Assembly (NCBI GenBank): GCA_963822965.1
Contig: CAWGJT010000009.1
Span: 16,020 to 80,019 of the forward strand
Direction of reading: 5' to 3'
DNA length: 64,000 bases
Source of the DNA: an uncultured delta proteobacterium
GTDB taxonomy: Bacteria; Myxococcota_A; UBA9160; UBA4427
Shown: positions 1 through 64,000 of the stretch, one piece after another
Layout: each line of letters begins with the position of its first letter
How positions within the stretch are numbered: the first letter of the stretch is position 1
Program-made: the position numbers and the translations under genes
The notes under the pieces: generated by a model
What the model was told of the DNA's origin: nothing
Databases searched by the model: none
The model's input: the letters and a program-made list of their open reading frames with translations, nothing else

Positions 1-1044
1 CCGAGGCGATCGTCAAGAACCCGTTCTTCCATCCCGCCTTCGGCTACGGTCGGGGCTTCGAGGCGATGCACGCCCTCTACGCGCAGCGGCGCGCGATCCG
101 CGAGAAGTATCCGAGCCCCGAGGCTCAGGCGGACGCGGTCTGGAAGGAGCTCATCGCACCGGTGGTCGCGGACGCAGTCGCGGCCCTTCTTCCTCTACCT
201 CCACGAGCTCGATCCCCACCACCCCTACGAGCCGCTTCCGCCCTACGACTCGCTCTACGCCGCCGCGTGGGACGGCGACAAGGAGCTTCTGCGGCAGCCA
301 CGACTTCGCCGCGCTCTACCGGCACGACGCCGAGCCTGCTGGACGCCGCGGGCAGCGCATACCTCAACTCCCAGTACGACGGCGAGGTGTCGTTCATGGA
401 TGCCTATCTGGGGCGTCTGCTCGAGCACCTGGACGCCTCGGGCCGGGCGAGCGAACACCCTCGTCGTGTTCGTGTCGGACCATGGCGAGTCGCTCACCGA
501 GCACCAGATCGTGGGACACGGCGTCGAGCTGTACGAGGAGATCCTGCGGGTTCCGATGATCCTCTCGCTTCCCGGGGTGATCCCGGAGGGCCGGCGGGTG
601 AAATCGGCGGTGGAGCTCGTGGACCTTCCGCGCACCCTCCTCGATCTGCTCGGCATCGAGGCGCCCGACACGATGCAGGGCCGCAGCCTGGTGCCGCTGA
701 TCGCGGGCGCGCACGACGTCGTTCCGCGGCCCACCTACGCACAGGCCCACTTCGCGAACCGCTACTCCTACGACGCGGTGATCCTCGGCCGCTGGAAGCT
801 GATCCGCCGCAATCCCGTGAACGAGGACGGCTTCGCCGCCTTCGAGCTCTACGACCTGCAGACCGACGCCGGCGAGCGCGACGACCGTTTCGACGACGAG
901 CCCATCGTGGGCGGCACGCTGCGGCAGATGCTCGCGTTCCAGGAGCGGGAGGACGAGAAGCGACGCGTCGCCCACGAGCCCGACCTGCAGGTGCTCGACC
1001 CCGAGCTGCGCAAGAACCTCGAGGCGCTCGGCTACCTGGACTGA
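1..1044 (+). CDS. Sulfatase-like (alkaline phosphatase superfamily) protein, 5'-truncated by window edge, frameshifted
   Basis: Across frames: FFLYLHELDPHHPY (~186-230), YDGEV, VSDHGE, LYEEILRVPMI, FELYDL, C-terminal LEALGYLD ending at 1044. Confidence 0.85.
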   Translation, partial: PRRSSRTRSSIPPSATVGASRRCTPSTRSGARSARSIRAPRLRRTRSGRSSSHRWSRTQSRPFFLYLHELDPHHPYEPLPPYDSLYAAAWDGDKELLRQPRLRRALPARRRACWTPRAAHTSTPSTTARCRSWMPIWGVCSSTWTPRAGRANTLVVFVSDHGESLTEHQIVGHGVELYEEILRVPMILSLPGVIPEGRRVKSAVELVDLPRTLLDLLGIEAPDTMQGRSLVPLIAGAHDVVPRPTYAQAHFANRYSYDAVILGRWKLIRRNPVNEDGFAAFELYDLQTDAGERDDRFDDEPIVGGTLRQMLAFQEREDEKRRVAHEPDLQVLDPELRKNLEALGYLD

Positions 1045-1059
1045 TCCCGGGGGAGCCCG

Positions 1060-3246
1060 TCAATCGAGATAGCCGAGGGCGCGCAGCTTCTCCTGCAGGT
1101 CGGGGTCGACCGCGTCCGGCGCCGCGGCGTCCTCCGCTCCCAGGCGATCGTGCAGGCCCTTCGTGGCCATGTCGTAGCGGCGCAGGAGCCTGATCAGGTC
1201 GTCCGCCGCGGCCGGGTCCCTTGCGAACAGGTCCTCGGTCTCCAGGGGATCGCGGGCGAGGTCGTAGAGCTCGTAGCGGAAGGCGTCGTCGCCGCCCTTG
1301 CCGGTCCTCGCCCGCACGAGCTTGCGGTCTCCCAGCTGCAGGGCCAGGGTGGGTTGCGGAACGAGATCGAAGCCGTGGGCGCGATAGGCGCGCTCCGCCC
1401 AGGCTTCGCTGTAGATCGGCCGGGGCTCGGGAGGCGGCTCCGGCTCGCCCCGGACGAGCGCCGCCTGGCTGCGCCCCATCTCCGCGCCCGTCGGCGCCAC
1501 CCCCAGCAGGCCGAGCAGCGTCGGCATCAGGTCCACCATCGGCACCGGGTTGGCGAGACGGCGACCGGCGGGCACGTCCGGCCCGACCACGACGAGGGGA
1601 ACGTCGACGACCTCGCGGTGGACGTTCGCGCCGTGCGCCACGAAGCCGTGCTCGAGAAAGGCCTCGCCGTGGTCGGAGGTCACCACGAGGTAGGCGTTCT
1701 CGAGCACGCCGAGGTCCTTCAGCCGAGTCCACGAGCGCCCGCACCTGGTCGTCCGTGTAGCGGATCTCGCGGTCGTAGAGCCGCGGGTCCCAGTCCGAGC
1801 GCAGCTCCGGGCGGCGGAGCCAGGGGACCGGGATCGCCGGTGAAGAAGCGGTCGTAGGCGGCGGGCGGCGTGAACGGGTTGTGGACCTGGTAGGTGTGCA
1901 GGAAGAGGAAGAAGCGTCGATCCCGATGGGACGCCAGCCAGTCGAGGCCGGTCGCGAAGGTCTTCTCGACGTGTCCGGTGCGCAGGTCGGCGCTGGTCGG
2001 CGTCCCGGTTCTCGACGTAGAAGCCGAAGCCGCGGCCGAAGCCCCGGGAGCGGTCGATGGCCCCGTCCTCGGTGACCGCGGCGGTCGCGAATCCAGCGCC
2101 GCGCAGCAGCTCGGCCAGGGTCGTGGCCGAGACCGGCAACGTGCGCACGCCGGTGTTCTCCGTGGCGCCGTGCACCGACGGCTGCAGCGACGTGAACATC
2201 GTCATGTGCGAGGGACGCGTGCTCGAGGCGGCGGCCACGTAGTGCTCGAAGAGCACCCCTTCGGCCGCGAGCGCGTCGACGAAGGGCGTGGTGTCCCGCG
2301 CGTACCCGTAGCTGCCCAGGTGATCCGCGCGCAGCGTGTCGATGGAGACGAGCACGAGGCTGCGCTCGTCCTTCCCGCGCGGCCCGGGCGCGAGCAGCAC
2401 GGGATCGGCGAAGACCGGAAGGCTGCGCGCGTCGGCGCCGCCCGCCGGCGCGGCGGAGAAGCGCAGCCGGATCTTCCGGCCGGCGCGCTCCTGCAGGCCC
2501 AGGGACCGCTCGAGGAAGCCGCGCCCGGCCGGCTCGGACGGGTCGACGCGCGAGCGGAAGAGGGGCTCGCAGGCGCCGTCGGCCTCCGGCGCCCGGTACG
2601 TCGAACAGGCGTCGAGGGCGAAGTCGACGGGGCCGGACGCCCAGGCGGGCTCGAGCACCGCCACCGCGAAGTCGAGACGCGCGCGCGGGGGCACCGTGAA
2701 GGCGGCGCTCTCCTCACGGGTCTCTTCGCGCGCGAGCGGCGCCAACGCCTGCACCCAGACGCCCGCGCGACGGCCGGCGGCCTCGGGCAGCTCGAAGCGA
2801 ACCTCCACCCGCAGCTTGCCGTTCTCGAGCCGCGACGGGACGCGGCGCCCGGGCAGGGCGATCCAGCGGTCTCCGGGCTTCACCCGGATGGAGAGAAAGA
2901 CCGAATCGCCCTGCACGCTCTCGGGCAGCGGCGGGTTCATGCGCACGACGCCGTCCTCGGGAACCCGGTACTCCGGCGCGTAGTTCAAGGTGACGGCCGG
3001 AGCGCCGCGCAGCACGGGCCGGCTCTCGCTGCCGACGGTCGCCGTGGGCGGCAGCCGGGTGGCGGTGCGCGCCGGCACGAAGCGCTCCACGGTCTGCCAG
3101 ATCTCGCCCGCTGCGAGCGCGACCGGGGGCGTGCCCGACGTCTCCGTCGGGGTGGCCGACTCGGGCCCGGTCTCGGAGCAGGACGCGACCACCCCGATGC
3201 AGGAGGCCACGAGGAGCAGACGCACGCGGGGACGGCACCGGGTCAC
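1060..3246 (-). CDS. Sulfatase-like lipoprotein with long N-terminal extension (internal frameshifts ~1740-1990)
   Basis: Lipobox VVASC; SIDTLRADHL; AASSTRPSH; TSDHGE; ELYDL; C-terminal LRALGYLD. Confidence 0.85.
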   Translation of the reverse strand: MTRCRPRVRLLLVASCIGVVASCSETGPESATPTETSGTPPVALAAGEIWQTVERFVPARTATRLPPTATVGSESRPVLRGAPAVTLNYAPEYRVPEDGVVRMNPPLPESVQGDSVFLSIRVKPGDRWIALPGRRVPSRLENGKLRVEVRFELPEAAGRRAGVWVQALAPLAREETREESAAFTVPPRARLDFAVAVLEPAWASGPVDFALDACSTYRAPEADGACEPLFRSRVDPSEPAGRGFLERSLGLQERAGRKIRLRFSAAPAGGADARSLPVFADPVLLAPGPRGKDERSLVLVSIDTLRADHLGSYGYARDTTPFVDALAAEGVLFEHYVAAASSTRPSHMTMFTSLQPSVHGATENTGVRTLPVSATTLAELLRGAGFATAAVTEDGAIDRSRGFGRGFGFYVENRDADQRRPAHRTRREDLRDRPRLAGVPSGSTLLPLPAHLPGPQPVHAARRLRPLLHRRSRSPGSAARSCARTGTRGSTTARSATRTTRCGRSWTRLKDLGVLENAYLVVTSDHGEAFLEHGFVAHGANVHREVVDVPLVVVGPDVPAGRRLANPVPMVDLMPTLLGLLGVAPTGAEMGRSQAALVRGEPEPPPEPRPIYSEAWAERAYRAHGFDLVPQPTLALQLGDRKLVRARTGKGGDDAFRYELYDLARDPLETEDLFARDPAAADDLIRLLRRYDMATKGLHDRLGAEDAAAPDAVDPDLQEKLRALGYLD

Positions 3247-3321
3247 GCGCCGATGCTATCCCAACCAGGCATCCGGCGACGGGCGAGGACCCTGCGCGCG
3301 AAGCGAGCTAGCCTGCGGCGC

Positions 3322-4683
3322 GTGCAGAGGGCAGACGATCGATGGCCCCGCTTCCGCGTCTCCGGATCGCTCCCCGGTCTCGCCGCGCTCGTGGCCGGGC
3401 TCGCGTGCGCGGTGCTCGCCTGCTCGGGTCGGGCGGCCGGTCCGCGCCCGAACATCCTGCTGGTGGTCGTGGATACCCTGCGCGCCGACCATCTCGGCTG
3501 CTACGGCTATCCCCGCGACACGACGCCCCACCTGGACGCCCTGGCGCGGGACGCCATCCGCTACACGCATGCGTTCAGCCAGGCGCCCTGGACCACCCCG
3601 TCCGTGGCCGCGCTCATGACCTCGCACTACCCCGGCAGCCTCGGCATCCGCAACGTTCAGTCGCCCGTGCCCGAGGACGTGGTGCTGCTGCCCGAGCTGC
3701 TGCAGCAGGCGGGCTACCGGACCGGCGCGTTCGTGAGCCACTCCTTCGTCTCCCAGAAGTGGGGCTTCGGCCGGGGCTTCGGCGTCTTCGACGAGAGCAA
3801 CATCAAGGGCCACATGGCGACGACCTCGCCCGCGGTCACCGACCTGGCGATCTCCTGGCTCGACGGGGCGGCGGACTCCGACGCGCCCTTCTTCCTCTTC
3901 GTGCACTACTTCGACCCCCACTTCGGCTACATCGAGCATCCGGACTTCGCGTTCGGCGGGCGCGACCCGTCCTACCGGGGCAGGGTCCACTCGGGGGTGC
4001 AGCCGGGGCGCTTCGCGGGCAACCCCGAGAGCCTCGACGAGGGCGACCTGCGGGAGCTGGAGCGGCTCTACGACTCGGAGATCGGCCTCACCGACGCGTC
4101 CATCGGGCGCCTGCTGGACGCCCTGCGCGAGCGCGGGCTCTACGACGACGCCGTCGTGATCGTGTCGGGCGACCACGGTGAGGAGTTCCTCGACCACGGC
4201 GCCCTGGACCACGCCAAGACCCTCTACGACGAGCTGATGAACGTGCCGCTGCTGGTGAAGCTGCCGGGCCGCGCCGCGGCGGTGGTCGATCGCCCGGTCG
4301 CCCTGATCGACGTGCTTCCCACGCTCGTGGCGTGGCTCGGCCTGGAGCCGCCGCCGGGCGTGCGCGGCGTGAGCCTGCTGGCCGACGGGGCGGACCCCGC
4401 CCGCCCGATCTTCTTCGAGACCCAGCGGCTGCGCGACCTGCGGGGCGTCGTGGTCGGCGACCAGAAGCTCATTCTCGATCTCGAGACCGGAAAGACCCTC
4501 CTCTTCGATCTCGCCGCCGACCCCCGCGAGCAGCGAGACCTGAGCGACGAGCGGCCCGACGAGGTGCTGGCCCTGAAGCAGCTGGTGGAGGCCTGGGGCG
4601 CCCAGGACAACGGCGCGGACGGGACGCACGTCGAGCTCAGCGACGAGGAGCGAGAGCGGCTGAAGGCACTGGGCTACCTGTGA
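3322..4683 (+). CDS. Sulfatase-like lipoprotein
   Basis: AVLAC lipobox, RPNILLVVVDTLRADHL, APWTTPS, HYFDPH, GDHGE, C-terminal LKALGYL; start uncertain (GTG 3322). Confidence 0.85.
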   Translation: MQRADDRWPRFRVSGSLPGLAALVAGLACAVLACSGRAAGPRPNILLVVVDTLRADHLGCYGYPRDTTPHLDALARDAIRYTHAFSQAPWTTPSVAALMTSHYPGSLGIRNVQSPVPEDVVLLPELLQQAGYRTGAFVSHSFVSQKWGFGRGFGVFDESNIKGHMATTSPAVTDLAISWLDGAADSDAPFFLFVHYFDPHFGYIEHPDFAFGGRDPSYRGRVHSGVQPGRFAGNPESLDEGDLRELERLYDSEIGLTDASIGRLLDALRERGLYDDAVVIVSGDHGEEFLDHGALDHAKTLYDELMNVPLLVKLPGRAAAVVDRPVALIDVLPTLVAWLGLEPPPGVRGVSLLADGADPARPIFFETQRLRDLRGVVVGDQKLILDLETGKTLLFDLAADPREQRDLSDERPDEVLALKQLVEAWGAQDNGADGTHVELSDEERERLKALGYL

Positions 4684-4757
4684 CGAGCGGCTGCGGGACG
4701 GGCACTCGTCGACGGACGCCGCCGGGCCGATGAGCCCTCCATGGCGACGGACCCTCC

Positions 4758-5975
4758 ATGAAGGAGCACATCGTCGCGCCCGCCGCGGCGGCGACGGCCT
4801 GCCTGCTGATGCTGCTGGCCCTGCAGCTGCAGGCCGAGCCGCTCTCCCCGCAGTCCCTGGCCAACCGACACTTCGCGGAGACGCCGAGCTACGCCACCGC
4901 GCTGGCCGAGCTGAACCGCGCCTGGCCACCCGGATATCCGACCCTGCTCTGGTGCGCGACCGCGCTGGGCATGCCCCTAGGAGCGGTGAACCCGCTGCTG
5001 CTGCTCGCCACCCTCGCGCTCCTGGTCCCGGTGACCCGCCGGGTGGCGCCCGGCGTCCACCCGGCGTGGGGCATCGCCCTGTACGCGGCGGGGAGCTTCC
5101 ACGCCTTCAACCTGCACCAGCTCGTCTCGGAGGCCCTGCTGATCCCCCTGGCGCTGTGCGCGCTGCTCTGCGCGCTGCGCTGCATCGATCTCGATCGCCT
5201 CGCGGACCGGGCTCTGCTGTGCGCCACCCTGGCCGCCTGCTGCCTCACGCGGTACTTCGCGCTCGTGTGGCTGCTGCCCGCCTTCGGCGCGGCCATGGTG
5301 CTGCAACCGGCCGACGGCGGGCGGGCCCCGCTCGCCCGCCGCGTGGGCCGGGCGGCCGGCGTCGTCGGAATCGCCGTTCTCCCGGTCGCCCTGTGGATGC
5401 TGCACGCGCGGCTCACGACGGGATACCTCACGGGCATGGAGCGATTCGCACCGCGCGGCTTCAGCGACAAGACGTCGCTCACCGGCAACCTGCTCCTCAC
5501 CGGGCAGACCGTCCTGCTCGACTGGCTCGCACCGGGAACGGACGCCTCCCACGCGGCGGTGGGCTCGGGGGGCACGTTCGACCCGCTGGGCCTCTCCCTG
5601 GCGGCGACGGCGATCGGGCTCGCCGGCTGGTGCGGGGCGACGGCGCTTCGCACGCCCGCCCCGACGGGCGGGCGGCCGGGCGTGCTCTGGTGGCTGCTGC
5701 CGGCCCTGTCCGTCGGCTACGTGGTGGTCCTGGTCGTCGTCTGGACGCTGGGCAACAATGATCCGATCTACAGCCGCTTCCTCTATCCGTCCTACGTGTT
5801 CTTCGTGCTGGCCGGCTTCCACGTCCACTCGCACGTGAAGCGCGCCCACCCGCCGGGCAGCGCTGGCCGCGGCGGCGCGCTGCTGCCGTTCCGGCTGCTG
5901 TATGCGCTGCTCCTCGCGAGCCTCGGCGCGGGCACCCTCGTCTCCGCGTCGCGGATCTGGGGGACGGTCTCGTGA
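4758..5975 (+). CDS. Polytopic membrane protein, probable GT-C (ArnT/PMT-like) glycosyltransferase
   Basis: Many hydrophobic segments; WPPGYP, LVSEAL, LTRY and RFLYP motifs reminiscent of GT-C fold proteins. Confidence 0.55.
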   Translation: MKEHIVAPAAAATACLLMLLALQLQAEPLSPQSLANRHFAETPSYATALAELNRAWPPGYPTLLWCATALGMPLGAVNPLLLLATLALLVPVTRRVAPGVHPAWGIALYAAGSFHAFNLHQLVSEALLIPLALCALLCALRCIDLDRLADRALLCATLAACCLTRYFALVWLLPAFGAAMVLQPADGGRAPLARRVGRAAGVVGIAVLPVALWMLHARLTTGYLTGMERFAPRGFSDKTSLTGNLLLTGQTVLLDWLAPGTDASHAAVGSGGTFDPLGLSLAATAIGLAGWCGATALRTPAPTGGRPGVLWWLLPALSVGYVVVLVVVWTLGNNDPIYSRFLYPSYVFFVLAGFHVHSHVKRAHPPGSAGRGGALLPFRLLYALLLASLGAGTLVSASRIWGTVS

Positions 5976-8225
5976 GCCGGTAACCCGAGCCTCGGGCAGC
6001 GACGCCGAGGGCGACGGCGGCGAGCGCGTTCTGCTCGTGTCCCTGGCGGTGCTGCTGCCGCCCGTGCTCCTGCGCCTGCGGCTGCTGCTGGATGCCGGTG
6101 CCGCGATCGGCCCGGCCGACGCCGCCGGCTGGCTCGCGGATCTCGGGGTCTCGGGCGTCGTGCTCGCCGTGGTGCTCGTGTGCCTGCGCGCCGGGTCCTG
6201 GCTGGGCCTCGCCGCCGTCACCGCGTGGATCGCCGCGAACCTCGTGAGCTACGAGTCGATCCGCGCCCTCGACGCCCTGCCCTCGTTCCGGGACGCCTCG
6301 TATCTCGCCGATCCCACCTTCGTCGCGGGCTCGGGTCTGGGTGCGCTCTCGGGGGGGATCGCGCCCTGGATGCTCGGCGGCGCGCTGGTGTTCGCCTGGC
6401 TGGGACGCCGAGCGAAGGCCAGGCCGCGAACCGTGCTGCTGGGCGCTGGCGGCGGGAGCCGCTGCTGCTCGGGCTCCACACCCGGCTCGCCTGGCGACCC
6501 GACCTCGCCGACTGGCGCCAGACCCACGCGCTGCTGCAGAACGTCGTCGACGCCGCCGAGGTCGCGCCGGCGCCGCCGCAGACTCCCGATCTCGAGACCG
6601 TCACCGCGGCCCTCGCCGCGAATCTCGACGGTGCGCCGACCCTCGGCACGCGGCCCGCCGCCCCCAACGTGCTGCTCGCTCCTCATCGAGTCCATGTCCG
6701 GCGCCTACCTGCCCTCGCTGGCCGCCGCCCACGGCCGCGAGGTCGCACCGTCCTCCATGCCCCGGCTCGACGCCTTCGCGCGCCGGCACCTGGCGTTCTC
6801 GACCTTCGTCGTCCACCAGGTGAACACCAACCGCGGCCTCTACGCGGCCCTGTGCGGCGACCTCCCAAGCTGCTGCCGGGCACGCCGAAGATGTCCGTCC
6901 ACGCCGCCCGCGGCATCGACACCTGCCTGCCCGGCCTGCTGCGGGACGCGGGCTACCACACCGCCTACCTGCAGGCGGCCCCGCTGGCCTTCATGCTGAA
7001 GGACCAGTTCATGCCGCGAATCGGCTTCGAGCAGGTCTTCGGCGCGGGAAGCTTCGAGAAGCGCCAGCGCCCGCAGCGCCTGGGGCGTGGACGACGGAAC
7101 CCTGCTGGAGCGCGGCGTCGAGCTGGTGTCGGAGCTGCGGCGCGCGGGCGGGCCCTGGTTCCTGCGACGATGCTCACGGTGGGCACCCACCATCCGTACC
7201 TGGTGCCTCCGGACTTCGAGCCCGAGCACGGACGACGACTTCGAGCGGGCCGTCGCCTACGCGGACCTCGAGGTGGCGCGCTTCCTGGACGCGCTCGAAG
7301 CCATGGGGGTGCTCGAGGACACCCTGGTGCTCGTCACCAGCGACGAGTCGCGGGGACTGCGAGGCGCGGGCGACCCCCTCTCCCAGTCGTGAGCCAGGGG
7401 TGGGGCCTGCTGGTGGCGGCGGGGCCCGGCATCGACCCCGGCCTCGTGAGCACGCCCTTCGCCCTCTCCGACCTGCCGCTGTCGGTGCTCGACTACCTGT
7501 CCCTGGGCGAGACCGGACGGCGCGCGGGGCTGCTGGGACGCAGCGTCTTCCGCGCGCCCTCCCATCCTCGCTACGTCTTCTTCGGCAACACCCGCCGCGA
7601 CGCGGTAGGCGCCATCGATCCCCAGGGCCGGCTGCTCCTGTGCCGCCGCCACTTCCGCTCCTGCGAGGGCTTCCGGGTGCCCGACGGCGCCTTCGGGGCG
7701 CGGCGCATTCCGATCCCGTGGGCGCCCGACCGCGGCGGAATCCTGGCGGCCGCCGCGCGGTGGAGCCTGACCAGCGGACCGCCTCCCGAAGCCAGCGCGT
7801 CCATCGAGCTGATGGCCGACCGCCGGGTTCCGCTGGACCAGGACGAGACGCGGCTCCTCCACGGGGGTCAGAACGTCGAGCTGATGGCGGGTCAGTGGCT
7901 CGAGGTGGAGCTGTCGCTGCGGGTCGAGGGAGACAACGAGGTCGAGCTGGAGCACATCCTGCGAGATCCCCTGCACGTCCACCTCGACCAGAAGCGAACG
8001 ATCCCCGCCGGCGGCGAGTACCACCTCGCGTACACGTTCGTGCCCGGCAAGCCCGTGGACAAGATCCAGTGCATGTCGACGGCGCGACCCCTGGACGGCG
8101 TGCGCCCGGGCGCTGCCCTCGACTTCTCCGTGGCGCGCATGCACGTGCGATCCACGGGCGAGCGACCGCCTCCGGGTCTCCACTTCCTGCGAGACGACGT
8201 CGTGCCCCGGGGCGAGAGCCCGCGG
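5972..8225 (+). CDS. LTA-synthase-like membrane-anchored sulfatase-fold protein (multiple frameshifts; ends approximate)
   Basis: N-terminal TM helices, then PNVLL-IESMSG, VNTNRG, LTVGTHHPY, AVAYAD, TSDES pieced from ORFs 5902-6999, 7087-7392 and 6180-8462. Confidence 0.65.
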
Positions 8226-9233
8226 CTACCAGCCGCGCAGGTCCACCGGCCAGCTCTCGAGCACCGTCTCGCCCGAGAAGACGTGCAGCTGCTCGTGGTA
8301 GGCGATGGTCGGGTCGACGTGGCCGGGAACCAGGCGCACGCGGTCGCCCACGGCGACCGCGTGCCCTCGTCGGGCGCGAACGTGACGTGCTCGTCGGAGC
8401 AGAACCACAGCTTGCCGCCCTCCAGCGGTCGGGATTGCCGTGGTCCATGCCCAGGGACTTGAGCCCGCCGTCGGCCACCGCGTAGCGCTCGGAGACCGAG
8501 ATGACCGTGCACCACAGGAAGAGCGCCTGCTGGAGCGGCAGCTCGAGCTTCGCGTAGGCGGTGTCCATCAGCGCGTAGGAGCCGGCCTGGATCTCCGTCG
8601 CCCAGCGGTTGCAGTCGTACGTGCCGGTGCCGCCGGCCGAGACGACGTCTCCACCCACCTGCGCGTGGGCGCGCAGCAGCAGCGACATGCTCTCCTCGCA
8701 GCCGGCCTGCCGGGCCGCGCGGTCCGGGTTGCCGACCACGTGCCCCTCGTAGCCCATCACGCCGCGCACGCCGAGGCCTTCCTCGCCGCGCGAGATCGGC
8801 CAGCGGCCCCGCGCGTTCGACCGCACAGCCGCAGCGCGGGAAGACCGACGTTGACGTCGACCAGCACCTCGCGCACGCCCGCGCGCGCCGCCGCCCGGAT
8901 CGTCTCCTCGGAATCGACCGCGACGGTGACCCGCGCGTCGAGAGCGGCGAGGCGCTGGAGGCGCTCGGGATCGACCACCTCGTTCGCCAGCAGCAGGTCG
9001 TCCCCGAGCCCGGCCCGCGCCATCCCGACCATCTCGCGCACCGTGGCGCACGTGAAGGCCCGGTGGCCCCGCTCGGCCTGCCGCTTCGCCAGCGCCGTGC
9101 ACTTGTGGGCCTTCACGTGCGGCCGCAGGCGCGCGCCCGGCAGCGCGGCGCTGAACGTCGCGAGGTTCGCGTCGAGGGCGGCCGCGTCGACCAGCAGGGC
9201 GGGGGTTCCGAGATCGTGGATGCTGCGCGCCAT
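8226..9233 (-). CDS. DSD1/D-threonine aldolase family PLP-dependent enzyme (alanine racemase fold), frameshifted
   Basis: TPALLVD, LRPHVKAHK (PLP Lys), GVMGYEGH, SAGGTGT, EIQAGSY, SDEH, C-terminal WPVDLRGW. Confidence 0.85.
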
Positions 9234-9401
9234 GAGGGCCCTCCGCCGGGGGATCGTAGGGGTCGAGCGCTCCGGATCGCCAGCCGCGGCGAGAAGGTCG
9301 CGAAGAGGCGCTGCGATCGGCCCGCCGCAGCGGGGTGCTTCGGCGGCGTCCGGGCTACATTCCGTCGCCGTGAGCGTCCCCCTCCCCGCTTCCTGCAGCT
9401 G

Positions 9402-10346
9402 ATGCGCACCCCGCTCGTCCGCCGCGTCGCCGCCGTCCTTCTGGCGCTCGCCGTCTCCGGGGCCGCCCGGGTGGCGGACGCGCATGCGCACCTCGATCGT
9501 TCGGAGCCCGCGGCGGGCAGCACCGTCGAGACCGCACCCACCCGGGTACGGGTGTGGTTCTCCGAGTCCGTCGACGGAGCCGTCAGCGGGCTGTCCGTGC
9601 TCGACGCGACGGGCACGGCCGTCGACCGGAACGACAGCGCACGAGACGGTGCGGACGAAAAGCTCGTCTCCGTGTCGCTCCCGGCCGATCTGCCGGAAGG
9701 CGTGTACACCGTTCAGTGGAGGGCGGTCACCGGGGACGACGGTGCTCGCACGTCGGGCGAGTTCCAGTTCGGGGTGGGAGAGGCGGCTCCGGCACCCGCC
9801 CCGGCGACGTCCGTCCCCTGGGGCGGCATCGATGCCGGCGTTCGCATCGACGAGCCCGCAGACGGTGCGCGCGTGCAAGGCCCCGACGTGCCGCTCGCGA
9901 TCCACTTGCGGGGCGTCACCCTGATCGCGATGGGATCGCAGGACGCGCCAGCACCGGGAACCCTCGGCGGACACCTCCACGTCTCGGCCGACGGCACGAT
10001 GATCGGCATGGTCCCGACCGGGACGGGGCTGGTGCTGCGCAACCTGGCGAACGGGCCCCACGAGATCGCCGTCGAGATCGCGGCCCCCGACCACCTGCCC
10101 TATGACCCGCCCATCGAGGCCCGGGCGCGGATCACGGTCACCGGCAGCACCGGCACGGGAGCCGTGACCCTGACGGCCGGCGGCGTCCGAGCCGTCACGA
10201 CCCCGCCGCCCAGCGGGCTGGCGGCCAGCCTCCCGACCTGGCCGGTGACGGCCGGGGTCCTGTTGGTGGCGCTCCTCGCACTCGGCACCATCGCCTGGAA
10301 GGTCACGTCGCGCTGGGCGCCGCCCGAAGACGGCGAAGACGGCTGA
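9402..10346 (+). CDS. CopC-domain protein fused to a His-containing beta domain and C-terminal TM anchor
   Basis: Signal peptide ADA|HAHLDRSEPAAG, VWFSE, YTVQWRAV; second domain GHLHVSADG...GPHEI...DHLP; C-terminal hydrophobic helix. Confidence 0.8.
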   Translation: MRTPLVRRVAAVLLALAVSGAARVADAHAHLDRSEPAAGSTVETAPTRVRVWFSESVDGAVSGLSVLDATGTAVDRNDSARDGADEKLVSVSLPADLPEGVYTVQWRAVTGDDGARTSGEFQFGVGEAAPAPAPATSVPWGGIDAGVRIDEPADGARVQGPDVPLAIHLRGVTLIAMGSQDAPAPGTLGGHLHVSADGTMIGMVPTGTGLVLRNLANGPHEIAVEIAAPDHLPYDPPIEARARITVTGSTGTGAVTLTAGGVRAVTTPPPSGLAASLPTWPVTAGVLLVALLALGTIAWKVTSRWAPPEDGEDG

Positions 10347-10348
10347 CC

Positions 10349-11575
10349 CTACGGCGCTTCCGGGACGGCCGCCTGCGGGCCCGCGGGCAGTAGCGCATCG
10401 GCGATCCGCTCCGCCGCCAGGCGATTGCCCGCCGGCGAGAGGTGCATGGCGTCGAGGAAGAGCGGGCCGAGGCGATCCTTCGCGTCGAGGAGCGGCGGCA
10501 GCAGGTCGAGATGGGGGATGCGCTCGGCTTCGAGGAAGCGGACGAGCTCGCGGGTCAGCGGATTGTCCCGCAGCGCGGGGGCGTCGCCGAGCTGGGCGCG
10601 GAAGGGCGCCAGCACCACCGCGAATCCGGCGCCGGCGGCCCGCGCATGCCGATTCGCCTCGCGCAGGATCTGCTCGACGAGTCGCACCTTGTAGTGGCTG
10701 CGGGGCGTCGGGACCAGCAGGCCGCCCCGGCGCGCGAAGTAGGCCGGGCGGGCGTCCCCCGGCTGGAGGAAGTCCAGGGCTGCATACCTCGAAAAGTCGA
10801 CGTCCTGCGCGGCGAGACGCCGGCGGTTGTCCGCCAGGATGCCGTTCCGGCTGGCCTCGCCCGAGCGCGCCTCACCCGAGCGCGCCTGGGCGAACGCCGC
10901 CACCAGGTAGCTGTTGTGCCGCAGCCAGAGGCCCAGGCGTTGCCAGGGCGAGAGCTGGAAGCGATCGAGGCGAAGCGCGCCGCTCTCGCGATCCAGATGG
11001 AAGAGGTTCGCCGGATAGGCGGCGGCGCTGTCGGGGAAGTAGCTGTCCTCCACGTCGTTGGCGAGGGTGAAGACGAGCAGGACGCGATCCGGGTGATAGG
11101 CCAGCACCTCCGCGTCGAGCAGCATCAGCTCCTGCGCCGTCCCGAAGCCGGCGACGCCGAAGTTCAGCACCTCGAGCCCGGGTCGCAAGGCGGCCAGCGC
11201 GTCGCACAGGGTCTCGCCCTGGGGCACGCCGAAGCCCCAGACGAGGCTGTCCCCCAGCACCGCGACCCGGCTCCGGCCCGGCGTTCGCTCGAGGGGCACC
11301 TCGGGCCCGCGCAGGCCGCGGGAGTTCGTCTCGTAGCGGATGCCGCGATAGGTCCCGGAGAATCTCGGCTTGTGGAAGAGCCCCACCTGCGGATGGAAGC
11401 GGTAGAACTGCAGGCCGTCGTCGCCGCTCGCGGGGTCGCGAGACGTGAGGCCGGGATCGCGCCAGGCCAGCAGGGCCTCGGCAGCCGCGACGAGCCCGGC
11501 CACGGCGAGGAGCGCCAGCAACGGCAGCGCGAGGCGGGCGTGCCGCGCGATCCGGGGGCTCACGGCGCGGCGCAC
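10349..11575 (-). CDS. SGNH/GDSL hydrolase family protein
   Basis: N-terminal TM; LGDSL, NFGVAGFGT, NDVED and DAMHLS blocks. Confidence 0.85.
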   Translation of the reverse strand: MRRAVSPRIARHARLALPLLALLAVAGLVAAAEALLAWRDPGLTSRDPASGDDGLQFYRFHPQVGLFHKPRFSGTYRGIRYETNSRGLRGPEVPLERTPGRSRVAVLGDSLVWGFGVPQGETLCDALAALRPGLEVLNFGVAGFGTAQELMLLDAEVLAYHPDRVLLVFTLANDVEDSYFPDSAAAYPANLFHLDRESGALRLDRFQLSPWQRLGLWLRHNSYLVAAFAQARSGEARSGEASRNGILADNRRRLAAQDVDFSRYAALDFLQPGDARPAYFARRGGLLVPTPRSHYKVRLVEQILREANRHARAAGAGFAVVLAPFRAQLGDAPALRDNPLTRELVRFLEAERIPHLDLLPPLLDAKDRLGPLFLDAMHLSPAGNRLAAERIADALLPAGPQAAVPEAP

Positions 11576-11685
11576 CGCGTTCCGCAGCTCATCTGCGGGC
11601 CCGAACCGGGGCCTGTATGCGTGCCGGCTTGTGGATGCGAGACTCCCGCATCGCTTCCGTGTTGGATCTCCCGGGAGATCTGTGA

Positions 11686-12693
11686 ATGGGACTCGTGCAA
11701 CGTAGCATCCGCCACCGCACCGGGATCGCGCTCGCTTGCGCGCTCGCCGTCTGGGCGCCGGCGGCGTCGGCGTCGGCGGCCGACGAGCTCGGGCCGGGCA
11801 CCCACGATCTGCGGGTGCGCGTCGGCGGAGCGGAGCGCAGCTATCTCCTGCACCTGCCTCCCGAGCCCCGCGTCGGCCGTCCCCTGCCGCTGGTGCTCGC
11901 GTTCCACGGGGGCGGCGGTCGCGCCTCGGTCTTCGAGCGCTACGCGGGGCTCGACCCGGTGGCAGACCGCGAACGCTTCGCGGTGGTCTACCCCGACGGC
12001 AGCGGGCGCCTGGGAAGGCGGCTCCTCACCTGGAACGCCGGCGCCTGCTGTGGCTTCGCCATGCGCGAGGGCGTGGACGACGTCGCCTTCGCGCGGGCCC
12101 TGGTGGCGGAGGTCTCGCGGCTCGTGCCGATCGATGCCTCCCGGGTGTACGCGACGGGGCACTCGAACGGGGCCATGATGGCCTACCGCCTGGCCGCCGA
12201 GGCGCCCGAGCTGCTGGCGGCCGTCGCAGCCGTGGGCGGGGTCATGAACCTCGAGGTGTTCGACCCGAGCCAGCCCGTCCCCGTCCTGCACGTCCACAGC
12301 GTCGACGATCCGCGGGCCCTCTATGCGGGCGGCCTCGGGCCGCCCTTCCCGCTCACCCGCCAACGCGTCCTGCACAAGGCCGTCGAGACGGAGCTCGCGC
12401 GCTGGATCGCCCGAAACGGCTGTCCCGAGGATCCCGTGGTGCTCGAAGAGCGTCGGGAAGAGGCGACGGGATTCACCGCGAAGCACCTGCGCTTCGCGCC
12501 CTGTACGAGCGGTGCGGACGTCGAGCTGTGGCGACTCACCGGGGCGGGGCACGGCTGGCCCGGAGGCGACGCCGTGCTTCCCGAGCGCGTGGTGGGCCCG
12601 GATACGAAGGTGATCGACGCGGCGGAGGAGGCGTGGCGCTTCTTCGCACGCTTCGCGCGGGACCGCACCGCGTCGTCGCCGGCGGCGCGCTGA
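11686..12693 (+). CDS. Secreted PHB depolymerase/LpqC-like esterase
   Basis: Signal peptide; FHGGG, WNAGACCG, GHSNGAMM lipase box, GHGWPG. Confidence 0.85.
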   Translation: MGLVQRSIRHRTGIALACALAVWAPAASASAADELGPGTHDLRVRVGGAERSYLLHLPPEPRVGRPLPLVLAFHGGGGRASVFERYAGLDPVADRERFAVVYPDGSGRLGRRLLTWNAGACCGFAMREGVDDVAFARALVAEVSRLVPIDASRVYATGHSNGAMMAYRLAAEAPELLAAVAAVGGVMNLEVFDPSQPVPVLHVHSVDDPRALYAGGLGPPFPLTRQRVLHKAVETELARWIARNGCPEDPVVLEERREEATGFTAKHLRFAPCTSGADVELWRLTGAGHGWPGGDAVLPERVVGPDTKVIDAAEEAWRFFARFARDRTASSPAAR

Positions 12694-12700
12694 GCCGCCG

Positions 12701-13204
12701 TCAGGCCTCGATCTTGCGCATCGCTTCGTCGAGCGCACGGCCGTAGAGCCGATCGACGAGCTCCTGCTGGGCTTCGCTCAGATTGCTGAAGCGGATGCCC
12801 ATGCCCTGCCGATCGCTCCGCATGTCGGCGCCGGCGTTGACGCTCGAGACCTCGCCCGTCAGCTCGTGGGTCTCCCCCGTCTCCTGCACGTGGATTCGCA
12901 GCTTGAACGGCGTGCCGATGGGAAGCGGATACTCGGTGGCGACGAAGACCCCGCCTCGCGAGATGTTGGTCATCAGGCTCTGCTGGAGCTTGCCGTAGGA
13001 TTCGAAGCTCACCCGCAGCTGCGAAGGCACGCGCAGCGAGGCCTGCTTGTCGACGTGCTCGCGACGCAGGTCGGGGTGGAAGTGCTGGGACAGGACGCGC
13101 TTCAGATGGGTCCAGCGCTCGAGCTGCTCGACCGAGAGTCCCCCGTCCTCTCGCAGCCTCTCCAGACGACCGTACTCGCGAAAGATCGGGAGGATGTTTT
13201 CCAT
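12701..13204 (-). CDS. PilZ domain protein
   Basis: LRVP...NISRGGVFV...GMGIRF; the RxxxR motif is degenerate (QASLR). Confidence 0.8.
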   Translation of the reverse strand: MENILPIFREYGRLERLREDGGLSVEQLERWTHLKRVLSQHFHPDLRREHVDKQASLRVPSQLRVSFESYGKLQQSLMTNISRGGVFVATEYPLPIGTPFKLRIHVQETGETHELTGEVSSVNAGADMRSDRQGMGIRFSNLSEAQQELVDRLYGRALDEAMRKIEA

Positions 13205-13264
13205 GAGCGATACATCGGTCGTTCGCCCGCCCCGGTTGAAGCCGCCTGGATGCAGTCCCCATCG

Positions 13265-14047
13265 CTATCGCTGCTGCAGGCAGTCCCGGCACAGGGTGTT
13301 CCGGGACAGCCCCTTCTCGGTCATCCCGACGAAGGCCCGGGAGCCCGGGGGGATGGAGCGGCCGCAGTCCCCGCAATCCTGACGCTGGTTGAGGACCAGC
13401 GGCTGCCAGCCGATCACGTCGGGGAACACGGGACGTTCGCGAGGGGGCTCCGGGCCCCGTTCGGCCTGCTCGTCCTTGCGGATCTCCGCGTCGGCGACGT
13501 CCGCCCAGCTGCGGGACCGCTCGTCGCGGTAGCTGCGGGGTTCGCGATCCGGGCGACGGGAGTCCCGGCGGCGGCGGATGCGGCTGCGCGTCGCCTCCGC
13601 CTCTTCGAGCACGTCCTCGAACAGGTCGCCCACGTCGTCCGAGACGCTCTCCACCACGGTGAAGACCTCCTCCAGCACGTTGCGGACCAGGTTCGAGGTG
13701 GGGACCCGCAGGTCCTCGGCCAGGCGGCGGATGTCCTCGGAGAGCTGCTCCGAGATGCGGGTGTGGAGCACGCGCTCCTTGCGGCCGTGCCTGCGCGCGT
13801 GTCGATGGCGGCGTTCTTCCATGCGTTCTGCCCTCCTGCGCCCGCGGGCGCGATGCCGCTCCTCGCGGCTCGACTCCCTGCCGGCTTCGTCCTCCGGCGG
13901 CCGATCGCCGCGCCGCCCGGCGCAGCCGCCGGGGCCATGAGCCTGGGAATCGCGCTGGTGCTCGTTGTCGGACCCGGCCTCCCTCCCCCTCGGGGGCTCA
14001 GGCTTCGCGGGTCCGTGTTCGGGTCGGTCGGAGTCGGAGTCATTCAT
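13265..14047 (-). CDS. Ribbon-helix-helix DNA-binding protein with C-terminal CxxC/CxxC zinc finger
   Basis: ERVLHTRISEQLSEDIRRLAEDLRVPTSNLVRNVLEE fits the RHH strand-helix-helix pattern; CGDC...CRDC at C-terminus; ATG 14047 chosen from promoter geometry. Confidence 0.65.
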   Translation of the reverse strand: MNDSDSDRPEHGPAKPEPPRGREAGSDNEHQRDSQAHGPGGCAGRRGDRPPEDEAGRESSREERHRARGRRRAERMEERRHRHARRHGRKERVLHTRISEQLSEDIRRLAEDLRVPTSNLVRNVLEEVFTVVESVSDDVGDLFEDVLEEAEATRSRIRRRRDSRRPDREPRSYRDERSRSWADVADAEIRKDEQAERGPEPPRERPVFPDVIGWQPLVLNQRQDCGDCGRSIPPGSRAFVGMTEKGLSRNTLCRDCLQQR

Positions 14048-14082
14048 GTGACACATCGTGACACGTTGTATCACGGTGTCAA
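14048..14082 (-). promoter_or_regulatory. Sigma70-type promoter overlapped by phased operator-like heptamers
   Basis: Minus strand TTGACA (14082-14077), 16 nt, CACGAT (14060-14055), 7 nt, ATG; + strand GTGACAC at 14048 and 14058, GTATCAC at 14068. Confidence 0.6.
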
Positions 14083-14120
14083 CGCAGCAATCTTCCTGCG
14101 GTGCCCGACCCCGGACCGGG

Positions 14121-14438
14121 TCAGTTGAGGCGCCGGCTCCGGCAGTAGCGACCTTCGCGGAAGGCGTCGAAGTACTGGCCCAGCAGGGGGTGCTCGATGG
14201 GCTCCGGGCTCGGATCGAGCTCGAGATGGCGCTCGGCCACGTAGGTGGTGTGCTCGGCCTCGTGGACCAGCACGTGGTACCAGGGACGATCCCGAGGCGG
14301 TCGCGAGCGCGCCACCTCGTGGTACCACTCCTCGGTCCCCTGGTAGCTCGCGTCGACGTCGACGATCACGCCGCGATAGTCGAAGCGCAGGTGATGCACC
14401 AGCTGCCCGATGTCGAACTTCGCCTTGGCCGAGCTCAT
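14121..14438 (-). CDS. hspQ: Heat shock protein HspQ (YccV family)
   Basis: AKFDIGQLVHH...YRGVIVDVD...PWYHVLV...TYVAERHL...HPL, 105 aa. Confidence 0.9.
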   Translation of the reverse strand: MSSAKAKFDIGQLVHHLRFDYRGVIVDVDASYQGTEEWYHEVARSRPPRDRPWYHVLVHEAEHTTYVAERHLELDPSPEPIEHPLLGQYFDAFREGRYCRSRRLN

Positions 14439-14466
14439 ACCGCCACCTGCGCAAGCACCCCGTACC

Positions 14467-14590
14467 CGAACCCGGCCCGCGCGATCATGCGAATCTGGCC
14501 CGCGCGGTCCAAAGCCCGAATCCGGCCCGCGCGATCCAAAGCCCGAATCCGGCCCGCGCGATCATGCGAATCCGGCCCGCGCGATCAAAG
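14467..14590. repeat. Five-copy tandem repeat, core CGAATCCGGCCCGCGCGATC
   Basis: Copies start at 14467, 14490, 14517, 14544 and 14567 (periods 23, 27, 27, 23). Confidence 0.95.
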
Positions 14591-15511
14591 ATACGTCAAC
14601 CAGTCCTCGATACTTCGGCGCCCGGCCGGACACGACGTCGAAGAACGCCGACTGCAGCGCCTCGGTGATGGGCCCCCGCGAGCCGCGTCCCACCGTGCGG
14701 TGGTCCACCTCGCGCACGGGCGTGACCTCCGCCGCGGTGCCCGTCAGGAACAGCTCGTCGGCGATGTAGAGGTCGTCGCGGGTGAGCGGGGTCTCGACGA
14801 CCTCGATGCCCTTGTCGCGGGCGATCCGGATCACCGCGTTTCGCGTGATGCCGTCGAGCACCGTCGGCAGCGGGGGCGTGAAGACGCGACCGCCCCGGAC
14901 GACGAAGAGGTTCTCGCCAGTGGCCTCGGAGACGAGCCCCTGGGTGTCGAGCATGATGGCCTCGTCGTAGCCGTCGAGCAGCGCCTCGCGCTTGGCGAGG
15001 ATGGAGTTCACGTAGTCACCGCAGGTCTTGCCCTTGGTCATCTTGGCGTTGACGTGGTGACGCGCGAAGGTCGACACCTTGGCGCGAATGCCCCGCTGCA
15101 CGCCCTCCTCGCCCAGGTAGCGCGCCCCAGGACCAGGCCATCACGGCGACCCGGATCGGGTTGTTCCCGGGGTTGAGTCCCATCGCGCCAGCCCCGATGA
15201 ACACGAGCGGGCGCACGTAGCCGGCGCGCAGGTGGTTGGCGGGCAGGATCGCGACGATGGCGTCGCGGAGCGGCCTCCTGGGAGAAGGGAATCCGGAGCA
15301 GGTTGATGTGCGCCGAGTCGAAGAGGCGCTGCACGTGGGGGCCGAGCTGGAAGATCGCCGAGCGGCCGTCGGCGGTCTCGTAGCAGCGGATGCCCTCGAA
15401 GACGCCGAGCCCGTAGTGCAGGGTGTGGGTGAGCAGATGGACGTTCGCGTCGGCCCAATCGACCAGCTCGCCGTCGAGCCAGATCTTCTCGCCCGTCACC
15501 GCCTCGGCCAC
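14585..15511 (-). CDS. ilvE: Branched-chain amino acid aminotransferase (frameshifted)
   Basis: [61 protein letters not shown]; C-terminal EDWLTYL* in shifted frame. Confidence 0.93.
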
Positions 15512-15624
15512 CGCAGGCCCCTCTCGTTCTCTCGTCCTCGCGCGTCGATCGGCCGTGGCTCGACCGGGTCCGCGTGGGCGTCGACGTCGCCGGCAAGGCC
15601 GATCCGGGAGGCAGGCGCCCCGCG

Positions 15625-17562
15625 TCAACGCCGCAGGAGCTTCCCGATCAGGCCGAATCCCTTGTCCTTGCGCATGTTGATCAGCCGCAGCTCGCGCATC
15701 GCCTCGACGCAGTCGGGTCGGATCTGCACCGCCCGCGTGAACATGTGCTCCGCCTGGGCCGTGTCTCCGACGACCTTGCAGAGGCGACCGAGGAAGAGGT
15801 AGGGCTTCTCCTGATCTCGCGCCAGCTTCACCGCCCGCCGCATGTGGGCGAGCGCCTCCTGGACGACGGTGGCGTTGTCGGGGTTGCAGAGATAGAGGCT
15901 CCAGGCGTAGTGGGCCAGGTACTCGCCGTCCCGGGGCGAGGCCTCCTTGGCCCTCGAGAAGTGCCCGAGGGCGCGCTCGTAGTCCCGCTGGCGCAGCAGC
16001 GATTCGCCGTGCTGGAACTCGACCTCGGCCTGGACGGCCCGCTCGCTCTGGGCCGTCTTGGCGACGATCTTCTGGCCCTTCTTGCGACCGGCCAGGTACT
16101 CCTTGCGACGCTTGGGATCGCGCAGGGTGTCGTGCGCCCGCGTCAGGAGCTGGAAGACTTCGTCGGCGAGCTGGCGCACCGCCTCGCTGGCGTTGTTGTA
16201 GCGGTCGGGATGGGCCTTCCTCGCGAGCTCGTCGTAGGCGGCGTCGATGGTGCCGTCCGAGGCTTCCTCGGAGACCCCGAGCATCTCGAAGTAGCTGCGA
16301 CCCCGCAGCCGCTCGGCCATGGAGGCGAGGTCGGCGCGCACCCGGCGCTCCTCCTCGGCGGCGCCGCCGGTCGCAGCCCGGGACGATGGCGCGCCGGTCG
16401 CTCCGGACTTCCGGGCCCGGGCCGGAGCCGGGGCCGAGGCCGAGGACGCCTCCCCCTCGAGCTCGAGCAGCTTCGCGGCCGCCAGGCCGTAGAAGGTCCG
16501 TTGCATCGCCTCGTCGTTCCCGGTCAGCTGGCCCAGGGTGTGGGAGCCGTCGAGACCCTCGATCAGGGCCTGCTCGGCGGGGCTCAGGTCCACCTCCTGG
16601 AAGCGGTAGAACGGACTGTCGGCGCGCCGCACCGGACGGTGACCGTTGCGCGCGAAGAAGGCCTGGATGCAGTCGATCGACGTGCCGCGCCGTACGCCGC
16701 TCAGGATGATGTTGGCCGGGCTCGTGGCGAGCGCCAGCGTGTTCCCGCGCTTGAGACGGCTTCCGATCTCCAGCCGGAACGAGCCCCGCTTCCACTCGAA
16801 GATCTCGAACAGCTTGCTCTCGGCCTGGTCCTGCAGGGCCGCCGTGATCTCGTCCTCGCTGATCACGTCCATGGCGACGAGAATCTGTCCCTGCAGACCC
16901 TCGCCCTTCTCCATGCGCGAGAGCGACTCGAGCATCGCCTCGTTGGAGAGCTTGCCGCTCCGCACGAGGTAGTTCCCCAGACACTCGTGGACGAGGTTCG
17001 ACTTGACCGCCACGGGATAGCCGTCCCGAAGCTGGATGGCCTTCTTCTTCTTGCCGCTGGAGATCATCAGCACGCCCGTGGCGCGCAGGCCGTGGAGATG
17101 GTGGAGCAGGTGCGGGAACTCGACCTCGGCGAGGTCTCCCTCGACCTGGGGCCCTTCGCCCCGCTTGCGGTTGCGGGCCCGGGGCGGCGCGGCCTTCACG
17201 TGCTTCTTCACCAGGGCCCGCAGGTCGTCGAGGGCCACGGGCTTCGCGAGCAGCGCCTGGGCGCCGAGCTTCTTGGCCCGCTCCTGGTACTGGGGGGTGA
17301 CGCGACTGGGGCTGGTGAGCAGGACGGGGGTCTGCCCGACGGGTCCGTCGAGCTTCCGGACCGCTTCCAGCACCGCGAATCCGTCGCGGCGGGGGAGCGT
17401 GATGTCGAGCAGGACGAGGTCCGGACGCTCCTCCCGAACGATCTGGAGGGCGTGCTCTCCGTCGTGCGCGGGAAGGGTGCGGTAGCCCTGGTCGCCGAAG
17501 GCTTTTTCGAGGATCTTGAAGAGCTGCCGATCGACGTCGGCGCAGAGAATCGTCGTGGCCAT
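15625..17562 (-). CDS. Response regulator receiver + DUF4388-like + DnaJ + TPR hybrid protein
   Basis: REC ([14 protein letters not shown]); [13 protein letters not shown]...TGVL; J domain YFEMLGV...HPDRY; C-terminal TPRs; AAGGAG RBS before ATG 17562. Confidence 0.85.
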
Positions 17563-17631
17563 CGGCGGCACTCCTTCGCCAGGCCGTATCGACCGGACGG
17601 CCGACCCCACTTGAGCCGCGGGTCCAGCGCC

Positions 17632-18703
17632 TCAGCGCGAGCGCGCAGAGCGCCGCCAGGCTCTCCTTGTACGGCGGCCGAGCGACGCCCTGCTCGGTCA
17701 CGATGGCGGTCACGAAGCGTGCGGGCGTGACGTCGAAGGCCGGGTGCCGGGCTCGGCGCCGGGCGGCGCCAGCCGCGACCCGCGAGCTCGAGCACCTCGC
17801 GCGGGCTGCGCTCCTCGATGGGGATCGCGGCGCCGTCGGGCGTGGCGAGATCGACGGTCGGAGGTCGGTGCGGCGACGTAGAAGGGAATGCCGTGCTCGC
17901 GAGCCAGCACCGCCAGCGGATAGGTGCCGATCTTGTTGGCGACGTCGCCGTTGGCGGCGATCCGATCGGCGCCGACGATGACCAGGTCCACCTCGCCGTG
18001 CGCCATCAGGTGGCCCGCCATGCCGTCGGTGACGACGGTCACCGGAATGCCGTCCTGGCAGAGCTCCCAGGCGGTGAGCCGCGAGCCCTGGAGGAAGGGG
18101 CGGGTCTCGTCCGCCAGCACGCGCACCCGCGCGCCCGTGCTCCACCGCCGAGCGCACGACGCCCAGGGCGGTGCCGTGGCCCGCGGTCGCCAGGGCGCCC
18201 GCGTTGCAATGGGTGAGAACCCGGGCGCCGTCGGGTCGGTCGGGCACCAGCTCGAACCCGGCGTCGCCGATCGCCCGGTTCGTCGCGACGTCCTCCGCCA
18301 CGATGCGCAGGGCCTCGTCCACGAGGGCCTGCCGGACCGCCCCGGCGTCGCCCTCGCTGGCGGCGGCGGCGAGCCGGCGACACATGCGATCGAGCGCCCA
18401 GAAGAGATTGACCGCCGTCGGCCGCGTCTTCGCCAGCCGGGCGCACGCCTGCTCGACGTCGCGCACGAGGTCGGGCAGGTCCCGCGCCGGGCTGCGCCGC
18501 GCGGCCAGCGCCACGCCCAGCGCGGCCGCGCAGCCGATGGCCGGTGCGCCCCGCACCACCATGTCCTCGATGGCGCGCGCCACCTCCTCGACGCTGCCGA
18601 GGGTCAGGTAGATCTCCTCGTCGGGCAGGCGGCGCTGATCGAGGAGCACGACGCCGTCCTCGCTCCAGCCCAGGGTGAACCAGCGGTGGGCCTCAGCGCT
18701 CAT
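17632..18703 (-). CDS. mtnA: S-methyl-5-thioribose-1-phosphate isomerase (frameshifted; 3' end approximate)
   Basis: [72 protein letters not shown]. Confidence 0.93.
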
Positions 18704-19694
18704 CCGGCGTGTCTCCTTCCGTTCGGGTCCCGGCGTCGGTCCGGCCCGGACGGCCCGTCTCGCCGCCCCGGGTGAGCTCGCCCCGGAAGCGCTCGACGCG
18801 CAGTGCCACCTCGTCGAGGCGCAGGCGACCCCCGGCGCCGGGCACGATCCGGCCGCCGATGCTCACGCCGCTTCCCGACGCCTGCGTCCCCGCGTCAGCG
18901 TACTCGACGCGGGCGCGCGAGGCGTCGATCTGGAAGCGGCCCGGCTCCTGGCCGTCCCCGTTCGCCGGCAGCCAGGCGACCAGCGCGATGGGACCCTCGA
19001 GCGACAGCGGCGGAATCCGGATGCGAGCGCCCGAGGAGGCCAGCCGCAGAACCGACGGCTCGCCGGCGGACCGCACGAAGCGGCCGTCGTAGGTGCCGGA
19101 GAGCGAAGCCGTTCCGGACCGCCCGCTCTCGAGGAGCGGGGCGAACGCCGCGCTCTCCACGCCCTCGATCGTGACCTCGCCGACGAACCCCTGCGCGTCC
19201 ACCTGCCCGAGAAGATCGATCGTGCCGCCGGTCTCGGGCCGGAGGGCTCCCTGGAGCGACCACCCGGGCGACCCCGCGACTTCCGAGAGCGCGAGCTCCA
19301 GGTCGCCCGCGAGCCCGAAGACCGACGCCGGATCGCGAGCGGGAGCCGGCGGGCCCTCGAGCCGCGCGTCCCCCGTCACCCGGACGCCGCGGATCTTCGG
19401 CCGATCCGCGAGCAGCGACGCCAGCTCGACGTCGATCCGGGTCTCACCCAGCGCCAGGCGCGCGCCGTCCTCCAGCTCCAACACCGGCCGCGGCAGGCGC
19501 AGTCCGCCGGGCCGGAAGCAGACCCGGATCTCGCCCGGCTCGAATCGCACACCGAGCTGGGCGCGCGCGGCTCCGACCAGCGCGTCGCGCAGGGCCGGGC
19601 TCGCCTCGAGCCGCACGCGCAGCAGCAGGGCTGCGCTCGCGACGAGCAGCACCAGCGCCACCAAGACCAGCCCCACGCGAAGCCAGGCCCGCAT
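18693..19694 (-). CDS. Hypothetical AsmA-like protein with N-terminal membrane anchor
   Basis: [15 protein letters not shown]... TM helix followed by beta-rich sequence resembling AsmA N-termini; stop overlaps mtnA start. Confidence 0.45.
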
Positions 19695-19704
19695 CGCGCG
19701 TCCC

Positions 19705-21218
19705 TCAGCCGAGCTTCTGCAGCAGCAGCTCGCGAACCCGGGTCGGGATTCGCCTTGCCCCGGGTCTTCTTCATGACCTGGCCCATCAGGAAGTTGATGG
19801 ACTTCTGGTCGCCCTGCCGGAAGCTCGCGACGGCCTCCGGGTTGGCGTCGACCACCTGGCCCACCGCAGTCTCGATCAGGCCCTCGTCCGAGACCGCCTC
19901 CAGGCCCCGCTCGGGCCATCAGCTCCCGGGGTCTCCGCCCCGCTGGCGACGAGCTCCGGCACCAGCTCCTGGGCGCTCTTCACCGTGAGCCGGCCCGCCT
20001 CGACGAGGCCGATCAGGTCGGCGAGAGCGCCGGGGGTGATCCGGGCGTCCTCGACCTCGAGCCCGCGCCTCCTTCAGGGCGCGCAGCAGGTCGCGCAGGA
20101 TCCAGTTGGCGACGGTCTTCGGCTTGTCGCCGCCGGCCTCGGCCCGGGCCGCCACCACCGCCTCGTAGAAGTCGGCGAGCGTCCGGCTGGCCGTCAGGAT
20201 GCGGGCGTCGTGCTGCGACAGGTCGTGCTCCCGTTGCAGACGCGCGCACCGCTCCTCGGGCAGCTCCGGCATGGCGGCTCGGACGGCTTCGATCTGCGCC
20301 CCGGAGATGACGAGGGGGATGAGGTCCGGATCCGGGAAGTAGCGGTAGTCGTCCGAGTTCTCCTTGAGGCGCATCACCCGGGTGGCGCCCCGCACGGGGT
20401 CGAAGGCCATGGTCGCCTGCACGACCCGGCCGCCGGCGTCGAGCACCTCGGCCTGGCGCAGGGCCTCGGCCTCGATGGCCGCCTCGACGTTCGCGAAGGA
20501 GTTGAGGTTCTTGATCTCGGTGCGCGTGCCCAGGGGGTCGCTGCCGCGCGGTCGCAGCGAGACGTTGGCGTCGCAGCGGAACTGCCCCTTCTCCATGATC
20601 GGCGTCGGAGACGCCGATGTACCGCAGGATCGAGCGCAGGGAGCGCAGGTAGGCGCTCGCCTCCGCGGCCGACCGCAGGTCCGGCTCCGACACGATCTCG
20701 AGCAGGGGCACGCCCGGCCCGGTTCAGGTCGACGAGCGAGGCGTCGCGAGCCGGCCAGCGCGGGATCGTGGATCGACTTGCCCGCGTCCTCCTCGAGGTG
20801 GGCGCGGGTGATGCGGATGCGACGGATCTCGCCGGTCTCGCTCTCGACGTCCACGTGGCCGCCGGTGACGACGGGCTCCTCGAACTGCGAGATCTGGTAG
20901 CCCTTCGGCAGGTCCGGATAGAAGTAGTTCTTGCGCGCGAAGACCGAGCGCGGGTTGACGCGGCCGTGCATGGCGAGGCCGAAGCGGATCGCCAGCTCGA
21001 CCGCCCGGGCGTTCAGCACCGGCAGCACGCCCGGCAGGGCGAGATCGATGACGTGGACGTCGTGGTTCGGCGCGTCGCCGTAGCGGACCGGCGCGGGGCT
21101 GAAGAGCTTCGAGGCCGTGGCGCAGGTGCGTGTGCACCTCGAGACCGATCACGATCTCGTAGCGATCCGACCAGGCGTCCGCAGCGCGGGCGCGGCCCGT
21201 GGCCTTCGACGCGCTCAC
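19705..21218 (-). CDS. gatB: Asp/Glu-tRNA amidotransferase subunit B (frameshifted)
   Basis: [67 protein letters not shown]; GTGA overlap with gatA. Confidence 0.95.
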
Positions 21219-22694
21219 GACGGCTCCGGCGGACGGCGCAGGTGGTGATCCGTGCGCCGTTGGAAGGCGTCCGCGACGCGCAGCAGGGTCGCCTCGTCCA
21301 GCGGCCGGCCCAGCAGCTGCAGGCCCACCGGCATGCCGGACGCCGCACCGCAGGGCAGCGAGACGCCGGGAACGCCCGCGAGATTCGCGGTGACGGTGAA
21401 GACGTCCGACAGATACATCCGGAGGGGATCGTCGCTCCGCTCGCCGAGCGGAAACGCAACCTCGGGACTCGTCGGCAGGGCCAGCACGTCGCAGGCGGAG
21501 AAGGCCCGCTCGAAGTCCTGCCGCAGCAGCGTGCGCACCTGCTGCGCCTTGCGGTAGTAGGCGTCGTAGTAGCCGGCGCGACAGCACGTAGGTGCCGAGC
21601 AGGATGCGGCGCTTCACCTCGGCGCCGAACCCCTCGGAGCGCGAGCGGCGGTAGAGGTCGTCCATGTCCCGCGCGTTCGCGGCCCGCCGGCCGTAGCGGA
21701 CCCCGTCGAAGCGGGCGAGGTTGCTCGACGCCTCGGCGGTGGCGATCAGGTAGTAGGTGGCGATCGCATAGCGGCTGTGGGGCAGCGACACCTCGACGAT
21801 CTTCGCGCCGGCGGCTTCGAGCTCGGCAACGCCTTCCCGCACCGCGCTCGAGCACGTCCGCGTCCACGCCTTCGCTGACGAAGCACTCGCGCGGAAGCCC
21901 GATCCGGAGGCCGGAAACGTCTCCCGTGAGCGCCGCGTCGAAATCCGGCACGGACTCGGGGATCGACGTGGAATCGCGCGGGTCGTGGCCGGCGATCTCG
22001 CCCAGGATCCACGCGCAGTCGCGCGCCGATCGCGCGATCGGTCCGATCTGGTCGAGGGACGACGCGTAGGCGACGAGCCCCCAGCGCGAGACGCGGCCGT
22101 AGGTCGGCTTGAGGCCCGTCACGCCGCAGAAGCCCGCGGGCTGGCGGATCGAGCCGCCCGTGTCGCTGCCGAGCGCCATGGGCACGATGCCCGCCGCCAC
22201 CGCCGCCGCGGGTCCGCCCGAGGAGCCCCCGCAGGTCCGGGACGGGTCCCACGGGTTGTGGGTCGGCCCGTAGCAGCGAGCTCTCGGTCGAGGAGCCCAT
22301 GGCGAACTCGTCCATGTTGGCGCGGCCGAGCACGATGGCGCCGGCGCGCCCGAGCCGCTCCACCACGGCGGCGTCGTACGGGCGAGACGAAGCCCTCCAG
22401 GATGCGCGAGCCGCAGGTGGTGGGCTCTCCCCGCTGGACCAGGTTGTCCTTCAGCAGCAGGGGAACGCCGTCGAGACGCGAGCGGAGCTCCCCCGCGCGC
22501 CGACGTTCGTCTGCGGCCCGGGCCTCCCGCAGGGCCGCGCCGGGCCGAACGCCCACCACGGCGCCCAGCGCCGCCCGGGCCTGGGCCCGCGAGAGTGCGG
22601 CCTCCACCAGCTCGACGGACGAGACGCCGCCCCCGTCGAGCTGTCGGCGGGCCTCGGCCAGGCTGGCCAGGGCCGCTGCGGGGTCGGCCGTCAC
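21215..22694 (-). CDS. gatA: Asp/Glu-tRNA amidotransferase subunit A (frameshifted)
   Basis: [68 protein letters not shown]. Confidence 0.95.
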
Positions 22695-22995
22695 GATCCT
22701 TCCTCGTCGATCACCCGGGGCACCACGAACGCCGTACCCGCCGATTCCGGGGCGTTGGACATCGACCAGGTCCGCGTCCAGGGGCTCCACGGCCACGTCC
22801 TCCCGCAGCGGCGTCGGCAGGGCGATGGCGTGGGCGGTCGGCTCGACCCCCTCCGTGTCGAGGGCCTGGAGGTCCGCCACGTAGTCGAGGATCCGCTCGA
22901 GATCCCGCTCCATGCGCCCGGGCGCCGTCTTCGCTGAGGGAGAGCTGGGAGAGCGCGGCGATGCGGTCGACCTGCTGCCGGGTGATCCGCGCCAT
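22691..22995 (-). CDS. gatC: Asp/Glu-tRNA amidotransferase subunit C (frameshifted)
   Basis: [41 protein letters not shown]; precedes gatA. Confidence 0.9.
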
Positions 22996-23025
22996 CGGGC
23001 GCAGAGGCTACCAGAGCGGTCGCGT

Positions 23026-23054
23026 TTGCGCCCGACCCCGCCGCCGCTTACCTT
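23026..23054 (+). promoter_or_regulatory. Putative sigma70 promoter of DEAD helicase gene
   Basis: TTGCGC (23026-23031), 17 nt, TACCTT (23049-23054); ATG 11 nt further downstream. Confidence 0.5.
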
Positions 23055-23065
23055 CGCGCGCCTAC

Positions 23066-24505
23066 ATGGCCGAACTGACTGAACTTTTCTCGCAGCTTCC
23101 CGAAGACATCCAGACCGCCCTGCAAGAGCTGGGCTGGTCCACGCCCACGCCCGTCCAGGCGAAGGCGATCCCGCTCATGCGCGACGGCGGCGATCTGATC
23201 ATCCAGGCGCAGACGGGCAGCGGCAAGACCGGCGCCTTCGGGATCCCCATCGTCGAGTGCATCGACGTCGAGCAGCGCACCATCCAGGCCCTCGTCATGC
23301 TGCCGACCCGCGAGCTCGCCAACCAGGTCGCGAACGAGCTTCGCATCCTCGGTGCACACCGCGGCGTGAAGGTGCTGCCCGTCTACGGCGGCGTCGGCTA
23401 CGGGCCGCAGATCGAAGCCCTCGAAGGGGGCACCCACGTGTCGTCGGCACGCCGGGCCGCATCCTCGACCACCTGGGCAACGGCCGCATGAGCCTCCAGG
23501 ACGTGCGGGTGCTGGTGCTCGACGAGGCGGACGAGATGCTCTCGCTGGGCTTCTGGCCCGACATGCGGGAGATCGCGGGCTATCTGCCCGAAGAAGCGCA
23601 GCTCCCATCTCTTCTCGGCCACGATTCCCGAGAAGGTGCGGTCGCTGTCGCGCTTCTTCCTGCACGACGAGACCTACGTCGCGCTCGACGAGAGCCAGCA
23701 CGGCCCCCAGCAGATCGAGCACTTCTACTACGTCTGCCCCGCCGCGGAGAAGGAGGCGCTGCTCGCGCGGATCCTCGAGTACGAGGATCCCGAGAGCGCG
23801 ATCATCTTCTGCAACACCAAGGCCGACGTCCGCTTCGTGACGGGCTACCTGCAGAAGCGAGGCTTCGACGCCGACCAGATCTCGGGCGACCTCGCCCAGG
23901 CCGCCCGCGAGAAGGCGATGCGGCGCATCAAGGAAGGGAAGCTGCGCTTCCTGGTGGCCACCGACGTCGCCGCTCGCGGCATCGACATCAGCGACCTCTC
24001 CCACGTCATCAGCTACTCGACCCCCGACTCGCCCGAGGTGTACGTCCACCGCACGGGTCGCACCGGTCGGGCCGGCAAGGCCGGCGTCGCCATCTCGCTG
24101 ATCTCGGGCCTCGACATCGGCAACTTCCGCTTCATGCAGCAGGTCAACAAGATCAAGATCCTCGAGCGCAAGCTCCCCACCGAGAAGCAGCTGATCTCGC
24201 GCACGCGCGAGCGCCTGCAGGTGAAGGTGGAGCACGAGCTGCGGGCGGTCCCCAAGTCGGAGCAGACGTACATCATCGACCGCCTGATCCCGGTGGTGGA
24301 GGAGATGGCCGACAGCATCGAGGGTCGTCGCGACCTCGCCGCGGTGTGCGCCGCCTATCTGAAGGAGCACCGGCCGGAGACGACCGTCGACGAGAGCGAG
24401 ATCGAGAGCGAGAGCACGTCCCCGCCCCCGGAAGAGCCCCGCCGCCCGCGCCGCGGCGGCGACCGCAAGGGGCGCGGCCGGAGTCGCGGCCGCCCGCGAC
24501 GCTAG
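23066..24505 (+). CDS. DEAD-box RNA helicase (frameshifted)
   Basis: PTPVQ, AQTGSGKT, PTRELA, TPGR, LDEADEML, FSAT, TDVAARGID, YVHRTGRTGRAG, Arg-rich tail. Confidence 0.93.
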
Positions 24506-24518
24506 CCCGGCCTGCTCG

Positions 24519-25805
24519 ATGAAGCCGGAAGCGCGGCTCGCAGGCCCGCTCGGCTCCTGGTTTCCCGTCCACCTCCCCGAGCGCTTTCGCACGCCCGGCC
24601 CGTGGCTGTGGGCGGCCCTCGCGCTGGGAGCCGCCGCGCGGGCGTGGTTCGTGCTGGGAACCGGAGGCACCCTCGACGTCGACGTGTGGGCCGGCCATGC
24701 CTGGGAGATCAACCAGAAGGGACTGATCGGCTACTACCACGGCGGCGAGTACATCTTCAACCACCCGCCGCTCATGGGCGAGATCTTCTCGCGCCTCTAC
24801 GTGCTGGCGGCGACGACGGGCATTCCCTTCGCGGTGCTCCTGCGCGCGCCCTTCGCCTTCCTGGACTTCGGCACCGCGCTGCTGGTCTGGAAGCTCCTCG
24901 AAGGCGACCCGCGTCGCTTCGCCTTCCTGGCCGCCTACTGGCTGCTGCCCCTGGCGATCGTCTTCTCGTCCTACCACGGGAACACCGACTCGGCGCTGGC
25001 CTTCTTCGTGACCGGCGCGGTGATCCTCGTCTCCCGGCAGAAGCCGCTGTGGGCGGGCGTCGTGCTCGGGATGGGGCTGTGGATCAAGTTCCCCGCGGTG
25101 CTCGCCGTCCCGGCGCTGGCCTTCGGCCTCGCCGGCTGGCGCGACCGGGCCGCCTTCGTGGCCGCCACCGGCGCCGTGGGAATCGCGAGCTACGTGCCCG
25201 CGCTGCTGCAGGATGCGCGGGTGGTGATCGACTCGGTCTTCCTCTATCCGGGACTGCAGATCCGCTCGCCCGCGGGCGTCGCCGTGTGGGGCATCCAGGT
25301 CTTCTATCCCGACCCGCAGTCGCTTCCGGCGGACTGGCGCGACCTCTTCCGGCAGGCGGTCCGCGCGATCTACCTGGCGAACAGCTGGATCTGCGTCGTC
25401 CCCATCGTCTTCCTCGCCTGGGCCCGGCGCGAGGCCCGCTCGCCGCTGGGCATCGCCGGCAACGTCGGCGCCAGCTACGTGGTCTTCCACGGCCTCACGA
25501 ACTTCTGGGCCTTCCAGTACCTGGCCTGGGCGCTTCCCCTGTGGCTCGTGGCGGGCGGGCGCTTCACCCTGCCGGCGATGCTCGTGACCACCGCCTACGT
25601 GTACGGCCTCGACGCGTGGCTCTGCGGCGGGCTCTCCCTGGCCGGCAGCTGGGACTTCCTCGGCAAGCCGCACTGGCCGCGGTGGATCCTGCTCGTGCGC
25701 GACGGTGCCGTTCTCTTCTTCCTGGCGAGCGCGTGCTTCCTCCTCGTGCGAGACGGTCGCGAAGCCGTGCGGGACGTCCTGCGACCGCGTTCGGCGGCCG
25801 GCTGA
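24519..25805 (+). CDS. GT-C membrane glycosyltransferase (GT87/PIG-M-like)
   Basis: Polytopic; GTLDV, FNHPPL, HGNTDS, IKFP and QYLAW motifs. Confidence 0.6.
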   Translation: MKPEARLAGPLGSWFPVHLPERFRTPGPWLWAALALGAAARAWFVLGTGGTLDVDVWAGHAWEINQKGLIGYYHGGEYIFNHPPLMGEIFSRLYVLAATTGIPFAVLLRAPFAFLDFGTALLVWKLLEGDPRRFAFLAAYWLLPLAIVFSSYHGNTDSALAFFVTGAVILVSRQKPLWAGVVLGMGLWIKFPAVLAVPALAFGLAGWRDRAAFVAATGAVGIASYVPALLQDARVVIDSVFLYPGLQIRSPAGVAVWGIQVFYPDPQSLPADWRDLFRQAVRAIYLANSWICVVPIVFLAWARREARSPLGIAGNVGASYVVFHGLTNFWAFQYLAWALPLWLVAGGRFTLPAMLVTTAYVYGLDAWLCGGLSLAGSWDFLGKPHWPRWILLVRDGAVLFFLASACFLLVRDGREAVRDVLRPRSAAG

Positions 25806-25815
25806 GCGCAACGCC

Positions 25816-27246
25816 ATGCTCTTCAGCTCGACGACCTTCCTCTTCGCATTCCTGCCGGTCGTGCTCACCGTGTACCTCGTGGGCGTGCGAGCGGGCGCGA
25901 GCGTGCGGATGCGCAACGCCTGGCTGCTGCTCGCGAGCCTGCTCTTCTACGCCTGGGGCGAGACGCTCTACGTGGCGGTCCTGCTCGTCTCGATCGCCGG
26001 AAACCACGTCTTCGGCCGGTTCATCGATCGCAGCGAGAGCCCCGTCGGTCGGCGGCGCGTGCTTGCGGCGGCGGTGGCCGGGAACCTCGGTCTGCTCTTC
26101 TGCTTCAAGTACGCGAACTTCTTCGCCGACGGCTGGAACGCCGTGCTGGTCCCCGCCGGCGCGGCACGCCTCGATCTGGCGCCCGTCCATCTCCCCATCG
26201 GCATCTCGTTCTTCACGTTCCAGGCCCTCACCTACGTGGTGGACGTCTACCGCCGCGACGCGCCCGCGGCGGGCTCGCTCGCCCGGGTGGGGCTCTACAT
26301 CTCGCTCTTCCCCCAGCTCATCGCGGGCCCGATCGTCCGCTACGCGAGCATCGCGGTGGAGCTCCGCGAGCGGCGAGCGAGCGCCGAGGACGTGGCGGCC
26401 GGAATCCGGCGCTTCACCATCGGCCTGGGCAAGAAGGTGCTCGTCGCGAACACTCTGTCGGTCCCGGCCGACGGCATCTTCGCGCTGCCACCGGGCGAGC
26501 TGGGAGCGAGCGTCGCCTGGCTCGGTGCCGTCTGCTACGCGCTGCAGATCTACTTCGACTTCTCCGGCTACTCCGACATGGCCATCGGCCTCGGTCGCAT
26601 CTTCGGCTTCCACTTTCCCGAGAACTTCCTGCACCCCTACACGTCGCGTTCGGTCCGGGAGTTCTGGCGACGCTGGCACGTGACCCTCTCGACGTGGTTC
26701 CGGGACTACCTCTACATCCCGCTGGGCGGCAGCCGGCGGGGCGCCCTGCGGACCCACGCGAACCTGCTCGCCGTCTTCGTCCTCTGCGGGCTGTGGCACG
26801 GGGCGAGCGCCACCTTCCTGGTGTGGGGGCTGCTGCACGGAAGCCTGATGGTGGCCGAGCGGCAGGGGCTCGGACGGATGCTCGAGCGCCTGCCCGGCGG
26901 GCTCGCCCGGACCTACACGCTGCTCGCGGTCACCCTCGCGTGGGTGGTCTTCCGGTCCGACGACCTGCCGCACGCGGCGGGCTACGCGGCCGCCCTCTTC
27001 TCCCCGGGCGGCGATCCCCAGGCGGTCCATCCCCTCGCGCTCTTCCTCGACGCGAAGGTGGCGCTGGCGATCGCGGCGGGCGTCGCGGGCTCGGCTCCGT
27101 GGCTCGACGCGTGGCGCGCGCGCCTCGAGCCGCTCTCCGCGGGCTGGCGGATCGCCCGGCATCTCGCGCTCGATCTGCTGCTGTGCGCGTGCGCCATGGC
27201 GCTCGCCTCCGGCACCCACAATCCCTTCATCTACTTCCGGTTCTGA
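25816..27246 (+). CDS. MBOAT O-acyltransferase, AlgI/PatA-like
   Basis: MLFSS...F, LPIGISFFTFQ, FPQLIAGPIVR, YFDFSGYSDMAIG, FWRRWH, LWHGA, NPFIYFRF. Confidence 0.93.
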   Translation: MLFSSTTFLFAFLPVVLTVYLVGVRAGASVRMRNAWLLLASLLFYAWGETLYVAVLLVSIAGNHVFGRFIDRSESPVGRRRVLAAAVAGNLGLLFCFKYANFFADGWNAVLVPAGAARLDLAPVHLPIGISFFTFQALTYVVDVYRRDAPAAGSLARVGLYISLFPQLIAGPIVRYASIAVELRERRASAEDVAAGIRRFTIGLGKKVLVANTLSVPADGIFALPPGELGASVAWLGAVCYALQIYFDFSGYSDMAIGLGRIFGFHFPENFLHPYTSRSVREFWRRWHVTLSTWFRDYLYIPLGGSRRGALRTHANLLAVFVLCGLWHGASATFLVWGLLHGSLMVAERQGLGRMLERLPGGLARTYTLLAVTLAWVVFRSDDLPHAAGYAAALFSPGGDPQAVHPLALFLDAKVALAIAAGVAGSAPWLDAWRARLEPLSAGWRIARHLALDLLLCACAMALASGTHNPFIYFRF

Positions 27247-27265
27247 CGCGAGCCCGTGAGCGCGC

Positions 27266-28500
27266 ATGACGAGCGGCCTCCACACGAGCGACGCTCGACA
27301 GCCGGATCACGCTGGCGGTCTTCCTCGCCCTGCTGTGGCTGCCCCTGGTGGTGAGCGCTCTCTCCCGGGACACCGGCGTCTCCCTCGGACGAGCAGCGGA
27401 CGCTGGCGCCCCTGCCGTCCTTCGCGATCCGAGCGCCCTGGCCGACCTGCCCACGCGCCTCGAGCACTACTGGGACGACCGCATGGGTCTGCGAGAGGAC
27501 CTGATCCGCGCCTGGGCCTGGCTCCACATCGAGCTTCTCGGGGTCTCGCCCTCGGACAAGCTCATCGTGGGGCGGGAAGGCTGGCTCTTCTTCGGCGACG
27601 CCGGACGCCGTCGCCCAGTACCGGGGCCTGGCGCGCTTCGACGAGCCGGCGCTGGAGCGGTGGACGCGGGTGCTCGAGGAGCGCAACGCCTGGCTCGCGG
27701 AGCGCGGGATCGCCTACCTGCTGGTGGTGGTCCCCAACAAGCACCGCATGTACGCCGAGTACATGCCGCGGTCGATTCCCCAGGTCGCACGAGACCTCAC
27801 AGCTCGACCAGCTCGCCGCGGCGTTGCGGGCGCGCGGGACGGTGCCGTTCCTCGACCTGCGCGAGACCCTCGCCCGGGCGGGACGCACGAGCGCGGACCT
27901 ACCATCGAACCGATACCCACTGGAACGACGTCGGTGCCTACGCGGCGTACCGGGCGATCCTCGACGGCGCTGGCGCCTCGCGTGCCTTCGCTGGCGCCCG
28001 TCAGCCCGTGGCGGTTCGCGCGCTCGAGCGGACGACGCCCGGTCTCGGGCTGGCCGCGCATCGTCGGGCTGAGCCTCGTCTACCCCGAGCGCTCGCTGGA
28101 CCTCGTGGTCGAGTCGCCGCGCGCGGCGGTTCCGAGCGAGCGGCGCGCGGCCTTCGAGGATCGCAACGCCGCCAGCTCGCCTTCGCCCTGGGTACGGGCG
28201 ATCCCGCCCTGCCCTCCGCGGTGGTATTCCGCGACTCCTTCGCGGACGCCCTCGTGCCCTTCCTCTCGGAGAGCTTCTCGCGGGTCGTCTACGTCTGGCA
28301 GCGCGACGTCGATCCGAGCGTGGTGGAGGCCGAGCGGCCGGACGTCGTCATCCAGGAGATCGCCGAGCGCTTCCTGGGCCGGCGCCCTGGGAATCGAGGC
28401 GGCGCGCTCGCAGCACCGTGCGCTCACGCGGTGGCCGAGGAGCGCGGTCCGCCTCGCCGGGCGCGGTGCGAGCCCGCAGCGAGCGGTCGGCGGCGACTGA
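27266..28500 (+). CDS. AlgJ/AlgX-like SGNH O-acetyltransferase (multiple frameshifts)
   Basis: GREGWLFF, VPNK, TDTHWN, FRDSF, QEIAER across frames; directly follows the AlgI-like gene. Confidence 0.85.
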
Positions 28501-29368
28501 CGACGACGCCCGCTCCCGAGGCGCGGCGAGCAGCGCCTCGGGCGACGCGTCCTCGCCGAGACCGGCTCGCAGGGCGGAGCGCGTGGGACTCGCGGCGTCC
28601 GCGGCAAGAATCCCGGCGCCTCGCGGCGAAGACGCCGTCGCCGCGCCGGCGCCAGCACGCGGCGCTCGTCGCCCGCGATCGAGACCGCCGCGAGCGCACC
28701 GCTCGCGTCGGCGAGCGCGAGGGTCGCCCCGCCCGAGACGGGGCGCTTCAGGCACCAGTCGAGGCACCCGGCCACGTCGCCGAATCGCTGCAGACACTCC
28801 TGCACGAGCAGCTGGCACGACGGCGACAGTCCCCCGCGTACGGCGCCGGTCGGCGCGATGGCGACGGCGACACCCGGCTACGTTGACGCCGGCCACCGCG
28901 GTCGCCGTCCAGGGAAGGGTCAGCTCCACGGAGGCGAACCCCACCTCCGGCCGACTCCGGCGCGCGATCCAGCACGCATCGGCCTGCAGGCTGCGCGCGA
29001 CCACGGCGTGCGCTCCGGCGCGCGCGCCGAGCCGCGCTTCGGCGGCGACGGGCTCGTCCGGCAGCTCGCCCGACGCACCGCGCACGAAGAGATCCATCAG
29101 CGCATCGACCGAGGTCCCGGCGCCTCGCGCCATGCCCTGGAAGCGCTCGCCCAGATGCGGGAAGTGCCTCACGATCTCCCGCGCCATGCCCGCGCCCAGG
29201 ACCGGACCCACGAGGAAGGGACGCAGGCTGGCCCGCGCTCTTCCCCGATGCTGGATGCCGGCCCGGGCGAGACGCTCGCGGATGGCGTCCCGACAGGCGC
29301 CACCCTGGCCGCGCCCCATGGCCCGCGGGATCCCCCGCGCACTCGATGAGGAGCAGAGGGGCCGACAT
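28424..29368 (-). CDS. Degenerate C45 (acyl-CoA:6-APA acyltransferase-like) protein, frameshifted
   Basis: IECAGDP..MGRGQG, GMARGAG, ELTLPW..AVAGVN, LADASG resemble the C45 family; catalytic Cys not seen. Confidence 0.45.
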
Positions 29369-29453
29369 GTTCCTTCCGTGCGGGTGCCGGCCGAGCGGCC
29401 GATCGGATGCCCTGGACTCGTCCTGCGGCGCAGGCCGAGCCCCCCTGGGTGGG

Positions 29454-30294
29454 TCAGTCCGAGCTGCGGACGAAGAGGACCTCGTTCGAGCGAGCCCATG
29501 CGGTAGCCCTCGAGGTCGAGCGAGACCCAGCGGAAGCCCAGGGGCTTGATGGCGCGGGCGATCGCGTTCCGCCATCTCGGGGTGGAACGCGCGCTCCATC
29601 TCCTCGGGCGCGATCTCCACGCGCGCGAGATCGCCGTGGTGGCGCAGGCGCACCTGGCGGAAGCCCAGCGCACGCAGCCGCTCCTCGCCCTCCTCGACCT
29701 GGGCGAGCCGCTCGGGCGTCACCTCGGTCCCATAGGGGAGGCGCGAGGAGAGGCAGGCCGACGCGGGCAGATCGGCGGTGGGCAGCCCCACCTCCCGCGA
29801 GAGCGCGCGGATGTCCGCCTTGGAGAGCGCGGCGTCCAGGAAGGGCGAGAGGACCGCGTGCTCGGAAGCCGCTCGGTGCCCGGGACGGAAGTCGCTCGTG
29901 TCGTCGGTGTTGATCGCCGTAGGCGATGGCGTCGAAGGCCAGCTCCCCGCAGATGCCCTCCAGGCGCTCGAAGAGCTCGCTCTTGCAGTGGTAGCAGCGG
30001 TCCGGCGCGTTGGCGCGGTAGGCGTCCCGCTCCATCTCGCGGGTCTGCGACGAAGCGGTGGGGGATGCCGAAGTCCGCGACGATCTGCTCCGCCATGCGG
30101 CGGTGGGACGCCGGATAGGAGGGCGAGACGGCCGTCACGGCAAGGCAGTCGTCGCCCAGCGCGTGTCGCGCAGCCCAGGCGAGATAGCTCGAGTCGACGC
30201 CGCCCGAGAAGGCCACCAGCACGCGACCCGACGCCCGGAGGCGCTCGTAGAGGGCTTCCTGCTTGGCGCGCAGGTCGCGGAGGGGGCTCGACAT
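29454..30294 (-). CDS. larE: ATP-dependent sacrificial sulfur transferase LarE (frameshifted)
   Basis: VAFSGGVDS PP-loop, DRCYHCK, DFRPG, SACLSSR, QVRLRHH, DLEGYRMGS. Confidence 0.88.
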
Positions 30295-30448
30295 GCGACC
30301 CAGGGTACGGAGCGGCCCGGGGAGGGTCAACCGGCGCGCTCCGGGCTCCAGCCGCGCGCCGAAGCGATCCGATAGGGAGCGAGAGGCGAGCCACGGATGC
30401 GTCGAACGGTATAGTCCCGTCCACGGTCCACGCGTTCGGGGGGAACAC

Positions 30449-31540
30449 ATGGCCAGGATCCGCGTGGGGCTTCTCTTCGGCGGGCGCTCCGTCGAGCACG
30501 AGGTGTCGATCAGCTCGGCGACCTCGATCCTGCAGGCCCTCGATCCCGATCGCTACGACGTCACCCTGATCGCGATCGATCCCGACGGCCGCTGGCGTCT
30601 GGGCGCCGGCTCGGAGCTCCTGCCCGAGAAGGCCGTGGCCGGCAGCGAGGTGAGGCTGCCCGCGGTTCCGGGCGGCATGCTGCTCCCCGAGGCGTCCAGC
30701 GACGCGAGCCCGCGCCGCCTGGACGTGGTGTTCCCCATCGTCCACGGGCGGGGCGGTGAGGACGGTCAGGTCCAGGGCCTGCTCGAGCTGGCCGAGATCC
30801 CCTACGTCGGGATCGGGCGTGCTGTCCTCGGCGGTGCAGATGGACAAGGACGTGGCGCGGCGCCTGCTCAAGGCGGCGGGGCTGCCGGTGGTCCCGGACG
30901 TGGTGCTGCGCGGCGCCGACGTCTCCACCGAGGGGCGGCGCGCCGCCGCCCAGGCGGCGGTCGAGACCCTCGGCCTGCCCGTCTTCGTCAAGCCCGCCAA
31001 CTCGGGATCGTCCGTCGGCATCTCGAAGGCCAGGGATCTCGACGCGCTCATCCGAGGCGATCGGCGAGGCCGCCCGCTACGACACGAAGGTCGTCATCGA
31101 GAAGGCCATCGACGCGCGGGAGATCGAGGTGGCGGTGCTCGGGAACGAGAGCCCCGAGGCGTCGGTTCCGGGCGAGATCGTGCCCAGCCACGAGTTCTAC
31201 GACTACGAGGCGAAGTACCTCGACGAGAGCACCGAGCTGCACGTACCGGCGCGCCTGCCCGAGGACGTGACCAAGCTGCTTCGCAGCCTCGCGCTCGAAG
31301 CGTTCCACGCGCTCGAGGCGGAGGGCATCGCGCGCGTCGACTTCTTCGTCGAGCGCGATACCGGGCGCGATCTTCATCAACGAGCTGAACAGCCTGCCGG
31401 GCTTCACCGAGAGCTCGATGTTCCCGCGCCTGTGGGCGGCCTCCGGGCTGCCCTATCCCGCGCTGCTCGACCGCATGATCGATCTGGCGCTCGAGCGGCA
31501 CGCGCGCCGGTCCAGGCTGCAGACCCGCTTCCACCCGTAG
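30449..31540 (+). CDS. ddl: D-alanine--D-alanine ligase (frameshifted)
   Basis: [60 protein letters not shown]; TATAGT -10 element at 30410. Confidence 0.93.
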
Positions 31541-31577
31541 CCGCCGGGGGCGCTCGCAGCCGTGGCGACCGGCGCGA

Positions 31578-33063
31578 TCAGGGTCCGGCGGCGGCGGCCC
31601 GCGGCCGGCGGGCGGGGCCTGGCCTTCCCGGCGGGCGGATGGGCCTTCTTGTGCGGCTCGATCACGTAGCCGAGGGCCCGGAGCTGGGCCTGGTGCATCT
31701 CGTCCAGCTCGACCTCGGGCGCCTTGTCCCACTGGGTCTTGGGCTTCGCGAGGAAGGCCTCCACGTCCGACCGCAGCTCGCTCGCCACATTCGCCTTCTC
31801 GGCGGCCACGTTCCGCTTCTCGCGCGGGTCGACGCTGTGGTCGAAGAGCTCGATCCGCTCCGGCCGGTTCGTCGCGTAGTTCAGGCGGTAGGGCCCCTTC
31901 ACGATCGACGTCGTCGGCTCTGGGTCGGCGCCCACCTTGCCCCAGCTCCGGTCGAGCTGCGCGAAGAAGGAGCGATCCGTCTCGGTGTCGGCGTCGCCGC
32001 TGGAGTCGTCGGCGGCCGCGAGGATGAGCGGAAGCGCGGACTGCCCTTCGGCGCCGGGCAGGGGCGGGAGCCCGAGCATGTCCAGCAGCGTGGGCCAGAC
32101 GTCGACGTTCGCCACACGCTGGTTCACCACGATGCCGGGATCCAGCCGGAACGGCGGAACGATGATCCACGGCGTATTCAGCACCTCGCGATAGAGGTTG
32201 CGCGCGTGACCTTCGATGCCGTGCTCGAAGAAGGCCTCGCCGTGGTCCGAGACGATCACCACCATCGTCTTGTCCGCCAGCCGCAGCTCCCGCAGCGTCT
32301 GCATGATGCGCCCGATGTTGTAGTCGATCCAGTAGATCGAGCTGTCGTAGAAGTCGGAGAACTCGACCCCGAAGTTCGGCGAGAGGTCGGTATAGAGGTA
32401 CTGGTGCACGTCCATGTAGTGCACGTAGAGGAAGAAGGGGTCGGCCACCGCGCCTGTCATGAATTCGATGGCCGAGAGCGTCGCGTCCATGTCGGTGCCG
32501 GGCAGCCGCGCGACCCCGGGCGTGTGACGCATCACCTCGTGCTCGGGCATCGTCTGCCGCGGGCGGATGTAGAGGTCGAAGCCCTGACCGAAGCCGAAGT
32601 TGTTCGCCACCCAGCCGTTGCGCCAGATGCCCGCCGTGCGGTAGCCGGCATCGTGGAAGATCTCTGCGGGCATGACCGCCTGCGGCGGCATGGCGTGGAA
32701 GAATCGCTGGATTCCCGTCCGCTCCGGGTACATCCCCGTCCACATCGAGGCCATCGACGCCTTGGTCCAGCTCGACTGGGCTTCGACGTTCGCGAAGCGG
32801 ATTCCGCTCGCGGCCAGGTCGGCCAGCACCGGGCTGGTGGTCCGATCGTAGCCGTATGCCGAGAGGCGGTCGGCGCGCAGCATGTCGATCACGATGAAGA
32901 CGACGTTCAGGTGATCCCGCTGGCGCAGGGTCGTGAGGTCGCCGACCGTGCCCTCCGGGCGCGACGGCGGATCCAGCCGGATCTGGGACAGGACCGCCGC
33001 GACGATCAGGATCCCCGCGAGTGAGAAGTAGAACCACGAGGAATCGATGAGCTTGCGCAGCAA
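31578..33063 (-). CDS. Membrane-anchored sulfatase-like protein
   Basis: N-terminal TM, IDMLRAD, SSWTKASM, HYMDVH, SDHGE, LRALGYV; the ORF runs to 31453 over ddl, so the true stop is probably ~31578. Confidence 0.85.
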
Positions 33064-33081
33064 GTGGCGGGTCTCCGTCCT

Positions 33082-34764
33082 TCACGGCTTGTGTTGCGCG
33101 TCGACCTGCAGTCGCGCGCGCACGAGATGCATTGCGATCCGTTCCTGGTTCGGGGCCAGCTCCGCCGCTCGCTCGAGACGGGGGATCGCCTGCTCGGGGC
33201 TACCGCTCTCGAGCCAGGCACGACCGGCGCGGAAGAGCGTCGAAACGTCTTCCGGCTCGATCTCCAGCGCCGAATCATAGGCGTTCGCGGCTTCGCGCCA
33301 CTCCCGGGCCTGCTCGTGCAGGAGGCCCAACGACTGGTAGCCGCGCGCGGTGGGCGCCAGAGCGAGACTCCGCTCGAACTCGGCGCGAGCTCCGTCGGGG
33401 TCGCCCTCGCGCGCGAGCCGGCGGCCGAGCTCGGTGTGCCGGCTGGGCCCGTCCCGGCCGAGCCAGGCGAGCCGGGCCAGCGCCTGACGCGCGGCCTCCA
33501 CGTCCCCCCGGGACATCGCTGCCCCGAATCCGACGTCGCCCACCCAGAAGGTGACGGCTCCGTACGCCAGGCAGAGCGCCCCCACGCCCTGCGCGGTCCG
33601 CCGCAGCCACGGTGCCCTCCGCACCGCGATGGGCACCGCGAGGTCGCTCGGCGACGGCTGCGATCGCAGCAGCACCCGTGCGACCCGCCCGTCCCGCAGC
33701 TTCCAGACCGCGCCGTCGAGGACGAAGTGATGCAGGTTGACCATCGCTGCCACCATCAGGGCGAGACCGGACTCGTGGGGTAGCCGACCGAGCAGCCCCG
33801 GCGCGAAGACGATGGCGGGAAGCGTCCACACCGCGTAGCCCGCGAGGGTCGCCTTGCCGAGGAAGGCCAGGCGACGGCGCCACGGCGACGGCTGGGCGCG
33901 CACGGCCGCCTCGGATTCGGTCGTGTAGTAGGTCGTGATCCACAGATACTGGACGGCGTGATAGCCCGCGATCCACAGGAAGCCGTAGGCGGTGTAGATG
34001 CTCCGGAAGGCGCTGGCCTCCCCCGCGAGCTGCCAGTGCCGGACGGGCACGGGCACGGTGAACCAGAGCGCCTGGGTTGCCATCAGCGCGAGCGAGGGAA
34101 GGATCGCGACGAGCCCCGCCGACCGCGTCAGCAGGTAGATTGCCGCGATGCTGGCGACCGCCCAGGCGGTGCCGAGGACCACGATGGCAACGCTGCCGAA
34201 GGCGTGCGGAATGCCCAGGGACAGGAGCTTGAAGACCGTGCCCCCGTACGAGACCGGCGCATAGCTGCCTTCGGGCTGCGCGCTGTGGATGGCGACGAAG
34301 GTGAGTAGGAAGGACGCCACGAAGGACGCGTGCACGAAACGCTTCGCGGTCGGCGTCACGGTCACGCCGCGACGTCCGGCCAGCATGAGCGCGATGCCGT
34401 AGTTCTGTCCCGTGTAGTGCCAGGGACTCCACGTGAGATAGACGGTGAGGAGGAGCGAGCCGAGCAGCTGGCCGTACAGGCTCGCGACGAAGCCGGTGGC
34501 GATGAGCAGCGTGGCCCACACCGAGAAGAACCGATACCGGCGCCGGTCGGCCGGATCCTCGTAGACGCGCACGAGCGTGGCGCCGTAGTGCGGCAGCGCG
34601 AAGAGCAGGATCAGCAGGGCGCCGGGAACCCAGGTGGCCAGGACGTTGCGTCCCAGCCCCGCCTGCAGGAGCATGACGGCCATCGAGCCGATCCCGCACC
34701 CGAGGAGCAGGTCCACTCCGGATCCGTACAGCCAGCCGCGCCTGTGCCGTCCCGCGTCGCTCAT
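33082..34764 (-). CDS. Polytopic membrane protein with His boxes and C-terminal TPRs
   Basis: About 9-10 TM segments with PHYGAT, WHYTGQNYG, YHAVQY, HHFVLDGAVW; TPR-like helices in the last ~130 aa. Confidence 0.75.
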   Translation of the reverse strand: MSDAGRHRRGWLYGSGVDLLLGCGIGSMAVMLLQAGLGRNVLATWVPGALLILLFALPHYGATLVRVYEDPADRRRYRFFSVWATLLIATGFVASLYGQLLGSLLLTVYLTWSPWHYTGQNYGIALMLAGRRGVTVTPTAKRFVHASFVASFLLTFVAIHSAQPEGSYAPVSYGGTVFKLLSLGIPHAFGSVAIVVLGTAWAVASIAAIYLLTRSAGLVAILPSLALMATQALWFTVPVPVRHWQLAGEASAFRSIYTAYGFLWIAGYHAVQYLWITTYYTTESEAAVRAQPSPWRRRLAFLGKATLAGYAVWTLPAIVFAPGLLGRLPHESGLALMVAAMVNLHHFVLDGAVWKLRDGRVARVLLRSQPSPSDLAVPIAVRRAPWLRRTAQGVGALCLAYGAVTFWVGDVGFGAAMSRGDVEAARQALARLAWLGRDGPSRHTELGRRLAREGDPDGARAEFERSLALAPTARGYQSLGLLHEQAREWREAANAYDSALEIEPEDVSTLFRAGRAWLESGSPEQAIPRLERAAELAPNQERIAMHLVRARLQVDAQHKP

Positions 34765-34856
34765 GGCCGTAGAGCCGCGAACCTCATCCAGCGATTCGAT
34801 AACCAGGCCGGCACTTTAGTTCAGTCCCAACCACTCCGCGAACACGTTCCCAAAGA

Positions 34857-35147
34857 CCCCCATTCGGCCGCAACCCAATGAGGGGAGTACAGCGCCCGCG
34901 AGTCGCCTCGGCCCCCACTCGGCCGCAACCAAGCCCCACAACGAACGAGGGGAGTACAGCGCCCGCGAGTCGTCTGGCTCTCCATTGGGCGGCAACCAGG
35001 CCCCACAACAAATGAGGGGAGTACGACGCCCGCGAGCCGCCTCGCCCCCCATTGGGCGGCAACCAGGCCCCGCACCCAAGGAGGGGAGTACGACGCCAGC
35101 GAGTCGTCTGGCTCTCCATTGGGCCGCAACCAGGCCTCATCCCCAAA
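34857..35147. repeat. Tandem array with 67-bp period (~4.3 copies)
   Basis: GAGGGGAGTAC at 34880, 34947, 35014 and 35081 (exact 67-bp spacing); partial leading copy from 34857. Confidence 0.95.
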
Positions 35148-35181
35148 AAAAGAAACGGCCACCTCGTGAGAGGTGGCCGTT
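35145..35181 (-). terminator. Rho-independent terminator of the PEP-CTERM gene
   Basis: 12-bp stem AACGGCCACCTC/GAGGTGGCCGTT with 4-nt loop, followed on the minus strand by TCTTTTTTT, ~25 nt after the stop. Confidence 0.9.
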
Positions 35182-35206
35182 CTTCTGTCAGTTGCCGATC
35201 GGACGC

Positions 35207-36163
35207 TTACTTGCGCATCCGGCGACGGCCGATCACGGCGAGGCCGACGGCCCCCGAGACCAGCAGGAGCACGGTGCCCGGCTCGGGCACGAACTCGAAG
35301 TGGATCGTCGCCGAGCCCGGGATGCGTCCCGCGATGGCCGCGGTGTCGATCCGCATCGGGGACACCACCGTCACGCTGCCTGCCTTGCTACCCGAGAGCA
35401 GGTTCTGCGTACCCGAAACGGTCACCGTGTGGTTCTCGACCGCGTTGCCGCCGTTGACGGACACGAATCCACCGTTGGTCGACGGCGTCATCACGGTCTC
35501 GTTCGGAGTCGGCTGCAGGGTGAAGGCGACGCCCTGCACGTTGCCGCGCGCCGGGATCGTGATGAAGTTCGACGTCACCGCCGTGATCACCACCGGCGCC
35601 GTGATGAACGGGCCGTTGGTCACGGTGATGTTGTTGCCCAGCAGCGAGACCATCGTGGTCTCACCCATGGCGCCGCCGACGTGGCTCAGCGGAACCGGAA
35701 GCACGATGGCGCCGCCCAGGGCATTGATCACCGCCACGCCGTTGAGGCGCAGGTTGCCACCGAAGGCCGGACCCACCGAGCCGCCGCCACCGATCTGGTT
35801 GGAGGCGATCACGACGCCGTCCTGGAGGACACCGCCGTTGTTGTGGACCGTCACCTTCAGGTTCGAGATCAGCGGAACGCCGGTGAACAGCGCCGTGCCC
35901 GGACCGAAGTTGACCGTCGACCACACCGTCGCACCCGCGAGGATGTTGTGACCCACGGTCGGGTTGCCCTGGCTACCCGACGCCAGGGAGACCAGGCTCT
36001 CCGTTCCCGGAAGAGCGCTGACCGCGACGGTGGGCAGACCGCTGATGGTCAGACCGAGCGTCGAGTTCGGCTGATCCATCTGGCCCGCCTGCGCTGCCCC
36101 TCCGATTAAGAGGCAGCTCATCGCCACGCACATCACGAGAATCGCTCGCTTCAGGTTCTGCAT
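35207..36163 (-). CDS. PEP-CTERM sorting-domain surface protein (Gly/Thr/Val/Asn-rich, possibly S-layer-like)
   Basis: Signal peptide AQA|G; C-terminal VPEPGTVLLLVSGAVGLAVIGRRRMRK; strong AAGGAG RBS; own terminator. Confidence 0.92.
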   Translation of the reverse strand: MQNLKRAILVMCVAMSCLLIGGAAQAGQMDQPNSTLGLTISGLPTVAVSALPGTESLVSLASGSQGNPTVGHNILAGATVWSTVNFGPGTALFTGVPLISNLKVTVHNNGGVLQDGVVIASNQIGGGGSVGPAFGGNLRLNGVAVINALGGAIVLPVPLSHVGGAMGETTMVSLLGNNITVTNGPFITAPVVITAVTSNFITIPARGNVQGVAFTLQPTPNETVMTPSTNGGFVSVNGGNAVENHTVTVSGTQNLLSGSKAGSVTVVSPMRIDTAAIAGRIPGSATIHFEFVPEPGTVLLLVSGAVGLAVIGRRRMRK

Positions 36164-36755
36164 AGGCTTCTTCCTCCTTGGTTCACCGGTTCACTCGCTC
36201 TACATCACTCGTTCGAGCTTCAACGGCCCCTCGACTCCAACTGCCGACCGTCGGGTTGCCATCCGACCTACAGGGCGGATTCCTGACAGAACCGGTCGTG
36301 CAGCGATATAGGGCCGCGGCCGATTCCAGCATGCTCCCAGCGGCGGATGCAGGTCAAGAAACTTCTCGAGCGCGGCGGAAAGACTCTCCCTCGATTCCCC
36401 TGGGGGGGCAAGGACGATCCTTCCACGTCCGAGTAGAACCGCCCCGGCTCGGGCGGACTCTCTATTTCCGGGTCCACACCCTGCCTCTCCTCCCGCGGGG
36501 GGCGGCACTTCCTCGCTCGGCTCCCCGCGGGACCCCCAACACCAACATCCGGGGACAGGGAGCCTGCGGGACAGATTCCGCCCGCCCGCGCGAACGGCCG
36601 TGGACCTCACCTTCTCGCCGGTGTGGGCACTCACGTGGACACCGGCGGCACACGCCCGCCGGACGCCTGGATCTGGATTGGAAGCACCTGGTTTGGAAGC
36701 AGAACGCCTCGCACGTAAGCTTCCGCGTCTCGATTTTCGGAGGATTCCGCGCCCG

Positions 36756-39173
36756 ATGCACCGCTCCCCCCTGCAGCTTCCCCGCCCCGCGACACGAACC
36801 GCGGGACTGCCCCTGGCGTTGACCCTGATCGCCGCCCTGGTGCTCGTCACCGCGTGCCAGTACGACCGCGAGTCGCGGCTCGCCGAGATCCGAACGCTCC
36901 AGGCGGCCGGAAAGTTCGACGAGTCCATCGCTCCGCTGCGCGTCCTGCTCACCGCCGAAGCCGACCATCCCGAGGCCAACTACCGGCTGGGCGTGGCGCT
37001 GGTGCAGACCGGCCGGCCGAGTCTGGCGATCTGGCCGCTGCAGAAGGCGGCGCAGTCCGAGGAATTCAAGATCCAGGCGGGTCTCTTGTTGGCGACGACC
37101 CTGCTCGCCACCGAATCCTACGAAGAGGCCATCCGCGCCACCGATACGGTGCTCGCGGTCGAGCCGGACCGGGTGTCCGCCCTCTACACGCGCGCGCGCG
37201 CCAACATCGCCTCGGGCAAGCCGGCCGAAGCGCTCGTCGACGCCGAACACGTGCTCGAGCTGCAGCCCGACGACTTCATGGGCACCACCCTCAAGGTGGC
37301 GGCGCTGATCGACCTCGAGCGATTCGACGAGGCCGAGGCCACGCACATCAAGCTCAAGGAAGCGAGCGAGAAGGCGGGAGACGAAGACGCCGCAGCGCGC
37401 GCATGCACGGTGCTCGCCCGCTTCTACGCCAGCCGGGAAGACCTCGACAAGGCCAACACCACCCTGCGCGAGTGCATGGAGAAGTATCCGTCCAACAGCT
37501 TCGTGCAGCAGTACGCCTCGGACTTCTTCATCGAGACCGACCAGCAGGACGAAGCGATCGCGGTCTGGCGCAAGGCGGTCGAGCTGGCCCCCGAGGAGAT
37601 CCTGCTGCGCAGCAAGCTCGCGAGCCTGCTCCACGACGCCGGCCGCACCGACGAGGCCGAGGCCGTCTACAAGGAGACGGTCGAGCTCTTCGACAACGCC
37701 CAGGCCTGGCAGCTGCTGGGCGGCTTCTACCGCAAGCTCGGACGCATCACCGAGTCCCGCGAGGCGATCGAGAAGGCCCTCGAGCGCGCGCCCAAGGAGC
37801 CGCCGGCCCTTCGCTTCGCGCTGGCCGACGTCCTGATCGCCGAGGGCAACTACGACCGCGCCGAGGCGATCGCCGAGAGCATGCAGGAGCCGAGCTACCG
37901 GGCCCTGGTGCGCGGCAGCGTGAAGCTCGCGAAGGGCGACCCGGAAGGCGCCCTGAAGCTGCTGGAGTCGGGCATCCGGCTGTGGCCGAACAACGCCGGG
38001 GCGCGCTACGTGGCCGGACAGGCGGCTCTCCAGCTCGGCGATCTCGACCGGGCGCTCGCCGAATACCGCGAAGCGACTCGCGTGGACGAGGGCGCCACCG
38101 ACGCCGCGCTCGCCATGGCGCGGATCTACTACTCGCTCCACAAGTATCCCGCCGCCGAGCAGTTCGCCGAACGGCAGATCAAGACGCGACCGTTCGAGAA
38201 CGGAGACGCGCACGTGATCGCGATTCGCGCCGCCGCCGAGCAGGGCCTGTGGGACAAGGCCGAGAATCTGCTCCAGAACCTCAACGCGCATCCCGGCATG
38301 CGGAACCTCGTGATCGTCGAGCTCGCCGGCGTGATGCGCAAGCGTGAAGGCTACGAGGCCGCCGTCCAGGCCGTCGAGAAGAGCGGTCTCGACCTCACCG
38401 ACGAGGCCAACGCGATGGCGCTCACGTCGCTGTCCCTCGACCTGATCGCGCTCGGACGCCAGGAGGAGGCGCTCGGCCGGGTCGACGCGGCGCTCGCCAA
38501 GGCCCCCGCCAACCCCAAGCTGCTGGACATCCGCGCGCGCCTGCTGGCACGCATGGCCCGGGACGACGAGGCGAAGACCGCCGTCGCCAAGGCGCTCGAG
38601 GCCGATCCGAACTTCGCACCGGCCCTCGAGGTGAAGGCCATGTACGCCGACCAGGCCGGCAAGCTCGAGGAGTCTCTCGCGCTGTACGACCGCGCCGCGG
38701 CGGCGGACCCCGAGAACGCGGACTACGCCTACCGGGCGGCGCGCATCTCGCTGCGGCTGGGCCGCACCGAGGACGCGATCGCGCGGCTTCGCAAGGTCGT
38801 GAGCCTCTCTCCCGGCCACGTCGCCGCCACCAACGATCTCGCCTGGTGGCTCGCGGAGTCGGGCCGCGAGCTCGATTTGGCCCTCGACCTGGCCAAGCGG
38901 GCCATCCAGCTCGATCGACGCGCCGAGACCCTCGACACCCTCGGCTGGGTGCAGTTCAAGCGGGGCGACGTGGACGCCGCGATCACCTCCTTCGAGGCGG
39001 CTCTCCAGGCGCAGCCGGACTCGCCTTCGGTGCGCTACCGCCTGGCGCTGGCGCAGCACCAGAAGGGCGATGCCAAGGCCGCTCGAGAGAACCTGTCGCG
39101 CGCGCTGGAGATCGACTCCTTCCCCGAGATGCAGGCCGCACGAGCCGAGCTCGCTCGCCTCGAGAACGACTGA
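36756..39173 (+). CDS. TPR-repeat lipoprotein (PrsT-like)
   Basis: GGAGG RBS, lipobox LVTAC, TPRs throughout, C-terminal NDLAW...DTLGWV...YRLA...FPE. Confidence 0.8.
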   Translation: MHRSPLQLPRPATRTAGLPLALTLIAALVLVTACQYDRESRLAEIRTLQAAGKFDESIAPLRVLLTAEADHPEANYRLGVALVQTGRPSLAIWPLQKAAQSEEFKIQAGLLLATTLLATESYEEAIRATDTVLAVEPDRVSALYTRARANIASGKPAEALVDAEHVLELQPDDFMGTTLKVAALIDLERFDEAEATHIKLKEASEKAGDEDAAARACTVLARFYASREDLDKANTTLRECMEKYPSNSFVQQYASDFFIETDQQDEAIAVWRKAVELAPEEILLRSKLASLLHDAGRTDEAEAVYKETVELFDNAQAWQLLGGFYRKLGRITESREAIEKALERAPKEPPALRFALADVLIAEGNYDRAEAIAESMQEPSYRALVRGSVKLAKGDPEGALKLLESGIRLWPNNAGARYVAGQAALQLGDLDRALAEYREATRVDEGATDAALAMARIYYSLHKYPAAEQFAERQIKTRPFENGDAHVIAIRAAAEQGLWDKAENLLQNLNAHPGMRNLVIVELAGVMRKREGYEAAVQAVEKSGLDLTDEANAMALTSLSLDLIALGRQEEALGRVDAALAKAPANPKLLDIRARLLARMARDDEAKTAVAKALEADPNFAPALEVKAMYADQAGKLEESLALYDRAAAADPENADYAYRAARISLRLGRTEDAIARLRKVVSLSPGHVAATNDLAWWLAESGRELDLALDLAKRAIQLDRRAETLDTLGWVQFKRGDVDAAITSFEAALQAQPDSPSVRYRLALAQHQKGDAKAARENLSRALEIDSFPEMQAARAELARLEND

Positions 39174-39183
39174 GCGCAGGCAC

Positions 39184-41667
39184 ATGGGGATCGGATCGAA
39201 GAGACCGTTGGCGCGGTCGCGCGCCGACGGTTTCCTGACCGCCGGCGCGCTCCTGCTGACGGTCGTCCTCGCGTGCTCGTCTCCCGAGGAACGCGCGCGC
39301 TCGCACCTCGAGCAGGCACGGCACTATCTGGCCGAGAACCGCCGCAAAGAAGCCACCCTCGAGCTGCAGAGCGCGCTGCAATTCGATCCCTCGAGCGTCG
39401 AGGCCAACAACCGGCTGGCGGAGATCGAGCTGGCGAACGGCAATCTCAGCGCCGCCCTCAGCTACATGCAGGAGGCGTTCCGCCTCGATCCGACCGACAG
39501 CACGGCCTGCCTCCACCTCGCCAGCCTGCTCCGGACCGACCAGCCGGATCGCGCCCGGGAGCTCATCGAGGCGGTGATCGAGCGCGAGCCGGAGAACCCC
39601 GACGGCTACATCGGACGTTCGGACCTGGCGCTCGCCGAGGGACGCACGCGGGACGCCATCGCAGCCGCCCGCCAGGCGGCGGAGGTCGCGCCCGACGACC
39701 CGCACGTGGACTGGCAGCAGGGCTACATCCTGGAGGCGATGATCCGAGAGGGCCAGCTCACCGGTGAGACGGCGGAGGACTCGATCTACAAGGGCGCCCT
39801 GGCCGCCTTCGAGCGGTACATCGAGAAGGGCGGCGAGAGCCCGTGGACCGCGCAGCTCGAGGAGGCACGGGTACTCGGCGCCTGGGAGGGGCGCGGGCGC
39901 GAAGCCGCGCGGCTCTTCCGGATCTCCGTGCAGAGCGCCCTGGAAGCCGACGCCGCCACGGACGCCCTGCGCGGCGCGACGACGGCCGCGGGCTACGCCC
40001 GCGCCGTCGGAGACGACGAGCTGCTCGAATGGGCCCTGGGCGTGCTCGTCGAGCAGGAGCCGCGCGACCTGCGCAACTGGCAGACCCTCGCCGAGCTACG
40101 ACGGCGCCAGCGCAAGAACCCGGAAGAAGTGTGGCAGCGCATGATCGAGACCCTGCCCCAGGAGCCACGCGCCCACATCGAGTACGCGCGCTTCCTGATC
40201 TCGCGCTGGAAGCTCGACGAGGCCCTCGCCTATCTCGAGAAGAAGGCCTCCGAGGGAGTGGACCCGCCCATGCTGCTGGGTGCGATTGCCAGCACGCAGA
40301 TGGCGGCCGGGCGCCTGGACGACGCGCGGAAGACCGTGGCCCGCCTGGAGCGGGAGCACCCGGGCAGCCCGCGCACCATCCTCGAGCGTGCCCAGCTCGA
40401 CATCCGGACCGGCCAGGTCCGGCCGGCGCTCCGCTCGCTGCGCAAGCTGGCCGAGAAGGGCTCCGACGCCGACGTCTTCCGCATGCTGGCCCGCGCGGAG
40501 GAGATCGTCGGCAACCGGGACCGGGCCCTCGCGGCCGTCAACCACGCGATCGAGGCGAGCCCGTTCTTCTCCTACGAGGACCAGCGCATGCGGTCTCGCA
40601 TGCTGGCGGAGAGCGGCAAGTACGCCGCCGCCATCACGAACCTGCTGGCCATCCGCGACCGCATGCCGCTCTCCGCGGAGGACAACCTCCTGCTGGCCCG
40701 CTGCCGCTACGAGAACGGCCAGAACCTGCACGGGCGCAAGCTGCTCGAAGGGATCCTGGCGACGCGCCGTCCCCCGGCCGACGCGGTGCTCGAGTACGCG
40801 CGCCGGGAGTCGGACGATCCCCAGCATGTGGATCTCGCGCGCCGGGAGCTGGAAGCGCTGATACGCCGCAAGCCGGACCAGTGGGAGGCGCTGGGCGAGC
40901 TCGTCCGCATCGATCGTGCCTCCGGCCACGACGAGCAAGCGCTGGACCGGCTGGACCGGATCATCGAGCGGCAGGGTGATCGGGTCCCCCCGCAGATCCT
41001 CCTGCTGCGCGCACAGGTGAGCGCGGGCGCCGGTCGACAGGACGGGGCGCTCGCGGACGCGGAGGCGGCCTTCCGCGCACAGCCCCGGCTGCGGGGTGCC
41101 CTGGAGATGGTGGTCGCCCTGCAGCTGCGCAAGGGCGACGTGGACGGCGCCATCGCCGCGGCCGAGGAGGCGAAGCGGAAGGGCGCTCTCGACCCCGATC
41201 GACGCGCGCTGCTGGGCCGCCTGTACTCGATGAAGGGAAGGGACGACGAGGCGCTCACGATCCTCGAGCAGGCGCTCGAGGGAGGGGCCTCCGACCCGAT
41301 CCTCAAGAGCGACGTGGCCTTCCTGCTGGCGAAGAAGGGCCGCGACCTGGAGCGCGCCCTGACCATCGCCCAGGAGGCCGAGAGCGAGCTCACGGACGAT
41401 CCCCGCGCCGCGGACACCCTTGGCTACGTGTACCTGCGTTCCGGGCAGAGTAATCGCGCGCTGTCGCACTTCGAGCAGGCCGTGGCGCGCTCCGACGCCC
41501 CACATCCCGTCTACTACTACCATCTGGGGCTCGCCCTGCAGTCGCTCGACCGCAGCGAGGAGGCCGCTCGGGCCTTCGAGAAGGCGCTCTCCATCAGTCC
41601 GGACTTCCCGGAGGCGAACGAGGCGAGACGCGCGCTCGAGGGAACTCGCAACGCCCGTGCCTCCTGA
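39184..41667 (+). CDS. TPR-repeat lipoprotein (second PrsT-like paralogue)
   Basis: Lipobox VLACS, TPRs, C-terminal DTLGYVY...YHLGLAL...FPEA. Confidence 0.8.
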   Translation: MGIGSKRPLARSRADGFLTAGALLLTVVLACSSPEERARSHLEQARHYLAENRRKEATLELQSALQFDPSSVEANNRLAEIELANGNLSAALSYMQEAFRLDPTDSTACLHLASLLRTDQPDRARELIEAVIEREPENPDGYIGRSDLALAEGRTRDAIAAARQAAEVAPDDPHVDWQQGYILEAMIREGQLTGETAEDSIYKGALAAFERYIEKGGESPWTAQLEEARVLGAWEGRGREAARLFRISVQSALEADAATDALRGATTAAGYARAVGDDELLEWALGVLVEQEPRDLRNWQTLAELRRRQRKNPEEVWQRMIETLPQEPRAHIEYARFLISRWKLDEALAYLEKKASEGVDPPMLLGAIASTQMAAGRLDDARKTVARLEREHPGSPRTILERAQLDIRTGQVRPALRSLRKLAEKGSDADVFRMLARAEEIVGNRDRALAAVNHAIEASPFFSYEDQRMRSRMLAESGKYAAAITNLLAIRDRMPLSAEDNLLLARCRYENGQNLHGRKLLEGILATRRPPADAVLEYARRESDDPQHVDLARRELEALIRRKPDQWEALGELVRIDRASGHDEQALDRLDRIIERQGDRVPPQILLLRAQVSAGAGRQDGALADAEAAFRAQPRLRGALEMVVALQLRKGDVDGAIAAAEEAKRKGALDPDRRALLGRLYSMKGRDDEALTILEQALEGGASDPILKSDVAFLLAKKGRDLERALTIAQEAESELTDDPRAADTLGYVYLRSGQSNRALSHFEQAVARSDAPHPVYYYHLGLALQSLDRSEEAARAFEKALSISPDFPEANEARRALEGTRNARAS

Positions 41668-52491: not shown

Positions 52492-53516
52492 GCCGCGCCG
52501 ATTCGCACTTCCCGTCCACCCTGGCGCAGCGAGCGGTTGAGGGCGTCGAGGGTGCGGACCACCGCGAGACCCTCGCGGCCGTCGGTGAGCGGGGTCTGGC
52601 CGCTCGCGATGCAGTCGAGGAAGTGGTCGCATTCGTTGCGCAGGGGCTGGCTCGCGGGCACCCGCGGCACGCTGATGTCGCCGTCGCGCACCACCATGCG
52701 GAACGTCGCGAAGGAATCGATGAACGCGGGTTGGCTCCGCTCGTCGGAGACCTGCTTGTCGTAGATCCGGAGCGGCTCGGTGAGGCTCAGGTCGTCGAAG
52801 GTGAGCATGCGCTTCTCCCCCACGACGGTGATGTCGCGCGTCTTGCGGGGATGCAGCCAGGACGCGTGCAGGTGGACGAGCACGTCGTTCGGGTAGCGCA
52901 GGGTGGCGAACACGGCGTCCTCGACGCCGCGGTTGATCCAGTCGCGCCCCATGGCGGAGACGCTCGTCGGCAGCGAATCCAGCCAGTAGCTCGCGAGGGC
53001 GATGTCGTGGGACGCGAGGTCCCACGCGGCGTTCACGTCCACGCGGATGGGTCCGAGGTTGGTGCGCGTCATCGACGCGTAGTAGATGCGTCCGAGATCT
53101 CCGTCCACCAGGTATCGCTTCGCCTGCTGGGAGGCCGCGTTGTAGACGAAAATGTGGCCCACCATCAGCACGCGGCCGGCGGCGTCGGCCGTCTCGCACA
53201 GGACCTCGGCGTCGCGGACGGTGCCCGCCATCGGCTTCTCGACGAGCACGTGCTTGCCCGCCTCGAGGGCGGCCTTCGCCAGCGGGAAGTGGGTACTCGT
53301 GGGCGTCGCCACCACCACCGCGTCCACCCGCGGATCGTGGATCGCGGGCTCGGGATCGTGACCGACCTGCACGTCCGGGAAGCGCAGCCGAACCGCCTCG
53401 CAACGGTCGGCGGCGCGATCGACCACCCACACCACCTCGCTGCGGCGCCGGTCGTGGAAGTTGGCGATCAGGTTCGGGCCCCAATGTCCCGCACCGATGA
53501 CAGCGACACGGACCAT
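52488..53516 (-). CDS. Gfo/Idh/MocA NDP-sugar oxidoreductase
   Basis: IGAGHWG, HVLVEKP, MVGH, WDLASHD. Confidence 0.9.
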   Translation of the reverse strand: MVRVAVIGAGHWGPNLIANFHDRRRSEVVWVVDRAADRCEAVRLRFPDVQVGHDPEPAIHDPRVDAVVVATPTSTHFPLAKAALEAGKHVLVEKPMAGTVRDAEVLCETADAAGRVLMVGHIFVYNAASQQAKRYLVDGDLGRIYYASMTRTNLGPIRVDVNAAWDLASHDIALASYWLDSLPTSVSAMGRDWINRGVEDAVFATLRYPNDVLVHLHASWLHPRKTRDITVVGEKRMLTFDDLSLTEPLRIYDKQVSDERSQPAFIDSFATFRMVVRDGDISVPRVPASQPLRNECDHFLDCIASGQTPLTDGREGLAVVRTLDALNRSLRQGGREVRIGAA

Positions 53517-53624
53517 CGGATCCCGACCCCTCCTCGCGCCGCCGGTTCGCTTCGCCGCTCGATGCGTGGACCGGCCGGGCGCCTGCGGACGGACTCGCGC
53601 GTGGAACCACTCGACCGGCCGGAT

Positions 53625-54347
53625 TCACTTCTTGAGGCGGAGCCCCACCAGCAGCAATGGCTTCAGGATCGACCACCAGCCGAGGAAGGGCTTCATCTTG
53701 GTCTGCCCGAGGCGCTTCGGAGGGTAAACCTTCGAAACCGGGGCTTCCAGCGTGCGATAGCCGAGCTGGATGGCCCGGATGTAGAGGTACGGCTCGAGCT
53801 CGTACTCGTCCAGCCAGGGCTGCGCGAGGTCGAGCCGCGGGTCCTCGAGGACGCGCCGGTGGACGGCCCGGAAGCCGTTCGTCGATTCGGTCACCCGGCG
53901 CCCGGTCACCAGGGAGAAGAGCAGGGGATGGACGCGCGTCGCCACCCGGCGATAGAGGGGCATCGCGCCGAAGTCCGCTCCCGGCTCCAGGAACCGCGAG
54001 CCCTGGACGAAGTCGGCCCGGCCCTCCGCGATGGGATCCAGGAGGCGCGGAATCTCCTCGGGCGCGTCCTTGTTGTTCCCGGCCATGACCACGGCGACGT
54101 CGAAGCCGCCGCGCAGGGCCTCCGCATAGCCGGCCCGCAGGGCGGCGCCGACACCCGCCACCCGACCCATGGAGATCACCCGCGCGCCGCCCCGACGCGC
54201 CACCTCGGCCGAGCGGTCCGTCGAGCCGTCGTCCACCACGAGCAGCTCGTCGACGACGTCCCGGGGCGTACGCCGAACGACCTCGCCGATCTTCTGCTCC
54301 TCGTCGAGAACGGGCGCGATCGCCATCACCGAGAGTCCGCGGTACAC
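53625..54347 (-). CDS. GT2 polyprenol-phosphate glycosyltransferase (DPM1-like)
   Basis: VVDDGSTD, GVGAA, VQGSRF, TNGFR; the second DxD position reads AGNNKD. Confidence 0.85.
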   Translation of the reverse strand: MYRGLSVMAIAPVLDEEQKIGEVVRRTPRDVVDELLVVDDGSTDRSAEVARRGGARVISMGRVAGVGAALRAGYAEALRGGFDVAVVMAGNNKDAPEEIPRLLDPIAEGRADFVQGSRFLEPGADFGAMPLYRRVATRVHPLLFSLVTGRRVTESTNGFRAVHRRVLEDPRLDLAQPWLDEYELEPYLYIRAIQLGYRTLEAPVSKVYPPKRLGQTKMKPFLGWWSILKPLLLVGLRLKK

Positions 54348-54355
54348 GGGTCTCC

Positions 54356-55792
54356 TCAGTCGGCCGGGGGCAGGTAGCCCAGGGCGCGCAGGCGCTCGAC
54401 GTCGAGCTCGTCGAGGGCCGGCGCGGGCACGACACGCTCTTCGTGGGCGAGATAGCGGGTCACCTCCGGCGGCAGGGGAAGTCCCGGGTGCTTGCGGAGC
54501 TCGCCCCGGAAGGGCTCCGACCCCACCCGATCGAAGCGTTGCCAGTCGAGGCGCTGCTCGCGCAGCGCTCGCTCCGGATCCTCCGGCGGGAACGCGTTCG
54601 GGTCCGGGCGGATCACCTTGACGGTGAAGAAGCCGCGTGCGTCGTAGGCGCCGAGCTCGTGGCCGATGTCGCTCACGACCGTGCGATCGGGAAGCGGCGC
54701 CTCGCCCCGCAGCGCCGGCACGAGGGAGATTCCGCTCTCGCGGGGCAGCGGCGCGAGGCCCGCCAGCTCCAGCACGGTGGGTGCGAGATCCACGTGGCTC
54801 ACCACACCCGACACGCGCCGCGGCGCCAGGCCGGGTGCCGCGATCACCAGGGGGACGTGCGCCTGCTCGGGCGTCGTCGCGTGACCGTGCTGGAAGAAGA
54901 AGCCGTCCTCGTCGAGGCTCTCACCGTGATCCGCCGTGAAGACGACGACGAGCCCGCGGCCGTCCGCCGTCCGCCGCGCTTCGTCGAACAGCGCGCCGAG
55001 CCAGTGGTCGGCAAAGGCGATCTCGCCGGCATAGAGCCCCGCGTAGCGGGCAGCCCGACGCACCCCGTCGAGCGCCTGGTAGGCCGGCAGCCCCCCGCGG
55101 CCGCGGTTGGTCCGCATCACCGGGAGCTCGATTCCGGTGCGCATGGGCACCTCCGGAACCAGATCCGCCCAGGGCTCGGGCGGCGTGTATGGACCGTGGG
55201 GATCCTGCAGGTGCACCCAGAGGAAGAAGGGCGCCTCGCCGCGACGCGCGAGCCAGGCGTTGGCCCGGGAGACGGTCTGACGGGCGACCCGCTCGAAGTA
55301 GAGACCCCGGTTCGCCTCGGCCACGGGAAGCTCGTCGTCGTAGACGTCGAAGCCCGCGTCGAGCCCGCTGCGCGCCTTCAGGACCACGTTGCTGACGAAC
55401 GCCGCAGTGTCGTAGCCGGCCTCGCGGAAGGCCTGGGCCAGGGTGGGGGCGCCTTCGAGCCGGGTCGCTCCGTTCCAGGCGCCCACCGAGTGCTCGCGGA
55501 CGTAGCGGGAGGTCATGATCGACGCATGAGACGGGACGGTGGCCGTCGACGCGGCGATGGCGCTCTCGAAGAGCACGCCGCGCGCCGCCAGCGCGTCGAC
55601 GTGCGGTGTGGTCTCGGGGCCGAAGCCGTAGCTGTGCACGTAGTCCGCGCGCAGGGTGTCGACGGTGACGAGCAGGACGTCCGGCCGCGGCGCGTCGGGA
55701 GCGCCTCCGCAGGCGAGCCAGACGAGCGCCGGGAGCACGACCCGGAGGCCGGCACGGACCTTCGGCACGGGACGACGGGGGAGACGAGGCAT
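54356..55792 (-). CDS. Sulfatase-like lipoprotein
   Basis: WLAC lipobox, VDTLRAD, STATVPSH, HLQDPH, TADHGE, LRALGYL. Confidence 0.85.
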   Translation of the reverse strand: MPRLPRRPVPKVRAGLRVVLPALVWLACGGAPDAPRPDVLLVTVDTLRADYVHSYGFGPETTPHVDALAARGVLFESAIAASTATVPSHASIMTSRYVREHSVGAWNGATRLEGAPTLAQAFREAGYDTAAFVSNVVLKARSGLDAGFDVYDDELPVAEANRGLYFERVARQTVSRANAWLARRGEAPFFLWVHLQDPHGPYTPPEPWADLVPEVPMRTGIELPVMRTNRGRGGLPAYQALDGVRRAARYAGLYAGEIAFADHWLGALFDEARRTADGRGLVVVFTADHGESLDEDGFFFQHGHATTPEQAHVPLVIAAPGLAPRRVSGVVSHVDLAPTVLELAGLAPLPRESGISLVPALRGEAPLPDRTVVSDIGHELGAYDARGFFTVKVIRPDPNAFPPEDPERALREQRLDWQRFDRVGSEPFRGELRKHPGLPLPPEVTRYLAHEERVVPAPALDELDVERLRALGYLPPAD

Positions 55793-56030
55793 CGAACGCG
55801 GCAGCATACCGCGTCCCGCACGCGGCCCGCGCGCAGCGCCCGCCGGCGTCTCTCGCGCGCCCTGGGGCGTTCGGCGATACTGGACCCGTGACCGAAACCG
55901 CGGAAGCTGCCCGCACGTGCGCGCTCTGCACCCACGACGAGGCGGACGACGGTTCCTGGCCGAGGCGCGAGGTGCTCGTGGTCGGCGAGAAGCGCGGGAC
56001 GCGCGCACCCGCTGCGGGCTCGGGACGCCG

Positions 56031-56996
56031 ATGAGCACGCCGCGCGTCTCGGTCGCCATGGCGACCTGCGAAGGCTCCCGCTTCGTCGAGACCCAGCTCG
56101 AGAGCATCGCCGGACAGACGCGACCCCCGGACGAGCTCGTCGTGTGCGACGACGCCTCCCAGGACGACACCTTCGCACGTCTGGAATCCTTCGCGGCGGC
56201 CACGGACCTGGAGACGCGCGTCCTCCGGAATCCGGTGCGCCTCGGCATCACCGCGAACTTCGAGCGCGTCGTCTCCGCCTGCACCGGCGACGTCATCTTC
56301 CTGGCCGACCAGGACGACGTCTGGCTTCCCGAGAAGATCGCCACCCTGACGGACGTGCTCGTCCGACGCCCGGAGCTGGGAGCCGTATTCAGCGACGGCG
56401 AGGTGGTGGATGCGGAGCTCTCGCCCCAGGGCTACACGCTGTGGGAATCCCTGGGCTTCGACGAACGCGAGCGCGAGCAGGTGCGCCGGGGCGACGCGGT
56501 GGGTGTGTTCCTGCGGCACGTCGTCGCCGCCGGAACGACCCTGGCGTTCCGGGCGGGCTTCCGCGAGCGCGCCCTGCCCTTCCCGCCCCTCCGAAGCTGT
56601 CACGACGCGTTCATCGCCTTCGTCGTGGCCGCCCTCGCGCCCATCGAGATCGTGGAGACCCCCCTCATCCGATACCGGGTGCACGACCGCAACCAGATCG
56701 GGATCCGACGACTCGGCCTGCGGGAGCAGCTCGCGAAGGCCCGGGAGCAGCTCGCCAGCGACGCCTTCGGCTATGCGGTCGAGTTCTTCGAAGCGGCCCG
56801 GGCGCGGCTGACGCACGCTCCCCCCGACGTCCTGCACCGCATCGACGAGAAGATCCTGCACGCCCGCCGGCGCCAGGCCATGTCCCCGCACTGGCTCGCG
56901 CGGCTCCGGGACATCCACGAGGAGGCGCGTTCGGGCCGCTACCGGCGCTACTCGTACGGCTGGAAGAGCATCGCCCAGGACCTCTGGCTCCGGTGA
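56031..56996 (+). CDS. GT2 glycosyltransferase (rhamnosyltransferase-like)
   Basis: SVAMAT, CDDASQD, FLADQDDVW, HD, YRVH..NQIG. Confidence 0.88.
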   Translation: MSTPRVSVAMATCEGSRFVETQLESIAGQTRPPDELVVCDDASQDDTFARLESFAAATDLETRVLRNPVRLGITANFERVVSACTGDVIFLADQDDVWLPEKIATLTDVLVRRPELGAVFSDGEVVDAELSPQGYTLWESLGFDEREREQVRRGDAVGVFLRHVVAAGTTLAFRAGFRERALPFPPLRSCHDAFIAFVVAALAPIEIVETPLIRYRVHDRNQIGIRRLGLREQLAKAREQLASDAFGYAVEFFEAARARLTHAPPDVLHRIDEKILHARRRQAMSPHWLARLRDIHEEARSGRYRRYSYGWKSIAQDLWLR

Positions 56997-59173
56997 GGGA
57001 CGGCTCCGCGAGCGATCGACTGCTGCGGGCGACGGATCTCGTCTGCGACGGGACGGTGGGGGCGTTCGCGATCTGGACCGTGTGCTGCCACGCCGCCGTC
57101 TTCACCGGACAGGGGCTCGACACGCTGATTGCGATCGCGTCGCTCGCCCTGGGCGCCGCGGCTCTCGGGGGCGTCCTGCTCGCCCGGGCGATCGGCCGCC
57201 GCGGGAGGCCCGGGACGCCGGCGTCCTCCTCCGATCCGGCTGCGCCGCCCGTCCCCTCCTCCACGCCGGCGCCAGGCCTCCGACTCGCGGTGGCGGCGGT
57301 GGCCGCCGGCTGCGCGGCGGCCGCCGCGGCGGGAGCGCCGCTCGTGGCGGTGTGGAGCGTGGCCCTCACCCTGCTGCTGGGCCTCGGCCTGCGCGAGCTG
57401 GCAACCGCGAGCGCGCCGCAGACCGCGGCCCACGCGACCCCGGGCGCTCTGGCGTGGCTGGTCGCGCTCGCGCTCCTGTCCGTCGTCGCGACCCTGTGCG
57501 CGCACCGTCCGGACGCCGACGACGGCTTCTACCTCGACCTCGCGGTGGCGGCGGCCGACGCGCCGCGAGCGGCGCTGCTCGCGGGTGACACCCTCCACCG
57601 GGTGGCCGGCGTTCCCCTGGCGCTGCCCGTCTACCGCGTGCACTCCCTCGAGCTGCTGCAGGCGGCGATCGCGCGCATCGGCGGCCTCCCGGTGCTCGAC
57701 GTCGCGCACCTGGCGCTTCCGGCGTTCGCCGCGCTGCTCCTGCCCTTCGCGTACGCGCGGCTCCTCCGCAGCCTGACGCCGCGAGCGTGGCCCTGGGCGC
57801 TGGGCGTCGCAACGGGCTTCCTCCTCTTCTCGGCGACGGCGAGCCACGGCTGGGCGAACTTCGGGATCGTTCGGCTGCACCAGGGCAAGGCGATCCTGCT
57901 GTCCCTGGCGCTCCCCCTCACCGTCGCCTACGCGATCGAGTTCGCGCGGGCGGGCGGAGGGGTGCGCTTCGTGAAGCTCGCGGCCGTGCAGATCGGCGCC
58001 GTCGGCCTGAGCGCCTCCGGGCTCTGGCTCGCTCCCGCGGTGGCCGCCCCCGCGCTCCTCGCCGGGCTGCCCGACCGCCCGAACGGCGCGGCACTTCGGC
58101 GCCTGGGCCTGGGCCTCCTCGCTTCCGCGTACGTGCTCGGACTGGCGCTGGCGCTGCGGGGCGCGACCGCCGCGGCCTTCCGCGACGCGGCGGTTCCGAG
58201 CCCGGAGCTCGAGAGCGGCAGCGTGCAGCTGGCCACCCAGGCCCTGCGGGCCGTGCTCGGTCCGGGGCTGCCGGGATTCCTCGCGCTCTTCGTCGCGCTC
58301 GGGGCCTGGAGCTTTGCGAGCAACGCCCTCGCCCGCCGGCTGTGCGCGTTCTCGAGCCTCGCCACCCTGATCCTGTGGAATCCCCTTGCGGCGCAGTCGC
58401 TCGCCGCCTGGCTCACGAGCGCGCCCACCTACTGGCGGGTGCTGTGGCTGCTCCCGCTGCCGGCGCTCTTCGCGCTGGTCCTGACGGCGCCGCTCGAAGC
58501 GACGGGCGGTCCCCTCTCCCGCCCCGTGCGCGCCGCCGCGGTCGTCGCCGCGGCGGCGCTCGTGTTCGGCGCTGGCTTCTGGCAGGCGCCGCGCGCGCTC
58601 ACGCTTTCGGCCGCCAACCACGTGCGTCTGGGGGCGCCGGGATGGAAGATCCCCCGGGCCGAGCTGGCCGCCGTCCGCAGCATCACGACCGGCGCGAGCG
58701 AGAACGACGTCGTCCTCGCCCCGCGGCGCGTGGCACCCTGGATTCCCGCCTTCCACCGCCATCCGACGCCCCTGGTCGTGCGCATCGAGTATCTGCCGGT
58801 GCTCTACGAGAAGCTCGGCCCCGACGAGCTCGCCCGCCGCGTCCAGCTCCTGCGGCTCGTCTCGGGCGAGCGCCGGGTGCCCCTGGCGGACGATCTGCTG
58901 CGCAACGCCATCTCTCAGGACGGGATCTCCATCGTCTGCCTGGCAGCGGCGGCGCGGCGGTGGCCCGACGTGACCGCCGTGCTGGTGGACTCCGGGTTCC
59001 AGAAGATCCACGCGGACGCCGATTACGAGGTCTGGAGACGAGCGCGAGACCGGGAGACGGTCCGGGAGGCGACCGCGCCTTCGAGCCGCCCCCCCGACCC
59101 GGGGACCCGGGCCGGGAGCGCCGAGCAGGGCCCGACACGGGGTCGCCAGGAAGGGGGAGGGAGAGGCCTGTGA
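56993..59173 (+). CDS. Large polytopic membrane protein (DUF6077-like, probable GT-C)
   Basis: HRPDADDGFY, RLHQGKAIL, YWRVLWLLP; many TMs; GTGA overlap with upstream gene. Confidence 0.6.
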   Translation: MRDGSASDRLLRATDLVCDGTVGAFAIWTVCCHAAVFTGQGLDTLIAIASLALGAAALGGVLLARAIGRRGRPGTPASSSDPAAPPVPSSTPAPGLRLAVAAVAAGCAAAAAAGAPLVAVWSVALTLLLGLGLRELATASAPQTAAHATPGALAWLVALALLSVVATLCAHRPDADDGFYLDLAVAAADAPRAALLAGDTLHRVAGVPLALPVYRVHSLELLQAAIARIGGLPVLDVAHLALPAFAALLLPFAYARLLRSLTPRAWPWALGVATGFLLFSATASHGWANFGIVRLHQGKAILLSLALPLTVAYAIEFARAGGGVRFVKLAAVQIGAVGLSASGLWLAPAVAAPALLAGLPDRPNGAALRRLGLGLLASAYVLGLALALRGATAAAFRDAAVPSPELESGSVQLATQALRAVLGPGLPGFLALFVALGAWSFASNALARRLCAFSSLATLILWNPLAAQSLAAWLTSAPTYWRVLWLLPLPALFALVLTAPLEATGGPLSRPVRAAAVVAAAALVFGAGFWQAPRALTLSAANHVRLGAPGWKIPRAELAAVRSITTGASENDVVLAPRRVAPWIPAFHRHPTPLVVRIEYLPVLYEKLGPDELARRVQLLRLVSGERRVPLADDLLRNAISQDGISIVCLAAAARRWPDVTAVLVDSGFQKIHADADYEVWRRARDRETVREATAPSSRPPDPGTRAGSAEQGPTRGRQEGGGRGL

Positions 59174-59195
59174 TAGCCTGCCGAGCGCATCCAAG

Positions 59196-60161
59196 ATGAT
59201 CGCCGTCGTCATCCCCTGCTATCGCGTCAAGGATCAGATCCTCGACGTCCTCTCCGGAATCGGTCCGGAGTGCTCCGCGATCTACGTCGTCGACGACGGC
59301 TGCCCGGAGGGCACCGCGGACCACGTCGAGGCGGAGTGCCGCGACCCGCGCGTGCGCGTGCTGCGCCACGGCACCAACCAGGGCGTCGGCGCGGCCACCC
59401 TCACCGGCTATCGCGCCGCCTTCGAGGCCGGGGCGGACGTGATCGTGAAGCTCGACGGGGACGGACAGATGGATCCCACCTGGATCCCCCGTCTCGTGCG
59501 GCCCATCCAGGACGGCGAGGCGGACTACGTCAAGGGCAACCGCTTCTTCGAGCTGGACGGTCTCGATTCGATGCCGCGCATCCGCGTCCTGGGCAACTCG
59601 ATCCTCTCCTTCGCGAGCAAGCTCTCGAGCGGCTACTGGAACGTCTTCGATCCCACCAACGGATTCACCGCGATCCACGCCGCCGTCGCGCGCCGCCTTC
59701 CCTTCGCGAAGCTGGCGACCCGCTACTTCTTCGAGTCCGACCTGCTCTTCCGGCTCGGCATCCTGCGCGCGGTGGTGTGCGAGGTCCCCATGCCCGCCGT
59801 CTATCGCGACGAGCCGAGCAGCCTGGTGATCCGGCACGTGCTGGGCGAGTTCGCCTGGAAGCATCTCGCAAACACCGCCAAGCGCATCTTCTACTGCTAC
59901 TACCTGCGCAACTTCAACATCGCCTCCATCGAGATCGTGGCCGGGGTGGCCTTCCTCACGTTCGGCGTCTGGTTCGGCCTCTCGGAGTGGATCGCGGGGA
60001 CCCGTGCGAACGTTCCCGCGACGAGCGGCACGGTGATGGTGGCCGCACTGCCGGTGATCGTGGGCGTGCAGCTGATCCTCGCCTTCCTGAGCTACGACCT
60101 CCAGAACGTTCCGCGCGAGACCTTGCACCGGCGTCTGGAGCCCGCGCCGTCGAAGTCGTGA
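59196..60161 (+). CDS. GT2 glycosyltransferase with C-terminal TM helices
   Basis: VIPCY, VDDGCP, NQGVGAA, KLDGDGQMDP, KGNRF, DPTNGF, FESD. Confidence 0.9.
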   Translation: MIAVVIPCYRVKDQILDVLSGIGPECSAIYVVDDGCPEGTADHVEAECRDPRVRVLRHGTNQGVGAATLTGYRAAFEAGADVIVKLDGDGQMDPTWIPRLVRPIQDGEADYVKGNRFFELDGLDSMPRIRVLGNSILSFASKLSSGYWNVFDPTNGFTAIHAAVARRLPFAKLATRYFFESDLLFRLGILRAVVCEVPMPAVYRDEPSSLVIRHVLGEFAWKHLANTAKRIFYCYYLRNFNIASIEIVAGVAFLTFGVWFGLSEWIAGTRANVPATSGTVMVAALPVIVGVQLILAFLSYDLQNVPRETLHRRLEPAPSKS

Positions 60162-60171
60162 GGAGCGTGCG

Positions 60172-61182
60172 GTGAAGGTCCGACGCCTGGTCTCGATCGC
60201 CCTGCGCCTCGGGGTTGCGGCCGCGAGCCTCGCACTGGCCTTCCGGATGGCGCTCGCGGGAAGCGAGCAGGGCATCTTCGCGGCGCTGGTCGGCGCCTTT
60301 CGGGTGCCTCCCGCGCAGGCCGTGCGGTGGTTCGCCGGGGCGTTCTCGATCCTGGGGGTGAGCCTGGGAATCGGCGCCGTGCGCTTCCGCGTGCTGCTGC
60401 GCGGCGCGGGCCTCGACATCGGGCTCGCGATCCTGTTTCGCGCCTACCTGGTGGCGACCTTCTTCAACCTCGTGCTTCCCGGCGCGATCCTGGGAGACGT
60501 CTACCGCTTCTTCGACGCCAGGCGAAGCACGGGAGAGGGTGCGCGCGTGCTCGGCGTCGTCGTGATGGAGCGCCTGCTGAGCCTGGCCGCGCTCGGGAGC
60601 ATCGCGCTGGCGGTGGCGCCGACGATCTCCGGGATCCACGAGGACCGCCGGCTCCTGGGGTGGCTCGTCGCCGCGGGGGGCGGCTTCGTGGCGGCCGCGC
60701 TCGCCGCGCTGACGCCCCTGGTGAACCGCTGGCTGGTGCGGGTTGCCCGCCGCCTCGGCGGTGTCTCGCCGCGGGTCGCCCTGGCCGGCGAACGCTCCCT
60801 CGACGCCGTCGCCGGTCTCGCCGCTCGCCGTGCGGTCGTGGCCCGGGCCTTCGCCCTGAGCCTCGTCAACCAGGGTCTTCCCGTGCTGGCGGTGGCGGTG
60901 CTCGCCGTCCCCCTCGACGCGCTGGTGCCGTGGTACTGGTTCGCGGTGATCGTTCCCTTCGTGACGCTGGTATCGCTGCTGCCCGTCAGCATCGGCGGGA
61001 CCGGGGTGCGCGAGCTCCTCTACGTCTCGCTCTTCGGCGCCGTGGGGATGCGCGCGGAGGCGGCTCTCGCCCTCTCGCTCTCGGTGATGGCGGCCGCCGT
61101 CCTGTGGGGCGCCGTCGGACTCGTCGTATTCGCGACCGGGCGCCGCGACCCGGCGCTCCAGACGAGCGTCGCCGAGGTCTGA
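60172..61182 (+). CDS. Lysylphosphatidylglycerol-synthase TM domain (flippase-like) protein
   Basis: RF..LL, FFNLVLPGAILGDVYR, ERL, LPVSIGGTGVRE. Confidence 0.85.
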   Translation: MKVRRLVSIALRLGVAAASLALAFRMALAGSEQGIFAALVGAFRVPPAQAVRWFAGAFSILGVSLGIGAVRFRVLLRGAGLDIGLAILFRAYLVATFFNLVLPGAILGDVYRFFDARRSTGEGARVLGVVVMERLLSLAALGSIALAVAPTISGIHEDRRLLGWLVAAGGGFVAAALAALTPLVNRWLVRVARRLGGVSPRVALAGERSLDAVAGLAARRAVVARAFALSLVNQGLPVLAVAVLAVPLDALVPWYWFAVIVPFVTLVSLLPVSIGGTGVRELLYVSLFGAVGMRAEAALALSLSVMAAAVLWGAVGLVVFATGRRDPALQTSVAEV

Positions 61183-61185
61183 CCC

Positions 61186-62091
61186 GTGCAGGAGATCGGC
61201 ATCGCCATCCCCTTCTACCGCAACCTCGACTACCTGCGGAGCGCCGTCGAGAGCGTCGTGGCCCAGTCGTCCCCTGCGTGGCGGCTCACGGTCGTCGACG
61301 ATTCCGGGCGCGGAGAGCGGGAGGAGAGCGTGCGCGAGCTCGTCGACTCGTTCCGGGACGGTCGCATCGCGTACCAGCGCAACCCCGAGACCCTGGGAAT
61401 GGTCTCCAACTGGAATCGCTGCATCGATCGCGTGCAGAGCCCGCTCGTCAGCCTGCTGCACGGCGACGACCGGCTGCTCCCGAGCTACGTAGCGGAGATG
61501 GGGCGCTGCGCCGAGGCCCATCCCGACGCGGTGGCCCTCTACTGCGGCGCGGAGATCATCGACGCGTCCGGCCGCGGCGTCTTCTCTCTACCCGATCGCA
61601 TCAAGGGCTGGCTCGAGCCGAGCGGCGGCGACGGCAGCAGCGTCCTGCGCGGACAGCCGGGAGCCACGGCGCTGATGCGTGGCAACTTCATCATGTGCCC
61701 CACCCTGTGCTTCCGGCGCGCCGTGCTCGGCCAACGCCGCTTCGACCACGGCTGGGAGCAGGTGCAGGACCTCGAGCTGACGATCCGCCTGCTGATGGAA
61801 GGCGAGACCATCGCCGGGTCGCCGGCGGTCGCGTACGCGTATCGGCGCCACGAGGAGAGCGCCACGTCGGTGCATTCCGAGAGTCGACTTCGCTTCGACG
61901 AGGAGATCCGCCTCTTCGACCTGATCGCCGACCGCGCCGAGGCGTTGGGCTGGTCCGAGACGGCGCGCGTAGCGCGGGGCAAGCGCATCGTGAAGCTCCA
62001 CCTGCTGTACCGCGCGCTGCGGGCGCTCGCGCGGGGTCGCCTGGGCGGCGCCGCGAGTACCCTGCGCTACCTGGTGTCCCATTGGTCGTAG
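61186..62091 (+). CDS. GT2 glycosyltransferase
   Basis: IPFY, VVDDS, GMVSNWN, LHGDD, YRRH. Confidence 0.85.
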   Translation: MQEIGIAIPFYRNLDYLRSAVESVVAQSSPAWRLTVVDDSGRGEREESVRELVDSFRDGRIAYQRNPETLGMVSNWNRCIDRVQSPLVSLLHGDDRLLPSYVAEMGRCAEAHPDAVALYCGAEIIDASGRGVFSLPDRIKGWLEPSGGDGSSVLRGQPGATALMRGNFIMCPTLCFRRAVLGQRRFDHGWEQVQDLELTIRLLMEGETIAGSPAVAYAYRRHEESATSVHSESRLRFDEEIRLFDLIADRAEALGWSETARVARGKRIVKLHLLYRALRALARGRLGGAASTLRYLVSHWS

Positions 62092-62873
62092 ACGGCGGCG
62101 AGCGCCCCGGCGCTCTCCTCGCAACCGGGCTGCGAGCCTTGCGCGCGGCCGGGCGCCAGCTCGAGTGGCGCGCCCTGCGGCTCGGGCGCGGACGCTGTCC
62201 GCTCTGCGACGGGCGCTTCTTCGTCCGCTTCTCGCGGGATCTCCTGGGAACCCGGTGCCTCGCCTGTGGCGCGTCTCCCATCTCCACCGCCATCGGCTCG
62301 GTGGTGGGTCGCCGGGTCCCCGACCTCGCCCAGGCCCGGGTCCTGGAGCTCTCGTCCCGCGGTCCCTTCCACGCCTTCCTCCGGCGCACCCTGGCGGGTG
62401 GTCGCGGCGCGCTCACGGACTGCGAGTACTTCGACGATCTCGAGCCGGGAGGCTGGCGCGACGGCGTCCAGTGCCAGGACGTGCAGCGCCTCACCTACGC
62501 CGACGCCTCGTTCGACCTGTGCACGAGCACCGAGGTCTTCGAGCACGTCCCGGACGACGCCCGGGGCTTCGGCGAGCTCTTCCGGGTGCTGGCGCCCGGG
62601 GGCTTGCTGGTCTTCACGGTGCCCCTCTCGTCCCGGGAGGAGACCGTCGAGCGCGCTCGTCGGGTGGACGGCGCGCTCGTCCACCTGCAGGAGCCCAGCT
62701 ACCACGACGACCTCATCCGCGGCGCCGCACGGGTGCTCGTCTACCGCGACTACGGCCGCGACGTGACCACCCGGGTCGCCCGAGCGGGATTCGCGGACGC
62801 ACGCATCGAGAGCGTCCCGGACCCGGCGGGCTTCGGATGCGTCGCCCAGGTGGTGGTGGCGCGCAAGCCCTGA
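62082..62873 (+). CDS. Class I SAM-dependent methyltransferase with N-terminal CxxC/CxxC
   Basis: CPLC...CLAC, DVQRLTYADASFD, EVFEHVPD, RVLAPGG, FTVP; start uncertain. Confidence 0.8.
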   Translation: MVVDGGERPGALLATGLRALRAAGRQLEWRALRLGRGRCPLCDGRFFVRFSRDLLGTRCLACGASPISTAIGSVVGRRVPDLAQARVLELSSRGPFHAFLRRTLAGGRGALTDCEYFDDLEPGGWRDGVQCQDVQRLTYADASFDLCTSTEVFEHVPDDARGFGELFRVLAPGGLLVFTVPLSSREETVERARRVDGALVHLQEPSYHDDLIRGAARVLVYRDYGRDVTTRVARAGFADARIESVPDPAGFGCVAQVVVARKP

Positions 62874-62880
62874 GCGCTCA

Positions 62881-63039
62881 GAGCCTGTGAAGGAATCCTC
62901 GACCGAGTCAGGCGCTGCGCCGGTGGGTCGGATGCAAGGCGCGACGACGAGGCGTAGCGCGCCTACGGCGAGGAGGAGCAACGCCGCAGACGGCCCGCCG
63001 CCGCGAGCCTGGCGACCGAGAGGATTCCTTCACAGGCTC
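62881..63039. mobile_element. 159-bp non-autonomous MITE-like element
   Basis: Perfect 20-bp inverted termini GAGCCTGTGAAGGAATCCTC (62881-62900) and GAGGATTCCTTCACAGGCTC (63020-63039); TCA on both flanks (62878-62880, 63040-63042). Confidence 0.85.
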
Positions 63040-64000
63040 TCAGTCCCGCGGCACCCACAGCGTGCCCGACCGGATGTGCGCGCCGGAGATGGGAACGAAG
63101 AGGTTCACGTCCTCGAAGAGGAAGCCCTGCAGCCGGTAGTGCTGCTCGAGGAAGCCGTCTCCCAGGTAGCGCCGCACGAAGGCGGTGTTGCTGTCGACGA
63201 TCGCCGCGAAGCGCCGGTCGGCGACCGCCCGGCGGTAGGACTCGAGGAGCGGCGCGGCACCGGCCAGACCGCTCCTGGCCCAGTCCGAGACGGGCATCTG
63301 GTGGGCGTAGACGCGCTTGCCCGCGCGGCCGGCCAGGTAGCCTTCGACGGGCATCAGCACCTCGCCGTCCAGGGCCGCGATCCGCGCCTGCAGGGCGCGG
63401 CCGGCGGCCCGGTCGGCGGGACCCGGCACCCAGCCCCGGGGCACCCGGAAGAGCACCGCCAGCTGCAGCGCCAGCGCGAGGGCGACGACGAGGCCCAGCC
63501 GACGGGCGGCGGCCGGGGACGCGAAGCGGGCCTGCAGGCGGGCGATTCCGACGCCGGTCATCACGGCGAGCCAGGCGTAGGTGGGGATCAGGTTGTTCGC
63601 TGCCCCGCCCACCTTGAGACGCGGAATCAGCGAGGCGAGCAGCACGCCGACGAGCGCCACGACGTAGAAGCCGTCCCATGCGCGAACGGATTCCGGCCTT
63701 CCATCGGGCTCCGACCGGAGCAGCAGCAGCCAGGCGACCGTCGCCACACACAGAACCGGCACCGCCAGCAGCAGGTCGTGCCCGAAGAAGACGCCGAAGC
63801 GGCCGGCCTGGATGCTGTGCCTCTGCTGCACGCTCACGATGTGGACGAGGAAGTGCTCGTCGACGATCCCGTTCAGCAGCAGGGTGGCGGTGCCCACGCC
63901 CGCCGCCAGCGGGAGGCCATACCACACGAAGCGCTGCCACTCGGCGAAGCGGCGCAGAGATCGGCCGTGGGCGCGCCAGTCCGCCCACGCACACCAGAGG
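63040..64000 (-). CDS. Membrane protein, probable GT-C glycosyltransferase (start lies outside window)
   Basis: Several TM helices, KVGGAANNLIP, C-terminal soluble domain; frame appears open towards the window edge. Confidence 0.55.
   Translation of the reverse strand, partial: LWCAWADWRAHGRSLRRFAEWQRFVWYGLPLAAGVGTATLLLNGIVDEHFLVHIVSVQQRHSIQAGRFGVFFGHDLLLAVPVLCVATVAWLLLLRSEPDGRPESVRAWDGFYVVALVGVLLASLIPRLKVGGAANNLIPTYAWLAVMTGVGIARLQARFASPAAARRLGLVVALALALQLAVLFRVPRGWVPGPADRAAGRALQARIAALDGEVLMPVEGYLAGRAGKRVYAHQMPVSDWARSGLAGAAPLLESYRRAVADRRFAAIVDSNTAFVRRYLGDGFLEQHYRLQGFLFEDVNLFVPISGAHIRSGTLWVPRD

Follow-up and report, generated by a model that had tools for sequence, protein, structure and literature searches.

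A conserved myxobacterial gene cluster with a probable role in glycosylating a component of the cell envelope

In an uncultured marine myxobacterium (Myxococcota), sugars are probably attached to some component of the cell envelope by the products of a conserved gene cluster. Its core, kept in synteny by different genera within a single order of uncultured Myxococcota, consists of genes for a PEP-CTERM protein, two TPR lipoproteins, a TMTC-like protein, and a PMT_2 protein, together with a five-gene operon. We tentatively favor a conserved envelope-glycosylation locus that runs on polyprenol-monophosphate sugars and has the PEP-CTERM protein family as its most likely acceptor, a reading to which we give slightly less than an even chance. 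Positions refer to the window, the 64,000-nucleotide stretch of DNA that was analyzed; the locus occupies 33082–64000, and the cluster continues ~8.5 kb beyond the window end. Because the 72% GC content creates many false open reading frames, we used third-position GC (GC3) to call the coding frames anew, and families were assigned by Pfam and NCBIfam profile searches. Every gene type listed in the first-pass annotation, from the PEP-CTERM protein to the sulfatase-fold lipoprotein, was recovered in this way. Frame changes in four genes (PMT_2, a dienelactone hydrolase, the 3′ end of the AglB-like gene, and DegT) look like assembly indels.

Synteny was counted over 27 loci, taking 10 kb to either side of the AglB-like gene, a span in which contig ends cut many flanks. 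Core gene order is retained in at least 12 genera and reaches a second family at 27–48% protein identity, where the locus (G028) reads AglB-like, sulfatase-like, TMTC-like, TPR lipoprotein 2, TPR lipoprotein 1, sulfatase-like, five PEP-CTERM genes, and membrane-TPR. The right-hand part of the locus (56–63 kb) is distributed more narrowly. It encodes, all on the plus strand and all recognized by Pfam, GT2b (56031–56996), a DUF6077 protein (56993–59173), GT2c (59196–60161), a flippase-like LPG_synthase_TM protein (60172–61182), GT2d (61186–62091), and a methyltransferase (62088–62873), which together with GT2a of the operon account for the four GT2s and companion proteins proposed at first pass. 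GT2b was found in 11 of the 27 loci, DUF6077 in 2, GT2c in 3, LPG_synthase_TM in 4, and GT2d in 1. The fused MFS/spermidine-synthase protein with a TPR tail (~41657–44746, plus strand, start codon uncertain) is well supported as such (NF037959, 147.2 bits against a cutoff of 40; PF01564, 53.6 bits) and is graded accessory, with occurrences in just 3 of the 27 loci plus G008 and G014. About half of the 31 kb (DUF6077, GT2c, flippase-like, GT2d, methyltransferase, and fusion genes) is rare outside the window's genus. The gene-neighborhood check suggested at first pass did not refute the system: the core genes co-occur in relatives, although the 56–63 kb block and the fusion are rare beyond the genus.

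This uneven distribution would suit an improbable alternative in which unrelated glycan pathways are simply juxtaposed, the PEP-CTERM gene is a passenger, and no single system exists. The housekeeping neighbors Ddl and UvrD are also syntenic, so some of the within-family synteny simply reflects common descent. Four of the 27 AglB-like loci (L044–L047) have no core neighbors, one fragment (L064) has no PMT_2 gene in its ~4 kb, and only one of the five AglB-like genes in this genome has a PEP-CTERM match at a distance of up to 20 kb. Conservation of the core order across genera and into the second family argues against such a juxtaposition.

The five-gene operon, encoded on the minus strand, runs Sulf2–GT2a–Gfo–DegT–AglB-like, with gaps of 0–10 bp between neighboring genes except for 108 bp between GT2a and Gfo. 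Sulf2 (54356–55807; 18 of 27 loci) is a sulfatase-fold lipoprotein, as first described, with a PF00884 match of 169.7 bits, the lipobox WLAC, and T-V-P-S-H at the formylglycine site. GT2a (53625–54347; 19 of 27 loci), a small soluble GT2 by Pfam and a candidate polyprenol-phosphate sugar synthase, is 74–89% identical across genera; its best NCBIfam matches, all below cutoff, are to haloarchaeal Dol-P hexose transferase, AglJ, and PpgS. The Gfo/Idh/MocA oxidoreductase (52488–53516; 20 of 27 loci; PF01408, 102.6 bits; NF040723, 157.2 bits against a cutoff of 450) has UDP-GlcNAc 3-dehydrogenase as its best model, below cutoff. In the DegT/DnrJ/EryC1 aminotransferase (51378–52491; 19 of 27 loci), PF01041 is split by a frame change near 51789, with model positions 4–224 in one frame and 224–358 in another. 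The predicted Gfo/DegT pair is thus upheld by domain matches. The polyprenol-monophosphate logic proposed earlier is also consistent with the resemblance of the GT2s to Dol-P hexose transferase, AglJ, and PpgS; Pfam and NCBIfam detected no Wzx, Wzy, Wzz, Wza, Wzc, ABC exporter, or priming phosphoglycosyltransferase family among the genes scanned, in agreement with the original failure to recognize Wzy, Wzc, Wza, or an ABC exporter.

The operon closes with the AglB/STT3-like GT-C (49133–51371), whose gene has two frame changes in its last ~70 codons. Its sole NCBIfam match is TIGR04154 (archaeosortase-A-associated STT3; 206.6 bits against a cutoff of 450), its homologs carry PF02516 and PF18079, and a profile alignment with Archaeoglobus fulgidus AglB (3WAJ) extends over residues 6–584 (E 6.6e-24). 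D51/H55/R57/R58, D163-H164-H165, and E345-Q346 are invariant and the catalytic acidic motifs are kept, but H(A/P)N(L/I/F)GH replaces WWDxG in 11 of 11 orthologs and in all four paralogs of this genome. We rejected a classical N-X-S/T oligosaccharyltransferase because of this replacement, and the enzyme may be inactive on Asn altogether. The AglB-like label given at first pass stands as to the 3WAJ alignment and acidic motifs, but not as to WWDxG or the TIGR04154 cutoff. The archaeal flavor remarked on at the same time is reflected in the best NCBIfam matches of the AglB-like protein, GT2a, and Gfo, which are archaeal models. Euryarchaeal AglJ/AglB N-glycosylation, with its ArtA-processed PGF-CTERM S-layer glycoproteins, shares with this locus TIGR04154, the 3WAJ alignment, the GT2a matches to Dol-P hexose transferase and AglJ, and a C-terminally sorted surface protein encoded alongside. 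Going by its model name and, reportedly, Haft 2012, TIGR04154 co-occurs with ArtA. The locus differs in its bacterial host, its subthreshold TIGR04154 score, H(A/P)NxGH for WWDxG, PEP-CTERM rather than PGF-CTERM, and the additional PMT_2, TMTC-like, and TPR lipoprotein genes. PMC6098224 describes ArtA substrates as glycosylated as well as C-terminally processed.

Two further candidate GT-Cs belong to the core. The TMTC-like membrane protein (44756–~46483, minus strand, start codon uncertain; 18 of 27 loci) has a helical-repeat tail and an invariant S36-D37-D38. Its label derives entirely from atlas language-model features (0.98–0.99), among them one TMTC_DUF1736 and one PMT_2 cluster; Pfam detected no membrane-domain family, TMTC_DUF1736 included, in any of 16 orthologs, and there was no PDB match. 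The TMTC-like transferase named at first pass holds as a membrane protein with these features but passes no family cutoff. The ArnT-like prediction was confirmed by the PMT_2 (GT39/ArnT-like) protein (46614–48213, plus strand; 20–21 of 27 loci), which has an extra C-terminal domain and matches PF13231 at 26.9 bits (cutoff 26.1); a frame change near 47890 interrupts what is a single continuous gene in relatives. The 3′ part of a second PMT_2-like membrane protein gene (63040–64000, minus strand) ends the window. This gene extends to window-equivalent position 64561, scores 24.8 bits for PF13231 at full length (cutoff 26.1), and is syntenic in G001 and G002. Those STT3, PMT, and TMTC enzymes that have been characterized modify proteins, whereas ArnT, of the PMT_2 family, acts on lipid A. 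Like Campylobacter PglB in N-glycosylation and eukaryotic PMT and TMTC enzymes in O-mannosylation, these GT-Cs would use lipid-linked sugars outside the cytoplasmic face, and TMTC enzymes bear TPRs; unlike in those systems, Und-PP-oligosaccharide assembly genes, WWDxG, and the TMTC_DUF1736 Pfam domain are missing.

The candidate cargo and acceptor is the 318-residue PEP-CTERM protein (35207–36163, minus strand), which has a signal peptide and the tail VPEPGT...GRRRMRK and, as annotated at first pass, exceeds both PF07589 (21.2 bits, cutoff 20.7) and TIGR02595 (19.9 bits, cutoff 16). Of 15 genomes examined, 13 have its ortholog next to TPR lipoprotein 1; it occurs in tandem copies in G008 (two), G022 (two), and G028 (five), as is frequently the case for cargo genes. 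Two genomes of the window's genus depart from this arrangement, with the locus devoid of the gene (G001) or retaining an 83-residue remnant (G002) and full copies standing alone elsewhere. At least 38 PEP-CTERM matches occur in this genome, a density of roughly one every 180 kb, at which finding one in a 40-kb locus is, taken alone, unremarkable. Alignment of the family revealed no conserved N-X-S/T sequon, and the four sequons in the window's protein are about what composition predicts. In the same operon, the membrane-TPR protein (33082–34764, minus strand) joins a ~400-aa membrane domain of an unnamed family to C-terminal TPRs. Pfam matched only TPRs in 20 of 20 members, a PDB sequence search gave no match, and AF2 models (pLDDT 88 and 83) had rhodopsins as a generic best fold match (Z 7.1), in a family that spans 1681 representative clusters at E ≤ 0.001; lacking a Pfam family or specific fold match for its membrane domain, the protein is not recognizable as a GT-C. 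The operon closes just outside position 33082 with Sulf1 (31453–33063, minus strand; PF00884, 143.9 bits), a membrane-anchored sulfatase-fold protein whose translation has Thr at the formylglycine position and whose gene in relatives follows, in synteny, either the PEP-CTERM or the membrane-TPR gene.

These features bear on a second reading, unlikely though by no means negligible, in which the same donor machinery serves a non-protein acceptor: the GT-Cs would decorate lipid A or LPS core, another glycolipid, or a periplasmic or surface glycan with an amino sugar and further residues, leaving the PEP-CTERM protein as no more than an accompanying component of the matrix or surface. The Arn lipid A aminoarabinose pathway likewise encodes an aminotransferase, an Und-P-sugar GT2, and a periplasmic GT-C together, and DegT, GT2, and PMT_2 parallel ArnB, ArnC, and ArnT, with weak matches to the ArnB (118 bits) and ArnC (38 bits) models. 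Every Arn model is nevertheless far below cutoff, a Gfo-type dehydrogenase takes the place of ArnA, no ArnA-like, ArnD-like, or ArnE/F genes were seen at the locus, and an AglB-like gene ends the operon. The Thr nucleophile of the sulfatase-fold proteins and their weak EptA/MCR matches recall lipid A phosphoethanolamine transferases, and the loss of WWDxG and the G001 locus also accord with a non-protein acceptor. Against it, the nearest families of the three transferases (STT3/AglB, PMT, and TMTC) are protein-directed where characterized, the TPR domains and TPR lipoproteins suggest handling of protein, and the PEP-CTERM linkage persists even in another family of the order. Haft 2006 associates PEP-CTERM proteins with exopolysaccharide loci, which would again suit a glycan acceptor.

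Such XrtA-EpsH loci with PrsT resemble the present one in their PEP-CTERM cargo, long TPR lipoproteins, many glycosyltransferases, and exosortases in the genome. Here, the exosortase, EpsI, PrsK/PrsR, Wza/Wzc, and a priming transferase are all missing from the locus, and the chemistry is that of GT-Cs and polyprenol monophosphate. TPR lipoproteins 1 (36756–39173, plus strand; lipobox VTAC) and 2 (39184–41667, plus strand; lipobox VLAC), found in 12 and 15 of the 27 loci with 10-kb flanks, reach 242.7 and 179.8 bits for TIGR02917 (cutoff 312.2); both lipoproteins announced at first pass are present with their lipobox Cys, but the PrsT label falls short of its cutoff. The genome does encode exosortases, as that annotation proposed to verify: seven genes exceed the Pfam cutoff, none of them within the locus. 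Five relatives have 3–7 each, and in G008, whose genome is complete, no exosortase gene occurs closer than 300 kb to the locus.

A third possibility, which we consider very unlikely, is that the five-gene operon builds a sugar with an amine, carried by a lipid or an envelope glycan, which an exosortase would use as the nucleophile on cleaving the PEP-CTERM tail. The protein would thereby be anchored by its new C terminus, as type IX cargo is attached to A-LPS. In that system a Wbp/Vim linking sugar is used, and WbpB/WbpE-like enzymes beside C-terminally sorted cargo are the point of likeness. Gfo and DegT fit this chemistry, the locus yielded no N-acetyltransferase, so the amine may remain free, sequon reading is lost in the AglB-like enzyme, and a PEP-CTERM cargo gene accompanies the five-gene operon. 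The argument is one of analogy, however: the sortases belong to different families, exosortase genes are absent from the locus and its surroundings, WbpA, WbpD, Vim, VimA/FemAB-like, and deacetylase genes were not seen here, and the position of the amino group derives from model matches below cutoff.

Returning to the favored envelope-glycosylation locus, we infer its donor chemistry, topology, and above all acceptor identity from the observed gene families, motifs, operon structure, synteny, and exosortase presence. In the cytoplasm, the Gfo dehydrogenase and DegT aminotransferase would convert a nucleotide sugar to an amino sugar, probably a 3-amino sugar, and small DPM1/AglJ-like GT2s would charge polyprenol phosphate with sugars. 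After flipping, periplasm-facing GT-Cs (AglB-like, with its altered acceptor-reading motif, PMT_2, and TMTC-like) would pass these sugars to the acceptor, assisted by the pair of TPR lipoproteins and by the sulfatase-fold proteins of Thr type, as scaffold and as phospho-transferase or hydrolase. Protein glycosylation by the locus is plausible from sequence; its most likely acceptor would be the PEP-CTERM family, encoded divergently from the TPR lipoproteins and then processed by an exosortase encoded elsewhere.

The locus is best accounted for, if tentatively, as a periplasmic glycosylation system that would draw on polyprenol monophosphate-linked sugars, with the linked PEP-CTERM protein family as its likeliest acceptor. 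Since the high G+C content of the window (72%) yields abundant false ORFs, coding frames were called by third-position GC together with a frame-aware Viterbi pass. Pfam and NCBIfam searches recovered every gene type listed in the first-pass annotation, which had proposed a PEP-CTERM surface-protein glycosylation system at 33082-64000. On the minus strand, the PEP-CTERM gene (35207-36163) forms one unit with the gene for a membrane-TPR protein (33082-34764), which couples an unnamed membrane domain to C-terminal TPRs, and with that for Sulf1, a membrane-anchored sulfatase-fold protein (31453-33063) just beyond the start first proposed. Divergent from this unit, the plus strand encodes two long TPR lipoproteins, TPR1 (36756-39173) and TPR2 (39184-41667), and a fused MFS/spermidine-synthase-like protein (~41657-44746), which passes the NF037959 subfamily cut-off (147.2 bits versus 40). 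A convergent/divergent group follows, comprising a TMTC-like gene (44756-~46483, minus strand), a PMT_2 gene (46614-48213, plus strand) and, between the latter and the AglB-like gene, a dienelactone hydrolase gene (48351-~49100, plus strand). The next five genes are tightly packed in a minus-strand operon encoding Sulf2, a sulfatase-fold lipoprotein (54356-55807), GT2a (53625-54347), Gfo (52488-53516), DegT (51378-52491) and the AglB-like protein (49133-51371). The right-hand block (56031-62873, plus strand) encodes GT2b, DUF6077, GT2c, LPG_synthase_TM, GT2d and a methyltransferase; to its right, another PMT_2-like gene, encoded on the minus strand, extends past the window end.

Frame switches are numerous in the window, including the GatB region at 19.9-21.1 kb, and also beyond its right end. 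Within the locus, they affect the PMT_2 gene (~47890), the dienelactone hydrolase gene (three), the 3′-terminal ~70 codons of the AglB-like gene, and DegT (~51789), where the Pfam profile is split at position 224. A public protein of 746 amino acids, 97% identical, maps to the window across three successive frames. Relative to the window, contigs from other public runs carry single-base indels at 48528, 48695, 48779, 48960, 49332 and 49351, which are frame-change sites; the DegT change near 51789 is bridged by none of the contig pieces listed from these runs. The corresponding genes are clean and continuous in the complete related genome G008. On the three-frame protein, the contig indels and the intact G008 genes, a pseudogene reading was set aside; the frame changes are better explained by indels in the assembly than by decay of the genes. 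Outside the locus, GatB (19919-21148) appears as two separate Pfam stretches owing to frame switches, which are very frequent within genes at 1-31000 and in the contig beyond the window (G000:C9:80020-104000); G008 is clean here as well. The assembly thus seems to carry many single-base indels, making its gene models approximate. Also outside the locus, and unrelated to it, is a 668-aa fusion of response-regulator, DUF4388, DnaJ and TPR domains (15625-17631).

All 24 genomes sampled from the window's family encode the AglB-like protein, as do 36 of 41 relatives, frequently in multiple paralogues; the window's genome has five copies. In a phylum-wide sample of 151 genomes, matches at E ≤ 1e-40 came from 14, every one of them among the 24 genomes sampled from the window's order; the remaining 127 had none. 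Synteny was assessed within 10 kb on either side of the AglB-like gene at 27 loci from named MAG records, often with flanks truncated at contig ends, and matches were counted at ≥40% identity except for TPR2. Neighbors recurred as follows: PMT_2 (20-21 loci), Gfo (20), DegT and GT2a (19 each), Sulf2 and TMTC-like (18 each), TPR2 (15), TPR1 (12), GT2b (11), LPG_synthase_TM (4), MFS/SpdSyn and GT2c (3 each), DUF6077 (2) and GT2d (1). At five loci (L044-L047 and L064), the AglB-like homologue was the only one of these genes present. These counts therefore define the left and middle of the locus as a conserved core, so the proposed co-occurrence in relatives holds for that part, the right-hand block being rare in genomes from outside the window's genus. 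Many genera have a second GT2, membrane-anchored, between the PMT_2 and TMTC-like genes, with a methyltransferase and an NAD-dependent epimerase flanking it in G008. The whole island is bounded by Ddl and UvrD both in the window's genome and in G008. That separate pathways are merely juxtaposed here is unlikely for the core, given its recurrence, even if housekeeping flanks are syntenic too.

The dienelactone hydrolase gene is probably an insertion specific to the window's genus, being present in just 1 of the 27 related loci. Left of Ddl, at 24483-27246, are genes for a GT87-family GT-C (33.7 bits), syntenic in G001, G002, G008, G009 and G023, and for an MBOAT O-acyltransferase; both may belong to the same envelope program. 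Beyond the window (G000:C9:80731-88504) lie large membrane proteins with weak GT-C-clan matches (Glyco_transf_22, PTPS_related and DUF6541) and another GT2. The glyco-island apparently stops near C9:88500, ahead of a glyoxalase-like gene and UvrD.

A profile of 11 AglB-like orthologues aligned with Archaeoglobus fulgidus AglB (3WAJ) at E 6.6e-24, pairing residues 6-584 with 17-617. PF02516 and the AglB peripheral domain PF18079 are both present in homologues, which annotation pipelines label Stt3-like or hypothetical. The window's copy, damaged at its 3′ end, scores 23.6 against a PF02516 cut-off of 24.5, and its sole NCBIfam match, TIGR04154 (archaeosortase-A-associated STT3), is likewise below cut-off (206.6 bits versus 450). 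Three motifs are invariant in all 11 sequences: D51-x-x-Y-H-x-R-R, D163-H164-H165 and G-E345-Q-x-P. D51 and D163 align to the corresponding segments of AglB, and we take first-loop D51 and D163 to be catalytic acidic residues, with E345 in a TIxE/SVSE-type motif. Within the WWDxG motif, WWD recognizes the Ser/Thr at position +2 of the sequon. In all 11 orthologues, the WWDYG segment of AglB is replaced by H(A/P)N(L/I/F)GH (EANLGH in one), with N527, G529 and H530 invariant, and all four AglB-like paralogues in the window's genome also lack WWD. The initial assignment of an AglB-like transferase is thus borne out in domain homology and catalytic motifs but not in WWDxG or in the family cut-offs. 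Judged from sequence, the enzyme is a bacterial AglB relative that has kept the catalytic centre and lost the sequon reader. Our literature searches found no published account of this locus or of a bacterial AglB without WWDxG.

The remaining operon genes suggest a supply of amino sugar. The best NCBIfam model for Gfo is the archaeal UDP-GlcNAc 3-dehydrogenase, below cut-off; DegT, a sugar aminotransferase, falls into no clear NCBIfam subfamily; and no N-acetyltransferase was seen at the locus. GT2a and GT2c, the latter with a membrane tail, show below-cut-off similarity to Dol-P hexose transferase, AglJ and PpgS. With archaeal models as the best NCBIfam match for three operon genes at 49133-54347 (AglB-like, GT2a and Gfo) and the AglB-like protein restricted to one order among 151 sampled Myxococcota, sequence affinity suggests a possible transfer of the five-gene operon from archaea. 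In both sulfatase-fold proteins, Thr occupies the formylglycine Cys/Ser position (T-K-A-S-M in Sulf1, 31453-33063; T-V-P-S-H in Sulf2, 54356-55807), and both match EptA/MCR-type models weakly. Such a replacement suits a phospho-transferase or hydrolase better than a sulfatase, and both proteins are probably of the former kinds.

Genes at 31-64 kb scanned at E ≤ 0.01 included no Wzx, Wzy, Wzz, Wza, ABC transporter or priming phosphoglycosyltransferase, in agreement with the earlier remark that no Wzy/Wzc/Wza or ABC exporter could be recognized. Judged by priming, flippase/polymerase or ABC components, and outer-membrane export, the genes scanned correspond to no Wzx/Wzy-, ABC- or synthase-dependent polysaccharide pathway. 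A serious if less probable rival to a protein acceptor is a non-protein one, modified in the style of the Arn pathway; the locus genes resemble that pathway well below its equivalog cut-offs (ArnB 118.4 versus 631; ArnC 38.2 versus 529). The link between the locus and the PEP-CTERM gene itself calls for caution: the window's genome contains at least 38 PEP-CTERM matches, only one of its five AglB-like genes lies within 20 kb of such a match, and the housekeeping flanks are also syntenic.

The favored acceptor, the 318-aa PEP-CTERM protein, exceeds the cut-offs of PF07589 (21.2 versus 20.7) and TIGR02595 (19.9 versus 16). It has an N-terminal signal peptide and ends in VPEPGTVLLLVSGAVGLAVIGRRRMRK, comprising the PEP motif, a transmembrane helix and a basic tail. 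Its orthologues share 31-70% full-length identity, and all possess a signal peptide and a VPEPG tail. The family alignment contains no conserved N-X-S/T sequon, in line with the loss of WWD from the AglB-like enzyme. An orthologue adjoins TPR1 in 13 of the 15 genomes in which that DNA was examined (G000, G005, G008, G009, G013, G014, G015, G017, G018, G019, G023, G024 and G028). Beside TPR1, the same-genus relative G001 has no orthologue and G002 has a remnant of 83 residues; both carry a full copy elsewhere in the genome, without locus genes nearby. A match occurs at the expected coordinate in G043 and G044 and is absent there among the matches listed for G045; G041 and G042 are apparently identical assemblies to G024 and G015. 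The gene is present in tandem in G008 (two copies), G022 (two) and G028 (five). In G028, from another family of the order, the genes (27-48% identity) run AglB-like, sulfatase-like, TMTC-like, TPR2, TPR1, sulfatase-like, five PEP-CTERM, membrane-TPR. The tandem paralogues there (L096, G028:C25:153900-158900) are ~255-276 aa long, preceded by the TPR lipoprotein pair and followed by the membrane-TPR gene. The window's genome has a second copy outside the locus (G000:C8:94213-95157, 93% identical), and a membrane-TPR paralogue (41-44% identical) lies ~16 kb from it (C8:76281-77861).

The membrane-TPR gene directly follows the PEP-CTERM gene in G000, G013, G017 (twice), G018 and G028; three paralogues in the window's genome do not adjoin PEP-CTERM matches. 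In none of 20 members does the ~400-aa membrane domain match a Pfam family, and the PDB holds no sequence relative of it. The predicted model is confident (pLDDT 83-88). Because TPR matches swamped a fold search with the full model, the domain was refolded alone (pLDDT 83); the best match was to rhodopsins (Z 7.1), among generic seven-helix matches, with no GT-C enzyme in the best 50 listed and no Foldseek match at E ≤ 0.001. By Pfam, PDB and fold comparison, the protein is not recognizable as a GT-C. An Atlas search peaked at 0.87, to unnamed clusters, and serves as a lead only. The family spans 1681 representative clusters at E ≤ 0.001, and its invariant polar residues are H59, H116, H160, H269, N343, H345, H346, D350, K355 and R357. 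The positive-inside rule would place the TPRs on the periplasmic side. Complex prediction with the PEP-CTERM protein, using own alignments, gave no answer (score 0.00) and carries no weight either way.

For the TMTC-like protein, none of 16 orthologues has a TMTC_DUF1736 or PMT_2 Pfam domain, and searches of PDB sequences with single sequence and profile returned nothing meaningful; language-model features lie at 0.98-0.99 to TMTC_DUF1736 and PMT_2 clusters. Aligning the TMTC-like and membrane-TPR profiles to the AglB-like profile with hhalign was uninformative (probabilities 0.5 and 0.3). The long TPR lipoproteins described as PrsT-like are present, but TPR1 and TPR2 fall below the TIGR02917 equivalog cut-off (242.7 and 179.8 versus 312.2), and the locus has no exosortase.

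The PF09721 search gave seven exosortase matches over cut-off in the window's genome, none in the locus or on its contig. Three exceed the TIGR02602 cut-off and one that of XrtH; the set comprises general exosortases, one XrtT-like and one XrtH. Five relatives have three to seven matches each, and in G008 no exosortase lies within 300 kb of the locus. A passage from 2018 (PMC6098224) describes exosortases as not yet experimentally analyzed, and the portions of the literature surveyed describe no exosortase substrate whose modification or attachment chemistry has been worked out. By analogy with type IX secretion (PMC7468200), the sequon-blind AglB-like operon could instead attach a sugar bearing a free amine to a carrier in the envelope, and an exosortase would then join this amine to the cleaved PEP-CTERM protein; the His-rich membrane-TPR protein, whose gene directly follows that of the cargo, would take part in ligation. 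We regard this as improbable. If true, it would identify the acceptor that exosortases use, long unknown, and give bacteria a counterpart both to the pairing of archaeosortase with AglB and to type IX anchoring on A-LPS.

The locus offers a compact, conserved candidate set: a cargo family, an AglB relative, an amino-sugar supply, two more GT-C enzymes, TPR lipoproteins and an unnamed membrane protein. Should the acceptor prove to be a protein, the locus would encode a new bacterial route to protein glycosylation, one that recognizes its sites in a non-classical way and would interest glyco-engineering; should it be a lipid, the locus would represent a new envelope modification in these uncultured marine Myxococcota.
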